From the NCBI GenBank assembly GCA_039906565.1, contig JBDMAX010000536.1, positions 161,716 through 204,218 on the forward strand: a stretch of 42,503 nt of DNA. The letters are read 5' to 3'. The stretch is from Aegotheles albertisi. Taxonomy: Eukaryota. Positions 1-42,503 of the stretch are shown here, piece by piece; position 1 is the first letter of the stretch, and the number at the start of each line of letters is the position of its first letter. Below the pieces are notes generated by a model. The model had not been told where the DNA came from. It did not search any database and saw nothing but the letters and a program-made list of their open reading frames with translations. Position numbers and translations under genes: made by a program.

Positions 1-600
1 GCCCCGGGGAGAGCCCCGGGGAGGCGGCGGGGGCGGCCCCGGCCCCCTCGTGGCCTGCGCGGCTCGGCCTGGGCCAGGGCCCGGCGGCCGGGTCGGGGCC
101 GGCTGGTTCCGGCACCGCGAACGCCCCTCCCGGGGGGCTTGGGCTGCGCTCCGCAGCCGCTGCTCTCCTGCCCCGCGCCCCCCGCCACGCACAGGGGGGA
201 GCTGCGGGGTCGGTCCCCGGGCTCTGCGGGGGGGGGCGGCTCTCAGCTCCGGCATCGCCCCGAGGCGACCTCGTGGGGGCCCCGTTCCCTGCCCGGAGGC
301 CGCAGCCGCCTTTCCGCGCGGCTCCCCCGGTCGGACGCTGCTGGAGCCGGGCACAGCCCTGCCCTGCTCGGCCTGGCAAGCGCTGCCGCTCGCAGCGTCC
401 ATCGGGGGGGCGCGGGTTGCCGGGCAGCCCCCAGCGACTGGATCCCAGTGCCACGGGGTGCTGGGGAGGGCCCTCGGCTCACGGCTGTGTCTGCACTCTC
501 GGGAGGCTTTCGCTGCCTGCTCAGCACACGTGCCAGCTGCAGGCTGCGCTGGGGTTTGTGGATGATCACTCGTCTGTGGAGGTGAGAGCTGCGTGTGCTC
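1..600. promoter_or_regulatory. CpG island / putative promoter region (GC>75%, dense CpG). Possible first-exon donor at ~583-590 (TGGAG|GTGAGAGC) after an ATG at 561.
   Basis: Composition only; no downstream exons could be identified. Confidence 0.3.
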
Positions 601-2046
601 AGAGGGAGAGGAAAGGTTTGGGTTTCATAGATGCACAAATCTCTATTGCTGTCTGTTCACAGCCATTGAACGTTCTGCAGTGACTCTGTGAGCTATAACT
701 GTGACACAGGGCCTTCCTGTGTCAGTGCAGGGTGTTCGTGTTTCAGCACGAGACAGAAGTGGTGCTGTGCTGTTCACTCCTTGCACTGTGTCTCTCGGAT
801 CTGCTGCTCTGTGCAGGTACCACGGGAATTGCTCCTGTCTGCTCGGGAATTACTGATTTGTTGTGCACTTTTCACCTGAGAAAAAGCACTTTGTCTCGCT
901 CTGCTTTGCTCACCGTTGCTGTAGAACAAATTTCTCACAGTCCAGTCTGGTTTTTCACTTCCCATCTTGTGCGAGCCCTGGTGCCAACCCGAGAGGCTGC
1001 AGCTCCAGACAGGGGCAGGCTCTGACTGTCGCTGTGATCCCTGAGCAGCTGCTGGAGCTGTGCCTGCCCGTGCCCCAGCAGCAGTGGGATTGCCCTGGAA
1101 TCCCAGCTCTGCTGTGGGCTGGAACGCTCGCATGGGAACGGCGAAACCTTGCTGGGCCTCGGCAGGGCTTCTGCTGGCCCAAAGCCTCCGGTGTTATTGC
1201 TGCGAGCCCCCAGCTCTGCGGTGCTGCAGGACGAGCTGCAGCCAGGGCAGGGGATCTGCAGGGCATTGCAGCTGCAGGGGAGCCGTGGAGTTGGTTTGGG
1301 TCCGTGTGTGACAGCACAGGAGCTGGAGAGGAGCTGTTTGCTGTCCTGCACAGCAGACGCACAGGTCACGGCGTTTGCCACGTGCCCCTGGCCACTGGTG
1401 AGGGAGCTCCCTGTGGGCTGGACGAGAAAACCGAGGAGGGGACATTTCCCAGGAGATGTTGTTGCTCAGGGCAAAACCTGGGCTCTGTAGCATTTTGTTT
1501 CCTGTTTCCCATGGTGATGTGAACGTGGGGGTGGTGCTGTTCAAAAAGAATGCTTCTGTCAGCCCTGCATTCCAGGAGAAGGAGCGCTGCGTTGTCCCTC
1601 TGCGCTGTGCCACGCGCTGTGCCATGCGGACGGCGCGATGACAAACCCGATGGCCCGTGGCGTTTGGAGAAGCACATGGCCTGGACATGGTCACCTGGGG
1701 CAAGGGCAGGCAACGTGTGAGTACTGCCTGGCAGCAGCAGTGCTGTCTGTGCTGCACAGGCGTGATGCAGGTCCTGTGTGCGAGGGATCACTGCACCCCG
1801 AGCTGTTCATGGCTTGGGAAACCATTCGCCACCTCATTAAACCAACAGGAAAAACCAGCAGAAAGGAACAAAGCGTGACAAGGGCTTGCTCTGCATCTCA
1901 TTTGTTCACTGACACTGATCTCCATCTGTTGTGTGTTTCCTTTTCCTTCTCATGCAAACCGTGGTGAAAACAGATACCCAGGAGGCTCCAGTGCTTCCAG
2001 AGAGTGGCTTGGCTGCTCGCGTGGTGAATCTCTGCTCACGTCTCCA

Positions 2047-2340
2047 GGAATGTGTGACTGGGGTCACAGAAAAATCGGGCAGCGTCCTGTTTGGGGCAGA
2101 AAGCGTGTTGGCTGTGCAGCTCTTGGGGAGGGCAGGAGGAGGCTGCCTTCCTGGGTCAGTGATGAGTGTTGGCATGGATTATCTGATGGGGAGGTGATGT
2201 CTATCCCCACTTTAGCTCTAGAATTACTCTGAGACCCAGGGAACTCCAGTTTCCCCCGGCAGTGACCTTTGAGCTTTTCCAGCGTGTGGAATCAAGGCAC
2301 TGCCACAAATCCTGTCCCAGCGCCAGGAGAAGGGGGGGGC
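2047..2340. repeat. Copy 1 of a ~290-bp direct segmental repeat (partner at 3644-3925, ~95% identical).
   Basis: Direct sequence comparison: GAATGTGTGACTGGGGTCACAGAAAAATCGGGCAGCGTCC...CCAGCGCCAGGAGAAGGGGGGG is present at both sites. Confidence 0.85.
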
Positions 2341-3114
2341 ACACGGTTGCTGTGCGTCCTTTTGGTTTCTTTTCTTTGTCTGTCGGGGGTGTTTTGATCA
2401 GGAGGAGGTGATTTGTTTTGAGCAGGCTTCTGCTGACTCAGGGGCTTTCTGGAGGTTGGACTTGCCTAGAGACCTCTTGAAACGTGGCCAGAAACGCCGC
2501 AGATGTCGTTTCCTGGGGAAAACAGAGGGATTTGCCCATTCCCGTGGATTTTATGACACGTTGGAATTAAACCTGGGGGTCAGGGGGTTGCTGGGGTTGT
2601 TCCTGACCTGCGTTCACTCGTTTCTGCCAGAGAATTCATTTGCTCTGGGGCTCGCCGTAGGGCGAGAGGAACGGGCAGGACCAATGCACAGCCTGGATGC
2701 AGAACAGTCCTAAATGTCGCCTCCGGCCCGCGGGGAGCAGTTTGAGCCTTCTCTTTGCTTTTGTTGGTTGTTTTTGGGTTTTTTTTAAGACAATGTTAGT
2801 GTTTTGCCTGAGCTTTCAGTATCTTTTCCTAAAGGGTCATTTTGTTTACTCAATTTTGCACAGGGCTGCTGGCTGTAACGGCCTGGCTGCGTCAGGTAAA
2901 CGTTGACCTGCTGGGTTGGTGGCTTCGTGAACGTCAGATGCCTTCTGGAAGCCTCGGCGTGCAACTGGAGAAGGTGTGAGGTGGCTTTTCTTTGTTCCAA
3001 GCTCATCGGGGATTAATTTTGGTCCCCAGAATTTGGGAGAATTCGGGGTGTGGAGTCACCAACGCGATTTGCGACATCGCGTTTGAAACAAAACCAAAAA
3101 GTCACCGACTCCCA

Positions 3115-3640
3115 GAGTGGTTTGGGTTGGAGGGGACCTTAAAGCTCATCCAGTGCCACCCCACCGCCGTGGGCTTGTGTGCGCTTGGAGCTCAAAAAGC
3201 CCCTGGGATCCTGGGCTGTGTCACCTGCAGCGTGAGCAGCAGGGCGAGGGAGGGGGTGATGGTTCTCCTCATCTGCTCTGCTCTGCTCTGTGAGAGCCCT
3301 CCCTGTGATGCTGGGGCCAGGTCTGGGCTCCCCAGCATCAGAAGGACACGGAGCTGTTGGAGCGAGTCCAGAGGAGGCCACGGAGATGCTCGGGGAGCTG
3401 GAGCAGCTCTGCTCTGGGGACAGGCTGAGAGAGTGGGGGGTGTTCAGCCTGGAGAAGAGAAGGCTCGTGGAGACCTTAGAGCACCTTCCAGTGCCTGAAG
3501 GGGCTCCAGGAAAGCTGGAGAGGGACTGGTGCCAAGGGCAGGGAGTGATGGGACGAGGGGGAACGGGTTCCAACTGAAGGAAGGTGGATTTAGACTGGAT
3601 TTTAGGAGGTTCTTCACTGCGTGGGTGGTGGGAATGTGTG
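3115..3640 (+). mobile_element. CR1-type LINE 3'-region fragment (avian interspersed repeat). It is truncated at the point where duplicate copy 2 begins.
   Basis: Motifs GGTTTGGGTTGGAGGGGACCTTAAAGCTCATC, TGTTCAGCCTGGAGAAGAGAAGGCTC, GGTTCCAACTGAAGGAAGGTGGATTTAGACTGGATTTTAGGAGGTTCTTCACTG match the common avian repeat recognised from memory. Confidence 0.55.
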
Positions 3641-3643
3641 ACT

Positions 3644-3925
3644 GGGGTCACAGAAAAATCGGGCAGCGTCCTGTTTGGGGCAGAAAGCGTGTTGGCTGTG
3701 CAGCTCTTGGGGAGGGCAGGAGGAGGCTGGCTTCCTGGGTCAGTGATGAGTGTTGGCATGTATTATCTGATGGGGAGGTGATGTCTATCCCCACTTTAGC
3801 TCTAGAATTACTCTGAGACCCAGGGAACTCCAGTTTCCCCCAGCAGTGACCTTTGAGCTTTTCCAGCGTGTGGAATCAAGTCACTGCCACAAATCCTGTC
3901 CCAGCGCCAGGAGAAGGGGGGGACG
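3644..3925. repeat. Copy 2 of the ~290-bp direct segmental repeat.
   Basis: Near-identical to 2047-2340. Confidence 0.85.
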
Positions 3926-6157
3926 CAGTGTGAGTTTTGGTCCATTTACGTGTTCAGAGCTCTGGTTCTTGGCCTGGTACTGGATGTTACTGGAGATGCT
4001 TCGGCGTTATCTGAATGCGTCTCCGGCTCCCCAGAGCAGAACAGTGTTCGCAAATGCTGCTGGAGAGATTTGGTGGCAAACTTAACGAGCCAGGATGGAC
4101 CTGCCCAGCAATCCCCCATCTGCAGGGCTGGCTTGGTCTGGGTCAGCTTCCCGGGCTGCATGTGCAAAAGAGAAGTTGCAGCTCTCTGGTCAGTCTTGAT
4201 CTAAACCCAAGGTGGTTCCTGTTTGTGCCCAGACACCTGAGAGAGACCTAAATGTTTCAGGCAACCCAAGAGGAGGGCCCTGATGTTCATAAGAAATTCT
4301 TAACAGCTGTTTTTGCAGGTGACTCAACTGAGGAGTGAGAACCTAAAGCTGCTGGGGCTCATCTAGCTGCAATGAGGATGGAATGAATTATTGAAGTGCA
4401 CAGGGTAAGTGGCAATCAAGGTACTCAAACCTCGCTCGCTCTCTGTCTTCTGGGATCTGTGCCTGGCATTGCTCACCAGGATTTTGCAGCTGCAGGGGCT
4501 GGAGGAATTAGCCAGGGTGGGGAGGAGGGAACAGCAGCAGCAGCATCGATCCTTCTCTTCCCACTCTCTGTCTCTTTTGTCCATTTTCATGAGATCTTTC
4601 TGCTACCTATTAATGGGGATTTCAAAACCTCATGAAGAGCACAGAAGAGGATTGAAGAGGTGACTGAAGGAGATGGGAGGAGAATGTTTAAGAGCAATTG
4701 ATTTAATGGGAATAAACTGCTTCAGGTGAAGTCAGGCTCTTCACTTTAGAATCACAAGAAACATCACACCACAAAACACACAGTCGCAACAATGGGAGAT
4801 GCTTCACCTTGTTCTGATGAGAGATGTGGTTGCTTTCCAAACCTTTCAGTCCACCTTCTAGTCCTGAGATGCTGCAGGCAAGTCCGTTTCCTTTTTGTGT
4901 GAATTAAATCACCATCATTTCTGCGAAGAGCATGAGCCAACACCATGTGGATGGCCAGAGGATTTGAAGGCAATCCTATGGTCCGTAGTAGAACATCACT
5001 GCACCACCCTGGGCAGTGCCAAAGCCAACAGCAGAGAGTATTTCCTCGTAAGGCAGCCCCAGGAGAGGAGCAGCAGCAGCCTGTTTTGGAGAGTGGTCTT
5101 CACACCATTTCAGGGTGGCAGCGTGGTCTGGTGCAGGCTTGTGCTCCCACCAGGACTGCAGGCACACACAGGGCAAGTCAGAAATGGCACCGGGTGTTCC
5201 TTGGTGACAGAAACCCCAGCGCCCGCCGTCACACTTCTCACTGGTTGGTGTGGCATGGGCTTGTCTTCTGAAATTTCTGCCTGAAAGGTAAGGACTGGAT
5301 TTCGAAGGCATCCAGAGAGGCCCCAGGGTGTGTGCTAGAGCAGTGACTGGTTAGCGGTTACATTTTTAATGCAAGCACTGACGTGTCAGAGTGGTGCCTC
5401 TGCTTCCTAGAACACCACCTGGGAACCTCTGAAAGTGTGCACCGCTTCTCCTCTCCTGCATCGATACATTTGCAGTAACTGAGAAACAAAATATAAATTA
5501 TTGCTTCATCTGCAGGCGGGAAAATGCAATTTCCAGTTGATGTTTTCCTTAGAAGACCATACCTAGGTATTAAAACCACATTACATTGCATTGCTCACAC
5601 TGTGCTCACACAGCAATCAGAAAATGACCTCTCTTGGAATTTTATTAGAAGTCTTAGAGATTTGGCAACACTGGTGATGGGTTTGCCCTCTCCCAAAGGA
5701 GGGAGTTAACCGGGGTCTGTCACTGTATTGGTCACCCCCTGCCTCACACCTCTGTTTGCTGCCTTGGCAGAAATTCAGTTGTCAGCCCTCTCACTTTCTC
5801 TCAGGAAGGACAGGAGAGGCAAAGTCCCAAAGGGTGCTGTGGACTGCAAAGATGTGCCCTTAACTGTCCCACAGTTCATCAGTCACAACCATGGCCATTG
5901 TACAGAGAAAACCAATCCTAAAACATCCACTTGAGATCCTGCAGTCTTGTTAGAGCACCCAGCAGAGGTGAGCGTGCCGTCAGGCTCTGTTTCCACTGGC
6001 AAGGGCATATGGCAGCAGATAGTCTGTATTGTACATCACTCTGTTGGGCTTGGGTGCCACAGTAGATGCTTCTGTCTGCTGTTAACTCCACAAAAAGGGT
6101 TTTGGATACAGTTTGATAACCTGAGGGTACCCGAGAGCAATTTCCTTATCATGGAAA

Positions 6158-7423
6158 CTCAGGGTTTAGGGGGGAGCTGTTATTGTGGGGGACACTGAGG
6201 GGTTTGGGGGGGACACCCAGGGTTTAGGGGGAGCTGTTATTGTGGGGGACACTGAGGGGTTTGGGGGGACACCCAGGGTTTAGGGGGAGCTGTTATTGTG
6301 GGGGACACTGAGGGGTTTGGGGGGACACCCAGGGTTTAGGGGGGAGCTGTTATTGTGGGGGACACTGAGGGGTTTGGGGGGGACACCCAGGGTTTAGGGG
6401 GAGCTGTTATTGTGGGGGACACTGAGGGGTTTGGGGGGACACCCAGGGTTTAGGGGGGAGCTGTTATTGTGGGGGACACTGAGGGGTTTGGGGGGGACAC
6501 CCAGGGTTTAGGGGGTGGCTGTTATTGTGGGGGACACTGAGGGGTTTGGGGGGGACACCCAGGGTTTAGGGGGGCTGTTATTGTGGGGGACACTGAGGGG
6601 TTTGGGGGGGACACCCAGGGTTTAGGGGGAGCTGTTATTGTGGGGGACACTGAGGGGTTTGGGGGGACACCCAGGGTTTAGGGGGGAGCTGTTATTGTGG
6701 GGGACACTGAGGGGTTTGGGGGGGACACCCAGGGTTTAGGGGGTGGCTGTTATTGTGGGGGACACTGAGGGTTTTGGGGGGGACACCCAGGGTTTAGGGG
6801 GAGCTGTTATTGTGGGGGACACTGAGGGGTTTGGGGGGACACCCAGGGTTTAGGGGGGAGCTGTTATTGTGGGGGACACTGAGGGGTTTGGGGGGACACC
6901 CAGGGTTTAGGGGGGAGCTGTTATTGTGGGGGACACTGAGGGGTTTGGGGGGACACCCAGGGTTTAGGGGGAGCTGTTATTGTGGGGGACACTGTGGGGT
7001 TTGGGGGGGACACCCAGGGTTTAGGGGGGAGCTGTTATTGTGGGGGACACTGAGGGGTTTGGGGGGGACACCCAGGGTTTGGGGGGGCTGTTATTGTGGG
7101 GGACACTGAGGGGTTTGGGGGGGACACCCAGGGGTTAGGGGGGAGCTGTTATTGGGGGGGACACTGAGGGGTTTGGGGGGACACCCAGGGTTTAGGGGGA
7201 GCTGTTATTGTGGGGGACACTGCGGGTTTGGGGGGGACACCCAGGGTTTAGGGGGGAGCTGTTATTGTGGGGGACACTGAGGGGTTTGGGGGGGACACCC
7301 AGGGTTTAGGGGGAGCTGTTATTGTGGGGGACACTGAGGGGTTTGAGGGGGACACCCAGGGTTTAGGGGGAGCTGTTATTGTGGGGGACACTGAGGGGTT
7401 TGGGGGGGACACCCAGGGTTTAG
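6158..7423. repeat. G-rich minisatellite, ~56-57-bp unit (GGGGGACACTGAGGGGTTTGGGGGGACACCCAGGGTTTAGGGGGAGCTGTTATTGT), ~22 copies.
   Basis: Direct tandem periodicity. Each unit contains GGGTTTAGGG and four or more G-tracts. Confidence 0.9.
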
Positions 7424-7500
7424 TGTACGTGCCGCCCCCCGCCCCCCGTGTGCCTCTGCATGTGCCGTCCCATCCCCTGCGTGTCTGTCGTGCCCCCGTG
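7424..7500. repeat. Low-complexity pyrimidine/GT-rich tract (CCCCGTGTGCC-like).
   Basis: Composition. A similar tract occurs at 8030-8200. Confidence 0.6.
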
Positions 7501-8029
7501 TTAGAGTTCAATCAGACAAGTTGAGTCCAGCTTGGATTTACTCAGTATTTATTCAAGGTAGGAGAGCAAAACCAGCGCTGGGCAGCCGGTAGAGTCACAG
7601 CTCTACCTTGGCTCGCGAGTTTAGATCAGCAAAGCAGCTCTTTCTATCTTCGGGGAAGTCCTTATCGAGAATCTTCGTCCCGCCTTTCATCCTGGCTGCT
7701 CTGGGTTGGCCCTTTTCTTGTGGTACTTCTGATAACCATAGGTGTTGAAGAGATACACATTATCCCCCCATAGCACTGCCACAGAGGCCTAGAGCAGAGA
7801 GATACATTATCAGAGTGACACAACATTACAGTCTGACACTTGTCTGAGACTCCAGCCCTGGGAACATTGTGGTTTGAGGCTCAGCTCGTGTAAATTGACA
7901 GAGATGGTTTATAACAGCAGATATTGATAAGCCTGTGAGTCCTGTATCGCTTTAAATGTTGGCAATCGCCATGCGTGGTGCTGCAACTCCCGATTATAAT
8001 CAGCAAATTGCTCTTGCTTACTTATTACA

Positions 8030-8200
8030 CCCGCGTGCCGTGTGTCCCCCCGCCCATGCGTGTGTCTGTCATCCCCCTGTCCATCCGTGTGTCGTATCCC
8101 CCCCGTGTATCCGTCTTCCCCCGTCCGTGTGTCCATCTGCGTGTCGTGTCCCCCCCGTGTGTCTGTCTGTGTGTCTGTCCCTGTCCTGAAATGAACGGCT
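8030..8200. repeat. Low-complexity CCCCGTGTGTC(C/T)(A/G)TC imperfect tandem tract.
   Basis: Repeated GTGTGTC / CCCCCGT motifs. Confidence 0.6.
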
Positions 8201-8544
8201 TGTGGTGAGGGGACACAACAGCCCCTTGGAGTGACCGACTGGGGCTTTTCTTGAAGCAGCACAAACATTCCCATCTCCCCTGGCTGGTCTGGAACAGACG
8301 CAGTTCTGCCAGAGATACGTCTGGAGGCTCTGCCAGCCACTGAGGGTAAGGGACAGAGGGGAAACGCTTTGGGGGTCTGCAGGCAGCACGGGACCGTACT
8401 GGGAGACACTGGAGCTCACTGGGACCTACTGGGGAGCATTGCAGGCTGCTCTGGGGAGCGTTGCAGGAAGTACTGGTAGGCACTGGGACAGACTGGGACA
8501 ATATTGCAGGCTCTACTGGGAGAGACCAGGGGGCATTTCAGGCT

Positions 8545-9108
8545 GTCTTGTGGAAAACTGTGGGTGCCTTGGGACATCCTGAAGCACAGCTACAAACCCT
8601 CTTACTTTTATATCCAGAAGGACATCCAGGAAGGCCTCGTAGGAATCCGAAACAGCTTTGCAGCTCAGGCACGTGACTGGAAGGCAAATGGAAATGCTCA
8701 GCGACGGGGGAAGGCGACTGTGCCGCTTTACTCTCCGCACGCCTCCTACTCCAGCCGCACCGTTGGCTCCTTCTCACAGGCAGTCAGGAGGGCACAGAGA
8801 CACCCAGGACAGCAAGAGTTGTGCAAACGTACCTCTGGACCTCAGGGAGCCCCCAAATATTTGATGGACGATGGTCGTGTGTTGCGAAGCCACGTCCAAG
8901 CTGGAAAGAAAGGGTAAGGCAGAGAGTTATCTCCTCCAAGAGTTTGACTGTCTCTGGAAACCCTGGGTATGGGTTCTCCTTGATGGGAGCACATCAGGGA
9001 GCCCAAAGGACTCAGGGACACGGGAGAGATGATGTGCTTGTGCTTACTTGCTGCTCCCACGCAGGCAAGCTGTCTGCATGGCCCCGACAGCACAGCGCAG
9101 GAACTCAC
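8545..9108. repeat. Copy 1 of a ~560-bp segmental duplication (partner at 15133-15697). It carries a duplicated 3' fragment of a USP exon.
   Basis: Near-identical sequence. The same ORF (68 aa, MQLRHVTGRQMEMLSDGG...) recurs at 8658 and 15246. Confidence 0.85.
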
Positions 9109-10198
9109 AGTAACACTGTGGTGGGAGGCTTTGCTGTCTTTCCCCGAGTACTTTGTAGCTCTTCCCTTTGCTCAAGCACATGCCTAAGGCTGCAGCCAGC
9201 TGCTCCAGACCGCGTACCTTCTCGGGGACCTCCAGCATGGCCTCCAGTGGGAGCAGGTCCTCCTTGGGTGGGCTCAGGAGGTTTGGCCCAACGCAGATGG
9301 CCAGGTTGCTGCAGCTCATCCTGCTGGTGGCTGCGTTGTGGCTGATGAGCTGGAACAGGGACAGCAGCCTCTTGAGGAGAAGGAGATTGCCCAGAGGCAA
9401 CTTCTCGGCCAGCCTGAGGGAAGGGGAACACAAGGTTTGTCAAGCAGAGGTTGCCCACAGCCACCCCCCAGGCTTGCTCAAGGCAGGTGGGAGCCAGTGG
9501 CTGTGTTGTGCAGCTTGCCAGCTGCTCTCAGCCAGCGCTCAGGGCTTCTGCTCAACAGCCAGGCTGCTGCCCACACTTAGGCTTTCAGCTCCTCCACCTT
9601 CTCCTCCTTGCCGGTCCTCTGCATTGCCACCATCCACTCCTCACAGAGGTTGTTGAGGAGGAGCTTGGAGGGGGATGCTTCAGAGGAAGTCCTGCAAGGC
9701 CAAGGGCTCCACCTGAGCCTTTGAAGACCCCTGGACAGTCAGGAGCTCCTCCAGCTGCAGGTCAGAAGCACTCACCTTCAAGAGTTCAGCCAACAGCAGC
9801 ACAGCCTGGCCCACCAGGTCGATGTCTTCGCCATGGTTCAGGGCCTCCTGCAGCTCCCGAAGCGATGTCCCACTGGAAGCTCGGCAGAATGTCCCGTCCT
9901 CTGTTGGTCCTTCCTGCTGCAGGACAGCCAGAAGCTCCTGCAGAAGAGGCAGGATGACAGTTGCTTGGCTGAGGAGCTGCCTCCCAGCAGCGGTTGCCAG
10001 AGCTCTGCCCCAGCCCTGGCCCCTTGCTGGGGGTGAAGAGCCCAATCTCCCATGCCCGCAGCCCCTGGGGACACCCACCACCCCTACACAGCAGGCGGAG
10101 GGAGGGCTGGGGACCCCCTGTCCCGGCTGGCTCACCTGGATGGGCCGGGGCAGCGTGCCGTCCTCCCCAAAGAGCACCTGGCTGCAGCCAGAGCCCAC
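9044..10198 (-). CDS. Leucine-rich ORF fragments of an unidentified gene, possibly LRR/PRAME-LRRC14-like. Exon structure is not resolved.
   Basis: ORFs 9044..9433(-) and 9680..10198(-) have amphipathic Leu-rich segments (LLAELLKVSASDLQLEELLTVQG; LGNLLLLKRLLSLFQLISHNAATS). No family could be assigned confidently. Confidence 0.2.
9047..9108 (-). pseudogene. Duplicated fragment (pseudo-exon) of the USP36/42-like exon encoding ...EFLRCAVGAMQTACLRGSSK. It is fused in frame to unrelated upstream ORF sequence.
   Basis: ORF 9044..9433(-) ends ...QCYCEFLRCAVGAMQTACLRGSSK. This tail is identical to the exon at 15636-15697, but its 5' part (QEDAH) is replaced. Confidence 0.6.
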
Positions 10199-10199
10199 C

Positions 10200-11450
10200 T
10201 GCCCTGGCGCCGGGGCAGCGGCCGGGCTCTGCCGCAGAGCAAAGGGCCAGGGCAGCCCCCTCCTCCTGCTGCTGCTCCCTCCTGCTGCAGAGAAAAACAG
10301 AACAAGAGCCCCTCAGCACTGGCGGACCCTGTCCTGCCCTGCCCCGCCGGCAGGACGGGCAGGGAGCCGGCGCTGCGGCTCGGAGGCTCCTGAGAGCCGG
10401 CGTGCCCCTGGGACAGCCTGGCTCAGCCCTCACCCTGCCCTCCTCCGAGCCGTGGGCAGCAGCGGAGGCTCCGTGTCCCCGCAGAACCACGGCCGGTGGC
10501 CAGGTGAAGGTGAGGGAGGTCCCATCCTTGTCGCTACCTTTCTCCTCCGCTTCTTCCTCCCGCGCCGCCTCCTTCCCCAGCTCAGCACCCGCAGCTGCTC
10601 CAGGGCCAGGGGAGCTGTGGGCGCAGGGTGGTGCCACGGCTGCAGAGAGGAGCAGCAGGCAGGGCGCTGGAGGTGGCCGCCTGGGGACGTTGGTGCAGCC
10701 AGCACCAAGGTGCCGGGGCCTGGGGCTGCTGCCAGGGTGTCCCTGCCCCGCTCCCAGGGCCAGGGCTGGGGGAAAGGTACCTGGGCTCCGAGGGGCTGAC
10801 TGCAACCTGATGACCACCAGTTCCTCCTGAAGGAGGAGAAGGCACCTCCCGCTCCTCCTGCGGCCCCGGGTCAGCCGCACGTCTGCGCTCAGCACCGCCT
10901 CGGCCTCGGTGAGAGCCTCCCTGCAGAGCAGAGAGCGGCGGGCATGAGCAACACCGCTGCTGCGGGGCCCGGCCGTGCCCACGTGTCCCCGAGCCACAGG
11001 ACAGCGAGCCCACCTGGAGCCACAGCAGCCGTTGGCCTGGCCCGTCCCACCCAGGGCAGGAGGGCCCTCGTCCTGCACCGAGGACGCGGTGCAGCCGGCA
11101 GTGGTGAGGATGGGAGGCGGGTGCTGGTGCCCTCTCCCAGCACTGCTTTTCTGCCTGCTGGTTCCAAACGAGTGCTCCTCCTGCAAGGCGATCCCAGAAG
11201 CTGAACACAGGTTCAAGCTCTTCCTCGAGGAACCTTTGGGAAGGTGGGCCAGCCAGCAGAGCTGTCCGAGTCTCTGGAAGGTCTCTGAGCTCTTCCTGGC
11301 ATGAGGCAGCACTGGGAGGAGAGACAGCATGGGCTGCTGGTGCCCTTTGTGCAGCTTGGACTCTTCTGGGGGCAGTTTTGGTGCTTCCAGGGTTCCTCCT
11401 CCTCCTCCTCCCTGCAGGAGTCTGGTGCTCTGCTTCTTCTTCATGCAGGG
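10200..11450. promoter_or_regulatory. CpG island (GC ~75%). Possibly the 5' region of the minus-strand leucine-rich gene. The 552-aa ORF here is probably composition-driven.
   Basis: Composition. The ORF is Pro/Ala/Gly/Arg-rich with no recognisable domain. Confidence 0.3.
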
Positions 11451-11501
11451 TCACAAGCTGCCACCGTCCCCAACACAGCACCCCGAGTGTTTATCTGGTG
11501 G

Positions 11502-12681
11502 TCACCTCTGGGGCACTGAAACCCTCCTACTCCTCCCCCTCCTTCCCGAGGAGTCACAGTCTGTGGTTTGCTGACTCAGGAGATCACGGCCCCGCCGTGG
11601 GGATCTGCTCCGCTCTCTCTTCCTCAGGAGGGTTTGCTGCCAAGCAGCCCTGGGGGCAGGAGCCCACTTGGAGCTGGTGTTGGAGGGCCCTGCAGCTTCA
11701 TCATCCCGTGGGGCTCGGACACAATGTGGAGGACTTGTTCTCCACCTGCCCCTCGCTGAGCGGTGGGAGTCCGTGTACTCCCCCAAAGGGCTGCGGAGCT
11801 CACAGCCCCGCTGGGGGGATCTGCTCCGCTCTCTCTTCCCTGGTAGGATTTGCTGCTGAGCAGCCCTGGGTGCAGGAGCCAACTCGGAGCTGCCACTGGG
11901 GAGCCCTGGAGCTGCCTCATCCCTGGGAGCAGATTCACGGCTCGGAGAGGCAGTTCTCCTCCTCTTCCCTGCTGAACAGTCGTAGTCTGTGGGCTCCATG
12001 GCCCAGCTGCGGAGATCATTGCCCCACTGTGGGGATCTGCTCCGCGCCCTCTCCCTGGCGCTGTTCCTCTGGCAGTGGGAAGAAGGGATAAATCCGTGCT
12101 GCTCTGTCCTGCTGTCCTCTTGACTGGTGTGCAGCCACCCTGCAGATGCCTCCTGTGCTCCTGCCTGGGCTGGCTGGCTTGTGCTGGCTGCGGAGGAGGA
12201 GCTGCTCTCCTCTGGAGACTCCTCCATGCCCTCTGCCACCTCCTGCAAAGAGAGCTGTGAAAAGGTCCTGCCCTCTCCTCCAGAAAGGACCAGGGCAGTG
12301 GGGAACCCCCAGAAGCTCTGTGAGGGGACAGCTGAGGGCCTCCCAAAGGCTCTCCTGGAGGGCTGCAAAGGCAGGAGGGTCAAAGGCGGACAAATGGGAT
12401 GGATCCAAGTGGGATGCTTTGAGAGGAAGCAGTGTTGCCGCTCTGAAGAAAGCTGCAGTGTGGCAGGGAGAAGAGCAGTGCCGAGATCCCAGAAGGAAAT
12501 CCACTGTCCATCTGGTGTCCTCACCCACCTCCCCAGAGTCACCTCAGTCCTACCAGGCAGAGCCTGTGGTCCCACAGAACCCACCTGCTCTCTGCTGGCC
12601 ACCCGCTGACCGAGCAAGGAGGAGGGAGACGATGGTGCTGCTGAGGAAGAAGCCCCTTCTCCACTTTTCAAATCAGAGCAC
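11502..12681 (-). CDS. USP42: USP36/USP42-family deubiquitinase, terminal coding exon. The Arg/Ser-rich C-terminal tail has three ~75-aa tandem repeats (KRERSRSP...APRDEAA...APAPRAAQQ). Stop codon at 11502-11504.
   Basis: Acceptor TTTTCTCCAG|G at ~12682. The phase matches the upstream exon, giving ...LFYVR|CSDLKSGEG. Arg/Ser-rich C-terminal exon, as in USP42. ~225-bp DNA tandem repeat x3 (11580-12060). Confidence 0.6.
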
Positions 12682-12892
12682 CTGGAGAAAACAAGAGTGA
12701 TCTCTGTTTAGGGCTCTTCCTGCAGCCCCCTCTGGGGTTCAGTCATTTTCTTGGAGCGGGTCCTAGGACAGAGGGAAGATGTAACCCAGACTACACATGG
12801 GAAACTCAACTGGGGTCTTCCCACCCGCTCTGCCCCTGTCGCAGCACGGCCTCAGCTTTATAACCCCTGCGGCTTCGATTCCAGACAACCAT

Positions 12893-13250
12893 AGAGTGGT
12901 TTGGGTTGGAAGGGACCTCAAAGATCATCTGGTTCCAACCCCCTGCCATGGGCAGGGACACCTCCCACCAGCCCAGGGTGCTCCGAGCCCCATCCAGCCT
13001 GGCCTGGAACACTGCCAGGGAGGGGCAGCCACAGCTTCTCTGGGCACCCTGGGCCAGGCTCTCCCCACCCTCACAGCAAAGAATTTCTTCTTCAGATCTG
13101 ATCTAAATCTACTCCCTGTCAGTTTAAAACTGTTACCCCTGCCCTGTCACTGCACTCCGTGCGCAAGAGTCCCCCCCAGCTTTCCTGTAGGCCCCCTTTG
13201 ATTACTCCCCTCTCCATTAGCAGCCTCAGAGAGCAGACGAGTAGCAGTTT
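12893..13250 (-). mobile_element. CR1-type LINE 3'-region fragment (avian interspersed repeat), intronic in the USP gene.
   Basis: GGTTTGGGTTGGAAGGGACCTCAAAGATCATCTGGTTCCAACCCCCTGCCATGGGCAGGGACACCTCCCACCAG...CTCACAGCAAAGAATTTCTTC. Confidence 0.6.
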
Positions 13251-13447
13251 ACACCAGGGCAGCAGCCTAGAGCCCAGCAGGGACAATGAGGAGTGACGTG
13301 GGCTGGTTCAGGTGTGACAGCACCGAATGGTGCAGGTAGGAATTGTCTCCTCTGACAGGAAAAGGAACACTCAGGAGGGTGAGGGGGGAAAGAGCAAAGC
13401 CAGGAAGAGGAGACATACTCTGAACACATACTAATACTGGTTATTAC

Positions 13448-13548
13448 CTGACATAAAACAGTAAATAGGCTTTCTGCTTGAGAACTTTGGCGATGCCACA
13501 ACGACGGACATGCTCATCGTTCATCTCGTACCAGAGGCCATCGCTGGC
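13448..13548 (-). CDS. USP42: USP36/42-like exon: ASDGLWYEMNDEHVRRCGIAKVLKQKAYLLFYV(R). This is the catalytic Asn/Asp region, C-terminal end of the USP domain.
   Basis: Acceptor TTTTTTGCAG|GCC, donor AG|GTAATA. Matches USP42 [34 protein letters not shown]. Confidence 0.8.
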
Positions 13549-13740
13549 CTGCAAAAAAGGCATCGATATCGAGAGATGAACTGCATGGTTTCTCCACACA
13601 GACACAGGCAGAAAACTACAGAACCAAGAGTACACCAAAAAACTCCAATCCGGCCCCTGAGGAGACCACCTTGGCTGCCGTGAAAGGTTGTCTGCCCTGG
13701 GATACGATTTTCCCTGGGTAGGAAGGAAATTGCTCTTCAC

Positions 13741-13881
13741 CTTTGTGTAGCAGTAGTAGTGTCCTGCATTACAGCTTCCCCCATAATGCACCAGGACAGA
13801 GTACAGGCGGTAGAGCAGCGGTTCTCCAGCTGTCTGAGACACGTACGGCCCAAGATCCAGGTACTCGGGATACCGCACAAC
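13741..13881 (-). CDS. USP42: USP36/42-like exon: VVRYPEYLDLGPYVSQTAGEPLLYRLYSVLVHYGGSCNAGHYYCYTK (His box).
   Basis: Acceptor TCTCCGTAG|G, donor AAG|GTGAAG. Matches USP42 [45 protein letters not shown]. Confidence 0.85.
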
Positions 13882-14210
13882 CTACGGAGAGACCAAGAGG
13901 GCTCAGAAATGCTCCTGAAATCCTGCACGACACAGCCTTCCAAGACCAAGGGCCAGAGGTGCACACGCACATCTCTGGGGCTCATGGACACTTGGCTCTC
14001 CCTAAAGCAACATGGCATGGTTTGGGTGTCAGGAGACTCTCCTCAGCCAAAGCTGCTCCCTCGGAGCAGAGTAGGGGCTTCTCTTCCCACGGAACTCTCC
14101 TCTTCCCAGAAGGGAACAGGAAAACTGAACATGAACAGCCTGGGACAGAGCATTCTGCTTCGGGAAAGCTGCCCCGGGAAGAGAAAGGTGCACTCCAGGT
14201 GCACACACAC

Positions 14211-14322
14211 CTTGTTGATCTTCCTGCCGTGGAGATCTCCAAACCTTTTCAGACAGATGGTGAGAACCTTGGGCAGGCGATGGATCGTGTACCCCTTGGA
14301 GGCAGCAGCCACCTGGTCACAC
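14211..14322 (-). CDS. USP42: USP36/42-like exon: (Q)CDQVAAASKGYTIHRLPKVLTICLKRFGDLHGRKINK.
   Basis: Acceptor TTTCCAG|G, donor AAG|GTGTGT. Matches USP42 [37 protein letters not shown]. Confidence 0.8.
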
Positions 14323-14573
14323 CTGGAAACCAAGCACAGAGCCAAGTGTGGACATGGACCCTCACCAGGCACCCTTTCTCCCCCCAGCAATCCAGACATG
14401 CTTTAATGTCTCAAGGACACTCGGGTGTATGGGGCTGCCTTCAAACACAAGCTGTGTCTCATGGCCGTGCATCCCAGCTGCGTGAAAAGCGAACTGCAGC
14501 TCGAGGACACGCAGCACCTTCAGGCAGCCTCTAGGATTCAGATGGCATCACTCATCCTCTTACTGGCTGCATC

Positions 14574-14670
14574 TGAGGCAGTTGTCGCCGTCCAGCTGCT
14601 CGGGTCTCACAAAGTCCTCCAGAGCTGCGGTGACAGATGAGGCTGCCTGGAGGAGTGAGAAAGGAGAGCA
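14574..14670 (-). CDS. USP42: USP36/42-like exon: ...SPFSLLQAASSVTAALEDFVRPEQLDGDNCLRCS(Q). The 5' boundary is uncertain. An upstream exon for the QIFGGYLRSRVKCxxC segment was not found, so the gene may be divergent.
   Basis: Donor CA|GTAAGA. Matches USP42 [22 protein letters not shown]. Phase is compatible with the next exon. The first CxxC of the zinc ribbon was not identified. Confidence 0.45.
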
Positions 14671-15132
14671 CTGAGCTCGGGGAAACGCGCTCGCCCAAAC
14701 ACACACCAGGAGCTGACAAGAAGGCCCAGGGAGCTGAGGCTGAGGAGACCCCCTGTGAACCTGCACGCTGTGCCCAGGATGGGGGCAGGAAGAGGACAAC
14801 GTGCTGAACATCGCCCTCAGTGCCCAGGGATGCCCGGGGCTGTCAAGAGCTCCCTCTCTGGGGCACCGCTCAGTTCAGCTGCGAATGGAGTGCGGGCTCA
14901 TCAATAACGAAAACACCAGAACCCATCAGCCTGGGAGCCAGGCGGGTGTTGAGGGAGGGCACACGCAAGAAGGATGAGAGTACGTCAGGGGCAAAGAGCT
15001 GGTCCAGCTTAAAGCCAGCCCCTGCAGGGATAGCACTGCCGTGGTCTCTCCAGAAGGACACAGTCTATCCCACTTCCCACCCACCACCAAGCTCTCCTAC
15101 ACACCCAGTGTAGGTTTTTAAGACAACTGCAT

Positions 15133-15697
15133 CTATTCTGGAAAGCTGCGGGCACCTTGGGACATCCTGAAGCACAGCTACAAACCCTCTTACTTTTATA
15201 TCCAGAAGGACATCCAGGAAGGCCTCGTAGGAATCCGAAACAGCTTTGCAGCTCAGGCACGTGACTGGAAGGCAAATGGAAATGCTCAGCGACGGGGGAA
15301 GGCGACTGTGCCGCTTTACTCTCCGCACGCCTCCTACTCCAGCCGCACCATCGGCTCCTTCTCACAGGCAGTCAGGAGGGCACAGAGACACCCAGGACAG
15401 CAAGAGTTGTGCAAACGTACCTCTGGACCTCAGGGAGCCCCCAAATATTTGATGGACGATGGTCGTGTGTTGCGAAGCCACGTCCAAGCTGGAAAGAAAG
15501 GGTAAGGCAGAGAGTTATCTCCTCCAAGAGTTTGACTGTCTCTGGAAACCCTGGGTATGGGTTCTCCTTGATGGGAGCACATCAGGGAGCCCAAAGGACT
15601 CAGGGACACGGGAGAGATGATGTGCTTGTGCTTACTTGCTGCTCCCACGCAGGCAAGCTGTCTGCATGGCCCCGACAGCACAGCGCAGGAACTCATG
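15133..15697. repeat. Copy 2 of the ~560-bp segmental duplication. It overlaps the 3' part of the USP exon at 15636-15738 and the downstream intron.
   Basis: Near-identical to 8545-9108. Confidence 0.85.
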
Positions 15698-15738
15698 GGC
15701 GTCTTCCTGCTGGCCCAACTCGAAGTCTGGTCCTATTT
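15636..15738 (-). CDS. USP42: USP36/42-like exon: (E)[33 protein letters not shown](K).
   Basis: Acceptor TCTCTTAG|AA, donor AA|GTAAGC. Matches USP42 [30 protein letters not shown]. Confidence 0.75.
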
Positions 15739-15813
15739 CTAAGAGAGAAGAAGTTAGTAGCTGTGCCCTACAAGAACAGAAGGAAACATCTCAAAGCACC
15801 TGACATGCCTTAC

Positions 15814-15924
15814 CTGTCAGAACATGGACAGGACCCCAAGGCTCAATGGCACCGCCTGAGCAGTGCAGGACCTCATTAACATGTGCCTCCATTATGCACA
15901 TCATGCAGAAGCCTTCCCCACCAT
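15814..15924 (-). CDS. USP42: USP36/42-like exon: (D)GGEGFCMMCIMEAHVNEVLHCSGGAIEPWGPVHVLT.
   Basis: Acceptor CCTCTTCAG|AT, donor G|GTAAGG. Matches USP42 [28 protein letters not shown]. Confidence 0.75.
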
Positions 15925-16349
15925 CTGAAGAGGGAGAGAGGGAGGGAAACTCCTAGGTTAGCAAAACAGCCACAGCGAGGGGAAACCTAAAGGAGATCCC
16001 GAAGGTGTAAGAACAGTCCCCACTCCTCCCAGGGTGACCACGTCCCAACAAGCCTGGGACATTTTAGTGCACAGAATTCAGAGGGACGCTCAACTGCCAG
16101 AAATGTTCTGTGCGAGAAGCAGAGGGTTTAACTTGCAGGAATGGAGCCCCGGGGCTAGCGAGAGGCGCCTGGCTGAAGATGGACACACCTAGATGTGACC
16201 AGCAGCTTCTAGGCGTGAGTGTACAGAGAGCACCAGCTCGGGGGAGTGACAAGGAAGGGCTGCTTTCCTCCTCCATCAAACCCCACATCCTGCGGTTCCT
16301 TGGGAAGTGCCCAACAGGGGCACAAGCAGACCTGTAGGAAAGCACTCAC

Positions 16350-16530
16350 CACAGGACTGGCTGTGCTGCCGAGAGAGCAGGTAGTTGGCCAGCGGGGGGG
16401 TGTAGGTCAGGCACTGCATGACCGAGTTGAGGAAGCACGTGTTGTGCAGGTTGGTGAGCCCTGCTCCAGCTCTCTGTCTCATCTGCCAGGCCATGCAGAT
16501 CTTTTCTGTTAACGCCATTCCCTCGGCCAT
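16350..16530 (-). CDS. USP42: USP36/42-like Cys-box exon: M(16528-16530)[59 protein letters not shown]. This is either the first coding exon, or the acceptor CCCTGCAG just upstream means further 5' exon(s) exist.
   Basis: Catalytic Cys motif GLxNLxNTCFLNS..[11 protein letters not shown]. The EKICxxWQ motif is shared with USP42. Consensus donor G|GTGAGT. Confidence 0.7.
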
Positions 16531-17189
16531 GACTGCAGGGAAGTGACATTGGAACAGAGATCAGACAATGTTGTTGCACGAACACGTATCAAGGCCCTTC
16601 TGAAAGAGTGCCTGGCCTGTCCCCTTCCCTGAAGAGGACAGGACCTGCTGCTGAGCTGCTGCCAGCGCTGGCTGCAGGGCCCCATGGCTCTCCAGCCCAC
16701 ACTTGCTCATCATGTGTGCAGGAGCCACCGGCTGTCGGCCACTCCTTCAACAGCTGCCTTGGCCATGCTGCTGTTCTGTCTCCCTTCCTACCACATCCCT
16801 CAGGCTGGGCTTCTTGTCACCCCAAGCTGAGCTCAGCGCCTGAGGCTACACTGCCACCCCCTGCGTGCCCGGCCCAGGAGACGGCACAGAAACAAGCATG
16901 AGCAAACAGGGAGTCTCCCATAGCCCCGGCCAGCCTGTAAAGGTGTCAGCCCAGCCTAGAGCTGGCAAGGCACAGACCCGCCCGGGCTGTTGTCCTGCAT
17001 TGGCCTACTCTGTCACCTGCCCTCAGAGTGCTGTCGGCATCACCTTGGAGAGAGAAGTGAAGCTGAACACAAGTGGGCACCAAACGCTCAGTGGCTGGGA
17101 AGCAGCAGGCGCACGAGTACACCAGGAGGAGCCGAGTTGTCCCGAGGGGCAGCTCAGCCCAACTGGCTCTCCTTGGCCGCTGCTCGGTA

Positions 17190-17260
17190 CTTATAGCCCT
17201 GGCCACATGACGTCACAATGCCACTTTGTGACGTGTCACCGCCACTTTGTGACACGGGGT
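17190..17260. promoter_or_regulatory. Putative promoter elements upstream of the USP gene: TATA-like CTTATAGCC, a perfect CRE TGACGTCA (17208-17215), and 2x GCCACTTTGTGAC.
   Basis: Motifs seen directly. They lie ~680 bp upstream (on the minus strand) of the Cys-box exon. Function is inferred. Confidence 0.25.
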
Positions 17261-17711
17261 CCCCTCGAGGCCACCCGGCTGCCACAGCCCTGTCACCTCC
17301 CGCAGCCAGCAGGCATTGGGCTTCTCCCAGCTCCTCCCGGATACAAACCTGCCCAGGGCTGCCAGCGTCCTGCTCACAGCTCGGGCTGGCACACTCGGCT
17401 GGCCGAGGGTTCCTGCTCCACTCTGCCCACGAGACTCGTGTAGCTCACACCTGGGCTCAGACAGGCTCCTTCCCAAGGAATTTTACCTGCGCCCACAGCA
17501 GAGCCACAGGCTCTGACCCAGGGCTGCCAAAGGAACCTTCCCAACTGCACTGGGGTGCCCTTGGCTGCCCGCAGCTGCTCTTCTCACCCGCAGCGCCGAG
17601 AAACACCTGGGGGGGCTGTTTAGCATCTGGATTGCCCCCTTGGCCCACTCGGATGGTGGGGAGCATTGCTTCTGCCCCAACAAGGAAGCTGCTAAGGAGG
17701 GGTCTGCTCCA

Positions 17712-18038
17712 TAAAAATGCGAATATGGCCTGGAGCCTCAAAAGGACTGCCTGGAGTTGAAAAATGCTGCTTTGGAGCCTGAAAATAAGGCTTTGCACGC
17801 TGCAGATGTGGCTTTGGACGCCAAAAAGAAGACTTTGCAAACGAAAACTGACCCTTGGAACCATAAAGATGAGGCTTTGAAAGCCAAAGCCAAGAGTCTG
17901 GCAAATAAAAATGAGGCTTTGGACACCATAAATATCGCTTTGCAGTCTCAAAAGAGGCTTTCTGCCCCAAAAATGAGGGTTTGGGACCTCAGAAGCTGAC
18001 GTTCAAGCCTAGAAGCAAAGCTTTGGACTCTAAAAGTG
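17712..18038. repeat. Degenerate 21-22-bp tandem repeat (AAAAATGAGGCTTTGGAGCC-like), ~16 units. In one frame it encodes xxALxxx heptads.
   Basis: Tandem periodicity. ORF 17757..17999(+) reads NAALEPE NKALHAA DVALDAK KKTLQTK ... EALKAKA KSLANKN EALDTIN. Confidence 0.7.
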
Positions 18039-18704
18039 AGTGTGGGGTACAAGGTGCCACCGACCCCCAGGGAGCAGCAGGTCCTGGTGGCCTTTCCCAA
18101 GGTCCAGGTGCTGGTGGCGGGGGAGAGATGGGCACAGAGGTGTCCCCGGCAGCCTGGCAGTCGCCGAGCTCGTGGAGGGAGCAGCAGGTCTGGGCCAGCC
18201 TCAGCAGGTGGGGTGGCATCAGGCAGGAGCTGGTGTGCAGGAGCTGTGGGGAGAGAGCGGGGGGAGCATCGACCCCGGGCCTGCCCTGCTGTGAGGGGAG
18301 AGCCCAGCCCCGCCATCGGCCCCTGCAGCACCGCCGGGTGCCGGCAGCAACGGCCACCAAGGCCGGGGGGGGACGGACACCCATCCTGGGGGAGGGGGAG
18401 GCTCCCAGAGCACGGGCGCTGTGCTGGGGGGGCAGCGGAGGGGCCCCGGGCCCGGGCCAGGCCCTGCTGGGCCTCGGGGCAGCCCCCACCCGCTCCATGG
18501 CGGAGCCGGGCCCGGCTCTGCGCAGCGCCCGCTGCTCCCCATGGGCCCGGCAGGGCCGGCACTGCCCGCGCTGGGCCCGCCCTCCCCTGAGGCGATGCGC
18601 GCTCTGATTGGCCCCCCGCCGGGCAGGCGGTGCTGCTGCCCCTGGGACTGCGCTCTGATTGGCTGCCGGGGCTGTCACTCTGGGCAGGGCCTGACAGCCT
18701 GCGC

Positions 18705-21182
18705 TGGGAGTGCTGGGAGAGACTGGGAGAGACTGGGAGAGACTGGGAGAGACTGGGAGAGACTGGGGGCACTGCGGGGGGTACTGGGAGAGACTGGGAG
18801 AGACTGGGAGAGACTGGGAGAGACTGGGGGCACTGCAGGGTGTACTGGTGAGCACTGGGGGCACTGCAGGGTGTGCTGGGAGTGCTGGGAGAGACTGGGG
18901 CGGTGCGGGGGGCACTGGGAGCACTGGGAGAGACTGGGGGCACTGCAGGCTGTACTGGTGAGCACTGGGAGAGACTGGGGGCACTGCAGGGTGTACTGGG
19001 GAGCACTGGGAGAGACTGGGGGCACTGCAGGCTGTACTGGTGAGCACTGGGAGAGACTGGGGGCACTGCGGGGTGTACTGGGGAGCACTGGGAGAGACTG
19101 GGAGAGACTGGGGGCACTGCGGGGGGTACTGGGAGCACTGGGAGAGACTGGGAGAGACTGGGAGAGACTGGGGGCGGTGCGGGGTGTACTGGGAGAGACT
19201 GGGAGAGACTGGGAGAGACTGGGAGAGACTGGGGGCGGTGCGGGGGGTACTGGGAGCACTGGGAGAGACTGGGAGAGACTGGGAGAGACTGGGGGCGGTG
19301 CGGGGGGTACTGGGAGCACTGGGAGAGACTGGGAGAGACTGGGGGCGGTGCGGGGTGTACTGGGAGCACTGGGAGAGACTGGGAGAGACTGGGAGAGACT
19401 GGGGGCGGTGCGGGGGGGACTGGGGGTACTGGGAGAGACTGGGAGAGACTGGGGGCACTGCAGGGTGTACTGGTGAGCACTGGGGGCACTGCAGGGTGTG
19501 CTGGGAGTGCTGGGAGAGACTGGGGCGGTGCGGGGGGCACTGGGAGCACTGGGAGAGACTGGGGGCACTGCAGGCTGTACTGGTGAGCACTGGGAGAGAC
19601 TGGGGGCACTGCAGGGTGTACTGGGGAGCACTGGGAGAGACTGGGGGCACTGCAGGCTGTACTGGTGAGCACTGGGAGAGACTGGGGGCACTGCAGGGTG
19701 TACTGGGGAGCACTGGGAGAGACTGGGGGCACTGCAGGGTGTACTGGGGAGCACTGGGAGAGACTGGGGGCACTGCGGGGTGTACTGGGAGCACTGGGAG
19801 AGACTGGGGGCACTGCAGGCTGTACTGGGGAGCACTGGGAGAGACTGGGGGCACTGCAGGCTGTACTGGTGAGTACTGGGAGAGACTGGGGGCACTGCAG
19901 GCTGTACTGGTGAGCACTGGGAGAGACTGGGGGCACTGCAGGCTGTCCTGGTGAGCACTGGGAGAGACTGGGGGCACTGCAGGGTGTACTGGTGAGCACT
20001 GGGAGAGACTGGGGGCACTGCAGGGTGTACTGGTGAGCACTGGGAGAGACTGGGGGCACTGCAGGCTGTACTGGTGAGCACTGGGAGAGACTGGGGGCAC
20101 TGCAGGGTGTACTGGTGAGCACTGGGAGAGACTGGGGGCACTGCAGGCTGTACTGGTGAGCACTGGGAGAGACTGGGAGAGACTGGGGGCACTGCGGGGT
20201 GTACTGGGATCACTGGGAGAGACTGGGGGCACTGCAGGCTGTACTGGGAGCACTGGGAGAGACTGGGGGCAGTGCGGGGTGTACTGGTGAGCACTGGGAG
20301 AGACTGGGGGCAGTGCGGGGTGTACTGGGAGCACTGGGAGAGACTGGGGGCAGTGCGGGGTGTACTGGGAGCAGTGGGAGAGACTGGGGGCATTGCAGGC
20401 TCTACTGGTGGGTACTGGGAGAGACTGGGGACACTGCGGTGTGTACTGGGAGAGACTGGGGGCACTGCAGGCTGTACTGGTGAGCACTGGGAGAGACTGG
20501 GGGCACTGCAGACTGTACTGGTGAGCACTGGGAGAGACTGGGGGTACTGCAGGGTGTACTGGGGAGCACTGGGAGAGACTGGGGGCACTGCAGGGTGTAC
20601 TGGGAGCAGTGGGAGAGACTGGGAGAGACTGGGGGCACTGCAGGCTGTACTGGTGAGCACTGGGAGAGACTGGGGGCGGTGCGGGGTGTACTGGGAGAGA
20701 CTGGGAGAGACTGGGGGCAGTGCGGGGTGTACTGGGAGCACTGGGAGAGACTGGGGGCACTGCAGGCTGTACTGGGAGCACTGGGAGAGACTGGGGGCAG
20801 TGCGGGGTGTACTGGTGAGTACTGGGAGAGACTGGGGGCACTGCAGGTTGTACTGGGAGCACTGGGAGAGACTGGGGGCACTGTGGGGTGTACTGGGGAG
20901 TGCTGGGAGAGACTGGGGGCACTGCAGGCTGTACTGGTGAGCGCTGGGAGAGACTGGGGGCACTGCAGGCTGTACTGGGAGCACTGGGAGAGACTGGGGG
21001 CACTGTGGGGTGTACTGGGGAGTGCTGGGAGAGACTGGGGGCACTGCAGGCTGTACTGGTGAGCGCTGGGAGAGACTGGGGGCACTGCAGGCTGTACTGG
21101 GAGCACTGGGAGAGACTGGGGGCACTGCAGGCTGTACTGGGAGCACTGGGAGAGACTGGGAGAGACTGGGAGAGACTGGGGG
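18705..21182. repeat. Intergenic G-rich minisatellite, ~41-bp unit (GGCACTGCAGGCTGTACTGGTGAGCACTGGGAGAGACTGGG) with interspersed GAGACTGGGAGA 12-mers, ~60 copies. All six frames are open.
   Basis: Tandem periodicity. The unit is not a multiple of 3, so the 700-1150-aa ORFs are repeat artefacts. Confidence 0.9.
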
Positions 21183-21184
21183 CA

Positions 21185-21440
21185 CTGCGGGGGTGCCCAC
21201 TGAGAGGAGCAGAGGCAACACATTGGACCAGGAGACATCCCAGCGGCACGGGAGAGAACAACCTTGTCCTGTCGGGGTGGCCAGGCACGGGCACAGGTTC
21301 CCCAGGGAGCTCGTGGAGTCTCTGTCCTTGCAGACATTCCAAACCCAAGGGAGATGGTCCTGGGCAACCTGCTCTAGGTGAGCCTGCTTGAGCAGATGTT
21401 GGACCAGAGGAGCTCCACAGGCCCCTTCCACCCTCAGCCA
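21185..21440 (-). mobile_element. CR1-type LINE 3'-end fragment (AGGTGAGCCTGCTTGAGCAGATGTTGGACCAGAGGAGCTCCACAGGCCCCTTCCA).
   Basis: CR1 3'-terminal motif. Confidence 0.5.
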
Positions 21441-21704
21441 TGATGTGTGGCTGTGTGCTCTGCTTTCACCCCTGAGGCCTCGGAACTCAGCCCTGATGCC
21501 CGCTGGAAAGGATGTGGGGACAAGGCACGATCCCAAACTCCCCCCCAAGGATTCAGCACCAAACAACATCTCCCCACTCCAGAATACCCTAAGGCAGACA
21601 CAGTCAGAAGAGAGAAAATATCCTTTTATTGTGGAGAGCAGCAGCAGGAGCCCAGGAGTCGCCGCGGTCCAGCCGGTAACAGGAACACGAAACCTGCAAG
21701 GGCA

Positions 21705-22120
21705 GAGACCTCAAAGATCATCCAGTTTCAACCCCCCTGCCATGGGCAGGGACACCTCCCACCAGCCCAGGGTGCTCCAAGCCCCAGCCAACCTGGCCTT
21801 GGACACTGCCAGGGAGGGGCAGCCACAGCTTCTCTGGGCAACCTGGGCCAGGCTCTCACCACCCTCACACCAAAGAATTTCTCCCTCCCATCCCATCTCC
21901 ATCTCCCCTCTGGCACTTGGAACCCGTTCCCCCTCGTCCCATCACTCCCTGCCCTTGGCACCAGTCCCTCTCCAGCTTTCCTGGAGCCCCTTCAGGCACT
22001 GGAAGGTGCTCCGAGGTCTCCCTGGAGCCTTCTCTTCTCCAGGCTGAACACCCCCAACTCTCAGCCTGGCCCCAGAGCTGCTCCAACTCTCCCAGATCTT
22101 CATCTTCTCCCCACATCTGC
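21705..22120 (-). mobile_element. CR1-type LINE 3'-region fragment (avian interspersed repeat).
   Basis: AGACCTCAAAGATCATCCAGTTTCAACCCCCCTGCCATGGGCAGGGACACCTCCCACCAGCCCAGG...CCTGGAGCCTTCTCTTCTCCAGGCTGAACACCCCCAACTCTCAGCC. Confidence 0.6.
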
Positions 22121-22395
22121 ACTGGGTTCTGTAGCCTCCGTGTGCTCCGGCTCCAGAGGAGTGAGGAGGGGATGGACGGGGCTGGGTGGTGATTGGGGTT
22201 GGAATTTGAAGTGCTGGACTTTACTGGTCTGGGGAGGGACAGATTGGGGCGGGGAGAGGAGGGGAAGGGCTGGAATGGGGGGGGGGGCAGCACCTGGGGC
22301 CACTGGAACAGGGGGAGCCGTGTGGGAGAGCGGCTGGAGGGTCCCGTGGGCAGCCGGATCGGACCCCAGGATGGGCCAGGGGTGAGGTCGGGTCG

Positions 22396-22630
22396 ATGAG
22401 GTCATTTCTGCCTGATGACGCCATGGGTGACATCACAGCCCCTTCCGCCCCACCATACCAGCCCCGCTGTGACATCACTCGTCCTGGGACCCGGCTGTTA
22501 ATGACCTCACAGTTCCCAACCCCCGCAGGGTTGTGACATCACAGCGTGCAGGACCCCACCCCAGGGGCGCGGGGGTGTCCTGAGCGGCGCTGAGCGCTGA
22601 CATCACGCCTTACATCACTATGACATCACA
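22396..22630. promoter_or_regulatory. Cluster of CRE-like TGACATCA octamers: 5 perfect copies and 2 near copies (TGAGGTCA, TGACCTCA) in ~235 bp, immediately 3' of the MVP polyA signal.
   Basis: TGACATCA at 22428, 22470, 22534, 22598, 22621. TGAGGTCA at 22396. TGACCTCA at 22502. Confidence 0.4.
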
Positions 22631-22651
22631 CCATCGCTTGCTGCCACCTCG

Positions 22652-22657
22652 CTTTAT
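22652..22657 (-). terminator. MVP: AATAAA polyadenylation signal of MVP (TTTATT on the plus strand), ~35 nt 3' of the stop codon.
   Basis: Canonical hexamer at the expected distance after the stop. Confidence 0.6.
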
Positions 22658-22690
22658 TGGGCTGGCGCCGGTTGCCATGGGGACGGGTCC

Positions 22691-22834
22691 TCAGGGGACG
22701 TGGTCGGGGGAGGTGGCACCGCTGGGGGGCTGGGTGAGCCCCAGCAGCCCCCGGGCGGTGGTGAAGAGGTTGAGGGGGGCGGTGCCGTCGGTGATGAGCG
22801 TTGACTGCAGCCCCAGCCCCTGCAGCAGCTTCAC
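22691..22834 (-). CDS. MVP: MVP last coding exon: [47 protein letters not shown].
   Basis: Matches human MVP ...[40 protein letters not shown]. Acceptor GGCAG|GTG. Stop TGA at 22691-22693. Confidence 0.85.
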
Positions 22835-22844
22835 CTGCCGGGAC

Positions 22845-23245
22845 CACTGCGCTGGCCACGCCCCCCCCGAGAGGCCACGCCCCCCCTTGAGACCCCGCCC
22901 CCAGTGGCAGCCACGCCCACAAAAGCCCCACCCCCTCCACAGAGACCCCACCTGAGGTCCTGCCCCTTCCAGGTGGCCACGCCCCCCCCGTGGCAGCCAC
23001 GCCCCCATTCATGGCTCCACCCCTTCCAGAAGGCCCTGGCCACGCCCCCACAGCTTAGATCCCCGCCCCCAAGGCCACGCCCCCACACAGCCCCACCCAG
23101 TCAAGGCCACGCCCCCATCCGAAGAGACCCCGCCCCCAGTGGCAGCCACACCCATAAAAGCCCCACCCCCTGTTAAGGCTCCGCCCCCTTCCAGATGGCC
23201 CCGCCCCCATGGCAGCCACACCCAGCCGAGGCCCCGCCCCCCCCC
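22845..23245. repeat. Array of ~20 GC/GT-box-like decamers ((G)GCCACGCCCCC / CCCCGCCCCC / CCCCACCCCC, ~20-27-bp period) filling the last MVP intron.
   Basis: Direct repetition. On the transcribed strand these read GGGGGCGTGG(C), an Sp/KLF-type box. Confidence 0.7.
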
Positions 23246-23250
23246 CTCAC

Positions 23251-23439
23251 CTGCAGCTCGGGCCCGGCGCGGGCGATGTCCCGGATGGTGTCGGGTCCCA
23301 GCGCCGCCACCACCTCCCGCACGCGCGAGGCCTCCACGTCCGCCAGCGCCTGCGCCCGCGCCGCCTCCGCCTCCGCCCGCGCCCGCTGCGCCCGCACCTC
23401 CTGCGCCTGCGCCCGCTCCAGCCGCGACAGCTCCGCCTC
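23251..23439 (-). CDS. MVP: MVP exon: [63 protein letters not shown] (cap-helix region).
   Basis: Matches human ...[25 protein letters not shown]. Acceptor CCCCCAG|G, donor CAG|GTGAGG. Confidence 0.85.
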
Positions 23440-23523
23440 CTGGGGGCGGGGCCGGACTCAGGACACGCCCCCTCCCGACTGGGGCGGGGCTAATGTTGGT
23501 CCCGCCCCCCAGCCCCCCCTCAC

Positions 23524-23650
23524 CGTCTCGATGGCGATGGCTTCGGCCTTCAGCTTGGCCTGCAGGATCGCGGCCTCCCCTTCGATGCGCGCGGCCTCCG
23601 CTCGCGCCTGCGCCTCCGCCCGCGCCGCCCCTGCGCTCTCCACCGCCGCG
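23524..23650 (-). CDS. MVP: MVP exon: (S)[42 protein letters not shown].
   Basis: Matches human [42 protein letters not shown]. Donor ACG|GTGAGG. Confidence 0.85.
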
Positions 23651-23674
23651 CTGGGGGGGTGGGCAGGACACGGG

Positions 23675-24000
23675 CCATGTGTCCCCAACCCCCCCAGAGT
23701 GTCCCCTGGGGGAGCAGGGACTGTCCCCAACCCCCCCAGAGTGTCCCCTGGGCGAGCAGGGACTGTCCCCAACCCCCCCAAAGTGTCCCCTGGGCGAGCA
23801 GGGACTGTCCCCAACCCCCCCAAAGTGTCCCCTGGGTGAGCAGGGACTGTCCCCAACCCCCCCAAAGTGTCCCCTGGGGGAGCAGGGACTGTCCCCAACC
23901 CCCCCAAAGTGTCCCCTGGGCGAGCAGGGACTGTCCCCAACCCCAAAGTGTCCCCTGGGGGAGCAGGGACTGTCCCCAACCCCCCCAAAGTGTCCCTTGG
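23675..24000. repeat. Intronic 42-bp minisatellite (GTCCCCTGGGGGAGCAGGGACTGTCCCCAACCCCCCCAGAGT), ~8 copies.
   Basis: Tandem periodicity. Confidence 0.9.
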
Positions 24001-24041
24001 GATGGGGCAGGAGCCCCGGTGCCTGTTGGGAAGATGCCGAC

Positions 24042-24158
24042 CTGAGAGCCTCCAGCTCCAGCAGTGCCCTGCGCGCCCGCTCAGCCTCCGCCTGGTCCAG
24101 GAGCCGCTGCCGCTCCAGGCGCCCGCGGGCCTCCTGCGCCAGCCGCTCCGCCTCTTGC
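24042..24158 (-). CDS. MVP: MVP exon: (R)[38 protein letters not shown](S).
   Basis: Matches human [39 protein letters not shown]. Acceptor CCCCAG|G, donor AG|GTCGGC. Confidence 0.85.
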
Positions 24159-24164
24159 CTGGGG

Positions 24165-24875
24165 ACACCGGGGGACACGGGGGGACACGGTGAGGGAATG
24201 GGGGAGCAGGGGACAGGGGGGTGTGGGGCGCATTTAGGGACACGAGGGACATGTGGGGGACATGGATGGACGCAGGGAGATCTGGTGATGTGGGGTGTTT
24301 GGGGACATGGGGGGGTGTGGGGGGACGTGGGAGGACACGGGGGACTGCGGGATGTGGGGGGGTGTCGGGGACTGTGGGATGTGGGGGGGTGTGGGGGAGC
24401 GTGGGGGGACGTGGGGGAGCATAGGGGGAAGTGGAGGGACGTGGTGGGATGTGGGGGAACATGGGACAGTGGGGCATGGGGGGATATGGTGGGGCATGGG
24501 GGGATATGGGGGGACATGAGGGGATATGGGGGGATATGGGGGGACATGGGGGGATATGGGGGGATATGGGGGGACATGGGGGGACATGGGGGGATATGGG
24601 GGGATATGGGGGGATATGGTGGGGCATGGGGGGATATGGGGGGACATGAGGGGATATGGGGGGATATGGGGGGACATGGTGGGGCATGGGGGGACATGGG
24701 GGGATATGGGGGGACTTGGGGGATGTGGAGGAGCGTGGGGGGACGTGGGAGGATGTGGTGGCAAGTGGGGGGACATGGGGGAGCATGGTGGGAAGTGGTG
24801 GGACGTGGAGGGACATGGGGGGACGTGGGGGGACATGGGGGGACATGGGGGGATGGAGGGGGAAGCGGGGGGCCA
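24165..24875. repeat. Intronic G-rich 20-21-bp minisatellite (GGGGGACATGGGGGGATATGG and variants), ~34 copies.
   Basis: Tandem periodicity. Confidence 0.9.
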
Positions 24876-24997
24876 TTTGGAGACACAAAGGACACCAAGT
24901 GGCCTCCTGGGCGCTAGCGTTGATCTCCAGGGACACAGGGGACAACACAGGAGGGACCTTGAGGGACAGGAGATGACACGGGGGGGGGCGTGAGGAC

Positions 24998-25209
24998 CTG
25001 GCAGCAGCCTCCTGGGAGTTGGTGGCGATCTCGATGGCCAACTGGACGCTGCGCTGCAGGGCGTCGCGGGTGCGCTGGTCCACGGGCTCCACGCTCTGGA
25101 TGTCCACGCTGGTCACCACCAGCCCATTGGGGGCGAAGCGGAGCTGCTCCCGCAGCCGCCCGGCCTCGTCGAAGCCAAACACGGCCGAGCAGATGAGACG
25201 GTTGGAGTT
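24998..25209 (-). CDS. MVP: MVP exon: [70 protein letters not shown].
   Basis: Matches human NSARIIRTAVFGFE...[43 protein letters not shown]. Acceptor TCCCCAG|AAC, donor AG|GTCCTC. Confidence 0.9.
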
Positions 25210-25537
25210 CTGGGGACAGCAGGGACGTGTGAGACACCTGGGGACATCAGGGTCACCTCCAGGATGGTGGGGACACACGAAGGATGGAGGGGAACTGGGG
25301 ACACGGGGGGATATCGCTGCCTCCATCAAAGCAGAACATGGTTGAGCAGAAGAGCTGATGGGGGTTCCTGGGCCATCAGGGCTGTGAAGGACACCTGGGG
25401 ACATCGGACACCGAGGGAGGCTCGAGGTGCCACAGGGTGAGACCCGGGGTGACCGTGGGCACCAGCGAGGGGGGCAGCGGCGCTCAGCCGAGGGGACGCG
25501 GTGGTGGGAAGGGACACCCGAGGGACACTGAGGAGAC

Positions 25538-25676
25538 CTTGTGGAAGTCATCGAAGGTGACGGCGGCCACGGCGCCGCGCACGCGGGAGGCCAAGGCCTT
25601 GCAGGCGTCGCCCACGAAGTCGGGGACACTGAAGAGGCGCCCAAGGGCCGCGGGGTCCTCCGGCACCTCGAAGTGC
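25538..25676 (-). CDS. MVP: MVP exon: (W)[46 protein letters not shown].
   Basis: Matches human [48 protein letters not shown]. Donor AAG|GTCTCC. Confidence 0.9.
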
Positions 25677-25681
25677 CTGGG

Positions 25682-26075
25682 GGGGTGGGGGAGATCCGGC
25701 CTCAGGGCCCCGCCCACCCTGGCCACGCCCACCCTGGCCCCGCCCACTGCCATGGCCACACCCCCTCACCGGGCCCCACCCCCTCACCCGGCCACGCCCA
25801 AGTGTGAGACCACGCCCCCCTTAACAGACCCCACCCCCTTCCAGACCACACCCCCAGGCTCCACCCCCACACCTGCGACCACGCCCCCTTCGTTGGCCAC
25901 ACCCCCAGGCCCCACCCCCTCCTCTGGCCCCGCCTTCACCACCAGACTCCACCCCCAAACATGAGGCCCCGCCCCCTCACCTGGCCCCACCCCTATCTCC
26001 CACACCCCCCCAAGGCCACTCCTCCTTTCTGGCCCCGCCCCCTGCCAGACTCCGCCCCCCAGCCCTAGGCCCCGC
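25682..26075. repeat. Second array of GC/GT-box-like decamers ((G)GCCACGCCCCC / CCCCGCCCAC / CCCCACCCCC), ~18 copies, filling an MVP intron.
   Basis: Direct repetition. Same family as 22845-23245. Confidence 0.7.
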
Positions 26076-26079
26076 CCAC

Positions 26080-26278
26080 CAGTTGTAGGCCAGCTGGAGC
26101 TGGAGCCGCGCGTGGTCGGCGGTCTCGATGGTGACGATGTCGGCGCAGAAGTCGGGGCCGAGGCGCAGGCAGAGGCTGCGGCGGGCGTGGGGGCGCTTGG
26201 GGCGCCCGGCCGAGAGCGACAGCACCGTCAGCTGCTCCCCGGGGCCCAGCACCACCAGCTCGGGGCCCAGCACCACCC
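26080..26278 (-). CDS. MVP: MVP exon: (R)[65 protein letters not shown](W).
   Basis: Matches human [67 protein letters not shown]. Acceptor CCGCAG|G, donor TG|GTGGGC. Confidence 0.9.
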
Positions 26279-26374
26279 TGCGGGACCACGGCGTCACCGG
26301 CGTCACCTCCCCTGTGGGGCCCGGAGCCACCGCACAGGGCCAAGGGACACGCGGGTGCCCACCAACACCTGGTG

Positions 26375-29300
26375 ACCCACCAAGGTCACACCCAAGGACA
26401 TCAGTGACACCCCAAGGCCATCAGTGACACCCCAAGGCCATCAGTCACACCAAGGTCACACCCAAGGACATCAGTGACACCCCAAGGCCATCGGTCACAC
26501 CAAGGTCACACCCAAGGACATCTGTGACACCCCAAGGCCATCGGTCACACCAAGGTCACACCCAAGGCCATCAGTGACACCCCAAGGCCATCGGTCACAC
26601 CAAGGTCACACCCAAGGACATCTGTGACACCCCAAGGCCATCGGTCACCCCAAGGTCACACCCAAGGACATCTGTGACACCCCAAGGCCATCGGTCACAC
26701 CAAGGTCACACCCCAAGGACATCAGTGACACCCCAAGGCCATCGGTCACACCCCAAGGCCATCGGTCACACCCCAAGGACATCTGTGACACCCCAAGGCC
26801 ATCAGTGACACCCCAAGGCCATCGGTCACACCAAGGTCACACCCAAGGACATCTGTGACACCTCAAGGCCATCAGTGACACCCCAAGGCCATCAGTGACA
26901 CCAAGGTCACACCCCAAGGACATCTGTGACACCCCAAGGCCATCGGTCACACCAAGGTCACACCCAAGGACATCTGTGACACCCCAAGGCCATCGGTCAC
27001 ACCAAGGTCACACCCAAGGACATCAGTGACACCCCAAGGCCATCGGTCACACCAAGGTCACATCCAAGGACATCAGTGACACCCCAAGGCCATCGGTCAC
27101 ACCAAGGTCACACCCAAGGCCATCAGTGACACCCCAAGGCCATCAGTCACACCAAGGTCACACCCAAGGACATCTGTGACACCCCAAGGCCATCAGTGAC
27201 ACCCCAAGGCCATCGGTCACACCAAGGTCACATCCAAGGACATCAGTGACACCCCAAGGCCATCGGTCACACCAAGGTCACACCCCAAGGACATCTGTGA
27301 CAGCCCAAGGACATCTGTGACACCCCAAGGCCATCAGTCACACCAAGGTCACACCCAAGGACATCTGTGACACCCCAAGGCCATCAGTGACACCAAGGTC
27401 ACACCCAAGGACATCAGTGACACCCCAAGGCCATCGGTCACACCAAGGTCACACCCCAAGGACATCTGTGACAGCCCAAGGACATCAGTGACACCCCAAG
27501 GCCATCGGTCACACCAAGGTCACACCCAAGGACATCAGTGACACCCCAAGGCCATCGGTCACACCAAGGTCACACCCAAGGACATCTGTGACACCCCAAG
27601 GCCATTGGTCACACCAAGGTCACACCCCAAGGACATCAGTGACACCCCAAGGCCATCGGTCACACCAAGGTCACCAATCACACCCCAAGGACAACATTCA
27701 AACACCAAGGCCACCAGTCACACCCAAGGACATCTGTGACACCCCAAGGCCATCGGTCACACCAAGGTCACACCCAAGGACATCTGTGACACCCCAAGGC
27801 CATCGGTCACACCAAGGTCACACCCCAAGGACATCAGTGACACCCCAAGGCCATCGGTCACACCAAGGTCACACCCAAGGACATCTGTGACACCCCAAGG
27901 CCATTGGTCACACCAAGGTCACATCCAAGGACATCTGTGACACCTCAAGGCCATCAGTCACACCCCAAGGACATCAGTGACACCCCAAGGCCATCAGTCA
28001 CACCAAGGTCACACCCCAAGGATATCTGTGACACCCCAAGGCCATCAGTCACACCAAGGTCACACCCCAAGGACATCTGTGACACCCCAAGGCCATCAGT
28101 CACACCAAGGTCACACCCAAGGACATCAGTGACACCCCAAGGCCATCGGTCACACCAAGGTCACACCCCAAGGACATCTGTGACACCTCAAGGCCATCGG
28201 TCACACCAAGGTCACACCCAAGGACATCAGTGACACCCCAAGGCCATCAGTGACACCAAGGTCACATCCAAGGACATCTGTGACACCCCAAGGCCATCGG
28301 TCACACCAAGGTCACACCCAAGGACATCTGTGACACCCCAAGGTCATCGGTCACACCAAGGTCACACCCAAGGACATCTGTGACACCCCAAGGCCATCGG
28401 TCACACCAAGGTCACACCCAAGGACATCTGTGACACCCCAAGGTCATCGGTCACACCAAGGTCACACCCAAGGACATCTGTGACACCCCAAGGCCATCGG
28501 TCACACCAAGGTCACACCCAAGGACATCAGTGACACCCCAAGGCCATCGGTCACACCAAGGTCACACCCAAGGACATCTGTGACACCCCAAGGCCATCGG
28601 TCACACCAAGGTCACACCCAAGGCCATCAGTGACACCCCAAGGCCATCGGTCACACCAAGGTCACACCCAAGGACATCAGTGACACCCCAAGGCCATCAG
28701 TGACACCAAGGTCACACCCCAAGGACATCTGTGACACCCCAAGGCCATCGGTCACACCAAGGTCACACCCAAGGACATCTGTGACACCCCAAGGCCATCG
28801 GTCACACCAAGGTCACACCCAAGGACATCTGTGACACCCCAAGGCCATCGGTCACACCAAGGTCACACCCCAAGGACATCAGTGACACCCCAAGGCCATC
28901 GGTCACACCAAGGTCACACCCCAAGGACATCAGTGACACCCCAAGGCCATCAGTGACACCAAGGTCACACCCAAGGACATCTGTGACACCCCAAGGCCAT
29001 CGGTCACACCAAGGTCACACCCCAAGGACATCTGTGACACCCCAAGGCCATCGGTCACACCAAGGTCACACCCAAGGCCATCAGTGACACCCCAAGGCCA
29101 TCGGTCACACCAAGGTCACACCCAAGGCCATCTGTGACACCCCAAGGCCATCGGTCACACCAAGGTCACACCCAAGGACATCAGTGACACCCCAAGGCCA
29201 TCGGTCACACCAAGGTCACACCCAAGGACATCAGTGACACCCCAAGGCCATCGGTCACACCAAGGTCACACCCAAGGACATCAGTGACACCCCAAGGCCA

Positions 29301-29825
29301 TCGGTCACACCAAGGCCACACCCCAAGGACATCTGTGACACCCCAAGGCCATCGGTCACACCAAGGTCACACCCCAAGGCCATCAGTGACACCCCAAGGC
29401 CATCAGTCACACCAAGGTCACATCCAAGGACATCAGTGACACCCCAAGGCCATCAGTGACACCAAGGTCACACCCCAAGGCCATCAGTGACACCCCAAGG
29501 CCATCAGTCACACCAAGGTCACATCCAAGGACATCTGTGACACCCCAAGGACATCAGTCACACCAAGGTCACATCCAAGGACATCTGTGACACCCCAAGG
29601 CCATCAGTCACACCAAGGTCACATCCAAGGACATCTGTGACACCCCAAGGCCATCGGTCACACCAAGGTCACACCCAAGGACATCTGTGACACCCCAAGG
29701 CCATCAGTCACACCAAGGTCACACCCAAGGACATCAGTGACACCCCAAGGCCATCGGTCACACCAAGGTCACCAATCACACCCCAAGGCCATCGGTCACA
29801 CCCAAGGCCATTGGTCACAGTCAAG
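26375..29825. repeat. Intronic ~50-bp minisatellite (CAAGGTCACA CCCAAGGACATCAGTGACAC CCCAAGGCCATCGGTCACAC; internal 20-bp subunits), ~68 copies over 3.4 kb. It is C/A-rich on the plus strand, so the pre-mRNA is G-rich.
   Basis: Tandem periodicity. Confidence 0.9.
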
Positions 29826-29884
29826 GAAGGACCCCCATGTGCACGGGTGTCACAGCCATGTCCCTGGTGTCCCCCCCTGCTCAC

Positions 29885-30135
29885 CGCGCCCGCCGCTCCC
29901 GGTAGTCGTAGACCTGCACGGCGGCGTTGTGGGGCACCTGGTAGGTGACGGCGCGCGTGCGGTCGCGCTGGGGGACGCCGGTGTCGGCGCTGGTGGCAGG
30001 GGACCCCCCGAGGTCGGCGCCGCGGGTGTCCCCACGGGCATCGGCCAGCAGGGCCTCCACGGCGGGGGGCAGCTCCTTCTCCCACAGCTCCTCGGCCGCC
30101 GTCAGCAGGTACGCCTGGCCCGTCACCACCCGCAC
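29885..30135 (-). CDS. MVP: MVP exon: [83 protein letters not shown](R).
   Basis: Matches human [82 protein letters not shown]. Acceptor CCCCGGTGCAG|G, donor CG|GTGAGC. Confidence 0.9.
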
Positions 30136-30139
30136 CTGC

Positions 30140-31075
30140 ACCGGGGACACAGCCACCGCGGGCACTGGGGGCACTGGGACGGGCTGGGGAACGGGAGGGG
30201 GCACAGGGGGACTGGGAGGGGGCTGGGGGAAATGGGAGGGGGCACAGGGGTACTGGGAGGGGGCACTGGGGGAAATGGGAGTGGGCTGGGGGAAATGGGA
30301 GTGGGCTGGGGGGAATGGGAGGGGGCACAGGGGTACTGGGAGGGGGGACTGGGGGAAATGGGAGTGGGCTGGGTGGAATGGGAGTGGGCACAGGGGCAAT
30401 GAGGGCACTGGAGTAGGCACAGAGGCACTGGGATGGGGACTGGGGGCAATGGGAGGGGACACTGGGCGCAATGGGAGGGGCACTGGGGGTACTGGGATGG
30501 GACCTGGGGGCACTAGAGGGGTGTGGGGGGAATGGGAGGGGGCGTGGGGGCACTGGGAGGGGGCACTGGGGGCAATGGGATAGGGACTGGGGGCAATGGG
30601 AGGGGCGTGGGGGGGACGGGAGGAGAACTGGGGGGGAATGGGAGGGGGCGTGGGGGCACTGGGATGGGGCTGGGGGAATGCGAGGGGGCACAAGGGCAAT
30701 AGGAGGGGGCATGGGGGCACTGGGAGGGGGCTGGGGGTACTGGGAGGGTGCATGGGGGCAATGAGGGCACTGGAGCAGGCACAGAGGCACTGGGATGGGG
30801 ACTGGGGGCACTGGGATGGGGACTGGGGGCACTGGAGGGGTGCAGGGGAATGGGAGAGGGTGCAGGGGCACTGGGAGCGGAACTGGGGGGAATGGGAGGG
30901 GGCATGGAGGCACTGGGAGAGGGCCTGGGGGCACTGGGAGGGGGCACTGGGGACACTGGGAGGGTGCACGGGGACACTGGGAGAGGAACTGGGAGTACTG
31001 GGAAGGGCTGCGTGGGATATTGGGAGCACTGGGAGGGGAGCTGAGAGACTGGGATTTTGTTTGGGGTCCCTGGGA
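30140..31075. repeat. Intronic G-rich minisatellite (GGGCACTGGGAGGGGGCACTGGGGGAAATGGGAG-type, ~30-bp units).
   Basis: Tandem periodicity. Confidence 0.85.
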
Positions 31076-33995
31076 TCTGACACATGGGATACTGGGGGGC
31101 AGTGGGGGGATACTGGGGGGCAGCGGGGGGGTACTGGGGGGCAGTGGGGGGATACTGGGGGGCAGTGGGGGGGTACTGGGGGGCAGTGGGGGGATACTGG
31201 GGGGCAGCGGGGGATACTGGGGGGCAGTGGGGGGGTACTGGGGGGCAGTGGGGGGGTACTGGGAGGCAGCGGGGGGATACTGGGGTGCAGCGGGGGGATA
31301 CTGGGGGGCAGTGGGGGGATACTGGGGTGCAGCGGGGGGATACTGGGATGGGGTTTCCGGTCACTGGGAGCACTGGGAGGGGAGCTGAGAGACTGGGATT
31401 TTGTTTGGGGTCCCTGGGATCTGACACATGGGATACTGGGAGGCAGTGGGGGGATACTGGGGGGCAGCGGGGGGGTACTGGGAGGCAGTGGGGGGATACT
31501 GGGGGGCAGCGGGGGATACTGGGGGGCAGTGGGGGGTACTGGGGGGCAGTGGGGGGGTACTGGGAGGCAGCGGGGGGATACTGGGGTGCAGCGGGGGGAT
31601 ACTGGGGGGCAGTGGGGGGATACTGGGCTGCAGCGGGGGGATACTGGGATGGGGTTTCCGGTCACTGGGAGCACTGGGAGGGGAGCTGAGAGACTGGGAT
31701 TTTGTTTGGGGTCCCTGGGATCTGACACATGGGATACTGGGAGGCAGTGGGGGGATACTGGGGGGCAGCGGGGGGGTACTGGGAGGCAGCGGGGGGGTAC
31801 TGGGGGGCAGTGGGGGGGTACTGGGGGGCAGCGGGGGGATACTGGGGGGCAGTGGGGGGATACTGGGGGGCAGCGGGGGGATACTGGGAGGCAGCGGGGG
31901 GGTACTGGGAGGCAGCGGGGGGGTACTGGGAGGCAGTGGGGGGATACTGGGGGGCAGTGGGGGGGTACTGGGGGGCAGCGGGGGGATACTGGGATGGGGT
32001 TTCCGGTCACTGGGAGCACTGGGAGGGGAGCTGAGAGACTGGGATTTTGTTTGGGGTCCCTGGGATCTGACACATGGGATACTGGGAGGCAGTGGGGGGA
32101 TACTGGGGGGCAGCGGGGGATACTGGGGGGCAGTGGGGGGGTACTGGGAGGCAGCGGGGGGATACTGGGGTGCAGCGGGGGGATACTGGGGGGCAGCGGG
32201 GGGATACTGGGGGGCAGTGGGGGGGTACTGGGGTGCAGCGGGGGGATACTGGGGGGCAGCGGGGGATACTGGGGGGCAGTGGGGGGGTACTGGGGGGCAG
32301 TGGGGGGGTACTGGGAGGCAGCGGGGGGATACTGGGGTGCAGCGGGGGGATACTGGGGGGCAGTGGGGGGATACTGGGGTGCAGCGGGGGGATACTGGGA
32401 TGGGGTTTCCGGTCACTGGGAGCACTGGGAGGGGAGCTGAGAGACTGGGATTTTGTTTGGGGTCCCTGGGATCTGACACATGGGATACTGGGAGGCAGTG
32501 GGGGGATACTGGGGGGCAGCGGGGGGGTACTGGGAGGCAGTGGGGGGATACTGGGGGGCAGCGGGGGATACTGGGGGGCAGTGGGGGGGTACTGGGGGGC
32601 AGTGGGGGGGTACTGGGAGGCAGCGGGGGGATACTGGGGTGCAGCGGGGGGATACTGGGGGGCAGTGGGGGGATACTGGGCTGCAGCGGGGGGATACTGG
32701 GATGGGGTTTCCGGTCACTGGGAGCACTGGGAGGGGAGCTGAGAGACTGGGATTTTGTTTGGGGTCCCTGGGATCTGACACATGGGATACTGGGAGGCAG
32801 TGGGGGGATACTGGGGGGCAGCGGGGGGGTACTGGGAGGCAGCGGGGGGGTACTGGGGGGCAGCGGGGGGATACTGGGGGGCAGCGGGGGGATACTGGGA
32901 GGCAGCGGGGGGTACTGGGAGGCAGTGGGGGGATACTGGGGGGCAGTGGGGGGATACTGGGGGGCAGTGGGGGGGTACTGGGGGGCAGCGGGGGGATACT
33001 GGGATGGGGTTTCCGGTCACTGGGAGCACTGGGAGGGGAGCTGAGAGACTGGGATTTTGTTTGGGGTCCCTGGGATCTGACACATGGGATACTGGGAGGC
33101 AGTGGGGGGATACTGGGGGGCAGCGGGGGATACTGGGGGGCAGTGGGGGGGTACTGGGAGGCAGCGGGGGGATACTGGGGTGCAGCGGGGGGATACTGGG
33201 GGGCAGCGGGGGGATACTGGGAGGCAGTGGGGGGATACTGGGAGGCAGCGGGGGGATACTGGGGGGCAGCGGGGGGGTACTGGGATGGGGTTTCCGGTCA
33301 CTGGGAGCACTGGGAGGGGAGCTGAGAGACTGGGATTTTGTTTGGGGTCCCTGGGATCTGACACATGGGATACTGGGGGGCAGTGGGGGGATACTGGGGG
33401 GCAGCGGGGGGGTACTGGGAGGCAGCGGGGGGATACTGGGGGGCAGTGGGGGGATACTGGGGGGCAGCGGGGGGATACTGGGATGGGGTTTCCGGTCACT
33501 GGGAGCACTGGGAGGGGAGCTGAGAGACTGGGATTTTGTTTGGGGTCCCTGGGATCCGACACATGGGATACTGGGGGGCAGTGGGGGGGTACTGGGGGGC
33601 AGTGGGGGGATACTGGGGGGCAGCGGGGGATACTGGGGGGCAGTGGGGGGATACTGGGAGGCAGTGGGGGGATACTGGGAGGCAGCGGGGGGATACTGGG
33701 GGGCAGCGGGGGGATACTGGGATGGGGTTTCCGGTCACTGGGAGCACTGGGAGGGGAGCTGAGAGACTGGGATTTTGTTTGGGGTCCCTGGGATCCGACA
33801 CATGGGATACTGGGAGGCAGTGGGGGGATACTGGGGGGCAGCGGGGGATACTGGGGGGCAGTGGGGGGGTACTGGGAGGCAGTGGGGGGATACTGGGGGG
33901 CAGTGGGGGGGTACTGGGAGGCAGTGGGGGGATACTGGGAGGCAGCGGGGGGATACTGGGATGGGGTTTCCGGTCACTGGGAGCACTGGGGGGGG
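31076..33995. repeat. Intronic G-rich 20-21-bp minisatellite (GGGATACTGGGGGGCAGTGGG) organised into higher-order repeats (~200-400 bp). The units are separated by a conserved ~95-bp spacer (GGATGGGGTTTCCGGTCACTGGGAGCACTGGGAGGGGAGCTGAGAGACTGGGATTTTGTTTGGGGTCCCTGGGATCTGACACATGGGATACTGG), ~10 spacer copies.
   Basis: Tandem periodicity. The spacer recurs at ~31021, 31347, 31646, 31991, 32395, 32700, 33002, 33286, 33482, 33722, 33962. Confidence 0.9.
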
Positions 33996-34045
33996 GTTGT
34001 GGGGGGTTGGGGTGCCCAAGGGGTGCCCGGGAGGGGTGGTGGCAC

Positions 34046-34204
34046 CTTCCCGGTGCGGATGTCCCGCACGTAGATGCCCTCGTTGTCGGCCAGGGCCACC
34101 GCCCGGCGTCGCTCCAGCACGGCCACCTCGGCCGGTGGCACGAACTCCAGGGGACCCCGGGCCAGCCAGCGGTCGCCCGCCCGCCGCGTCACCTCCGTGC
34201 CCTC
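34046..34204 (-). CDS. MVP: MVP exon: [53 protein letters not shown].
   Basis: Matches human [51 protein letters not shown]. Acceptor CTGCCAG|G, donor AAG|GTGCCA. Confidence 0.9.
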
Positions 34205-34482
34205 CTGGCAGGGGGGTGGTGGTGTCAGGGACCACCTGGGGCCAGCAGGGACACCCCCACCCCCACCCCGCGTGGGGACACCGAGGTCCCCTCTGTCCTG
34301 GCCCCACAGGTGTCCCCTGGGGCCTCCAGAACCCCCCAGGTGTCCCTCACGCACCCCAAGTGTCCCCAGGTGACCCCTCAACCACTCCTGGGTGTCCTCA
34401 AGTTGTCCCCTTTATCCCCCACTGGTTCCCTGCCCAGGTGTCCCCTGGAGGAACCCCAAACCCCAGTTGTCCCCAGGGCCAC

Positions 34483-34608
34483 CTCATCGGTGTCCTTGAT
34501 GGTCTGGAGTGCCTGGAGCAGCAGCCCCTCGTCCTCGGAGAGCACGAAGACGTCCTCGATGCCAGCCTGGAGCCGCTCGCCCGGCTGCAGGAAGAAGGAC
34601 TTCTCCCC
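34483..34608 (-). CDS. MVP: MVP exon: [42 protein letters not shown].
   Basis: Matches human [43 protein letters not shown]. Acceptor CCCCAG|GGG, donor GAG|GTGGCC. Confidence 0.9.
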
Positions 34609-35219
34609 CTGGGGACGTGGAGACACAGCACCAAGGTGGTGAGGACATGGGCCATGGCCACAGCGATGTGGTGGGACATGGGGCAAGGACGTCAGGACAT
34701 GGTGGAACACTGGGCAGGGTCCTTCAAGGGTGTCTTGGGGTCCCCATGGGTCACCTTCAAGACCTTCAGAGGTGCCCACAGGTATGGTGGGGCCAACTTG
34801 AGGTTCCTAGTGGCCACCTGCAGGTTCCTGTGGAAGCTCAGGGTCCCTCAACAAGACAGCAGGGCTGATGTCTTGGGGATGTTGGGGTCACCTCTGTGAC
34901 TTTTGGGGATGCGCTTGGGTACGTCAGGGCCACCTGTGGTCCCTGGGACCCTCAGGTCACCTCAGGCACCCTTGGGGACAACTCAAGGGTACATCAGGAT
35001 CCCTCAGGGGTGCCTTCAGGGACACCTCAGGGGTACACAGGGGTCCCTTGGGGCCACCTTTGAGACTTTGGGGGACACCTACGTGTACACCAAAGTCCCT
35101 TGGGGCCACCCTTGGGTGCTGAGAGCCAACACTTGGGTGCCTTGGGACAACTTGGGGTCCCTCTGTAACACCACAGTGGTGCCTTGACGTGTCTTGGGGA
35201 CCACCCAAGGGGTGCCCAC

Positions 35220-35456
35220 CTTGACAACGCGCTGCTGGCCCAGCTGGGGCTGCCCGTTGGGTCCCACCGGGTCCAGGATGACGCAGTACTGCCGGGGACC
35301 CAGCGTCGTCACCGCCACCTCGGCCACCACCTCCTCGAAGACGTCCGGGATGTAGGCTTCGCTCTGCTCGTGGGTCACCAGCCACTCCTCGCCCGTGCGC
35401 CGCACCCGGCCCTGCTCGTCCTCGAAGGTCCGCGTCGCGCGCAAGTGCAGGGCTTT
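35220..35456 (-). CDS. MVP: MVP exon: [79 protein letters not shown].
   Basis: Matches human [79 protein letters not shown]. Acceptor CTGGCAG|AAA, donor AAG|GTGGGC. Confidence 0.9.
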
Positions 35457-35564
35457 CTGCCAGGGGGGGACACGCGGTGGGCGTTGGGACACCCCAACAG
35501 GTCCCATCACCCAGGGGTGCAGGGAGATGGAGAGATGGCACCACCCAAACCAACCCTTGAGGGA

Positions 35565-36265
35565 CCTCATTGCATGTGGGGACAGGGGTGGGGTGGGTGG
35601 AGAGGACACCACGCCCTGGAGGGCCCTTGTGGGACACGGGACCCCCAAGAGCTCGGGAGGGTCCTCACCACCCATGGGCACAAGGGGTCAGAGCCTTGGA
35701 GGATCAGGTGGTGGTGGGACCCTTCACCCATCCCTGGAGGGTCCTCACCACCCATGGGCACAAGGGGTCAGAGTCTTGGAGGATCAGGTGGTGGTGGGAC
35801 CCTTCACCCACCCCTGGAGGGTCCTCACCACCCATGGGCACAAGGGGTCAGAGCCTTGGAGGTTCAGGTGGTGGTGGGACCCTTCACCCACCCCTGGAGG
35901 GTCCTGGTCACCCATGGGAGCAGGGGAATGGTGACACGGGACCCCCAAGAGCTCGGGAGGGTCCTCACCACCCATGGGCACGAGGGGTCAGAGTCTTGGA
36001 GGACCAGGTGGTGGTGGGACCCTTCACCCATCCCTGGAGGGTCCTCACCACCCATGGGCACAAGGGGTCAGAGCCTTGGAGGTTCAGGTGGTGGTGGGAC
36101 CCTTCACCCACCCCTGGAGGGTCCTTGTCACCCATGGGAGCAGGGGAATGGTGACACGGGACCCCCAAGAGCTCGGGAGGGTCCTCACCACCCATGGGCA
36201 CGAGGGGTCAGAGTCTTGGAGGATCAGGTGGTGGTGGGACCCTTCACCCACCCCTGGAGGGTCCT
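35565..36265. repeat. Intronic 80-bp minisatellite (~9 copies). Its unit resembles the acceptor site plus the 5' part of the downstream exon at 36323-36417, making it a pseudo-exon array.
   Basis: Unit (minus strand) CCCCTTGTGCCCATGGGTGGTGAGGACCCTCCAGGGATGGGTGAAGGG... compared with the authentic CCCTGTGCCCAG|GTGAGGAGTGGCTGGTGAAGCAGG. The 80-bp period was measured directly. Confidence 0.8.
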
Positions 36266-36322
36266 GGTCACCCCAGGAGGGGTCTCAGCACCCCAGGGCC
36301 CCCAGGAGCAGGTGCCCCACAC

Positions 36323-36417
36323 CTTCTCGGTCAGGATGTAGGCGTCCACGACGTCCACCACCTCCTCGTAGACCCCGGGCAGGTAGGCACCCACCTGCTT
36401 CACCAGCCACTCCTCAC
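36323..36417 (-). CDS. MVP: MVP exon: (G)[31 protein letters not shown].
   Basis: Matches human [32 protein letters not shown]. Acceptor TGCCCAG|GT, donor AAG|GTGTGG. Confidence 0.9.
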
Positions 36418-36439
36418 CTGGGCACAGGGGCACAGGGCT

Positions 36440-38255
36440 GGGTAGGGGTCCCCTATAGCCCCTCACAGCCCCTATAGCCCCCCCCACAGCCCCCTATAGT
36501 CCCCTATAGCCCCTCACAGCCCCTATAGCCCCCCCACAGCCCCCTATAGCCCCTCACAGCCCCCTATAGCCCCCCCACAGCCCCCTATAGCCCCTCATAG
36601 CCCCTATAGCCCCCCCACAGCCCCCTATAGCCCCCACAGCCCCTATAGCCCCTCACAGCCCCTATAGCCCCCACAGCCCCTATAGCCCCTCACAGCCCCC
36701 TATAGCCCCTCATAGCCCCTATAGCCCCTCATAGCCCCTTATAGCCCCTCACAGCCCCTATAGCCCCCCCCCAGCCCCTATAGCCCCTCATAGCCCCTAT
36801 AGCCCCTCACAGCCCCCTATAGCCCCTCATAGCCCCTATAGCCCCTCATAGCCCCCTATAGCCCCTCATAGCCCCCATAGCCCCCCCCCAGCCCCCTATA
36901 GCTCCCCACAGCCCCCTATAGCCCCCCCATGGCTTCCTATAGCCCCTCATAGCCCCTATAGCCCCTCATAGCCCCCATAGCCCCCCCCAGCCCCTATAGC
37001 TCCCCACAGCCCCCTATAGCCCCCCCATGGCTTCCTATAGCCCCTCATAGCCCCTATAGCCCCTCATAGCCCCTATAGCCCCTCACAGCCCCCTATAGCC
37101 CCTCATAGCCCCTATAGCCCCTCACAGCCCCCTATAGCCCCTCATAGCCCCTATAGCCCCCCCATGGCTTCCTATAGCCCCTCATAGCCCCTATAGCCCC
37201 TCACAGCCCCCTATAGCCCCTCATAGCCCCTATAGCCCCTCACAGCCCCCTATAGCCCCTCACAGCCCCTATAGCCCCCCACAGCCCCATATAGCCCCCC
37301 CATGGCCCCCTCTACCCCTCACAGCTGCCTATAGCCCCCTCACAGTCTCCTATAGACCCCCCATGGATCCCTATAGCCCCCCCATGCCCCCTATAGCCTT
37401 CTCTCCAGCCCCCTATAGCCCCCCATGGCCCCTATAGCCCCTCCTGCCCAGCAACTTATAGCCCCCACAGCCCCCTATAGCTCCCCACAGCCCCTATAGC
37501 CTCCCACAGCCCCCTATAGCCCCTATAGCCTCCCACAGCCCCCTACAGCCCCTCATAGCCCCTATAGCCTCTCATAGCCCCTATAGCCCCTCATAGCCCC
37601 TATAGCCCCTCATAGTCCCCTATAGCCCCTCATAGCCCCTATAGCCCCTCACAGCCCCCTATAGCCTCTCATAGCCCCTATAGCCCCTCATAGCCCCTAT
37701 AGCCTCTCACGGCCCCCTATAGCCCCTCATAGCCCCTATAGCCCCTCACAGCCCCTATAGCCCCTCATAGCCCCTATAGCCCCTCACAGCCCCTATAGCC
37801 CCCCCACGGCTTCCTATAGCCCCTCATAGCCCCCTATAGCCCCTCACAGCCCCCTATAGCCCCTCATAGCCCCTATAGCCCCCCCATGGCTTCCTACAGC
37901 CCCTCATAGCCCCTATAGCCTCTCACAGCCCCCTATAGCCCCTATAGCCCCTCATAGCCCCTATAGCCTCTCACAGCCCCCTATAGCCCCTCACAGCCCC
38001 TATAGCCTCCCACAGCCCCCTATAGCCCCTCATAGCCCCTATAGCCCCTCACAGCCCCCTATAGCCCCTCATAGCCCCTATAGCCCTCATAGCCCCCTAT
38101 AGCCCCTATAGCCCCTCATAGCCCCTATAGCCCCTCACAGCCCCTATAGCCCCTCATAGCCCCTATAGCCCCCCCACGGCTTCCTATAGCCCCTCATAGC
38201 CCTTATAGCCCCTCACAGCCCCCTATAGCCCCTCACGGCCCCCTATAGCCCCCCC
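36440..38255. repeat. Intronic C-rich 20-22-bp minisatellite (CCCCTATAGCCCCTCACAGCC / CCCCTATAGCCCCTCATAGCC), ~85 copies.
   Basis: Tandem periodicity. An inverted copy of the same family occurs at 40670-40950. Confidence 0.9.
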
Positions 38256-38259
38256 AGCC

Positions 38260-40225
38260 ACCTCCACCCCCCCGTACCCCCCTGTCCCCCCCCTGTAACG
38301 GTGACCCTGCGGGTGCCCCCCTGTCCCCCCCCCTGTACCGGTGACCCTGCGGGTGCCCCCCCATGCCCCCGTCCCCCCGACCCTGTGGGTGCCCCCCCTG
38401 TCCCCCCCCGTACCGGTGACCCTGTGGGTGCCCCCCCCTGTCCCCCCCCTGTCCCCGTGACCCTGCGGGTGCCCCCCCATCCCCCCCCCGTACCGGTGAC
38501 CCTGCGGGTGCCCCCCCATCCCCCCTGTCCCAGTGACCCTGCGGGTGCCCCCCCATCCCCCCCCCCGTACCGGTGACCCTGCGGGTGCCCCCCCCATCCC
38601 CCCCCCTGTACCGGTGACCCTGCGGGTGCCCCCCCTGTCCCCCCCCTGTACCAGTGACCCTGCGGGTGCCCCCCCGTCCCCCCCTGTCCCAGTGACCCTG
38701 CGGGTGCCCCCCCGTCCCCCCCTGTCCCAGTGACCCTGTGGGTGCCCCCCCATCCCCCCCCCCGTACCGGTGACCCTGTGGGTGCCCCCCTGTCCCCCCC
38801 CTGTACCGGTGACCCCGTGGGTGCCCCCCCCTGTCCCCCCTGTACCGGTGACCCTGTGGGTGCCCCCCCCATCCCCCCCATACCGGTGACCCTGTGGGTG
38901 CCCCCCCTGTCCCCCCCTGTCCCAGTGACCCTGTGGGTGCCCCCCCTGTCCCCCCCCTGTACCGGTGACCCTGTGGGTGCCCCCCCGTCCCCTCCCGTCC
39001 CGGTGACCCTGTGGGTACCCCCCATCCCCTCCCGTCCCGGTGACCCTGTGGGTGCCCCCCATCCCCCCTGTACCGGTGACCCTGCGGGTACCCCCCGTCC
39101 CCCCCCTGTACCGGTGACCCTGTGGGTGCCCCCCCATTCCCCCCCTGTACCGGTGACCCTGTGGGTGCCCCCCTGTCCCCCCTGTCCCAGTGACCCTGCG
39201 GGTACCCCCCCATCCCCCCGTACCGGTGACCCTGCGGGTGCCCCCCTGTCCCCCCCTGTCCCAGTGACCCTGCGGGTGCCCCATCCCCCCCCCTGTACCG
39301 GTGACCCTGTGGGTGCCCCCCTGTCCCCCCCCTGTCCCAGTGACCCTGCGGGTACCCCCCTGTCCCCCCCCGTACCGGTGACCCTGTGGGTGCCCCCCTG
39401 TCCCCCCCCTGTCCCAGTGACCCTGTGGGTGCCCCCCCTGTCCCCCCCCCTGTACCGGTGACCCTGTGGGTACCGCCAGTCCCCCCCCTGTCCCAGTGAC
39501 CCTGTGGGTGCCCCCCTGTCCCCCCCTGTACCGGTGACCCTGCGGGTGCCCCCCTTGTCCCCCCCCCGTCCCGGTGACCCTGCGGGTGCCCCCCCTGTCC
39601 CAGTGACCCTGTGGGTGCCCCCCCTGTCCCCCCCTGTCCCAGTGACCCTGCGGGTGCCCCCCCATCCCCCCTGTCCCAGTGACCCTGCGGGTGCCCCCCT
39701 GTCCCCCCCCTGTCCCAGTGACCCTGTGGGTGCCCCCCCATCCCCCCTGTCCCAGTGACCCTGCGGGTGCCCCCCTGTCCCCCCCCTGTCCCAGTGACCC
39801 TGTGGGTGCCCCCCCCATCCCCCCCTGTCCCAGTGACCCTGCGGGTGCCCCCCTGTCCCCCCCCTGTCCCAGTGACCCTGTGGGTGCCCCCCCCATCCCC
39901 CCCTGTACCGGTGACCCTGTGGGTACCCCCTGTCCCCCCCCCGTACCGGTGACCCTGCGGGTGCCCCCCCTGTCCCCCCCTGTCCCAGTGACCCTGCGGG
40001 TGCCCCCCTGTCCCCCCCCTGTACCGGTGACCCTGTGGGTGCCCCCCCATCCCCCCCCCTGGTACCGGTGACCCTGCGGGTGCCGCCAGTCCCCCCCTGT
40101 ACCGGTGACCCTGCGGGTGCCCCTCCCTGTCCCCCCTGGTACCGGTGACCCTGCGGGTGCCCCCCTGTCCCCCCTGTCCCAGTGACCCTGTGGGTACCCC
40201 CCCATCCCCCTGTACCGGTGACCCT
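38260..40225. repeat. Intronic 37-38-bp minisatellite (ACCGGTGACCCTGCGGGTGCCCCCCTGTCCCCCCCTGT), ~52 copies. It was amplified from the 3' end and 5' splice site of the adjacent MVP exon, so each unit carries CACCG|GTACAG or the variant CACTG|GGACAG.
   Basis: The exon at 40216-40347 ends ...CGCAGGGTCACCG|GTACAG. The array units on the transcribed strand read CACCCGCAGGGTCACCGGTACAGGGGGG(GA)CAGGGGGG. Confidence 0.9.
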
Positions 40226-40347
40226 GCGGGTGCCGTGCCGGTCCCGGCTCTCCTTGCGTGCCCGCAGCCGGATGGCCTGGTTGTGCCCGATGACGGTGCC
40301 CTGCAGCGTCTCCACCACCGCCACCTCCTTCCGCGGGACGTAGGTGC
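40216..40347 (-). CDS. MVP: MVP exon: (G)[43 protein letters not shown](G).
   Basis: Matches human [45 protein letters not shown]. Acceptor CCCCCCAG|GC, donor CCG|GTACAG. Confidence 0.9.
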
Positions 40348-40437
40348 CTGGGGGGCTGCGCGGTCACCACGGGCTGTGTCCCCCCCCCGGCCCCTGGCTG
40401 TGTCCCCCCCGCCCCGGGCTGTGTCCCCGCTGCTCAC

Positions 40438-40561
40438 CGGGACCCTCGAAGAGCCACTCGTCCCCCGCCACCACTTTCTGGCCACCCTCGTCCGTGAAGT
40501 CCAGCAGGGCCCGGAGGCGCAGGGCGGTGTCGGCCACGAGCACCTGGAGCGGGGTCACCCC
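40438..40561 (-). CDS. MVP: MVP exon: [41 protein letters not shown](G). This is the 5'-most MVP exon inside the window; the N-terminal ~110 codons lie beyond 42503.
   Basis: Matches human [41 protein letters not shown]. Acceptor TGTCCGCAG|GGG, donor CCG|GTGAGC. Confidence 0.9.
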
Positions 40562-40669
40562 CTGCGGACACGGGGGGAGCTCAGGGGACCCCCTGGGGAC
40601 CCCCTGGGGACACGGGGACAGCTCAGGGGACCCCCTGGGAACCCCCTGGGAACCCCCTGGGGACATGGG

Positions 40670-40950
40670 GGGGGGCTGTAGGGGCTGGGAAGGGGCTATA
40701 AGAGGCCATGAGGGGCTATAGGGGGCTGTGAGGGGGCTATAGGGGGCTATAGGGGGCTATAGGGGGCTATAGGGGGCTGTGAGGGGGCTATAGGGGGCTG
40801 TGAGGGGCATTGGAGGCCATAGGGGGGCTATAGGGGGCTGTGAGGGGGCTGTGAGGGGCATTGGAGGCCGTAGGGGGGCTATAGGGGGCTGTGAGGGGGC
40901 TATAGGGGCCCGTGGAGGGCTATAGGGAGCCATGGGGGGGGCTATAGGGA
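40670..40950. repeat. G-rich 20-22-bp minisatellite (GGGCTATAGGGGGCTGTGAGG). It is the inverted complement of the 36440-38255 array family.
   Basis: GGGGCTGTGAGGGGGCTATAGGGGG is the reverse complement of CCCCCTATAGCCCCCTCACAGCCCC. Confidence 0.85.
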
Positions 40951-42480
40951 GTTATGAGATTCTATAGGGGGCCCTGGAGGACTGTAGGTGTTGGGGGGGG
41001 GGCTATAACAGGCTGTCGGGCTTATGGGGCCTATAGGAGTTGTAGGGCCCATAGGGGTTGTAGGACCTATAGGGGTCATGGGGCCATAGGGGTCACAGAG
41101 CCTATAGGGGTCATGGGGCCTATAGGGGTTATGGGGCCTATAGGGGTCATGGTGCCTATAGGGGTTATGGGGCCATAGGGGTCACGGTGCCTATACGGGT
41201 TATGGTGCCTATAGGGGTCATGGATCCTATAGGGGTCACGGTGCCTATAGGGGTCATGGTGCCTATAGGGGTCACGGTGCCTATAGGGGTCATGGTGCCT
41301 ATAGGGGTCATGGTGCCTATAGGGGTCATGGGGCCTATAGGGGTTATGGATCCTATAGGGGTCATGGTGCCTATAGGGGTCATGGAGTCTATAGGGGTTA
41401 TGGTGCCTATAGGGGTCATGGTGCCTATAGGGGTTATGGGGCCATAGGGGTCACGGTGCCTATAGGGGTCACGGGGCCTATAGGGGTTATGGATCCTATA
41501 GGGGTCATGGATCCTATAGGGGTCACGGTGCCTATAGGGGTCACGGTGCCTATAGGGGTTATGGTGCCTATAGGGGTCACGGTGCCTATAGGGGTTATGG
41601 ATCCTATAGGGGTTATGAATCCTATAGGGGTCACGGTGCCTATAGGGGTCATGGTGCCTATAGGGGTTATGAATCCTATAGGGGTCACGGTGCCTATAGG
41701 GGTCACGGTGCCTATAGGGGTTATGGATCCTATAGGGGTTATGGGGCCTATAGGGGTCATGGTGCCTATAGGGGTTATGGGGCCATAGGGGTTATGGGGC
41801 CTATAGGGGTTATGGTGCCTATAGGGGTTATGGATCCTATAGGGGTCACGGTGCCTATAGGGGTCACGGTGCCTATAGGGGTCACGGTGCCTATAGGGGT
41901 TATGGATCCTATAGGGGTCATGGATCCTATAGGGGTCATGGTGCCTATAGGGGTCATGGGGCCTATAGGGGTCATGGGGCCATAGGGGTCACGGTGCCTA
42001 TAGGGGTCATGGATCCTATAGGGGTTATGAATCCTATAGGGGTCATGGATCCTATAGGGGTCATGGATCCTATAGGGGTCACGGTGCCTATAGGGGTCAC
42101 GGTGCCTATAGGGGTTATGGTGCCTATAGGGGTTATGGATCCTATAGGGGTTATGAATCCTATAGGGGTCACGGTGCCTATAGGGGTCATGGTGCCTATA
42201 GGGGTTATGAATCCTATAGGGGTCACGGTGCCTATAGGGGTCACGGTGCCTATAGGGGTTATGGAACCTATAGGGGTCATGGTGCCTATAGGGGTCACGG
42301 TGCCTATAGGGGTCATGGAGCCTATAGCGGTTATGGATCCTATAGGGGTTATGGATCCTATAGGGGTCACGGTGCCTATAGGGGTCATGGTGCCTATAGG
42401 GGTCATGGATCCTATAGGGGTCATGGTGCCTATAGGGGTCACGGTGCCTATAGGGGCTATAGGGGTCTATAGGGGTCACG
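40950..42480. repeat. G-rich 18-bp minisatellite (CCTATAGGGGTCATGGTG / CCTATAGGGGTTATGGAT variants), ~85 copies. It is related to the CTATAGGGG family.
   Basis: Tandem periodicity. It lies in the MVP intron upstream of the exon at 40438-40561. Confidence 0.9.
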
Positions 42481-42503
42481 GGGCCGCACCTGCTGGATCT
42501 CCT

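Follow-up and report, generated by a model that had tools for sequence, protein, structure and literature searches.

The Aegotheles albertisi DNA analysed here (a stretch of 42,503 nt, hereafter the window) probably carries, judging by its sequence, an intact multi-exon deubiquitinase (DUB) gene of the USP36/USP42/USP17 clade, a member of a multi-copy neoavian family with a Topors-derived tail exon and putative nuclear targeting of its product. The USP42-like gene lies on the minus strand and comprises 11 coding exons from 16530 to 11502. All exon boundaries are AG/GT, with 20 of 20 internal splice sites canonical, and the spliced coding sequence forms a single open frame of 1851 nt, which encodes a product of 616 aa. 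No stop codon or frameshift was found within the 616 codons. The two limits given in an earlier note on this DNA, 16530 and 11502, proved to be the exact ends of the coding sequence (the ATG and the last base of the TGA), and the motifs quoted there, among them the Cys box with EKICxxWQ, the His box and WYEMNDEHV, all occur on the minus strand, within a single spliced frame. Collinearity with the pelican USP42-like locus extends from 17259 to 11145 and takes in the introns, at about 77-80% identity; every splice site of the gene model is conserved in pelican. A putative non-coding first exon (5' UTR, minus strand, 17044-17175, 5' limit uncertain, donor GT after base 17044) aligns with the pelican locus upstream of the coding exons, and its donor, aag^gt(g/a)at (^ marks the junction), is conserved. 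Since this exon lacks an ATG, the ATG at 16530 would be the first in the spliced mRNA. It lies exactly at the exon start in a good Kozak context (G at -3, G at +4).

Coding exon 1 (16350-16530; this and all following features are on the minus strand) carries the start ATG, EKICMAWQ and the Cys box with His29 and the catalytic Cys32. Exon 2 (15814-15924), bounded by AG/GT, continues the frame without any indel relative to pelican, and exon 3 (15636-15738) encodes the QQEDAHEFL block. The earlier note had found no exon for the conserved QIFGGYLRSRVKCxxC stretch and considered the zinc-ribbon segment possibly missing. Both statements were mistaken, as exons 4 (15421-15488, 68 nt) and 5 (15194-15264, 71 nt), both with canonical AG/GT, encode this block; together they measure 139 nt, as the phases of the neighbouring exons demand. 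Exon 4 encodes NLDVASQHTTIVHQIFGGSLRSR (also quoted as …IVHQIFGGSLRSR) and aligns to 'tlvhqifggylrsr' of USP36; exon 5 encodes VTCLSCKAVSDSYEAFLDVLLDIK, aligns to 'vkcsvcksvsdtydpyldvaleir' and contributes the first CxxC of the zinc ribbon (C157 and C160). The remaining zinc cysteines are likewise in place, C204 in exon 6 (14564-14646), which ends in ...NCLRCSQ, and C207 in exon 7 (14211-14322), which starts with CDQ. Exon 8 (13741-13881) encodes the His box GSCNAGHYYCY with the catalytic His284, exon 9 (13448-13548) encodes WYEMNDEHV, which includes the catalytic Asp301, and completes the USP domain (...AYLLFYV), and exon 10 (12543-12681) encodes the Ser-rich linker RCSDLKSGEGASSS...PGRTE. 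The exon 10 donor position agrees with homologue models splicing ...RTK^DVA.... Intron 10 (12243-12542, 300 nt), which is spliced out in homologue models, is in frame and stop-free here and thereby creates a misleading open frame of 401 codons. Compared with pelican it carries a 1-nt and a 13-nt indel, and P0028 reads the stretch in another frame. The terminal exon 11 (11502-12242) ends with the stop TGA at 11504-11502.

A complete USP domain, that of a papain-like cysteine deubiquitinase, spans residues 1-324. The human USP36 catalytic domain (8bs9) is matched with E=2.5e-115 over residues 7-324 with a single 1-aa gap, and the Pfam UCH profile, a check proposed in the earlier note, matches the spliced product over positions 1-254 of 254 (E=8e-58). 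The catalytic triad Cys32/His284/Asp301 is canonical, as are the oxyanion Asn30 and the QQEDAHEF block; the four-cysteine zinc ribbon of the fingers subdomain is complete, and the catalytic and zinc residues are conserved in a comparison with 103 relatives. Relative to neoavian USP42-like relatives, there is a 1-aa insertion at residue 62. The initial assignment is supported: the gene encodes a deubiquitinase of the USP36/USP42/USP17 clade, its catalytic residues are intact, and its coding sequence contains an Arg/Ser-rich tandem repeat.

A homologue search yielded 1425 sequences, the best of which are avian USP42-like/USP17-like-6 proteins, several per genome. The catalytic domain is 66-75% identical to the neoavian 'USP42-like' clade and 60-64% to true avian USP42. 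In the tree, the USP42-like clade stands apart from true USP42, our gene sits on a long branch, and USP36 roots outside the group. The exact product is absent from a collection of 15 billion proteins, and no relative is closer than 75%. The gene is not the USP42 orthologue; it is a member of a multi-copy, fast-evolving neoavian family that is auto-annotated 'USP42-like' or 'USP17-like protein 6'. The earlier suggestion of a rapidly evolving paralogue, rather than an orthologue of USP42 or USP36, is borne out by the catalytic identities, the long branch and a dN/dS of about 0.35. Examples of the family, whose names are automatic RefSeq/GenBank annotations, are Pelecanus crispus P0003, the Mycteria americana QYF61_0162xx cluster and the Columba guinea Q9233_0081xx cluster; they share the exon-intron layout, several copies per genome, the Topors-derived exon 11 and the repeat unit. 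The Aegotheles copy differs from them in having His29 and in lacking the fossil RING, the LFP motif and the upstream ATG mini-exon. True USP42 is the closest slowly evolving relative within the same USP subfamily, with the EKICxxWQ N-terminal motif, a multi-exon catalytic domain and a basic, disordered C-terminal region (PMC8329168), but it forms a separate short-branched clade, is about 1100-1250 aa long and has another tail, the repeat unit or a Topors-like segment occurring in 0 of 18 sampled. USP36 (8bs9/8bs3) is the best match of solved structure, with catalytic residues, zinc cysteines and the QIFGG.LRSRV.C..C block aligned; identity is nevertheless far below orthologue level and the product has no USP36-type C-terminal region. 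Mammalian DUB/USP17 genes (DUB-3, and USP17L in the RS447 and beta-defensin repeats) are likewise lineage-specific, multi-copy and rapidly diverging offshoots of USP36/USP42, and in both families copies resemble each other more within lineages than between them (PMC2874809). Their simple gene structure is thought to be due to insertion of an mRNA copy (PMC2874809), whereas the Aegotheles gene has retained 10 introns and originated through duplication at the DNA level. In the catalytic domain it is only 49% identical to a rodent USP17-like protein, and a Topors-derived tail is absent from USP17.

By its homologies, exon 11 is a coding exon captured from a Topors-like RING-finger gene via the latter's own 3' splice site. 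The pelican tail matches the RING protein P0138 (E=2e-19), whose relatives are annotated Topors-like. A profile of stand-alone Topors-like proteins matches residues 407-492 of the product (E=5.7e-8) as well as 23 other neoavian USP42-like proteins, and has no match in true USP42 (0/18), palaeognath (0/5), anseriform (0/9) or mammalian USP17 (0/1) sequences. BLASTP against P0158 gives 40% identity across 107 aa. The exon 11 product is collinear with small avian Topors-like RING proteins of about 190 aa (P0138, P0141, P0145, P0150), sharing in order an N-terminal acidic/Ser stretch, LHT..ED and RER.RSRSPQ…TDYD…RD.AAPG…APA. At the nucleotide level, exon 11 and the Topors-like genes have in common the acceptor-ATG junction and the DNA upstream of it: codon 2 of exon 11, a GTG, stands where the Topors-like genes have their ATG, the acceptor ctctctttgcag^gagGTG can be aligned to ctctcttggcag^gacATG in stand-alone genes, and the 3' 130-190 nt or so of intron 10 are homologous to DNA upstream of stand-alone Topors-like genes (E 8e-7 and 1e-9 for the upstream sequences of L002 and L004, respectively). 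No USP exons were found within 10 kb of the stand-alone Topors-like loci. The RING ligands CCCHCCCC are present in 8/8 stand-alone proteins, while at least two ligands are lost in 14/14 fused proteins. The RING of every fused relative sampled is a fossil, and that of the Aegotheles albertisi copy is deleted. The deletion point lies at 12134-12135 (…AGW^LHTSQED…), where an in-frame stretch of about 141-147 nt (47-49 codons) is absent relative to pelican, and no RING remnant was found elsewhere within the window. Without any RING, the Aegotheles product cannot be a RING E3.

The tandem repeat in the terminal exon is real, although its description as three units of about 75 aa and 225 bp was slightly overstated, the units comprising 74, 72 and 38 aa. 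TRF reports positions 11579-12058 with a period of 216, 2.2 copies, 75% match and a score of 507, and the self-BLAST E-value is 3.7e-30. At the protein level, two full units and a truncated one extend from 12056 to 11505: unit 1 (11835-12056, residues 433-506; RERARSRSPQWGNDLRSW…TDYD…APRDEAAPG…APAPRAAQQQ), unit 2 (11619-11834, residues 507-578) and unit 3 (11505-11618, residues 579-616), the extreme C-terminus of which is frameshifted relative to pelican. Unit 1 is closest to first units from other species (61-65% identity, against 54% to unit 2 of its own array), and its counterpart in Topors-like proteins is the single segment after the RING. The repeat characterises the family, relatives having 1-5 units. 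On this homology, the coding repeat is the post-RING Arg/Ser-rich segment, single-copy in Topors-like proteins, tandemly amplified here to 2.5 units. Residues 325-616 as a whole make up a low-complexity tail with disorder predicted from composition, a net charge of +20 and RSRSP motifs. The origin of this family tail is mildly interesting; the gene itself is ordinary. The catalytic domain would cleave ubiquitin off substrates, as USP36 and USP42 do, and the basic tail may guide the enzyme towards nuclear bodies or towards partners, by analogy with human USP42, in which a positively charged, disordered C-terminus drives nuclear-speckle localisation (PMC8329168).

Coding constraint is evident at the level of the sequence, as nearly all indels are in frame and dN/dS is about 0.35 in the catalytic domain. 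Exons 1-10 show 2 indel events, both in frame, where the rate in introns predicts 14.3 (P ~7e-5). The in-frame exonic indels measure 21, 3, 147, 3 and 9 nt, and two at the extreme 3' end are out of frame. These observations, together with the uninterrupted frame over 11 exons, the canonical internal splice sites, the retention of all catalytic and zinc residues and the new ATG in its favourable position, argue against a young unprocessed pseudogene or unexpressed copy, that is a non-functional DNA-level duplicate still free of disabling mutations. We consider such a copy unlikely, but several features speak for it. The 21-nt in-frame deletion in exon 1 relative to pelican removes the conserved N-terminal LFP motif, the upstream mini-exon carrying the pelican start codon is absent, and the RING fossil is lost; Gly29 of the Cys box is replaced by His. 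The tail has a dN/dS of about 0.86, close to neutral, raw identity to pelican is no higher in exons (80.2%) than in introns (79.9%), and the TATA-like and CRE-like elements upstream of the gene have no conserved counterparts in pelican. Next to the gene lies a disabled RhoGAP gene, and not far away a fragment copy of the USP gene itself. Several of these departures from the family consensus (His29, the lost LFP motif, mini-exon and RING, and the C-terminal frameshift) are compatible with relaxed constraint.

His29 also raises the possibility of an expressed pseudo-DUB, in which fold and ubiquitin binding are kept and hydrolysis is crippled, the RS-tailed protein acting as a ubiquitin binder or scaffold. 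The residue adjoins the oxyanion Asn and the catalytic Cys in NLGNTC, at a position occupied by Gly in 98 of the 103 relatives. The change from GGC to CAC requires two nucleotide changes, and the Asp intermediate GAC is found in two other paralogues, so that a sub-lineage may have left the canonical Cys box. Against this, neither the triad nor the oxyanion Asn nor the QQEDAHEF block departs from the canonical form, and His29, otherwise seen only in three loon paralogues, is kept there in otherwise intact genes, which suggests that it is tolerated. A pseudo-DUB thus seems improbable, more so than an unexpressed copy. Finally, a partially degenerate USP copy lacking the QIFGG…CxxC zinc-ribbon segment, the alternative raised in the earlier note, can practically be dismissed: nothing is left in its favour once the two short overlooked exons (68 and 71 nt) are recognised, since the block is encoded in frame at 15488-15421 and 15264-15194, between canonical splice sites, the product spans Pfam UCH end to end and is gapless versus USP36 across the block, and the gene has no stops or internal frameshifts, its indels being in frame bar the two at the extreme 3' end. 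The first observation is partly confirmed and its interpretation partly supported.

As to the neighbourhood of this presumably intact gene, self-BLAST detected a partial genomic copy in the same orientation 6.6 kb downstream (8548-9107). It runs from the 3' part of exon 3 through introns 3 and 4 and exons 4 and 5 into the start of intron 5, and is 98.75% identical across 560 nt, with 2 differences outside the last 20 nt, both intronic. The adjacent RhoGAP gene carries one stop and one frameshift, a sign of decay in the neighbourhood.

Three-frame translation of the minus strand, joined at canonical splice sites, yields a gene of 11 coding exons with a CDS of 1851 nt and a product of 616 aa. 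On this strand the exons lie at 16530-16350 (exon 1, with the ATG at 16530), 15924-15814 (exon 2), 15738-15636 (exon 3), 15488-15421 (exon 4), 15264-15194 (exon 5), 14646-14564 (exon 6), 14322-14211 (exon 7), 13881-13741 (exon 8), 13548-13448 (exon 9), 12681-12543 (exon 10) and 12242-11502 (exon 11, with the TGA at 11504-11502). An earlier note had placed the ends of the gene at exactly this ATG and TGA, and all motifs it quoted are seen on the minus strand. It had found no exon for the conserved QIFGG…CxxC stretch, suggested that a zinc-ribbon segment might be missing and considered a partially degenerate copy. Exon 4 (68 nt, ending …TTIVHQIFGGSLRSR followed by GT) and exon 5 (71 nt, preceded by AG, with GT after VTCLSCKAVSDSYEAFLDVLLDIK) supply the 139 nt demanded by the exon phases. 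The "missing exon" is therefore an oversight and no property of the locus: two short exons were overlooked, and the main outcome on the flagged anomaly is negative.

The catalytic domain encoded by this gene is complete, with the USP fold signature, the catalytic triad and the zinc ribbon. The profile search that had been proposed for the spliced product, with Pfam UCH (PF00443), covers the profile end to end (1-254/254) over residues 23-322 with 196.4 bits (cut-off 23.9; E=8.1e-58). This coverage and the segment encoded by exons 4 and 5 show that the degenerate reading was wrong. Among solved structures the catalytic domain of human USP36 is the best match (8bs9, 8bs3; E=2.5e-115), aligned over residues 7-324 with a single gap of one residue; the runner-up is yeast Ubp8 (7e-42). 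In this alignment QIFGGSLRSRVTCLSCKAVSD stands opposite USP36 qifggylrsrvkcsvcksvsd, and the zinc-ribbon cysteines of the fingers subdomain (CxxC…CxxC) align to those of USP36. Catalytic Cys32, His284 and Asp301 are present and invariant in 103/103 full-length relatives, as are C157 and C160 of exon 5; C204 (exon 6) and C207 (exon 7) are kept in 101/103 and the oxyanion Asn30 in 97/103, and the window product has every one of these residues. The main doubt over the predicted deubiquitinase activity comes from His29 in the Cys box, which replaces the Gly of NLGNTC beside the oxyanion Asn. Among 103 relatives, 98 have Gly at this position; His recurs in three paralogues from loons, and two further relatives have Asp. 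Further changes at highly conserved positions are Leu38Met, Glu55Gln, Ala271Ser and Gln316Lys; there is also a 1-aa insertion at residue 62, and the conserved N-terminal 'LFP' motif is lost.

A protein search gave 1425 matches, the best being avian proteins named 'ubiquitin carboxyl-terminal hydrolase 42-like' or '17-like protein 6'; the database matches comprise USP42, USP42-like, USP17-like and USP36-like entries. By sequence the gene is assigned to the USP36/USP42/USP17 subfamily and not to other USPs. Identity over the catalytic domain is 66-75% with the '-like' group and 60-64% with true avian USP42. In a neighbour-joining tree it sits on a long branch inside the neoavian '-like' clade, which is apart from the short-branched clade of true USP42 and from a rodent USP17-like protein (49% identity to the window product). 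This bears out the suggestion of a rapidly evolving paralogue. With its separate clade, its lower identity and a tail that is not that of USP42, the gene is no bona fide USP42 orthologue; true avian USP42, single-copy and slowly evolving, has a long (~800 aa) C-terminal region, the place of which is taken here by a Topors-derived tail. Nor is it a member of mammalian DUB/USP17, which is intronless and lies in a tandem megasatellite, whereas the window gene has 11 coding exons. The avian family often has several copies per genome on one contig, e.g. five loci each in Mycteria americana and Columba guinea. The exact window product is absent from a collection of 15 billion protein sequences. The gene is a complete member of a family already annotated by pipelines in dozens of bird genomes. 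The locus of a Pelecanus crispus USP42-like protein (P0003) is collinear with window positions 17259-11145 at ~77-80% identity including introns, with all splice sites conserved.

Comparison with pelican also bears on the limits of the exons. A 401-codon ORF (12707-11505) as a single terminal exon was rejected. It arises because 12542-12243 (300 nt) happens to be open and in frame in the window; this stretch has indels of 1 nt and 13 nt against pelican, is read in a different frame by one homologue model and is removed in RefSeq-type homologue models, which splice …RTK/DVA.GMEES (slashes mark junctions here and below), and it is thus an intron. At the 5' end, the pelican alignment and a conserved donor suggest a non-coding first exon ending at 17044. 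Since this putative exon has no ATG, the ATG at 16530, which has G at both -3 and +4, would be the first ATG of the spliced mRNA. The pelican start codon sits in a mini-exon (ATGGCCGCAATGGGGAACGACTCCT/GT) that falls in ~570 nt missing from the window, and the pelican codon matching the window ATG is GTC. A coding mini-exon ATG…GACAGCCG/GT near 16765-16720 was dismissed upon inspection of the sequence, as it offers no in-frame join. At 17186-17253, just ahead of the putative first exon, a repeat of 21 nt x 2.2 copies contains a TATAAG box (17198-17186) and a perfect CRE palindrome, TGACGTCA (17215-17208). Both are unconserved at the pelican locus; a testis-type promoter was therefore rejected and no promoter claim is made.

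In raw identity to pelican, exons (80.2%) do not stand out from introns (79.9%). Despite this near-equality, the pattern of indels argues decisively for coding constraint. The introns carry 41 indel events (0.0129 per nt), and at this rate ~14.3 would be expected in the 1110 nt of exons 1-10, vs two observed (21 and 3 nt, both in frame; Poisson P ~7e-5). Exon 11 shows indels of 147, 3 and 9 nt, followed by indels of 4 and 12 nt that are confined to the final ~70 nt; there the C-terminus is read in another frame than in pelican. By the Nei-Gojobori method, dN/dS amounts to 0.35 in the catalytic domain and to 0.86 in the tail, which implies moderate purifying selection on the former and a nearly unconstrained sequence in the latter; the frame of the tail is preserved all the same.

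The tail contains the coding tandem repeat that the earlier note had described as three Arg/Ser-rich units of ~75 aa. TRF (11579-12058, period 216, 2.2 copies, 75% match), self-BLAST (E=3.7e-30) and the protein-level units agree that it is real. On the minus strand, unit 1 spans 12056-11835 (74 aa), unit 2 spans 11834-11619 (72 aa) and a truncated unit 3 spans 11618-11505 (38 aa); all three start RER(A)RSRSP. HMM searches for the unit and for the RING were run over 120 sampled relatives plus the window product. The unit occurs in 1-5 copies in 46 of these 121 proteins, and in 0/18 true USP42 proteins. Window unit 1 is 61-65% identical to first units of other species vs 54% to its own unit 2, so the array is older than the divergence of these bird lineages; copy number has varied since then. 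By composition (17.5% Ser, 14% Arg) the tail is strongly basic, RS-rich and predicted to be disordered. In the repeat region the net charge is +20, RS/SR dipeptides number 15 in 184 aa, and hydrophobic residues make up only 12% vs 33% in the catalytic domain. Pfam detects no domain, no RRM and no RING in the tail. SR splicing proteins combine an RS domain with at least one RRM, and the tail, which is without RRM, does not make the product one of them.

With regard to the origin of this tail, several relatives have a Cys/His-rich segment, CSIWTGRLNIASCVGFCLHRFFCGC…CPVC, that follows the acidic linker and precedes repeat unit 1. This fossil RING segment (C.IW…CLHRFFC.C…CPVC) is present in 16/121 sampled proteins. 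Exon 11 of the window gene has lost it by a clean in-frame deletion of 141-147 nt at 12135/12134, and no RING remnant was found elsewhere in the window. TOPORS-type RING E3 ligases have a C3HC4 RING with eight zinc ligands, and with its RING deleted the window tail is not one of them. A search with the pelican tail led to P0138, a stand-alone protein of 191 aa (E=2e-19) with genuine Pfam RING matches. Across many birds its relatives, of ~190 aa, carry the annotation 'E3 ubiquitin-protein ligase Topors-like', and its best solved relative is the ICP0-type RING of equine herpesvirus-1 (1chc, E=1.6e-12). The RING of human TOPORS is much like this one and precedes …H.VRAEDD….

Similarity to the stand-alone proteins extends to the window gene itself. 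The exon-11 product aligns with the Topors-like protein P0158 over LHT..ED and one whole repeat unit (40% over 107 aa; E=3e-4 for a notional database of 1e9 residues with composition correction). A profile of stand-alone Topors-like proteins matches window residues 407-492 (E=5.7e-8, Z=1e6). It also matches 23 further USP42-like proteins of neoavian birds, and 0/18 true USP42, 0/5 palaeognath, 0/9 anseriform and 0/1 mammalian USP17 proteins. This profile match, the three repeat units and the collinearity with the pelican locus place the window gene in the neoavian USP42-like family with Topors-derived tail. The homology continues on the DNA level across the splice junction, which reads ctctcttggcag/gacATGGC… in stand-alone Topors-like genes, ctctctttgcag/ggcATGGCG… in the pelican USP gene and ctctctttgcag/gagGTGGCA… in the window; it runs ~130-190 nt upstream into window intron 10 (E=8e-7 and 1e-9). 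No USP exons were found within 10 kb on either side of two stand-alone Topors-like loci in chromosome-scale assemblies, L004 of Gymnogyps and L005 of Chroicocephalus, which are therefore independent genes. All this is most simply explained if a duplicate of USP42 captured the coding exon of a Topors-like gene by way of that gene's own 3' splice site. The repeat described in the earlier note is the Arg/Ser segment that follows the RING, in amplified form.

Some genomes have several copies of the stand-alone Topors-like gene. These genes are located on chromosomes of 75-112 Mb (L004 on a chromosome of 85 Mb, L005 on one of 87 Mb), a typical size for the avian Z, which we guess these chromosomes may be.

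The state of the RING differs between the two groups of proteins. All eight ligands (CCCHCCCC) are retained in 8/8 stand-alone Topors-like proteins. At least two are lost in each of 14 fused proteins (P0002, P0003, P0006, P0009-P0012, P0014, P0023, P0024, P0032, P0045, P0058 and P0060): C2 is replaced by Trp in 14/14, and C5 is lost in 14/14 (Phe in 13, Ser in one). Fused proteins with the fossil RING come from several bird orders. As the C2 to Trp change and the loss of C5 are common to all fused proteins sampled, the RING was disabled early.

Chimeric origin at the level of the family is well supported by the sequence comparisons. As to the full course of events, we incline, with little more than even confidence, to the view that the neoavian 'USP42-like / USP17-like 6' family in its entirety derives from a chimera of a deubiquitinase and an E3 ligase gene. 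A USP42 duplicate would have taken the Topors-like RING/RS coding exon through the splice acceptor of that gene, the RING of the fused family would have lost its function early, and the Arg/Ser segment would then have been amplified to 1-5 units. The fused family would have expanded and diverged fast, paralleling mammalian USP17, and the window gene would have become a derivative without RING in which coding constraint persists. The product is probably an active cysteine deubiquitinase with a tail that would handle localisation or partner binding. We infer this role of the tail from human USP42, in which positively charged motifs of the disordered C-terminus drive phase separation into nuclear speckles (PMC8329168).

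Mammalian USP17/DUB-3 genes are lineage-specific, multi-copy offshoots of USP36/USP42, and their simple structure has been attributed to the insertion of mRNA copies (PMC2874809). The avian family differs in that it keeps introns. Birds have a multi-copy, fast-evolving USP42 offshoot of their own, derived from DNA-level duplication, as a counterpart to the independent, retrocopy-like expansions of USP17 in mammals; together the expansions in birds and mammals suggest a recurrent pressure on this clade of deubiquitinases. In the tail of the family, an exon was captured from a RING E3 gene, its RING decayed and its Arg/Ser segment was amplified in tandem, which clearly illustrates how a targeting tail that is disordered and charged gets acquired and remodelled. 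In the literature searched we found no description of a family-level chimera and no paper on the avian family or its Topors-derived tail; 'USP42-like' and 'Topors-like' as search terms gave gene lists only. The proteins themselves are already in public annotations under uninformative names, and the names in current use (USP42-like, USP17-like 6, SRRM2-like) obscure the relationship. Tail fragments are publicly named e.g. 'serine/arginine repetitive matrix protein 2-like' (P0135).

Beyond the gene itself, the window contains no further complete USP copy. The only truly partial and degenerate USP sequence there is a 560-nt copy on the minus strand at 9107-8548, corresponding to 15136-15695 and comprising the 3' part of exon 3 to exon 5 with introns. 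It is 98.75% identical to its parent, with two differences outside the last 20 nt, both intronic, and could be a very recent same-strand duplication or an assembly artefact. It abuts the 3' side of the last exon seen of a TAGAP/ARHGAP20-like RhoGAP gene (minus strand, ~10920-9218) directly downstream of the USP gene. The RhoGAP exon near 9690-9600 reads DFL*SIP, with a TGA at the RhoGAP Arg position, and the gene has an apparent +1 frameshift, a -1 shift being required to read on as SKLLLNNLCEEWM. Pfam RhoGAP matches the hand-repaired translation with E=5e-28. In view of the TGA and the apparent frameshift this looks like a pseudogene or the result of sequence errors.

Exons of the major vault protein (MVP) lie on the minus strand at ~23400-40760, with Pfam matches (Vault, Vault_3, MVP_shoulder) in the open segments 40756-40367, 36493-36227, 35687-35082, 34806-34381, 26420-25980 and 25701-23461. 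In the crested ibis, the MHC class I region lists 'USP42' beside PHF7 and an olfactory receptor gene (PMC4302302), and this gene may belong to the '-like' family. MHC linkage is unsupported for the window locus, since the window contains MVP and RhoGAP and no MHC genes.

The window, avian by its closest homologues, is GC-rich and laden with minisatellites, and the MVP introns are packed with long arrays. Arrays at 6153-7423, 18704-21180, 26391-29811, 30160-33995, 35656-36265, 36450-40234 and 40670-42485, many of them in MVP introns, are strongly GC-skewed, with periods of 18-80 nt; minisatellite arrays make up ~40% of the window. A dispersed repeat of ~84% identity, which looks by eye like a CR1 LINE 3' end of the avian type, is shared by 12908-13195 (intron 9) and 21701-21990 and by 12893-12953 and 3114-3174. 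Set in G-rich minisatellite, an AT-richer unique block at ~7500-8030 (minus strand) starts with TGTAATAAG, has AATAAA and ends with CTCTAACA; it looks like a solo LTR.

Follow-up and report, generated by a model that had tools for sequence, protein, structure and literature searches.

Tandem arrays in the introns of an MVP gene of Aegotheles albertisi, a feature of the kind described as sequence stuttering in birds

Introduction

What has filled the introns of an MVP gene with tandem repeats, and how does the gene stay readable between them? These questions are raised by the right part (22630-42503) of a stretch of 42,503 nucleotides from Aegotheles albertisi, hereafter called the window. An earlier note, made from the letters of the window, had read there a minus-strand MVP gene whose introns are almost entirely built from minisatellites, and had called this architecture unusual.

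It is to be noted that a pattern of this kind has been described under the name of "sequence stuttering" for genes in the highly recombining, GC-rich euchromatin of avian dot microchromosomes, where exon edges are copied together with splice sites into adjacent introns, where the affected introns of chicken show extreme length polymorphism, from which interspersed repeats are absent, and for which the expansions are stressed to be independent and recent (Hron et al., 2026, Genome Biol Evol, PMC12954441). Introns on the dot chromosomes of zebra finch consist of tandem repeats by more than 70%, with units that are often multiples of 10-11 bp, and their minisatellites are rich in G4 motifs (bioRxiv 10.1101/2025.10.14.682431, 10.1101/2025.10.17.683159). 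We give a probability of about 0.8 to the reading that the MVP introns of the window were inflated by local tandem duplication and represent the sequence stuttering of GC-rich bird microchromosome genes; a location of the window on a dot chromosome is putative.

An intact MVP orthologue

The locus is the 3′ three-quarters of an intact bird MVP orthologue on the minus strand. Fourteen exons were rebuilt, which are, in the order of transcription, exon 1 of the window (40438-40561, 124 nt, human residues about 109-149, with the acceptor tgtccgcag/GGGGTG and the donor CCCG/gtgagc), exon 2 (40216-40347, 132 nt), exon 3 (36323-36417, 95 nt), exon 4 (35220-35456, 237 nt), exon 5 (34483-34608, 126 nt), exon 6 (34046-34204, 159 nt), exon 7 (29885-30135, 251 nt), exon 8 (26080-26277, 198 nt), exon 9 (25538-25676, 139 nt), exon 10 (24998-25209, 212 nt), exon 11 (24042-24158, 117 nt), exon 12 (23524-23650, 127 nt), exon 13 (23251-23439, 189 nt) and the last coding exon (22691-22834, 144 nt including the TGA at 22693-22691). 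All 13 introns are of the GT-AG type and their phases agree. The joined open frame of 2,250 nt encodes 749 residues with no stop within its 749 codons, and an AATAAA polyadenylation signal (22653-22658, minus strand) can be read from the sequence 35 nt past the stop codon. About 108 N-terminal residues, encoded by earlier exons, lie beyond base 42503 and thus outside the window. The coding sequence is very rich in GC (0.732), especially at third codon positions (GC3 0.947).

Residues 109-852 of human MVP match the 749-residue product in one collinear alignment of 1068 bits, and Pfam finds Vault (218.9 bits), Vault_2, Vault_3, Vault_4 and MVP_shoulder (168.3 bits), all above their cut-offs, with the vault repeats, the shoulder domain and the cap-helix region in canonical order. 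A sequence of human MVP only guided the location of the exons, and the identity of the gene rests on the PDB and Pfam searches. The product is 90-92% identical to neognath MVPs, 85-86% to those of paleognaths and about 73% to those of reptiles, and the alignments with bird MVPs span its full length without frame disruption. Many neognath orders are about equally distant from it (90-92%), and no MVP more than 92% identical was found in the database. The 14 exons of 95-251 bp claimed in the earlier note, with their GT-AG junctions and consistent phases, were thus recovered in full.

Arrays between the exons

How much of the gene is repeat? Over 22630-42503, TRF covers 15,047 of 19,874 bases when all rows are counted and 14,451 when only rows of at least three copies are taken (73-76%), and on five dinucleotide shuffles of the sequence it covers 0-88 bases. 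The earlier figure of about 17 of 20 kb was thus too high, the actual amount being 14.5-15.0 kb. Tandem repeats make up 80% of the complete-intron sequence, and they dominate introns 2, 3, 6, 7, 10 and 11, i.e., six of the 13 complete introns, as well as the upstream intron that is cut by the window end. TRF coverage of these six ranges from 69 to 99%, with units of 10-80 bp and 65-98% matches, and introns 2, 6 and 7 have reached sizes near 3.8, 3.9 and 3.6 kb, respectively. The other seven (introns 1, 4, 5, 8, 9, 12 and 13; 84-611 bp) are short and carry no array of at least three copies by TRF, so that "almost every intron" was also an overstatement. More than eight distinct arrays had been announced, and more than eight are indeed present (periods 42, 10, 50, 21/63/83, 21/42/302, 80/220, 19/39, 39, 41/51 and 18/36/54). 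No array crosses an exon and the repeat blocks sit within individual introns; overlap of TRF rows with exons is limited to the final 19 nt of exon 2 and to 77 nt of GCG-rich sequence coding for Ala, Arg and Glu in exon 13.

Following the transcript, the cut upstream intron carries an 18/36/54-bp array with the unit GGGCCTATAGGGGTCATA (41024-42485; about 81 copies, 85-87% matches), which is G-rich on the plus strand. Next come a 41/51-bp array with a unit beginning with GGGGGCTATAGGGGGCTGTGAG (40670-40951), which is an inverted copy of the family at 36450-38263 (89% over 118 bp on the opposite strand by BLASTN), and a 42-bp duplication of 2.2 copies (40557-40664), which takes in the acceptor of exon 1 and has given rise to a look-alike acceptor (gtgtccccag/ggggt) 42 nt upstream of it. 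Intron 2 is occupied in its 5′ half by a 39-bp array (38277-40234; about 51 units, 83% matches) and in its 3′ half by a 19/39-bp array with the unit CCCCTATAGCCCCTCACAG (36450-38263; about 94 copies), which is C-rich on the plus strand, and the transcript is therefore G-rich there. Intron 3 has an 80-bp array with a 220-bp higher order (35656-36265; 96-98% matches). Intron 6 has a 21/42-bp array with a 302-bp higher-order repeat (31086-33995), G-rich on the plus strand, followed by a 21/63/83-bp array (30160-31026) that stops 24 nt before the acceptor of exon 7. A 50-bp array fills intron 7 (26391-29811; 67 copies, 88% matches), a 10-bp array with the unit GGGGACATGG lies in intron 10 (24301-24853; about 56 copies) and a 42-bp array in intron 11 (23680-24001; 7.7 copies, 95% matches). 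The GC-box decamers of the earlier note (GGGGCGKGGC) are likewise real, with 13 matches against 1.15 expected; nine of them are found in intron 13 (22855-23240), all on the sense, minus strand.

The alternation of G-rich and C-rich arrays was borne out as well by the GC skew of the single arrays (-0.20, +0.81, -0.32, +0.64/+0.61, +0.09, -0.65/-0.37 and +0.65/+0.39). As for the G4 potential, motifs are dense, with 105 on the plus and 91 on the minus strand of the 19.9 kb (196 in total, nearly all inside arrays), but the claim does not extend to the 3.4-kb array of 50-mers, which has G4 motifs on neither strand and which has a match in none of the orthologous loci examined. R-loop formation and length polymorphism at these arrays are plausible.

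An all-against-all BLASTN of the arrays gave only one related pair besides neighbours, and the idea of one repeat family everywhere was rejected on this ground. Some open reading frames span arrays and reach 773 aa, but they were not accepted as coding: all three frames are open there, which is what G/C-rich units lacking stop codons should give. An Rfam search gave no match inside the MVP region. Periods of 41-42 bp occur three times in 22630-42503 and once more downstream of it, at 18704-21160. In the left half of the window, just 17% is tandem repeat and CR1 fragments are present. In a search for neighbour genes that this left half has in common with the flanking sequence of six orthologues, only CR1-like fragments matched, and these fell in several frames and on both strands, so that synteny gave no placement of the window.

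An array born from the edge of exon 2

The 39-bp array of intron 2 deserves separate attention, as it begins 19-20 nt inside exon 2: the last ~20 nt of the exon and its GT donor form the first unit. The 18-nt junction GGGTCACCG/GTACAGGGG has 14 exact copies in the array, and the last 30 nt of exon 2 have 35 BLASTN copies in intron 2 and none in the other introns. In an exon-only BLASTN screen of all exons against the introns, no exon but exon 2 has intronic copies. The end of exon 2 is conserved in seven other species, all of them without the array. Thus the array was unambiguously born from the exon/donor junction and has left about 14 exact decoy donors behind, and it is a case of exon stuttering in the qualitative sense, in which an exon edge is repeated with its splice site. 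Exon-only copies peak at 39.2 bits, under the 42.1-bit cut-off of the published screen (PMC12954441), where it must be considered that the copied part of the exon is only ~20-30 nt long and that BLASTN settings may differ between the two analyses.

MVP introns in other species

Is such an MVP gene found only in Aegotheles? The same 14 exons were followed in seven orthologous loci, those of chicken, ptarmigan, gull, cuckoo, emu, ostrich and turtle, and all of them were found in order in each. In chicken, ptarmigan, gull, cuckoo and turtle, the introns sum up to 5.4-9.0 kb with 5-24% tandem repeat (15% in the compact chicken gene), whereas the totals are 22.0 kb with 85% in emu and 15.6 kb with 77% in ostrich, close to the 15.6 kb with 80% in the window. 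The comparison with orthologous loci that the earlier note had suggested is therefore split: the architecture is unusual when set against the five compact species, and it is not when set against emu and ostrich, which show the same inflation. The pattern has already been described as general for genes in the GC-rich euchromatin of avian dot chromosomes (PMC12954441), and "unusual" is only partly right. Intron inflation tracks GC3 of the coding sequence across the eight species, with GC3 of 0.987 in emu, 0.979 in ostrich and 0.947 in the window against 0.72-0.90 in the five compact ones. The emu and ostrich orthologues are located on records of 3.3 and 4.8 Mb, and that of chicken, which is compact, is 8 kb away from the beginning of a 4.98-Mb record.

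The emu and ostrich genes resemble that of the window in having the same 14 exons with GC3 above 0.94, in having introns 2, 6 and 7 among the largest, and in having an array of the CTCCCAGTGCYCCCAG motif that abuts the acceptor of exon 7. They differ from it in that nearly all of their introns are inflated, instead of six of 13, that their intron 2 is not made from the exon-2 junction, and that most of their other introns have units with no relation to those of the window. The array beside exon 7 has the sense motif CTCCCAGTGC(C/T)CCCAG, which is also that of the arrays of emu and ostrich in this position. All seven birds have a CCCAGT-rich seed upstream of exon 7, with 4-14 copies per 300 nt where 0.12-0.25 would be expected, whereas turtle has none; the CTCCCAGTGCYCCCAG seed has grown into arrays of about 1 kb in at least three lineages. 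In intron 10, the 10-bp motif of the window is also found in emu, gull and cuckoo. Such distribution shows that some array seeds predate the split of living birds. Seeds shared by all seven birds examined, e.g., that of intron 6 beside exon 7, are a new detail.

Resemblance to described repeats

The window gene and the published stuttering genes (PMC12954441) share introns full of imperfect tandem repeats with units of tens of bases, one or several arrays that are private to each intron and end at exons, an intact and very GC-rich coding sequence, orthologous introns that differ between species, and an exon edge multiplied with its splice site into the adjoining intron. They differ in that some seeds of MVP are common to all birds examined, while the published expansions were stressed to be independent and recent; moreover, stuttering was defined in chicken, where MVP is compact, and MVP is not named in the text of that paper or in the searchable text of its supplement. 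The low share of tandem repeat in the left half of the window and its CR1 fragments are a counter-point to the dot-chromosome placement, interspersed repeats being reported as absent from the euchromatin described there. As in the dot-chromosome introns of zebra finch, tandem repeats exceed 70% and G4 and direct-repeat motifs lie inside the arrays, but one large array, that of the 50-mer, is without G4 motifs. Periods of 10, 21, 41, 42 and 50-51 bp fit multiples of 10-11 bp, and those of 18/36/54, 19/39, 57 and 80 bp fit them poorly.

Two other groups of repeats may be compared. Human G-rich hypervariable minisatellites such as CEB1 and MS32 are built from units of 10-60 bp and show a strong asymmetry of G and C between the strands as well as G4-forming potential, and they grow and shrink by recombination-associated processes; they are isolated and mostly subtelomeric, whereas eleven arrays make up most of the length of a single gene here. 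CNM and PO41 of chicken microchromosomes, satellites of Galliformes, are GC-rich tandem repeats of about 41-42 bp that form very long heterochromatic blocks of one family. Only the period is alike; the arrays of the window are 0.3-3.4 kb long, bounded by introns and mostly unrelated in sequence.

Where did the arrays come from?

At least two arrays were seeded locally, one at the junction of exon 2 with its donor and the other in intron 3, where the 80-bp unit matches sequence that is present as a single copy in intron 3 of other birds, namely gull and cuckoo. Might the arrays nevertheless be copies of minisatellite or satellite families dispersed over the genome, which landed in the introns instead of arising there? 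Two arrays of the CTATAGGGG family, at 36450-38263 and 40670-40951, run in opposite directions, and this family has weak matches in emu, ostrich, gull and cuckoo, both in the flanks and in introns that are not orthologous. The CCCAGTGCTCCCAG family of intron 6 has a second location (18704-21180), 1.5 kb past the gene on its downstream side. Not every array can thus be strictly local, as two motif families have several locations or both orientations. For the arrays as a whole we regard dispersal as unlikely, because the 39-bp array has its start in exon 2, the source of the 80-mer is single-copy sequence of the orthologous intron, the remaining arrays are mutually unrelated in BLASTN, and the matches of the shared families in other species reach an identity of only 65-73%, in low-complexity sequence.

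Slightly less probable again is that the arrays are functional elements held by selection, such as recombination hotspots, tuners of transcription through G4 structures or R-loops, or splicing regulators. Alternative splicing and recombination are put forward as potential functions by Smeds et al., and the seed upstream of exon 7 in all seven birds, the recurrence of arrays or motifs in orthologous introns 6 and 10 and the very dense G4 motifs would fit such roles. However, five of the other seven species manage with a tandem-repeat share of 5-24% in these introns, the largest single-unit array (the 50-mer of intron 7) has neither an orthologous counterpart nor a G4 motif, and units differ between species in most introns. 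A pyrimidine-rich motif beside an acceptor is also expected from constraint on the polypyrimidine tract together with shared mutational bias.

That the arrays or their sizes are an artefact of assembly, through expanded, collapsed or mis-joined repeats, is improbable, though G-rich minisatellites of such kind are difficult to assemble and lower the coverage by PacBio reads (bioRxiv 10.1101/2025.10.14.682431, 10.1101/2025.10.17.683159) and local variation can be technical, as PMC12954441 warns. The window contains no N, the 14 exons are ordered and in frame between the arrays, and the arrays have ordinary variant structure and higher-order repeats; independent assemblies of emu and ostrich carry arrays in the same introns, with the same motif at the acceptor of exon 7, and chicken introns of such kind were confirmed by Nanopore reads (PMC12954441). 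Finally, a decaying pseudogene or paralogous copy with introns free to bloat, for which only the unusual intron content and the location of the 5′ end outside the window could speak, is hardly credible for a gene that is 90-92% identical to bird MVPs, with 749 codons open, 13 of 13 introns GT-AG, stop codon and AATAAA in place, and all Pfam MVP domains above threshold.

We therefore return to stuttering by local tandem duplication. The larger introns would have been swollen by duplication of short sequences of 10-80 bp; the exons and their splice sites are conserved, and the arrays stay between exons. Gains and losses of units may come about through replication slippage, through unequal exchange, or through gene conversion when units are misaligned. 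The arrays would probably be tolerated by-products rather than functional elements, splicing would still use the authentic sites, and array lengths would be polymorphic.

Concluding remarks

Could stuttering act on position-fixed seeds that last for some 100 million years near splice sites, and not only as recent, species-specific noise? This reading of the whole is tentative, and we consider it doubtful at present. The motif of intron 10 may be a second example of a persistent seed, and a GC-box cluster of intron 8, linked between window and emu by only two short matches, may be a third. If the reading is true, seeds may be kept for splicing, e.g., as an extended pyrimidine/AG-rich acceptor region, and arrays would reshape splicing choices, as about 14 intact look-alike donors follow exon 2; the inverted arrays that bracket exons 1-2 could anneal to each other in the pre-mRNA and so promote skipping of exons or back-splicing.

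The repeat-swollen introns of MVP are real, and they are a feature of an already described kind. Alone, they matter little, since one well-resolved gene is added to a phenomenon published in 2025-2026. Still, the conserved frame of 14 exons allows intron-by-intron comparison across birds, in which MVP is seen to be compact in some lineages and three- to four-fold inflated in others, in step with GC3. Seeds that predate the split of living birds qualify the published view of independent and recent expansions, and MVP offers a convenient locus at which to study the handling of such introns by splicing and the rate of turnover of their arrays.

MVP gene model

The gene for major vault protein (MVP) was described in the earlier note as fourteen exons on the minus strand within 22630-42503, and every checkable detail of that model proved correct (exon number, GT-AG junctions, phases and identity as MVP). 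Stop-to-stop frames on the minus strand yield clear MVP peptides between the tandem arrays. Exons were located with human MVP serving only as a guide, and all junctions were then read directly from the sequence. In transcript order, exons 1 to 14 within the window lie at 40561-40438, 40347-40216, 36417-36323, 35456-35220, 34608-34483, 34204-34046, 30135-29885, 26277-26080, 25676-25538, 25209-24998, 24158-24042, 23650-23524, 23439-23251 and 22834-22691, all on the minus strand; each is 95-251 nt long, all 13 introns between them run from GT to AG, in consistent phase. Joining the exons gives a frame of 2,250 nt that ends with TGA, and AATAAA is found 35 nt further on. Its 749-aa product aligns in a single stretch with residues 109-852 of human MVP (1068 bits), carries the Pfam domains Vault, Vault_2, Vault_4, Vault_3 and MVP_shoulder over their cut-offs, and is closest to bird MVPs (90-92% identity), followed by paleognaths (85-86%) and reptiles (about 73%). 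Since frame, junctions, alignment, domains and bird relatives agree, the gene model is borne out; ~108 N-terminal residues must be encoded past the end of the window. All neognath orders among the matches listed are at a similar distance from the protein (90-92%), and no passerine MVP is among its best 120 database matches, where many other bird orders are present. Coding capacity is intact and the arrays are confined to introns; that the locus is a pseudogene does not fit as well.

Tandem arrays in the introns

Tandem Repeats Finder returned 85 rows for the window. Within 22630-42503 they form, once merged, eleven array blocks (108 to 3,421 bp). Repeat coverage there is 15,047 of the 19,874 bases with all rows and 14,451 when only rows of 3 or more copies are counted, that is 73-76%, as compared with 0-88 bases in five dinucleotide shuffles. 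The 13 complete introns together are 80% tandem repeat, which is unevenly distributed: coverage is 95-99% in introns 2, 6 and 7, 69-82% in introns 3, 10 and 11, and 98% in the cut intron upstream of exon 1, while introns 1, 4, 5, 8, 9, 12 and 13 (84-611 bp) have no array of at least 3 copies. Thus the observation that MVP introns are built from arrays holds in substance, but two of its quantities were overstated: repeat content is heavy but short of 17 of 20 kb (~85%), and arrays dominate the former seven introns but not the latter seven. The interpretation attached to it is supported in part.

GC-box decamers number 13 in the window against 1.15 expected, and nine of them are on the sense strand of intron 13. 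GC skew per array along the plus strand runs -0.20, +0.81, -0.32, +0.64/+0.61, +0.09, -0.65/-0.37 and +0.65/+0.39, so that the proposed alternation of G-rich and C-rich polarity is confirmed. G4 motifs were found 105 times on the plus strand and 91 times on the minus strand, with none on either strand of the 3.4-kb 50-mer array in intron 7. The introns most likely to form R-loops would be 2 and 11, because their sense strand is G-rich.

Origins of the arrays

Where did these arrays come from? One of them, the 39-bp array at 38277-40234, includes the final 19 nt of exon 2. On the sense strand this exon end and its donor read ...GGCACCCGCAGGGTCACCG|GTACAGGGGG, and the array is the exon-2/donor junction repeated ~51 times; an exact 18-nt copy of the junction, GGGTCACCG|GTACAGGGG, is kept in 14 units, which thus resemble the authentic donor at 40216/40215, and 19 units carry CACTGGGACAG, which has lost the GT. 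When each exon was compared with every intron by BLASTN, 35 copies of the 3'-terminal 30 nt of exon 2 turned up, all in intron 2, and the other exons gave none in any intron. Seven other species (chicken, ptarmigan, gull, cuckoo, emu, ostrich and turtle) share the conserved exon-2 end but lack the junction array; exon 2 is thus the source, and the array is lineage-specific. The exon-1 acceptor is likewise copied, by a small 42-bp duplication, and the 80-mer of intron 3 matches sequence that is single-copy in intron 3 of gull and cuckoo. At least two arrays are of local origin. Array-against-array BLASTN shows, with one exception, no relation between arrays that are not neighbours, and dispersed satellite families do not fit as well. 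The exception is the minisatellite family of 36450-38263, which recurs inverted at 40670-40951 (89% over 118 bp) and thus brackets exons 1 and 2 with inverted arrays; these could pair in the pre-mRNA across the two exons.

Other arrays have counterparts elsewhere. That at 30160-31026, with the sense motif CTCCCAGTGCYCCCAG, stops 24 nt short of the exon-7 acceptor and matches arrays of the same place and orientation in emu and ostrich (70-73% over 550-950 bp). In chicken, ptarmigan, gull and cuckoo as well, the final 300 nt of intron 6 are full of degenerate versions of this motif; in that stretch CCCAGT occurs 8 times in the window against 1.3 expected, 4-14 times against 0.12-0.25 in the other birds examined, and not at all in turtle. 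For the 10-mer motif of intron 10, too, there are counterparts in other birds' orthologous introns, and for the 50-mer of intron 7 there are none in any of the seven orthologous loci. Therefore some arrays are young and private, and others are expansions of seeds older than living birds. Intron 8 of the window gives only two short matches, to emu; it contains two exact GGGGCGKGGC boxes and small GC-rich repeats of 15-18 bp. Emu intron 8 has a 1.1-kb array whose unit includes GC boxes (GGGGGCGGGGCTTGGCC; positions 31712-32838 of L003, the fetched emu locus), and the short matches fall in other parts of that intron.

Orthologous MVP loci

MVP with its flanks was fetched from seven other species, and the 14 exons were mapped in each. 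Total length of introns between exons 1 and 14, tandem-repeat share and GC3 are 15,621 bp, 0.80 and 0.947 in the window; 22,016 bp, 0.85 and 0.987 in emu; 15,609 bp, 0.77 and 0.979 in ostrich; 9,009 bp, 0.24 and 0.88 in cuckoo; 7,890 bp, 0.05 and 0.884 in gull; 6,471 bp, 0.21 and 0.90 in turtle; 5,427 bp, 0.15 and 0.715 in chicken; and 5,421 bp, 0.19 and 0.733 in ptarmigan. The window had been called unusual on the ground that MVP is compact; this is true of several species, but the two paleognaths are inflated too. Each of the three inflated genes has introns 2, 6 and 7 among its largest, and intron inflation is associated with extreme GC3. The three most compact bird loci contain no N bases, so the species difference is not simply one of gaps. 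Inflated introns recur in independent assemblies, and an assembly artefact as the source of the arrays does not fit as well.

The neighbours of MVP vary among birds: a kinesin (KIF22-like) and a TLC-domain gene in emu and ostrich, a Robl/LAMTOR-like gene and gamma-glutamyltranspeptidase in cuckoo, and a PHD/G2E3-like gene in chicken and ptarmigan. In chicken, MVP begins 8 kb into a 4.98-Mb chromosome record.

Outside MVP

Minus-strand frames match the C-terminal part of the UCH ubiquitin-hydrolase domain (13444-13878, E 1e-15) and the end of a RhoGAP domain (9044-9433, E 1.3e-10), so MVP is followed by other genes on its own strand; the frame next to UCH (14043-14399, minus strand) has no Pfam match. 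Both fragments are bracketed by a direct duplication, 8548-8847 / 15136-15435 (98% identical, spacing 6,588 bp). Its copies reach at least ~560 bp, because frames starting at 8821 and 15409 share ~95 identical residues; a segmental duplication and an LTR pair are the candidates. Another direct duplication, 2047-2346 / 3631-3930 (97%, spacing 1,584 bp), holds two plus-strand copies of the box C/D snoRNA SNORD45, at 2154-2238 and 3738-3822 (54 and 58 bits; gathering score 42). A 216-bp tandem duplication at 11579-12058 (2.2 copies, 75% matches) falls within a long frame on the minus strand that has many Arg/Ser dipeptide-like strings and no Pfam match. Two G-rich arrays lie here, a 57-mer at 6153-7423 (22 copies, 95% matches) and a 41-mer at 18704-21180 (~60 copies), whose motif CCCAGTGCTCCCAG is common to intron 6 of the window MVP and to the intron-6 arrays of emu and ostrich. 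Stretches at ~2980-3813, 12785-13200 and 21380-22400 match other bird loci at several places, with hits on both strands and in several frames, and hold peptide strings typical of CR1 LINE 3' ends; they are interspersed repeats.

Relation to sequence stuttering

Exactly this intron pattern has been described in chicken dot chromosomes as "sequence stuttering", in which the adjacent intron sometimes receives copies of exon edges and splice sites, and dot-chromosome introns differ in length between chickens in 86% of cases (Hron et al., 2026; PMC12954441). The stuttering genes named there include KAT8, PPP4C and ALDOA, of 16p11.2 type, on chromosome 38; MVP is not named in its text or in the searchable text of its supplement. 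In zebra finch, minisatellites make up 51% of dot-chromosome euchromatin and tandem repeats more than 70% of dot-chromosome introns, with units that are often multiples of 10-11 bp and contain G4 and direct-repeat motifs (bioRxiv 10.1101/2025.10.14.682431; 10.1101/2025.10.17.683159). There are differences, however. Although stuttering was defined in chicken, chicken MVP itself is compact; the exon-2 copies in the window score under the cut-off of the published screen; and the left half of the window is only 17% repeat and carries CR1 fragments, whereas interspersed repeats are reported absent from dot-chromosome euchromatin (PMC12954441).

From these papers and general knowledge of minisatellites, the arrays would grow and shrink through slippage, unequal exchange or gene conversion in a region of high recombination and GC bias. 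They would be polymorphic in length, may form G4 structures or R-loops, and are probably neutral or mildly costly; that they are functional does not fit as well. Since such introns are described in chicken and zebra finch, the MVP of this window belongs to an already known pattern, and its arrays are one case of an avian phenomenon that was described recently and is not peculiar to MVP.

Follow-up and report, generated by a model that had tools for sequence, protein, structure and literature searches.

Two introns of an avian major vault protein (MVP) gene carry minisatellite arrays of one family in opposite orientation, on either side of two coding exons. This inverted pair is probably a neutral, lineage-specific by-product of the type of intron instability known in birds as sequence stuttering, and the RNA duplex that the arrays are predicted to form around the two exons would be a side effect of it.

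Results and discussion

The window, meaning the whole stretch of 42,503 nucleotides analysed, is a bird MVP gene read from the minus strand, on which all the features described below are placed. A tblastn search of the window mapped MVP residues 107-851 to this strand, and the nearest named proteins in protein searches were bird MVPs (90-91% identity, partial models); these searches found no protein identical to the MVP of the window. The two exons that the first-pass annotation had placed between the arrays are true MVP exons. Exon A (40438-40561; 124 nt, 41 protein letters) was supported by its translation, tblastn and AG/GT borders, and exon B (40216-40347; 132 nt, 45 protein letters) by tblastn, borders and frame. 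They are separated by the short intron 3 (40348-40437, 90 nt), defined by its splice sites. The preceding exon, Z, is represented by its 3′ end (42490-42503), truncated by the end of the window; it ends …EEIQQ, has the donor GTGCGG and matches the Nyctibius MVP '...PGEEIQQGVTPLQ'. The following exon, C (36323-36417; 95 nt, 31 protein letters), was assigned from its borders and from tblastn, with 78% identity to human MVP residues 193-224. The spliced reading frame is unbroken across exons Z, A, B and C and all the AG/GT borders are canonical. Intron 2, between Z and A, thus spans 40562-42489 and intron 4, between B and C, spans 36418-40215; intron 1 lies beyond the window.

The 3′ half of intron 4 is occupied by a minisatellite of 1806 bp (arm 3, 36450-38255), which is C-rich on the plus strand and is read in the pre-mRNA as CUGUGAGGGGCUAUAGGGG, with 52% G. 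Tandem Repeats Finder (TRF) reported it at 36450-38252/38263 with period 19/39, 80% matches and about 94 copies of the unit CCCCTATAGCCCCTCACAG. Between its end and the 3′ splice site of exon C there are 32 nt. Its counterpart in intron 2 (arm 5, 40670-40950; TRF end 40951) is far shorter at 281 bp, is G-rich on the plus strand, with 54% C in the transcript, and precedes the acceptor of exon A by 108 nt. The coordinates first given for the G-rich array hold, while TRF starts the C-rich array at 36450 and not at 36440.

That the two arrays are reverse complements of one family, as had been proposed, was clear from blastn: all 42 HSPs between arm 5 and arm 3 were on the minus strand, with 79-81% identity over 286-303 columns and 25-35 gap positions. 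More than a quarter (28%) of the 12-mers of arm 5 recur in arm 3 when it is reverse-complemented, and in direct orientation none does; the longest perfect complementary run is 28 nt. The spacer measures 2,414 bp, in agreement with the earlier figure of about 2.4 kb. The 9-mer CTATAGGGG occurs 160 times (0.58 expected; 0 shuffles reach 160) and is strictly segregated by strand: the 77 copies to the left of exons A and B (36450-38248) are all on the minus strand and the 83 copies to the right (40716-42475) are all on the plus strand, with none elsewhere in the window. No other array in the window has 12-mers in common with arm 5 or arm 3. A dispersed dot-chromosome minisatellite, giving inverted pairs by chance, was considered and rejected for the window, as the 9-mer and the common 12-mers are confined to introns 2 and 4.

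The rest of both introns is also repetitive; the share taken up by TRF arrays is about 95% in intron 2 and about 99% in intron 4, with kilobase-scale arrays filling most other MVP introns in the window. Upstream of arm 5 in the sense of the minus-strand gene, and only in that sense, a transition zone leads into an 18-bp array (40951-42485, the array itself 41024-42485). This reads GGTGCCTATAGGGGTCAT on the plus strand, with the palindromic core CCTATAGG, and is oriented like arm 5; TRF gave periods of 18/36/54 bp and about 81 copies, and the array begins 4 nt past the 5′ splice site of exon Z. Its inclusion in the same family can be upheld in part: the core is common to both, but blastn identity to the reverse complement of arm 3 is only about 67% and it pairs with arm 3 worse than unrelated C-rich arrays do. 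On the other side of arm 5, the linker to exon A (40562-40669) contains an 11-bp repeat (40584-40664, GGGGACCCCCT in TRF) which resembles the start of exon A with its acceptor AG (GGGGTCACCCCCTG at the junction, GGGGACCCCCTGG in the repeat).

The 5′ half of intron 4 is filled by an array previously taken to have a 37-bp unit. TRF gave a period of 39 with 51 copies (38277-40234), and the array overlaps the final 19 nt of exon B. The unit includes about 19 terminal nt of exon B together with the 5′ splice site, and the array holds 25 extra copies of [A/G]GGGTCAC[C/T]G|GT[A/G], 23 of them exact for the final 10 nt of the exon. This is exon stuttering. The frame of the array is open through 700 codons. 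The possibility that it is coding sequence was rejected: all frames are open from composition, and MVP orthologues join exon B straight to exon C.

Canonical G-quadruplex (G4) motifs (G3+N1-7 x4) are abundant, and on this basis arm 3, the 39-bp array and arm 5 are all putative G4-forming minisatellites. On the coding strand there are 35 in arm 3 and 37 in the 39-bp array, with 73 in intron 4 as a whole; on the template strand there are 6 in arm 5, with 11 in intron 2 as a whole, and in other introns 78 at 30139-34042 and 14 at 24155-24996. The strand follows no consistent logic across the MVP introns. No Rfam family matched in the region 36-42.5 kb.

Predicted pairing of the arms

Exons A and B have complementary sequences both upstream, in intron 2, and downstream, in intron 4. 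RNAduplex alone was misleading in this case, a dinucleotide-shuffled arm 5 giving -400 kcal/mol against -564 kcal/mol for the real one, because any C-rich strand pairs with a G-rich strand. Cofolding with real arrays as controls was therefore used. The ddG of arm 5 with any 300-nt piece of arm 3 was -352 to -399 kcal/mol, or -263 to -318 kcal/mol if G-quadruplexes were allowed in the free G-rich arm. With arm 5, the unrelated 39-bp array gave -135 to -162 kcal/mol and another array -27 to -39 kcal/mol. Other C-rich arrays of MVP gave -120 to -235, against about -360 kcal/mol for the pair of arms. Arm 5 alone folds weakly (-39 kcal/mol), while self-folding of the 18-bp array reaches -101 to -105 kcal/mol per 281 nt and its pairing with arm 3 is weak.

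In the minimum-energy fold of a trimmed 2.1-kb pre-mRNA, 233-248 of the 281 nt of arm 5 were paired with arm 3 and exons A and B were looped out; the loop stayed closed around both exons even with G4 allowed. The suggestion that the arrays could form a long stem looping out the two exons is thus borne out in silico, the arms pairing far better than unrelated arrays in the folding check that had been recommended. The prediction is an imperfect duplex of about 280 bp in the RNA, formed by intron 2 with the 3′ half of intron 4 and enclosing exons A and B, and pairing across the flanking introns is favoured in silico over pairing within them.

If inverted Alu pairs are a guide, such a duplex would be expected to permit some back-splicing, giving a 256-nt circle, and some skipping of exons A and B. 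Joint skipping removes 256 nt and shifts the frame, with a stop 5 codons past the junction, so that the product would be a loss-of-function or NMD product and not an isoform. Back-splicing, which the first-pass annotation did not envisage, is what reverse-complementary sequences in flanking introns have been documented to cause (PMC8516420). The candidate back-splice junction is GGGTCACCG|GGGGTGACC and the candidate skip junction is ATCCAGCAG|GTGAGGAGT.

Other birds and avian stuttering

The comparison set consisted of four bird assemblies, three with runs of N and one without two of the exons. Low-stringency blastn between bird introns gave 58-65% 'hits' from composition alone and was replaced by motif counts against shuffles and by probe alignments. 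These located family seeds in introns 1 and 2 of the comparison birds, with degenerate seeds at the corresponding spot of intron 2 in penguin, killdeer and cuckoo; the seed sequence of the 18-bp array occurs in penguin intron 2. The G-type motifs of other birds are found in intron 1, and this intron may be the true source or take part in the pairing as an additional partner. Intron 4 is 0.85-1.1 kb long in the cuckoo, bustard, penguin and killdeer assemblies and lacks the CTATAG-core family in all four, although these assemblies are apparently short-read or fragmentary and their arrays may be collapsed. Because of this absence the intron-4 copy is most likely a lineage-specific addition. The bustard model without exons Z and A was rejected as isoform evidence, since the sequence itself is missing from that assembly and the gap is not due to splicing.

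Sequence stuttering and exon stuttering have been described for GC-rich avian dot-chromosome genes by Hron et al. (2026, Genome Biol Evol, PMC12954441), with chicken PHF8 as the precedent for exon stuttering. MVP is not named in the accessible parts of their text and supplements, and this context was missed in the first-pass annotation. The resemblance is close: the MVP introns consist almost entirely of imperfect tandem repeats that expanded locally and whose units measure tens of bp, several unrelated arrays occur in one GC-rich bird gene, repeats dominate introns 2 and 4, and one array repeats the adjacent exon edge and splice donor many times (the end of exon B with GT[A/G] recurs a further 25 times). 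Stuttering in the sense of Hron et al. also involves large differences in intron length among individuals; the window represents a single haplotype. Hron et al. describe repeat blocks isolated in individual introns and no inverted copies. All other arrays in the window are likewise confined to single introns, but the CTATAGGGG family occupies two non-adjacent introns in opposite orientation. This departure counts against the stuttering explanation.

Dot-chromosome introns are more than 70% tandem repeat, G4-rich and built from units that are multiples of 10-11 bp (10.1101/2025.10.17.683159). The arrays here, which fill the introns of a GC-rich gene, resemble these minisatellites and those of the T2T zebra finch (10.1101/2025.10.14.682431) in their degenerate units of about 10-bp multiples and their many G4 motifs. 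According to both papers, intronic G4 motifs are over-represented on the coding strand, whereas in MVP the strand varies by intron. From the GC content of the window (0.55-0.75), the repeat architecture and the identity of the gene as a bird MVP, we infer a dot-chromosome location.

Origin of the pair and alternative explanations

The account that we consider most likely runs as follows. The MVP introns have been almost wholly replaced by locally expanded imperfect minisatellites, as in sequence stuttering. One family, with a CTATAG core between runs of G or C, came to occupy introns 2 and 4 in opposite orientation. Intron 2 would be its ancestral place and orientation (C-rich in the transcript), because penguin, killdeer and cuckoo have degenerate seeds in the corresponding position. 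The 1.8-kb array in intron 4, G-rich in the transcript, would have been added later in the lineage, and we infer that it arose by inverted local duplication or a template switch of a seed followed by expansion in situ. The unusually low self-structure of the arms and their pairing far above the controls weigh against neutrality, and would also be expected under selection on pairing.

It is possible, but unlikely, that the arrays are instead a functional RNA element, in which pairing of introns 2 and 4 makes a circRNA of exons A and B or lowers MVP through the frameshifting skip, a minisatellite counterpart of inverted Alu pairs in a transposon-poor genome. Several features recall the inverted Alu pairs in introns that flank circRNA exons. 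About 280 nt of imperfect complementarity (about 80%) flank a small group of exons, neither intron contains a rival complementary partner, and the predicted stem juxtaposes the downstream donor and the upstream acceptor. The splice sites are canonical, the duplex is strong and specific by the energies given above, the minimum-energy fold encloses both exons even with G4 allowed, and back-splicing is known to be facilitated by reverse-complementary repeats in the introns on either side (PMC8516420). The Alu systems differ in being built from dispersed transposons, whereas the MVP arms are tandem minisatellites with many pairing registers, one is a dense predicted G-quadruplex former (35 motifs), and back-splicing of MVP is a prediction. 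Any function would be very young, as the intron-4 arm is missing from the four other bird assemblies, and circRNAs from young repeats have been argued to be mostly splicing by-products (PMC8516420). In addition, the G-rich 39-bp array between the arms is transcribed first and may compete, the donor of exon B is 1.96 kb from arm 3, and skipping breaks the reading frame.

Action at the level of DNA, through a hairpin or cruciform in single-stranded DNA or through mutual recombination, leading to fork stalling, breakage or inversion of exons A and B, is very unlikely. The arms do constitute true inverted repeats, 281 bp long or, counting the 18-bp array, as much as about 1.8 kb, and they share with the fragile inverted repeats studied in the Lobachev laboratory (PMC10164571) the arrangement of a pair of oppositely oriented arms, several hundred bp in length, on the same chromosome. 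Inverted repeats still interact at distances of up to 30 kb and with up to 25% divergence when the single-stranded DNA is very long (PMC10164571), and the bustard assembly without exons Z and A, with its junction within intron-1 repeats, points to a region prone to rearrangement or mis-assembly. Under normal conditions, however, the instability of inverted repeats falls as distance and divergence rise (PMC10164571). Fragile inverted repeats and cruciform palindromes have closely spaced arms, whereas the MVP spacer is 2,414 bp, which makes DNA hairpins between the arms unlikely; set against a heterology of below about 25%, the arms have 79-81% identity with 25-35 gap positions per ~290 columns and no exact run above 28 nt. 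A 2.4-kb spacer with about 20% divergence and indels is beyond the unstable range except in very long single-stranded DNA, and the earlier proposal of fork stalling by pairing of the arrays is correspondingly weak. As direct repeats dense in G4 motifs, the arrays are far likelier replication obstacles than long-range pairing would be.

An assembly artefact in one array or its orientation is highly improbable. Minisatellite-rich dot-chromosome euchromatin does show strong HiFi coverage drop-outs and was missing in earlier assemblies (10.1101/2025.10.14.682431), and the array lengths are therefore uncertain. The arms nevertheless do not form the near-perfect palindrome of a fold-back artefact, having about 80% identity and different variant patterns and lengths. 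Each is contiguous with unique exons in the right order, orientation and frame, and the intron-2 arm is placed where other birds carry orthologous seeds.

Conclusions

Stuttering itself was already known; what the MVP gene adds to its published description is a stutter family present in inverted form in a second intron. A bolder generalisation, which at present seems doubtful, would be that stutter arrays seeded in inverted orientation across exons are the footprint of strand switching (such as repair by fold-back or template switching at the core palindrome CTATAG), and that inverted minisatellite pairs in the transposon-poor dot-chromosome genes of birds act like the inverted Alus of primates, forming long intronic dsRNA that leads to back-splicing, frameshifting skipping or RNA editing, at a cost that adds to gene decay or loss. 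The array pair makes predictions at the RNA level, namely the 256-nt circle, the frameshifting skip and clusters of editing. If RNA and population data were blank, it would be just another neutral pair in a region made up almost wholly of arrays. Any mechanism that is proposed for stuttering and its link to the loss of dot-chromosome genes will have to account for the inverted copy in a second intron.

Results and discussion

Residues 107-851 of human MVP (used only as a tblastn probe) mapped to the minus strand of the window, from 40564 down to 22736, as many short exons. Among named database proteins its closest matches are MVP models of birds (Chlamydotis, Eudyptes, Nyctibius and Cuculus, 90-91% identity), so the gene is a bird MVP. 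The two exons proposed in the first-pass annotation, here called A (40438-40561, 124 nt) and B (40216-40347, 132 nt), were borne out by their AG/GT borders and by a continuous frame: when joined to the preceding exon Z, of which only the 3' end (42490-42503) precedes the window end, and to the following exon C (36323-36417), all on the minus strand, they gave a single open frame (...EEIQQ GVTPLQ...) that agrees with Nyctibius MVP. Introns 2 (Z to A, 40562-42489), 3 (A to B, 40348-40437) and 4 (B to C, 36418-40215) are therefore 1,928, 90 and 3,798 nt long on this strand. The tblastn boundary of exon D (35456-35459) overshoots by 3 nt; cag^AAAGCC (^ marks a splice boundary) is the most probable acceptor, which puts the exon start at 35456 and takes a spurious Q out of the joined translation.

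Elsewhere in the window, two matches to the C/D-box snoRNA SNORD45 exceed the Rfam gathering score (2154-2238 and 3738-3822, plus strand; 54 and 58 bits); they presumably lie in introns of a plus-strand host gene at the window start. An ORF at 13444-13878 (minus strand), containing …VLVHYGGSCNAGHYYCY…WYEMNDEHV…AYLLFYVR, has a ubiquitin-specific-protease-like C-terminal motif; this suggests what we take to be a USP family gene adjoining MVP.

The window has a GC content of 0.55-0.75 in most 1-kb bins and is dense in tandem arrays (85 rows from Tandem Repeats Finder, TRF). TRF placed a C-rich array (plus strand; unit CCCCTATAGCCCCTCACAG, ~94 copies) at 36450-38255 in intron 4, referred to as arm 3, and a G-rich array at 40670-40950 in intron 2, referred to as arm 5. 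Two arrays at 36440-38255 and 40670-40950 had been described as reverse complements lying ~2.4 kb apart, and this held: all 42 blastn HSPs between the arms were on the minus strand, with 79-81% identity over 286-303 columns and 25-35 gap positions, and the spacer is 2,414 bp. The two arms differ greatly in length, and complementarity between them is unbroken for at most 28 nt. Of the 12-mers of the G-rich array, 28% were found in the reverse complement of the C-rich array and 0 in direct orientation, and the remaining ten arrays of the window share no 12-mer with either arm. The 9-mer CTATAGGGG occurs 160 times in the window (0.58 expected) with strict strand segregation: the 77 copies at 36450-38248 are all on the minus strand and the 83 at 40716-42475 all on the plus strand; the remaining 36 kb contains no copy. 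The 18-bp array (41024-42485), upstream of arm 5 in transcript sense, had been placed in the same family; it does share the core, but is only ~67% identical.

In chicken dot-microchromosome genes, imperfect tandem expansions of local origin, termed "sequence stuttering", fill the introns and sometimes copy an exon edge together with the adjoining splice site ("exon stuttering"); intron length there is strongly polymorphic, and how stuttering arises is given as unknown (Hron et al. 2026, PMC12954441). Two preprints (zebra finch T2T genome; bird non-B DNA survey) describe dot-chromosome introns as more than 70% tandem repeat, with units that are multiples of 10-11 bp, and the arrays as G-quadruplex (G4)-rich and a cause of sequencing drop-outs. 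The whole MVP gene fits the pattern of Hron et al., with array-filled introns and exon stuttering. Arrays make up ~95% of intron 2 and ~99% of intron 4, and further kilobase-scale minisatellites lie at 6153-7423 (unit 57 bp), 18704-21160 (41 bp), 24301-24853 (10 bp), 26411-29772 (50 bp), 30160-33960 (21 bp) and 35656-36265 (80 bp); several occupy other MVP introns, and they are separate families with 0 shared 12-mers.

Read in transcript sense, intron 2 has the donor GTGCGG, and four nucleotides on begins the 18-bp array (unit GACCCCUAUAGGCACCAU), which grades into arm 5 (54% C) and is followed by a 108-nt linker. Within the linker, directly upstream of exon A, ~7 copies of an 11-bp repeat, GGGGACCCCCT (40584-40664), resemble the exon A start with its acceptor AG (GGGGTCACCCC^CTG on the plus strand); this may be acceptor-side exon stuttering creating pseudo-acceptors. 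Intron 4 is opened by the middle array (38277-40234), whose period is 39 bp and not the 37 bp first given. Its unit includes ~19 nt from the 3' end of exon B together with the 5' splice site, and the array carries 25 additional copies of the pseudo-donor [A/G]GGGTCAC[C/T]G^GT[A/G], of which 14 read exactly ACCG^GTACAG. The exon B frame meets no stop for 700 codons in this array, which is clear, textbook exon stuttering sensu Hron et al. 2026; its pseudo-donors could yield alternative donors, whose use would add ~37-41 nt or multiples of this to the transcript. Arm 3 then reaches to 32 nt from the exon C acceptor.

The first-pass annotation had suggested that the arms could pair into a long stem looping out exons A and B. 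RNAduplex alone was uninformative here (-400 kcal/mol for shuffled arm 5 against -564 kcal/mol for the real sequence), and cofolding with real-array controls was therefore adopted. Arm 5 with any 300-nt segment of arm 3 gave a ddG of -352 to -399 kcal/mol (-263 to -318 with G4 permitted in the free G-rich strand, as in the brackets that follow). Arm 5 gave -135 to -162 kcal/mol (-48 to -88) with the 39-bp array and -27 to -39 kcal/mol (-27 to -39) with the array at 26411; arm 3 gave -172 to -234 kcal/mol (-109 to -171) with unrelated C-rich arrays of downstream introns and -120 to -155 kcal/mol (-58 to -92) with the 18-bp array, whose weak pairing stems from self-folding at its palindromic core. 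In a trimmed pre-mRNA of 2,136 nt, 233-248 of the 281 nt of arm 5 paired with arm 3 so that exons A and B lay inside the loop, whether or not G4 was permitted; these are equilibrium predictions for a trimmed RNA and take account of neither proteins nor co-transcriptional kinetics. Since the arms outbind the array controls and their pairing in the trimmed pre-mRNA encloses the exons, the modelling indicates a pairing potential that is real and specific, similar to that created around exons by inverted Alu pairs.

Where reverse-complementary repeats lie in flanking introns, back-splicing is the established outcome; circRNAs that depend on young repeats have been argued to be mostly by-products (PMC8516420). 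A back-splice from the exon B donor to the exon A acceptor would read ...AGGGTCACCG^GGGGTGACCCCG..., and a skip of both exons would read ...GAGATCCAGCAG^GTGAGGAGTGG.... On translation, the skip loses 256 nt, shifts the frame and meets a stop 5 codons past the junction, so its product would be null or a substrate for NMD.

The MVP loci of bustard, cuckoo, penguin and killdeer were compared, in assemblies that are apparently short-read or fragmentary and may contain collapsed arrays. Intron 4 is 0.85-1.1 kb and C-rich in transcript sense in all four, and the family is absent from it (0-1 copies of the G-type motif YTRTAGG), possibly through collapse. Intron 1 of penguin and killdeer, read in transcript sense, is rich in G and holds 11-12 YTRTAGG against 0.4-0.6 expected; intron 2 is C-rich in its 5' part and bears the complementary motif there (8 against 0.3 expected in penguin; 8 against 0.1 in cuckoo, inside a 66-bp array). 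A seed of the 18-bp unit, CCCCTATAGGCTCCATAACCCCT, is recognisable 62-85 nt into penguin intron 2. The family is thus old. As these birds carry motifs or seeds in introns 1 and 2 and not in intron 4, the intron 2 arrays are best regarded as in-situ expansions in the ancestral orientation, and the 1.8-kb intron 4 array as a lineage-specific novelty. For the latter, inversion from intron 2 is tentatively favoured over direct derivation from intron 1, which for this gene lies beyond the window, because the arms share the CTCACAG subunit and 80% identity.

In penguin (locus positions 2121-2727 and 2925-3200) and killdeer (locus positions 2121-2700 and 2898-3142), intron 1 carries the G-type CTATAGGG/CTGTAGGG motifs and intron 2 the complementary C-type, so an inverted arrangement around exon Z (exon 2) is, at motif level, older than the lineage of the window. 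Direct complementarity between these introns is weak in penguin (64% over ~100 nt) and none was found in killdeer. In the bustard assembly (locus positions 10120-10400) the first ~250 nt of intron 1 are fused to the end of intron 3, so exons Z and A are missing and the annotated protein continues across the join; either the assembly has collapsed here or this repeat-rich stretch carries a real deletion. In cuckoo MVP (locus positions 13085-13245), four copies of a 40-bp unit reproduce the 3' edge of another exon (…LQLQLAYNW) and the GT donor that follows it; exon stuttering has thus occurred independently in this gene in another bird.

An assembly artefact behind one of the arrays or its orientation is unlikely, because the arms are far from a near-perfect palindrome and both are contiguous with in-frame, correctly ordered exons. 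Replication fork stalling through pairing of the arms, also proposed at first, is unlikely. Inverted-repeat instability falls with distance and divergence, very long single-stranded DNA excepted (PMC10164571), and here the arms are ~20% divergent, with indels, at 2.4 kb spacing; direct repeats and G4 motifs are likelier replication obstacles. Canonical G4 motifs number 73 on the coding strand in intron 4 and 11 on the template strand in intron 2, with 78 (30139-34042) and 14 (24155-24996) on the template strand of two further MVP introns. As the strands differ between introns, the G4 motifs follow no consistent strand logic within the gene.

Conclusions

The inverted arrays around two exons are confirmed, and the interpretation first placed on them is supported in part, namely for the predicted RNA pairing. 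The preferred reading makes the structure a lineage-specific outcome of stuttering in avian introns, and probably a neutral one. It differs from the published description, in which stuttering blocks are stated to be isolated within individual introns and the word "inverted" is absent (PMC12954441), in that one family occupies two introns in opposite orientations. One repeat family would have been seeded, inverted, in a second intron, a detail absent from that description.

Follow-up and report, generated by a model that had tools for sequence, protein, structure and literature searches.

Variable number tandem repeats (VNTRs) that span an exon-intron junction are known in the human genes F7, IFI6, CBS, LMNB2, and PDGF (PMC1557585). 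Intron 7 of F7 (IVS7) has 5-9 identical donors, of which only the one farthest upstream is used, in a 5'-to-3' selection, and this upstream preference holds against pseudo-sites with a consensus value (CV) of up to 91 (PMC1557585). IFI6 was found to contain 25 pseudo-sites and CBS 15-20 repeats, and "proximity" experiments with duplicated strong donors have had conflicting outcomes (PMC1557585). On the dot chromosomes of chicken, exon edges are copied together with splice donors, a phenomenon described as exon stuttering (Hron 2026, PMC12954441). It concerns 236 introns and reaches up to 44 copies, and the authors of the screen state that shorter cases are missed (PMC12954441). The architecture reported here is therefore already well documented, in human genes (PMC1557585) as well as in chicken (PMC12954441). 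It was found in the MVP gene of Aegotheles albertisi, within a window of 42.5 kb, by which we mean the whole stretch of 42,503 nucleotides that was analyzed. The array in question is a junction-spanning intronic minisatellite, an avian case of exon stuttering, that probably arose as a by-product of repeat instability in a gene rich in GC and dense in G4 motifs and probably leaves the first donor as the one normally used.

MVP exon B and its downstream intron

The coding strand of MVP is the minus strand of the window. Exon B (132 nt; 40216..40347, minus strand) was delimited by tblastn, the intact spliced ORF, and an alignment with six bird orthologs. It encodes GTYVPRKEV...HGTRRVTG, and it ends with the first position of a Gly codon that is interrupted by the intron. 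According to tblastn with a vertebrate MVP probe and the spliced ORF, its 3' end reads CGC AGG GTC ACC G|gtacag, the terminal sequence being ...GGCACCCGCAGGGTCACCG|GTACAG. The original prediction that an MVP exon ends at 40216 with GTACAG stands because homology, reading frame, and formal alignment agree. Exon C (36323..36417, minus strand; tblastn, acceptor, and spliced ORF) starts with GT GAG GAG TGG behind the acceptor cccag|GT GAG GAG TGG at 36418/36417 and encodes (G)+31 residues. The two exons splice in frame to give RVTG|EEWLV, a conserved junction that is also present in 22 annotated bird MVP proteins and that is obtained from the authentic donor only. This authentic 5' splice site, CCG|GTACAG (40210..40218, minus strand), is weak: it scores about 2 bits in a position weight matrix (PWM), and its Shapiro-Senapathy consensus value is approximately 62.

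The ORF spliced via this first donor contains no stops from exon A through exon N, and the MVP branch length falls within the range of other birds. MVP is an intact ortholog under constraint in this bird, and a pseudogene or relaxed constraint was rejected in view of the intact spliced ORF and the bird-range branch length. A query with the 639-aa spliced MVP had its best protein match at 93% identity (potoo, hoatzin, and cuckoos), and a 196-aa junction query matched nothing but short, distant fragments; protein searches with these two queries found no protein or transcript-derived sequence of more than 93% identity.

The intron between exons B and C measures 3,798 nt and consists almost wholly of two arrays. 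Array 1, which is the exon-derived one, takes the 5' half (1.94 kb). The 3' half is occupied by array 2 (36450..38263, minus strand; TRF), a 19/39-bp CTATAG minisatellite that is unrelated to array 1. Its unit in transcript orientation is GGGGCTATAGGGGCTGTGAG, and it contains about 25 CT|GTGAGG pseudo-donors and 85 TATAG|G motifs. The 3' end of the intron is unique (36418..36449, minus strand) and provides a pyrimidine-rich tract and the acceptor ...cccctgtgcccag|. About 50 copies of exon end plus donor had been predicted to form this intron; the copy number was right, with 51 units counted, but these units make up only its 5' half.

Tandem repeats account for 76% of the MVP region (22700-42503), with a separate motif per intron, as compared to 2-29% in five other birds; the share in ostrich MVP is 77%, but the motifs there are other, purely intronic ones. 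Arrays of comparable size but unrelated sequence are present in neighboring MVP introns. Of the 14 MVP introns examined, only 1 contains copies of an adjoining exon edge, and a search with a 22-nt probe at ≤4 mismatches revealed no exon stuttering at other MVP junctions. Upstream of exon A, there is only a short, two-copy duplication on the acceptor side. The GC content of 55-75% and the high repeat load are compatible with a location on a dot microchromosome.

Anatomy and origin of the exon-derived array

Array 1 (38277..40234, minus strand) was characterized by TRF, unit-by-unit dissection, and a 20-mer search. In the single haplotype analyzed, it comprises 51 units of 36-41 nt with a mode of 39 nt, a multiple of 3, and not the 37/38-bp units, no multiples of 3, that had been noted before. 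TRF reported a period of 39, 51.1 copies, 83% matches, and a score of 2294, and the dissection agrees with TRF on a head-to-tail tandem array inside the intron. The consensus unit is GCACCCGCAGGGTCACCG|GTACAGGGGGGG(ACA/AT)GGGGGG. Its exon-derived half is the 19-nt sequence GGCACCCGCAGGGTCACCG (40216..40234, minus strand), as defined by the TRF boundary at 40234, the dissection, and BLASTn. Array 1 reaches 19 nt into the 3' end of exon B, and the first monomer thus straddles the exon-intron boundary. Comparing exon B with the intron by BLASTn gave 39 matches, mostly to exon positions 114-132 of 132; the best exon-only match to the adjacent intron reached 39.2 bits and a junction-spanning probe 65.3 bits. 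The 20-mer CAGGGTCACCGGTACAGGGG occurs 50 times at ≤3 mismatches, always within 38290-40226, where 0.01 occurrences are expected by chance, and the motif of array 1 was found neither in the rest of the window nor in four ortholog loci (L001-L004). The similarity between the unit and the exon terminus holds on formal alignment.

The donor dinucleotide, with the authentic one included, is GT in 26 of the 51 units (51%, not the two thirds estimated at first), GG in 24, and TT in 1. The GT units are of the types CCG|GTACAG (15), GTACGG (7), GTACCA (2), GTATGG (1), and CTG|GTACAG (1). Downstream of the authentic site, 14 units repeat CCG|GTACAG without change, 11 carry other GT variants of the donor, and 25 have no GT. 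This inventory of 25 GT-bearing decoys supports the original prediction that the intron has been left with many decoy donors.

Differences in unit length are mainly differences in the length of G-runs, and the predicted reading frames of the decoys are for this reason sensitive to homopolymer errors in the assembly. It is nevertheless very improbable that errors of assembly or sequencing account for the array, its copy number, or the lengths of its G-runs and make the decoy inventory unreliable. Length variation confined almost entirely to G-homopolymers is a typical error mode of long reads, and G4-rich bird sequence is known to be hard to sequence (PMC12954441, 10.1101/2025.10.17.683159). 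However, such errors would not create four polymorphic columns, dimeric blocks, and a clean boundary inside an exon. The flanking exons are, moreover, intact and in frame, and the same class of array has been confirmed by raw nanopore reads in chicken (PMC12954441). The risk is confined to the precise number of copies and to the assignment of decoys to reading frames.

Outside the G-runs, singleton differences are rare (5 of 1,122 cells in 22 columns), and four variants are present at frequencies of 14-49%. Units 10-18 (39550..39887, minus strand; unit dissection) are nine successive units without GT. Within units 10-16, the spacer alternates between ACA and AT and column 7 mostly alternates between A and G, which suggests a dimeric higher-order repeat of about 77 nt. 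In units 19-29 (39130..39549, minus strand; unit dissection), GT and GG are in strict alternation, a sign of expansion in blocks and of a higher-order repeat built from dimers. Rare singletons, shared variants, and dimeric blocks together form the pattern of recent block-wise expansion/homogenization. All three sense frames of array 1 are free of stops; the openness of all three is compositional, and a coding meaning of the open frame was rejected on these grounds.

The direction and age of the expansion emerge from a comparison with six birds (potoo, malkoha, gull, ptarmigan, ostrich, and merganser), which share the junction GTCACAG|GT(A/G). The exon-like half of the unit, GGCACCCGC..GTCAC.G|GTA, corresponds to the exon end that is conserved in these six orthologs. 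In none of the six, from ostrich to gull, was an exon-derived repeat found at the exon B junction. The corresponding intron is non-repetitive in four of them, shows some repeat-like pattern in ptarmigan, and has a purely intronic 19-mer repeat in ostrich. Since the exon end is ancestral and the exon-derived repeat is absent from the six birds, copying went from the exon junction to the array and the expansion is lineage-specific. The conserved exon end also lends support to the original prediction that the minisatellite grew out of an exon-intron junction. Within its last 13 nt, exon B has three synonymous changes that array 1 has as well; gene conversion from array to exon was rejected, as there is no excess of changes relative to the rest of exon B (3/19 versus 14/111; Fisher p = 0.71).

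We propose that tandem duplication in the lineage of this bird acted on a founding segment of about 39 nt, in which the final 19 nt of exon B are followed by the 5' splice site and some 18 nt of G-rich intron, and that the array then grew block-wise to 51 units. Replication slippage, unequal exchange, and conversion are candidates for the copying process. Gull and malkoha have a direct repeat, GCACCCG...GTA|GCACCCG, at this junction, which may be ancestral and is a candidate substrate for slippage. The expansion would be a by-product of the local repeat instability that fills nearly every large MVP intron, and array 1 does not give the impression of a functional device.

The idea that array 1 is instead a selected regulatory element that tunes MVP transcription or splicing appears highly unlikely to us. 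The candidate roles would be a platform for U1 snRNP or hnRNP H/F, an RNA or DNA G-quadruplex, or an R-loop module, and selection would progressively inactivate the decoy GTs (GT to GG). The density of G4 motifs on the transcript strand is indeed extreme, with 37 canonical motifs in 1.94 kb, none on the other strand, and a G content of 52%. Furthermore, outside the G-runs of the unit, the sole common transversion is one that removes the GT (27 T versus 24 G), and the unit adjoining the exon is a GG variant. However, two other variants reach frequencies of about 40-50% without affecting the donor, so that the frequency of GG is as expected from drift by unequal exchange, and selection against GT in the decoys, considered as a candidate, is inseparable from drift. 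The GG variant is also linked to a CpG-to-TpG change and has spread in blocks. The array is missing in six other birds with an equally conserved MVP, and the presence of unrelated arrays of similar size in neighboring introns makes general instability the simplest reading. No significant RNA structure was detected around the junction, where 40080-40270 folds no better than shuffles (z = -1.56); a structure that hides the decoys or exposes the authentic donor was rejected on the same ground.

Donor choice at the exon B junction

The pre-mRNA would offer the authentic donor, followed by 25 GT-bearing near-copies. Unit 2, which lies between the authentic site and the first decoy, is a GG variant without a donor. 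The first GT-bearing decoy, CCG|GTACCA (40142..40143, minus strand), is located 73 nt downstream of the authentic site, and its GTACCA scores no higher than the authentic donor. Eight decoys (38413..39946, minus strand) outscore the authentic donor, with about 5.9-6.4 bits versus 2.05 bits and a CV of about 76 versus about 62. All eight restore +5G; seven read GTACGG, with the G of GT at 39946, 39375, 39223, 38767, 38570, 38493, and 38413, and one reads GTATGG, with the G of GT at 38883. The CV of the authentic donor (about 62) is below those of the ancestral avian site (about 70), of the F7 site (74), and of the eight downstream copies (about 76), all MVP scores being approximate PWM or consensus values from a frequency table that was calibrated on published F7 values and reproduces them only within about 8 CV units. 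Of the 25 GT decoys, 7 keep the reading frame of exon C and 18 shift it, which refutes the earlier statement that use of any decoy shifts the frame.

Judging from homology and by analogy with the mammalian precedent, the most upstream donor copy is probably the one that is normally used. It would be favored by a first-come, 5'-to-3' choice of donor combined with exon definition. A weak upstream donor is enhanced by G-runs, and G-runs within the exon silence splicing (PMC12062376). The authentic site has a real exon upstream and G5-G9 runs downstream, starting with those at 40199-40209, which would be the enhancer position, whereas every decoy has two long G-runs just upstream, that is, on the exon side, which would be the silencer position. 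Transcripts that are occasionally spliced from a decoy may be cleared by nonsense-mediated decay (NMD), because 18 of the 25 decoys shift the frame. Given that the F7 site, the ancestral avian site, and the eight stronger copies all outscore the authentic donor, leakage to decoys could exceed that of F7.

We consider it unlikely that the decoys are used to an appreciable extent, with the array acting as a sink for unproductive splicing or giving rise to in-frame isoforms. In the first case, frameshifted mRNAs would undergo NMD and MVP output would fall in proportion to the length and composition of the array; in the second, Gly-rich insertions of 50-574 residues would be placed in the vault repeat region. 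The weakness of the authentic donor would allow such use, as would the eight decoys with restored +5G, the identical 9-mer in 15 units, and the seven in-frame decoys in an array without stops, and in IFI6 and CBS the first two pseudo-sites are in constitutive use (PMC1557585). In F7, by contrast, pseudo-sites improved to a CV of 91 remained unused while the upstream site was functional (PMC1557585). At the MVP junction, the adjoining unit lacks GT, the first decoy is 73 nt away and scores no better than the authentic donor, and the long G-runs of every decoy are in the silencer position. The intact, conserved MVP argues that productive splicing suffices, and a large Gly-rich insertion in the tightly packed vault shell would be implausible as a functional product.

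A stronger version of this alternative arises because the authentic donor is weaker than 8 of the 25 downstream GT copies: the locus may break the rule that the most upstream donor wins, with a substantial share of MVP pre-mRNA spliced from decoys, which seems quite improbable. If it were true, either MVP dosage would be tied to a hypervariable intronic array via NMD, or the bird would produce vault proteins that carry in-frame Gly-rich insertions; in both cases, the locus would represent a natural competition assay in which 25 sites contend for 5' splice-site choice.

MVP offers a large natural example of a reiterated donor, with 50 extra units, of which 25 have GT, 14 are identical to the authentic site, and 8 are stronger than it, in an intact and conserved gene. 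It would be a suitable substrate for asking whether the 5'-to-3' donor rule of human F7 holds in birds when the first site is very weak. The locus also carries a warning for annotation: gene predictors could extend or mis-splice exon B, because the array is stop-free in three sense frames and contains bona fide donor motifs.

Comparison with exon stuttering and human junction-spanning repeats

Clear parallels exist with the exon stuttering described by Hron et al. 2026 (PMC12954441). [quoted passage not shown] As in intron 18 of chicken PHF8, a second, purely intronic repeat is present in the same intron. The source of the MVP repeat lies within 1 base of the exon border (exon positions 114-132 of 132 plus donor), the introns are heavily covered by local repeats that are isolated between exons, and the motif is not dispersed in the 42.5-kb window and the four ortholog loci searched. 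The exon part of 19 nt, with a best match of 39.2 bits, falls below the >42.1 bits of the published screen, which is the authors' operational BLASTn screening threshold and no biological criterion (PMC12954441). MVP differs from the chicken cases in species and gene, and its 50 copies exceed the reported maximum of 44; it is not named in Hron et al. 2026 (PMC12954441) or the supplements searched. The locus extends exon stuttering past chicken, to another bird lineage and to MVP, and the existence of exon parts below the published screening threshold implies that the phenomenon is under-counted.

Like intron 2 of human IFI6 (6-16) and intron 13 of CBS, MVP has many donors reiterated downstream of the authentic site, but, unlike in these two genes, the most proximal unit lacks GT. 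The 37-bp VNTR of human F7 intron 7 (Borensztajn et al. 2006, PMC1557585) shares several traits with the MVP array: a first monomer that spans the exon-intron boundary, an authentic donor followed by reiterated pseudo-donors, a functional host gene, a nearly equal unit length (37 nt in F7 versus about 39 nt in MVP), and some pseudo-sites that would keep the reading frame. The two differ in size, F7 having 5-9 copies that each include only 4 nt of exon and MVP 51 that each include 19 nt, and in donor strength, with a CV of 74 for the F7 donor and of about 62 for that of MVP. Whereas the pseudo-sites of F7 are identical, half of the MVP copies no longer have the GT, and eight surpass the authentic site in strength. 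The splicing of F7 was tested experimentally. In its anatomy, with a tandem array, a first monomer across the boundary, and a reiterated donor, the MVP array is a junction-spanning minisatellite of the F7 IVS7 type.

The MVP gene and the array at its exon B/C junction

The window contains, on its minus strand, the greater part of a bird major vault protein (MVP) gene, with exons running from about 42490 to about 22700 (tblastn). With curated boundaries, the spliced open reading frame extends from exon A to exon N without a stop codon, and the gene is intact in the window. Exon B (40347-40216, minus strand) ends in ...CGC AGG GTC ACC G|gtacag, and exon C, on the same strand, starts at 36417, its acceptor being preceded by ...cccctgtgcccag|. 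The resulting junction, RVTG|EEWLV, is in frame and is shared by human MVP (tblastn) and 22 annotated MVP proteins of birds, so that the exon end at 40216, on which the original prediction hinged, is upheld.

Array 1, the minisatellite that spans this junction, occupies 38277-40234 (period 39, 51.1 copies, 83% matches, score 2294; Tandem Repeats Finder [TRF]) and overlaps the last 19 nt of exon B. The 20-mer CAGGGTCACCGGTACAGGGG has 50 matches with at most three mismatches, all within 38290-40226, against a chance expectation of 0.01. Dissection at a fixed anchor, with the authentic junction counted as one unit, yielded 51 units, which agrees with the predicted number of about 50 copies; however, intron B (3,798 nt) is not made up of these units throughout: they fill its 5' half, and its 3' half (36450-38263) consists of a 19/39-bp CTATAG minisatellite unrelated to them, termed array 2. 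Units measure 36-41 nt, with a mode of 39 in place of the predicted 37/38 bp, and the variation lies almost wholly in the G-runs. GT is kept in 26 of the 51 units, about half rather than two thirds, namely, 15 CCG|GTACAG, 7 GTACGG, 2 GTACCA, 1 GTATGG, and 1 CTG|GTACAG; GG is present in 24, mostly as CTG|GGACAG, and TT in 1. With these quantitative corrections, the core observation of the original prediction is confirmed and its interpretation supported.

Outside the G-runs, appreciable polymorphism is seen at only four of 22 unit columns: column 2 (C/T, 44/7), the CpG transitions at columns 7 (G/A, 26/25) and 17 (C/T, 29/20), and column 20 (T/G, 27/24), which is the T of the donor GT. Singleton differences are rare in these 22 columns (5 of 1,122 cells). 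GT and GG alternate without exception from unit 19 to unit 29, and none of units 10-18 has GT. This pattern fits a recent block-wise expansion or homogenisation of few unit types. The array is 52% G; its 1.94 kb hold 37 canonical G-quadruplex motifs, all of them on the transcript strand, and the RNA fold of the junction region was no better than those of shuffles (z = -1.56).

Origin of the array and repeat landscape

The orthologous MVP loci of six birds (potoo, malkoha, black-headed gull, white-tailed ptarmigan, ostrich, and Brazilian merganser) all have the exon end ...CG(C/T) GTC ACA G|GT(A/G), followed by introns of 0.4-1.1 kb in which no exon-derived repeat was detected; the unit motif was likewise not found in the four loci searched for it (L001-L004). 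The exon-like half of the unit is therefore the ancestral exon end, and array 1 was seeded from the junction and expanded specifically in the lineage of the window, which provides the junction-to-array direction for the predicted seeding across an exon-intron boundary. Because the window MVP protein is at most 93% identical to that of any sampled bird, with no close sister among them, the expansion can be dated no more finely than to this lineage. In gull and malkoha, the intron starts with GTA|GCACCCGG, repeating the GCACCCGC of the exon 21 nt upstream, and such a short direct repeat could, as a lead from sequence, have been a substrate for slippage.

The terminal 19 nt of exon B carry three synonymous changes with respect to other birds, all common to array 1. 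Their frequency does not significantly exceed that in the remainder of the exon (3/19 versus 14/111, p = 0.71), and there is no evidence that array 1 has overwritten exon B. Separately, changes to G on the transcript strand account for 9 of the 13 nucleotide states of exon B that are unique to the window in a comparison with four other birds; they match the strong G-skew of the adjoining array and may reflect strand-asymmetric mutation or conversion bias.

Tandem repeats make up 76% of 22700-42503, the portion of the window occupied by MVP, and the motif differs from one large intron to the next. The corresponding coverage is 2% in merganser, 12% in gull, 15% in ptarmigan, 23% in potoo, 29% in malkoha, and 77% in ostrich, where the motifs differ from those of the window; ostrich intron B is 90% repeat, but this is a purely intronic 19-mer. 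Other minisatellites in MVP introns of the window are at 26411-29772 (50 bp, 67 copies), 31086-33960 (21/42 bp, 67 copies), 30160-31008, 24301-24853 (10 bp, 56 copies), 23680-24001 (42 bp, 7.7 copies), and 35656-36265 (80 bp). Within the MVP gene of the window, only the exon B donor was found copied into its intron (49 copies with a 22-nt probe), with 0 copies for the other donor and acceptor 22-nt probes tested. Array 1 is a lineage-specific, junction-spanning minisatellite in a gene with generally unstable introns.

The CTATAG minisatellite flanks exons A and B in opposite orientations. In transcript orientation, the upstream arrays (41024-42485 and 40671-40949) consist of CCCCTATAG (73 and 9 copies) plus six copies of CCCTCACAGC, and the downstream array (36450-38263) is their reverse complement, with CTATAGGGG (77 copies) and GCTGTGAGGG (21 copies). 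These long complementary arrays could pair in the pre-mRNA and place exons A and B, along with array 1, in a loop, and such pairing could favour exon skipping or back-splicing. The acceptor of exon A (40562|40561) is immediately preceded by a small acceptor-side counterpart of array 1 (40557-40664, minus strand), in which 24 nt of intron and the first 5 nt of the exon (cctgagct..ccccgtgtccgcag|GGGGT) are duplicated 42 nt upstream with 26/29 identities; an 11-nt cccagggggt repeat generates further decoy AGs (period 42, 2.2 copies, and period 11, 7.5 copies; TRF).

Downstream of MVP, a 41-bp minisatellite of about 60 copies (18704-21160) creates spurious minus-strand ORFs of up to 1,150 aa, an annotation hazard. 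Two exon-like minus-strand ORFs indicate neighbouring genes, with Pfam matches to the C-terminal part of a ubiquitin carboxyl-terminal hydrolase domain (13444-13878; UCH, E = 1e-15) and to a RhoGAP domain (9044-9433; E = 1.3e-10). Three dispersed segments of at least 200-300 nt are present as direct duplicates, at 8548-8847 and 15136-15435 (98% identical), 2047-2346 and 3631-3930 (97%), and 12933-13140 and 21727-21934 (87%). ORFs across them share identical peptides, and they probably represent copies of transposable elements or LTRs, or a local segmental duplication.

Donor strength and choice

Donors were scored with an approximate position-weight matrix (PWM) and the Shapiro-Senapathy consensus value (CV), built from a frequency table that gives the F7 site a CV of 76 (published value 74) and departs from the published values of other constructs by as much as about 8 units. 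On this approximate scale, the authentic CCG|GTACAG (about 2 bits, CV about 62) is by PWM among the four weakest of the 14 donors of the gene, the eight copies restoring +5G (GTACGG, GTATGG) reach a CV of about 76, and the ancestral avian CAG|GTAGCA one of about 70. Array 2 contributes a further 25 or so CT|GTGAGG motifs, so the 9-mer alone cannot explain correct splicing. Weak donors seem common in this gene. C at donor position +3 is rare among vertebrate donors, and three MVP donors carry it (AAG|GTCTCC, CAG|GTCCTC, and CAG|GTCGGC at about 25537, 24997, and 24041, minus strand), with very low scores of -0.1 to 4.7 bits.

The main rival reading, in which decoys are used appreciably, draws on the weakness of the authentic donor, the higher scores of eight copies, and the use of pseudo-sites in IFI6 and CBS. 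We nevertheless consider it improbable and infer that the first, authentic donor is the one used. The most upstream donor would be favoured, as in the F7 experiments, and the position of G-runs would act in the same direction. G-runs enhance a weak upstream donor and silence from the exon side (PMC12062376). The authentic site alone is preceded by genuine exon sequence, the last 55 nt of which contain no G-run longer than 3, and it is followed by G5 and G7 runs starting 6 nt into the intron. Each decoy comes directly after two G5-G9 runs. The runs would thus lie in the enhancer position at the authentic site, and at the decoys also in the silencer position.

It had been predicted that every decoy would shift the frame. 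Relative to the authentic donor, however, 7 of the 25 GT decoys stay in frame with exon C and 18 are shifted, counts that hang on exact G-run lengths and would be altered by homopolymer errors. As most decoy products would be frameshifted, nonsense-mediated decay would be expected to clear the majority of them, a third point in favour of the first donor. Array 1 can be read through in each of the three sense frames without meeting a stop codon; given its G content, this openness is a compositional by-product and not coding evidence.

Links to known junction-spanning repeats

A close parallel is the human F7 intron 7 VNTR, with a 37-bp unit, a first monomer across the exon 7/IVS7 boundary, and 5-9 copies (Borensztajn et al., PMC1557585). 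Its pseudo-donors are identical and functional, yet silent; stepwise inactivation activated the next most upstream site, and pseudo-sites raised to a CV of 91 still failed to compete, from which the authors concluded that donor selection is oriented 5' to 3' (PMC1557585). Similar minisatellites exist in IFI6, where the first two of 25 pseudo-sites are used, in CBS, with 15-20 repeats and use of two, and in LMNB2 and PDGF (PMC1557585, introduction). In chicken, "sequence stuttering" of introns was described on dot chromosomes, with the subtype "exon stuttering", in which copies of an exon edge, splice donor or acceptor included, run through the neighbouring intron (Hron et al. 2026, PMC12954441). 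Exon stuttering was recorded in 236 introns of 115 genes, with exon parts of 20-187 bp in 1-44 copies and very high length polymorphism, and G4-driven replication stress or meiotic conversion were suggested as causes (PMC12954441). MVP is not named in that paper or in the supplements examined; the best exon-only BLASTn match in the present case (39.2 bits) is below its threshold of 42.1, and its authors state that short exon parts escape the screen (PMC12954441). The junction-spanning architecture is thus already known, and the array described here is an unusually large example of it.
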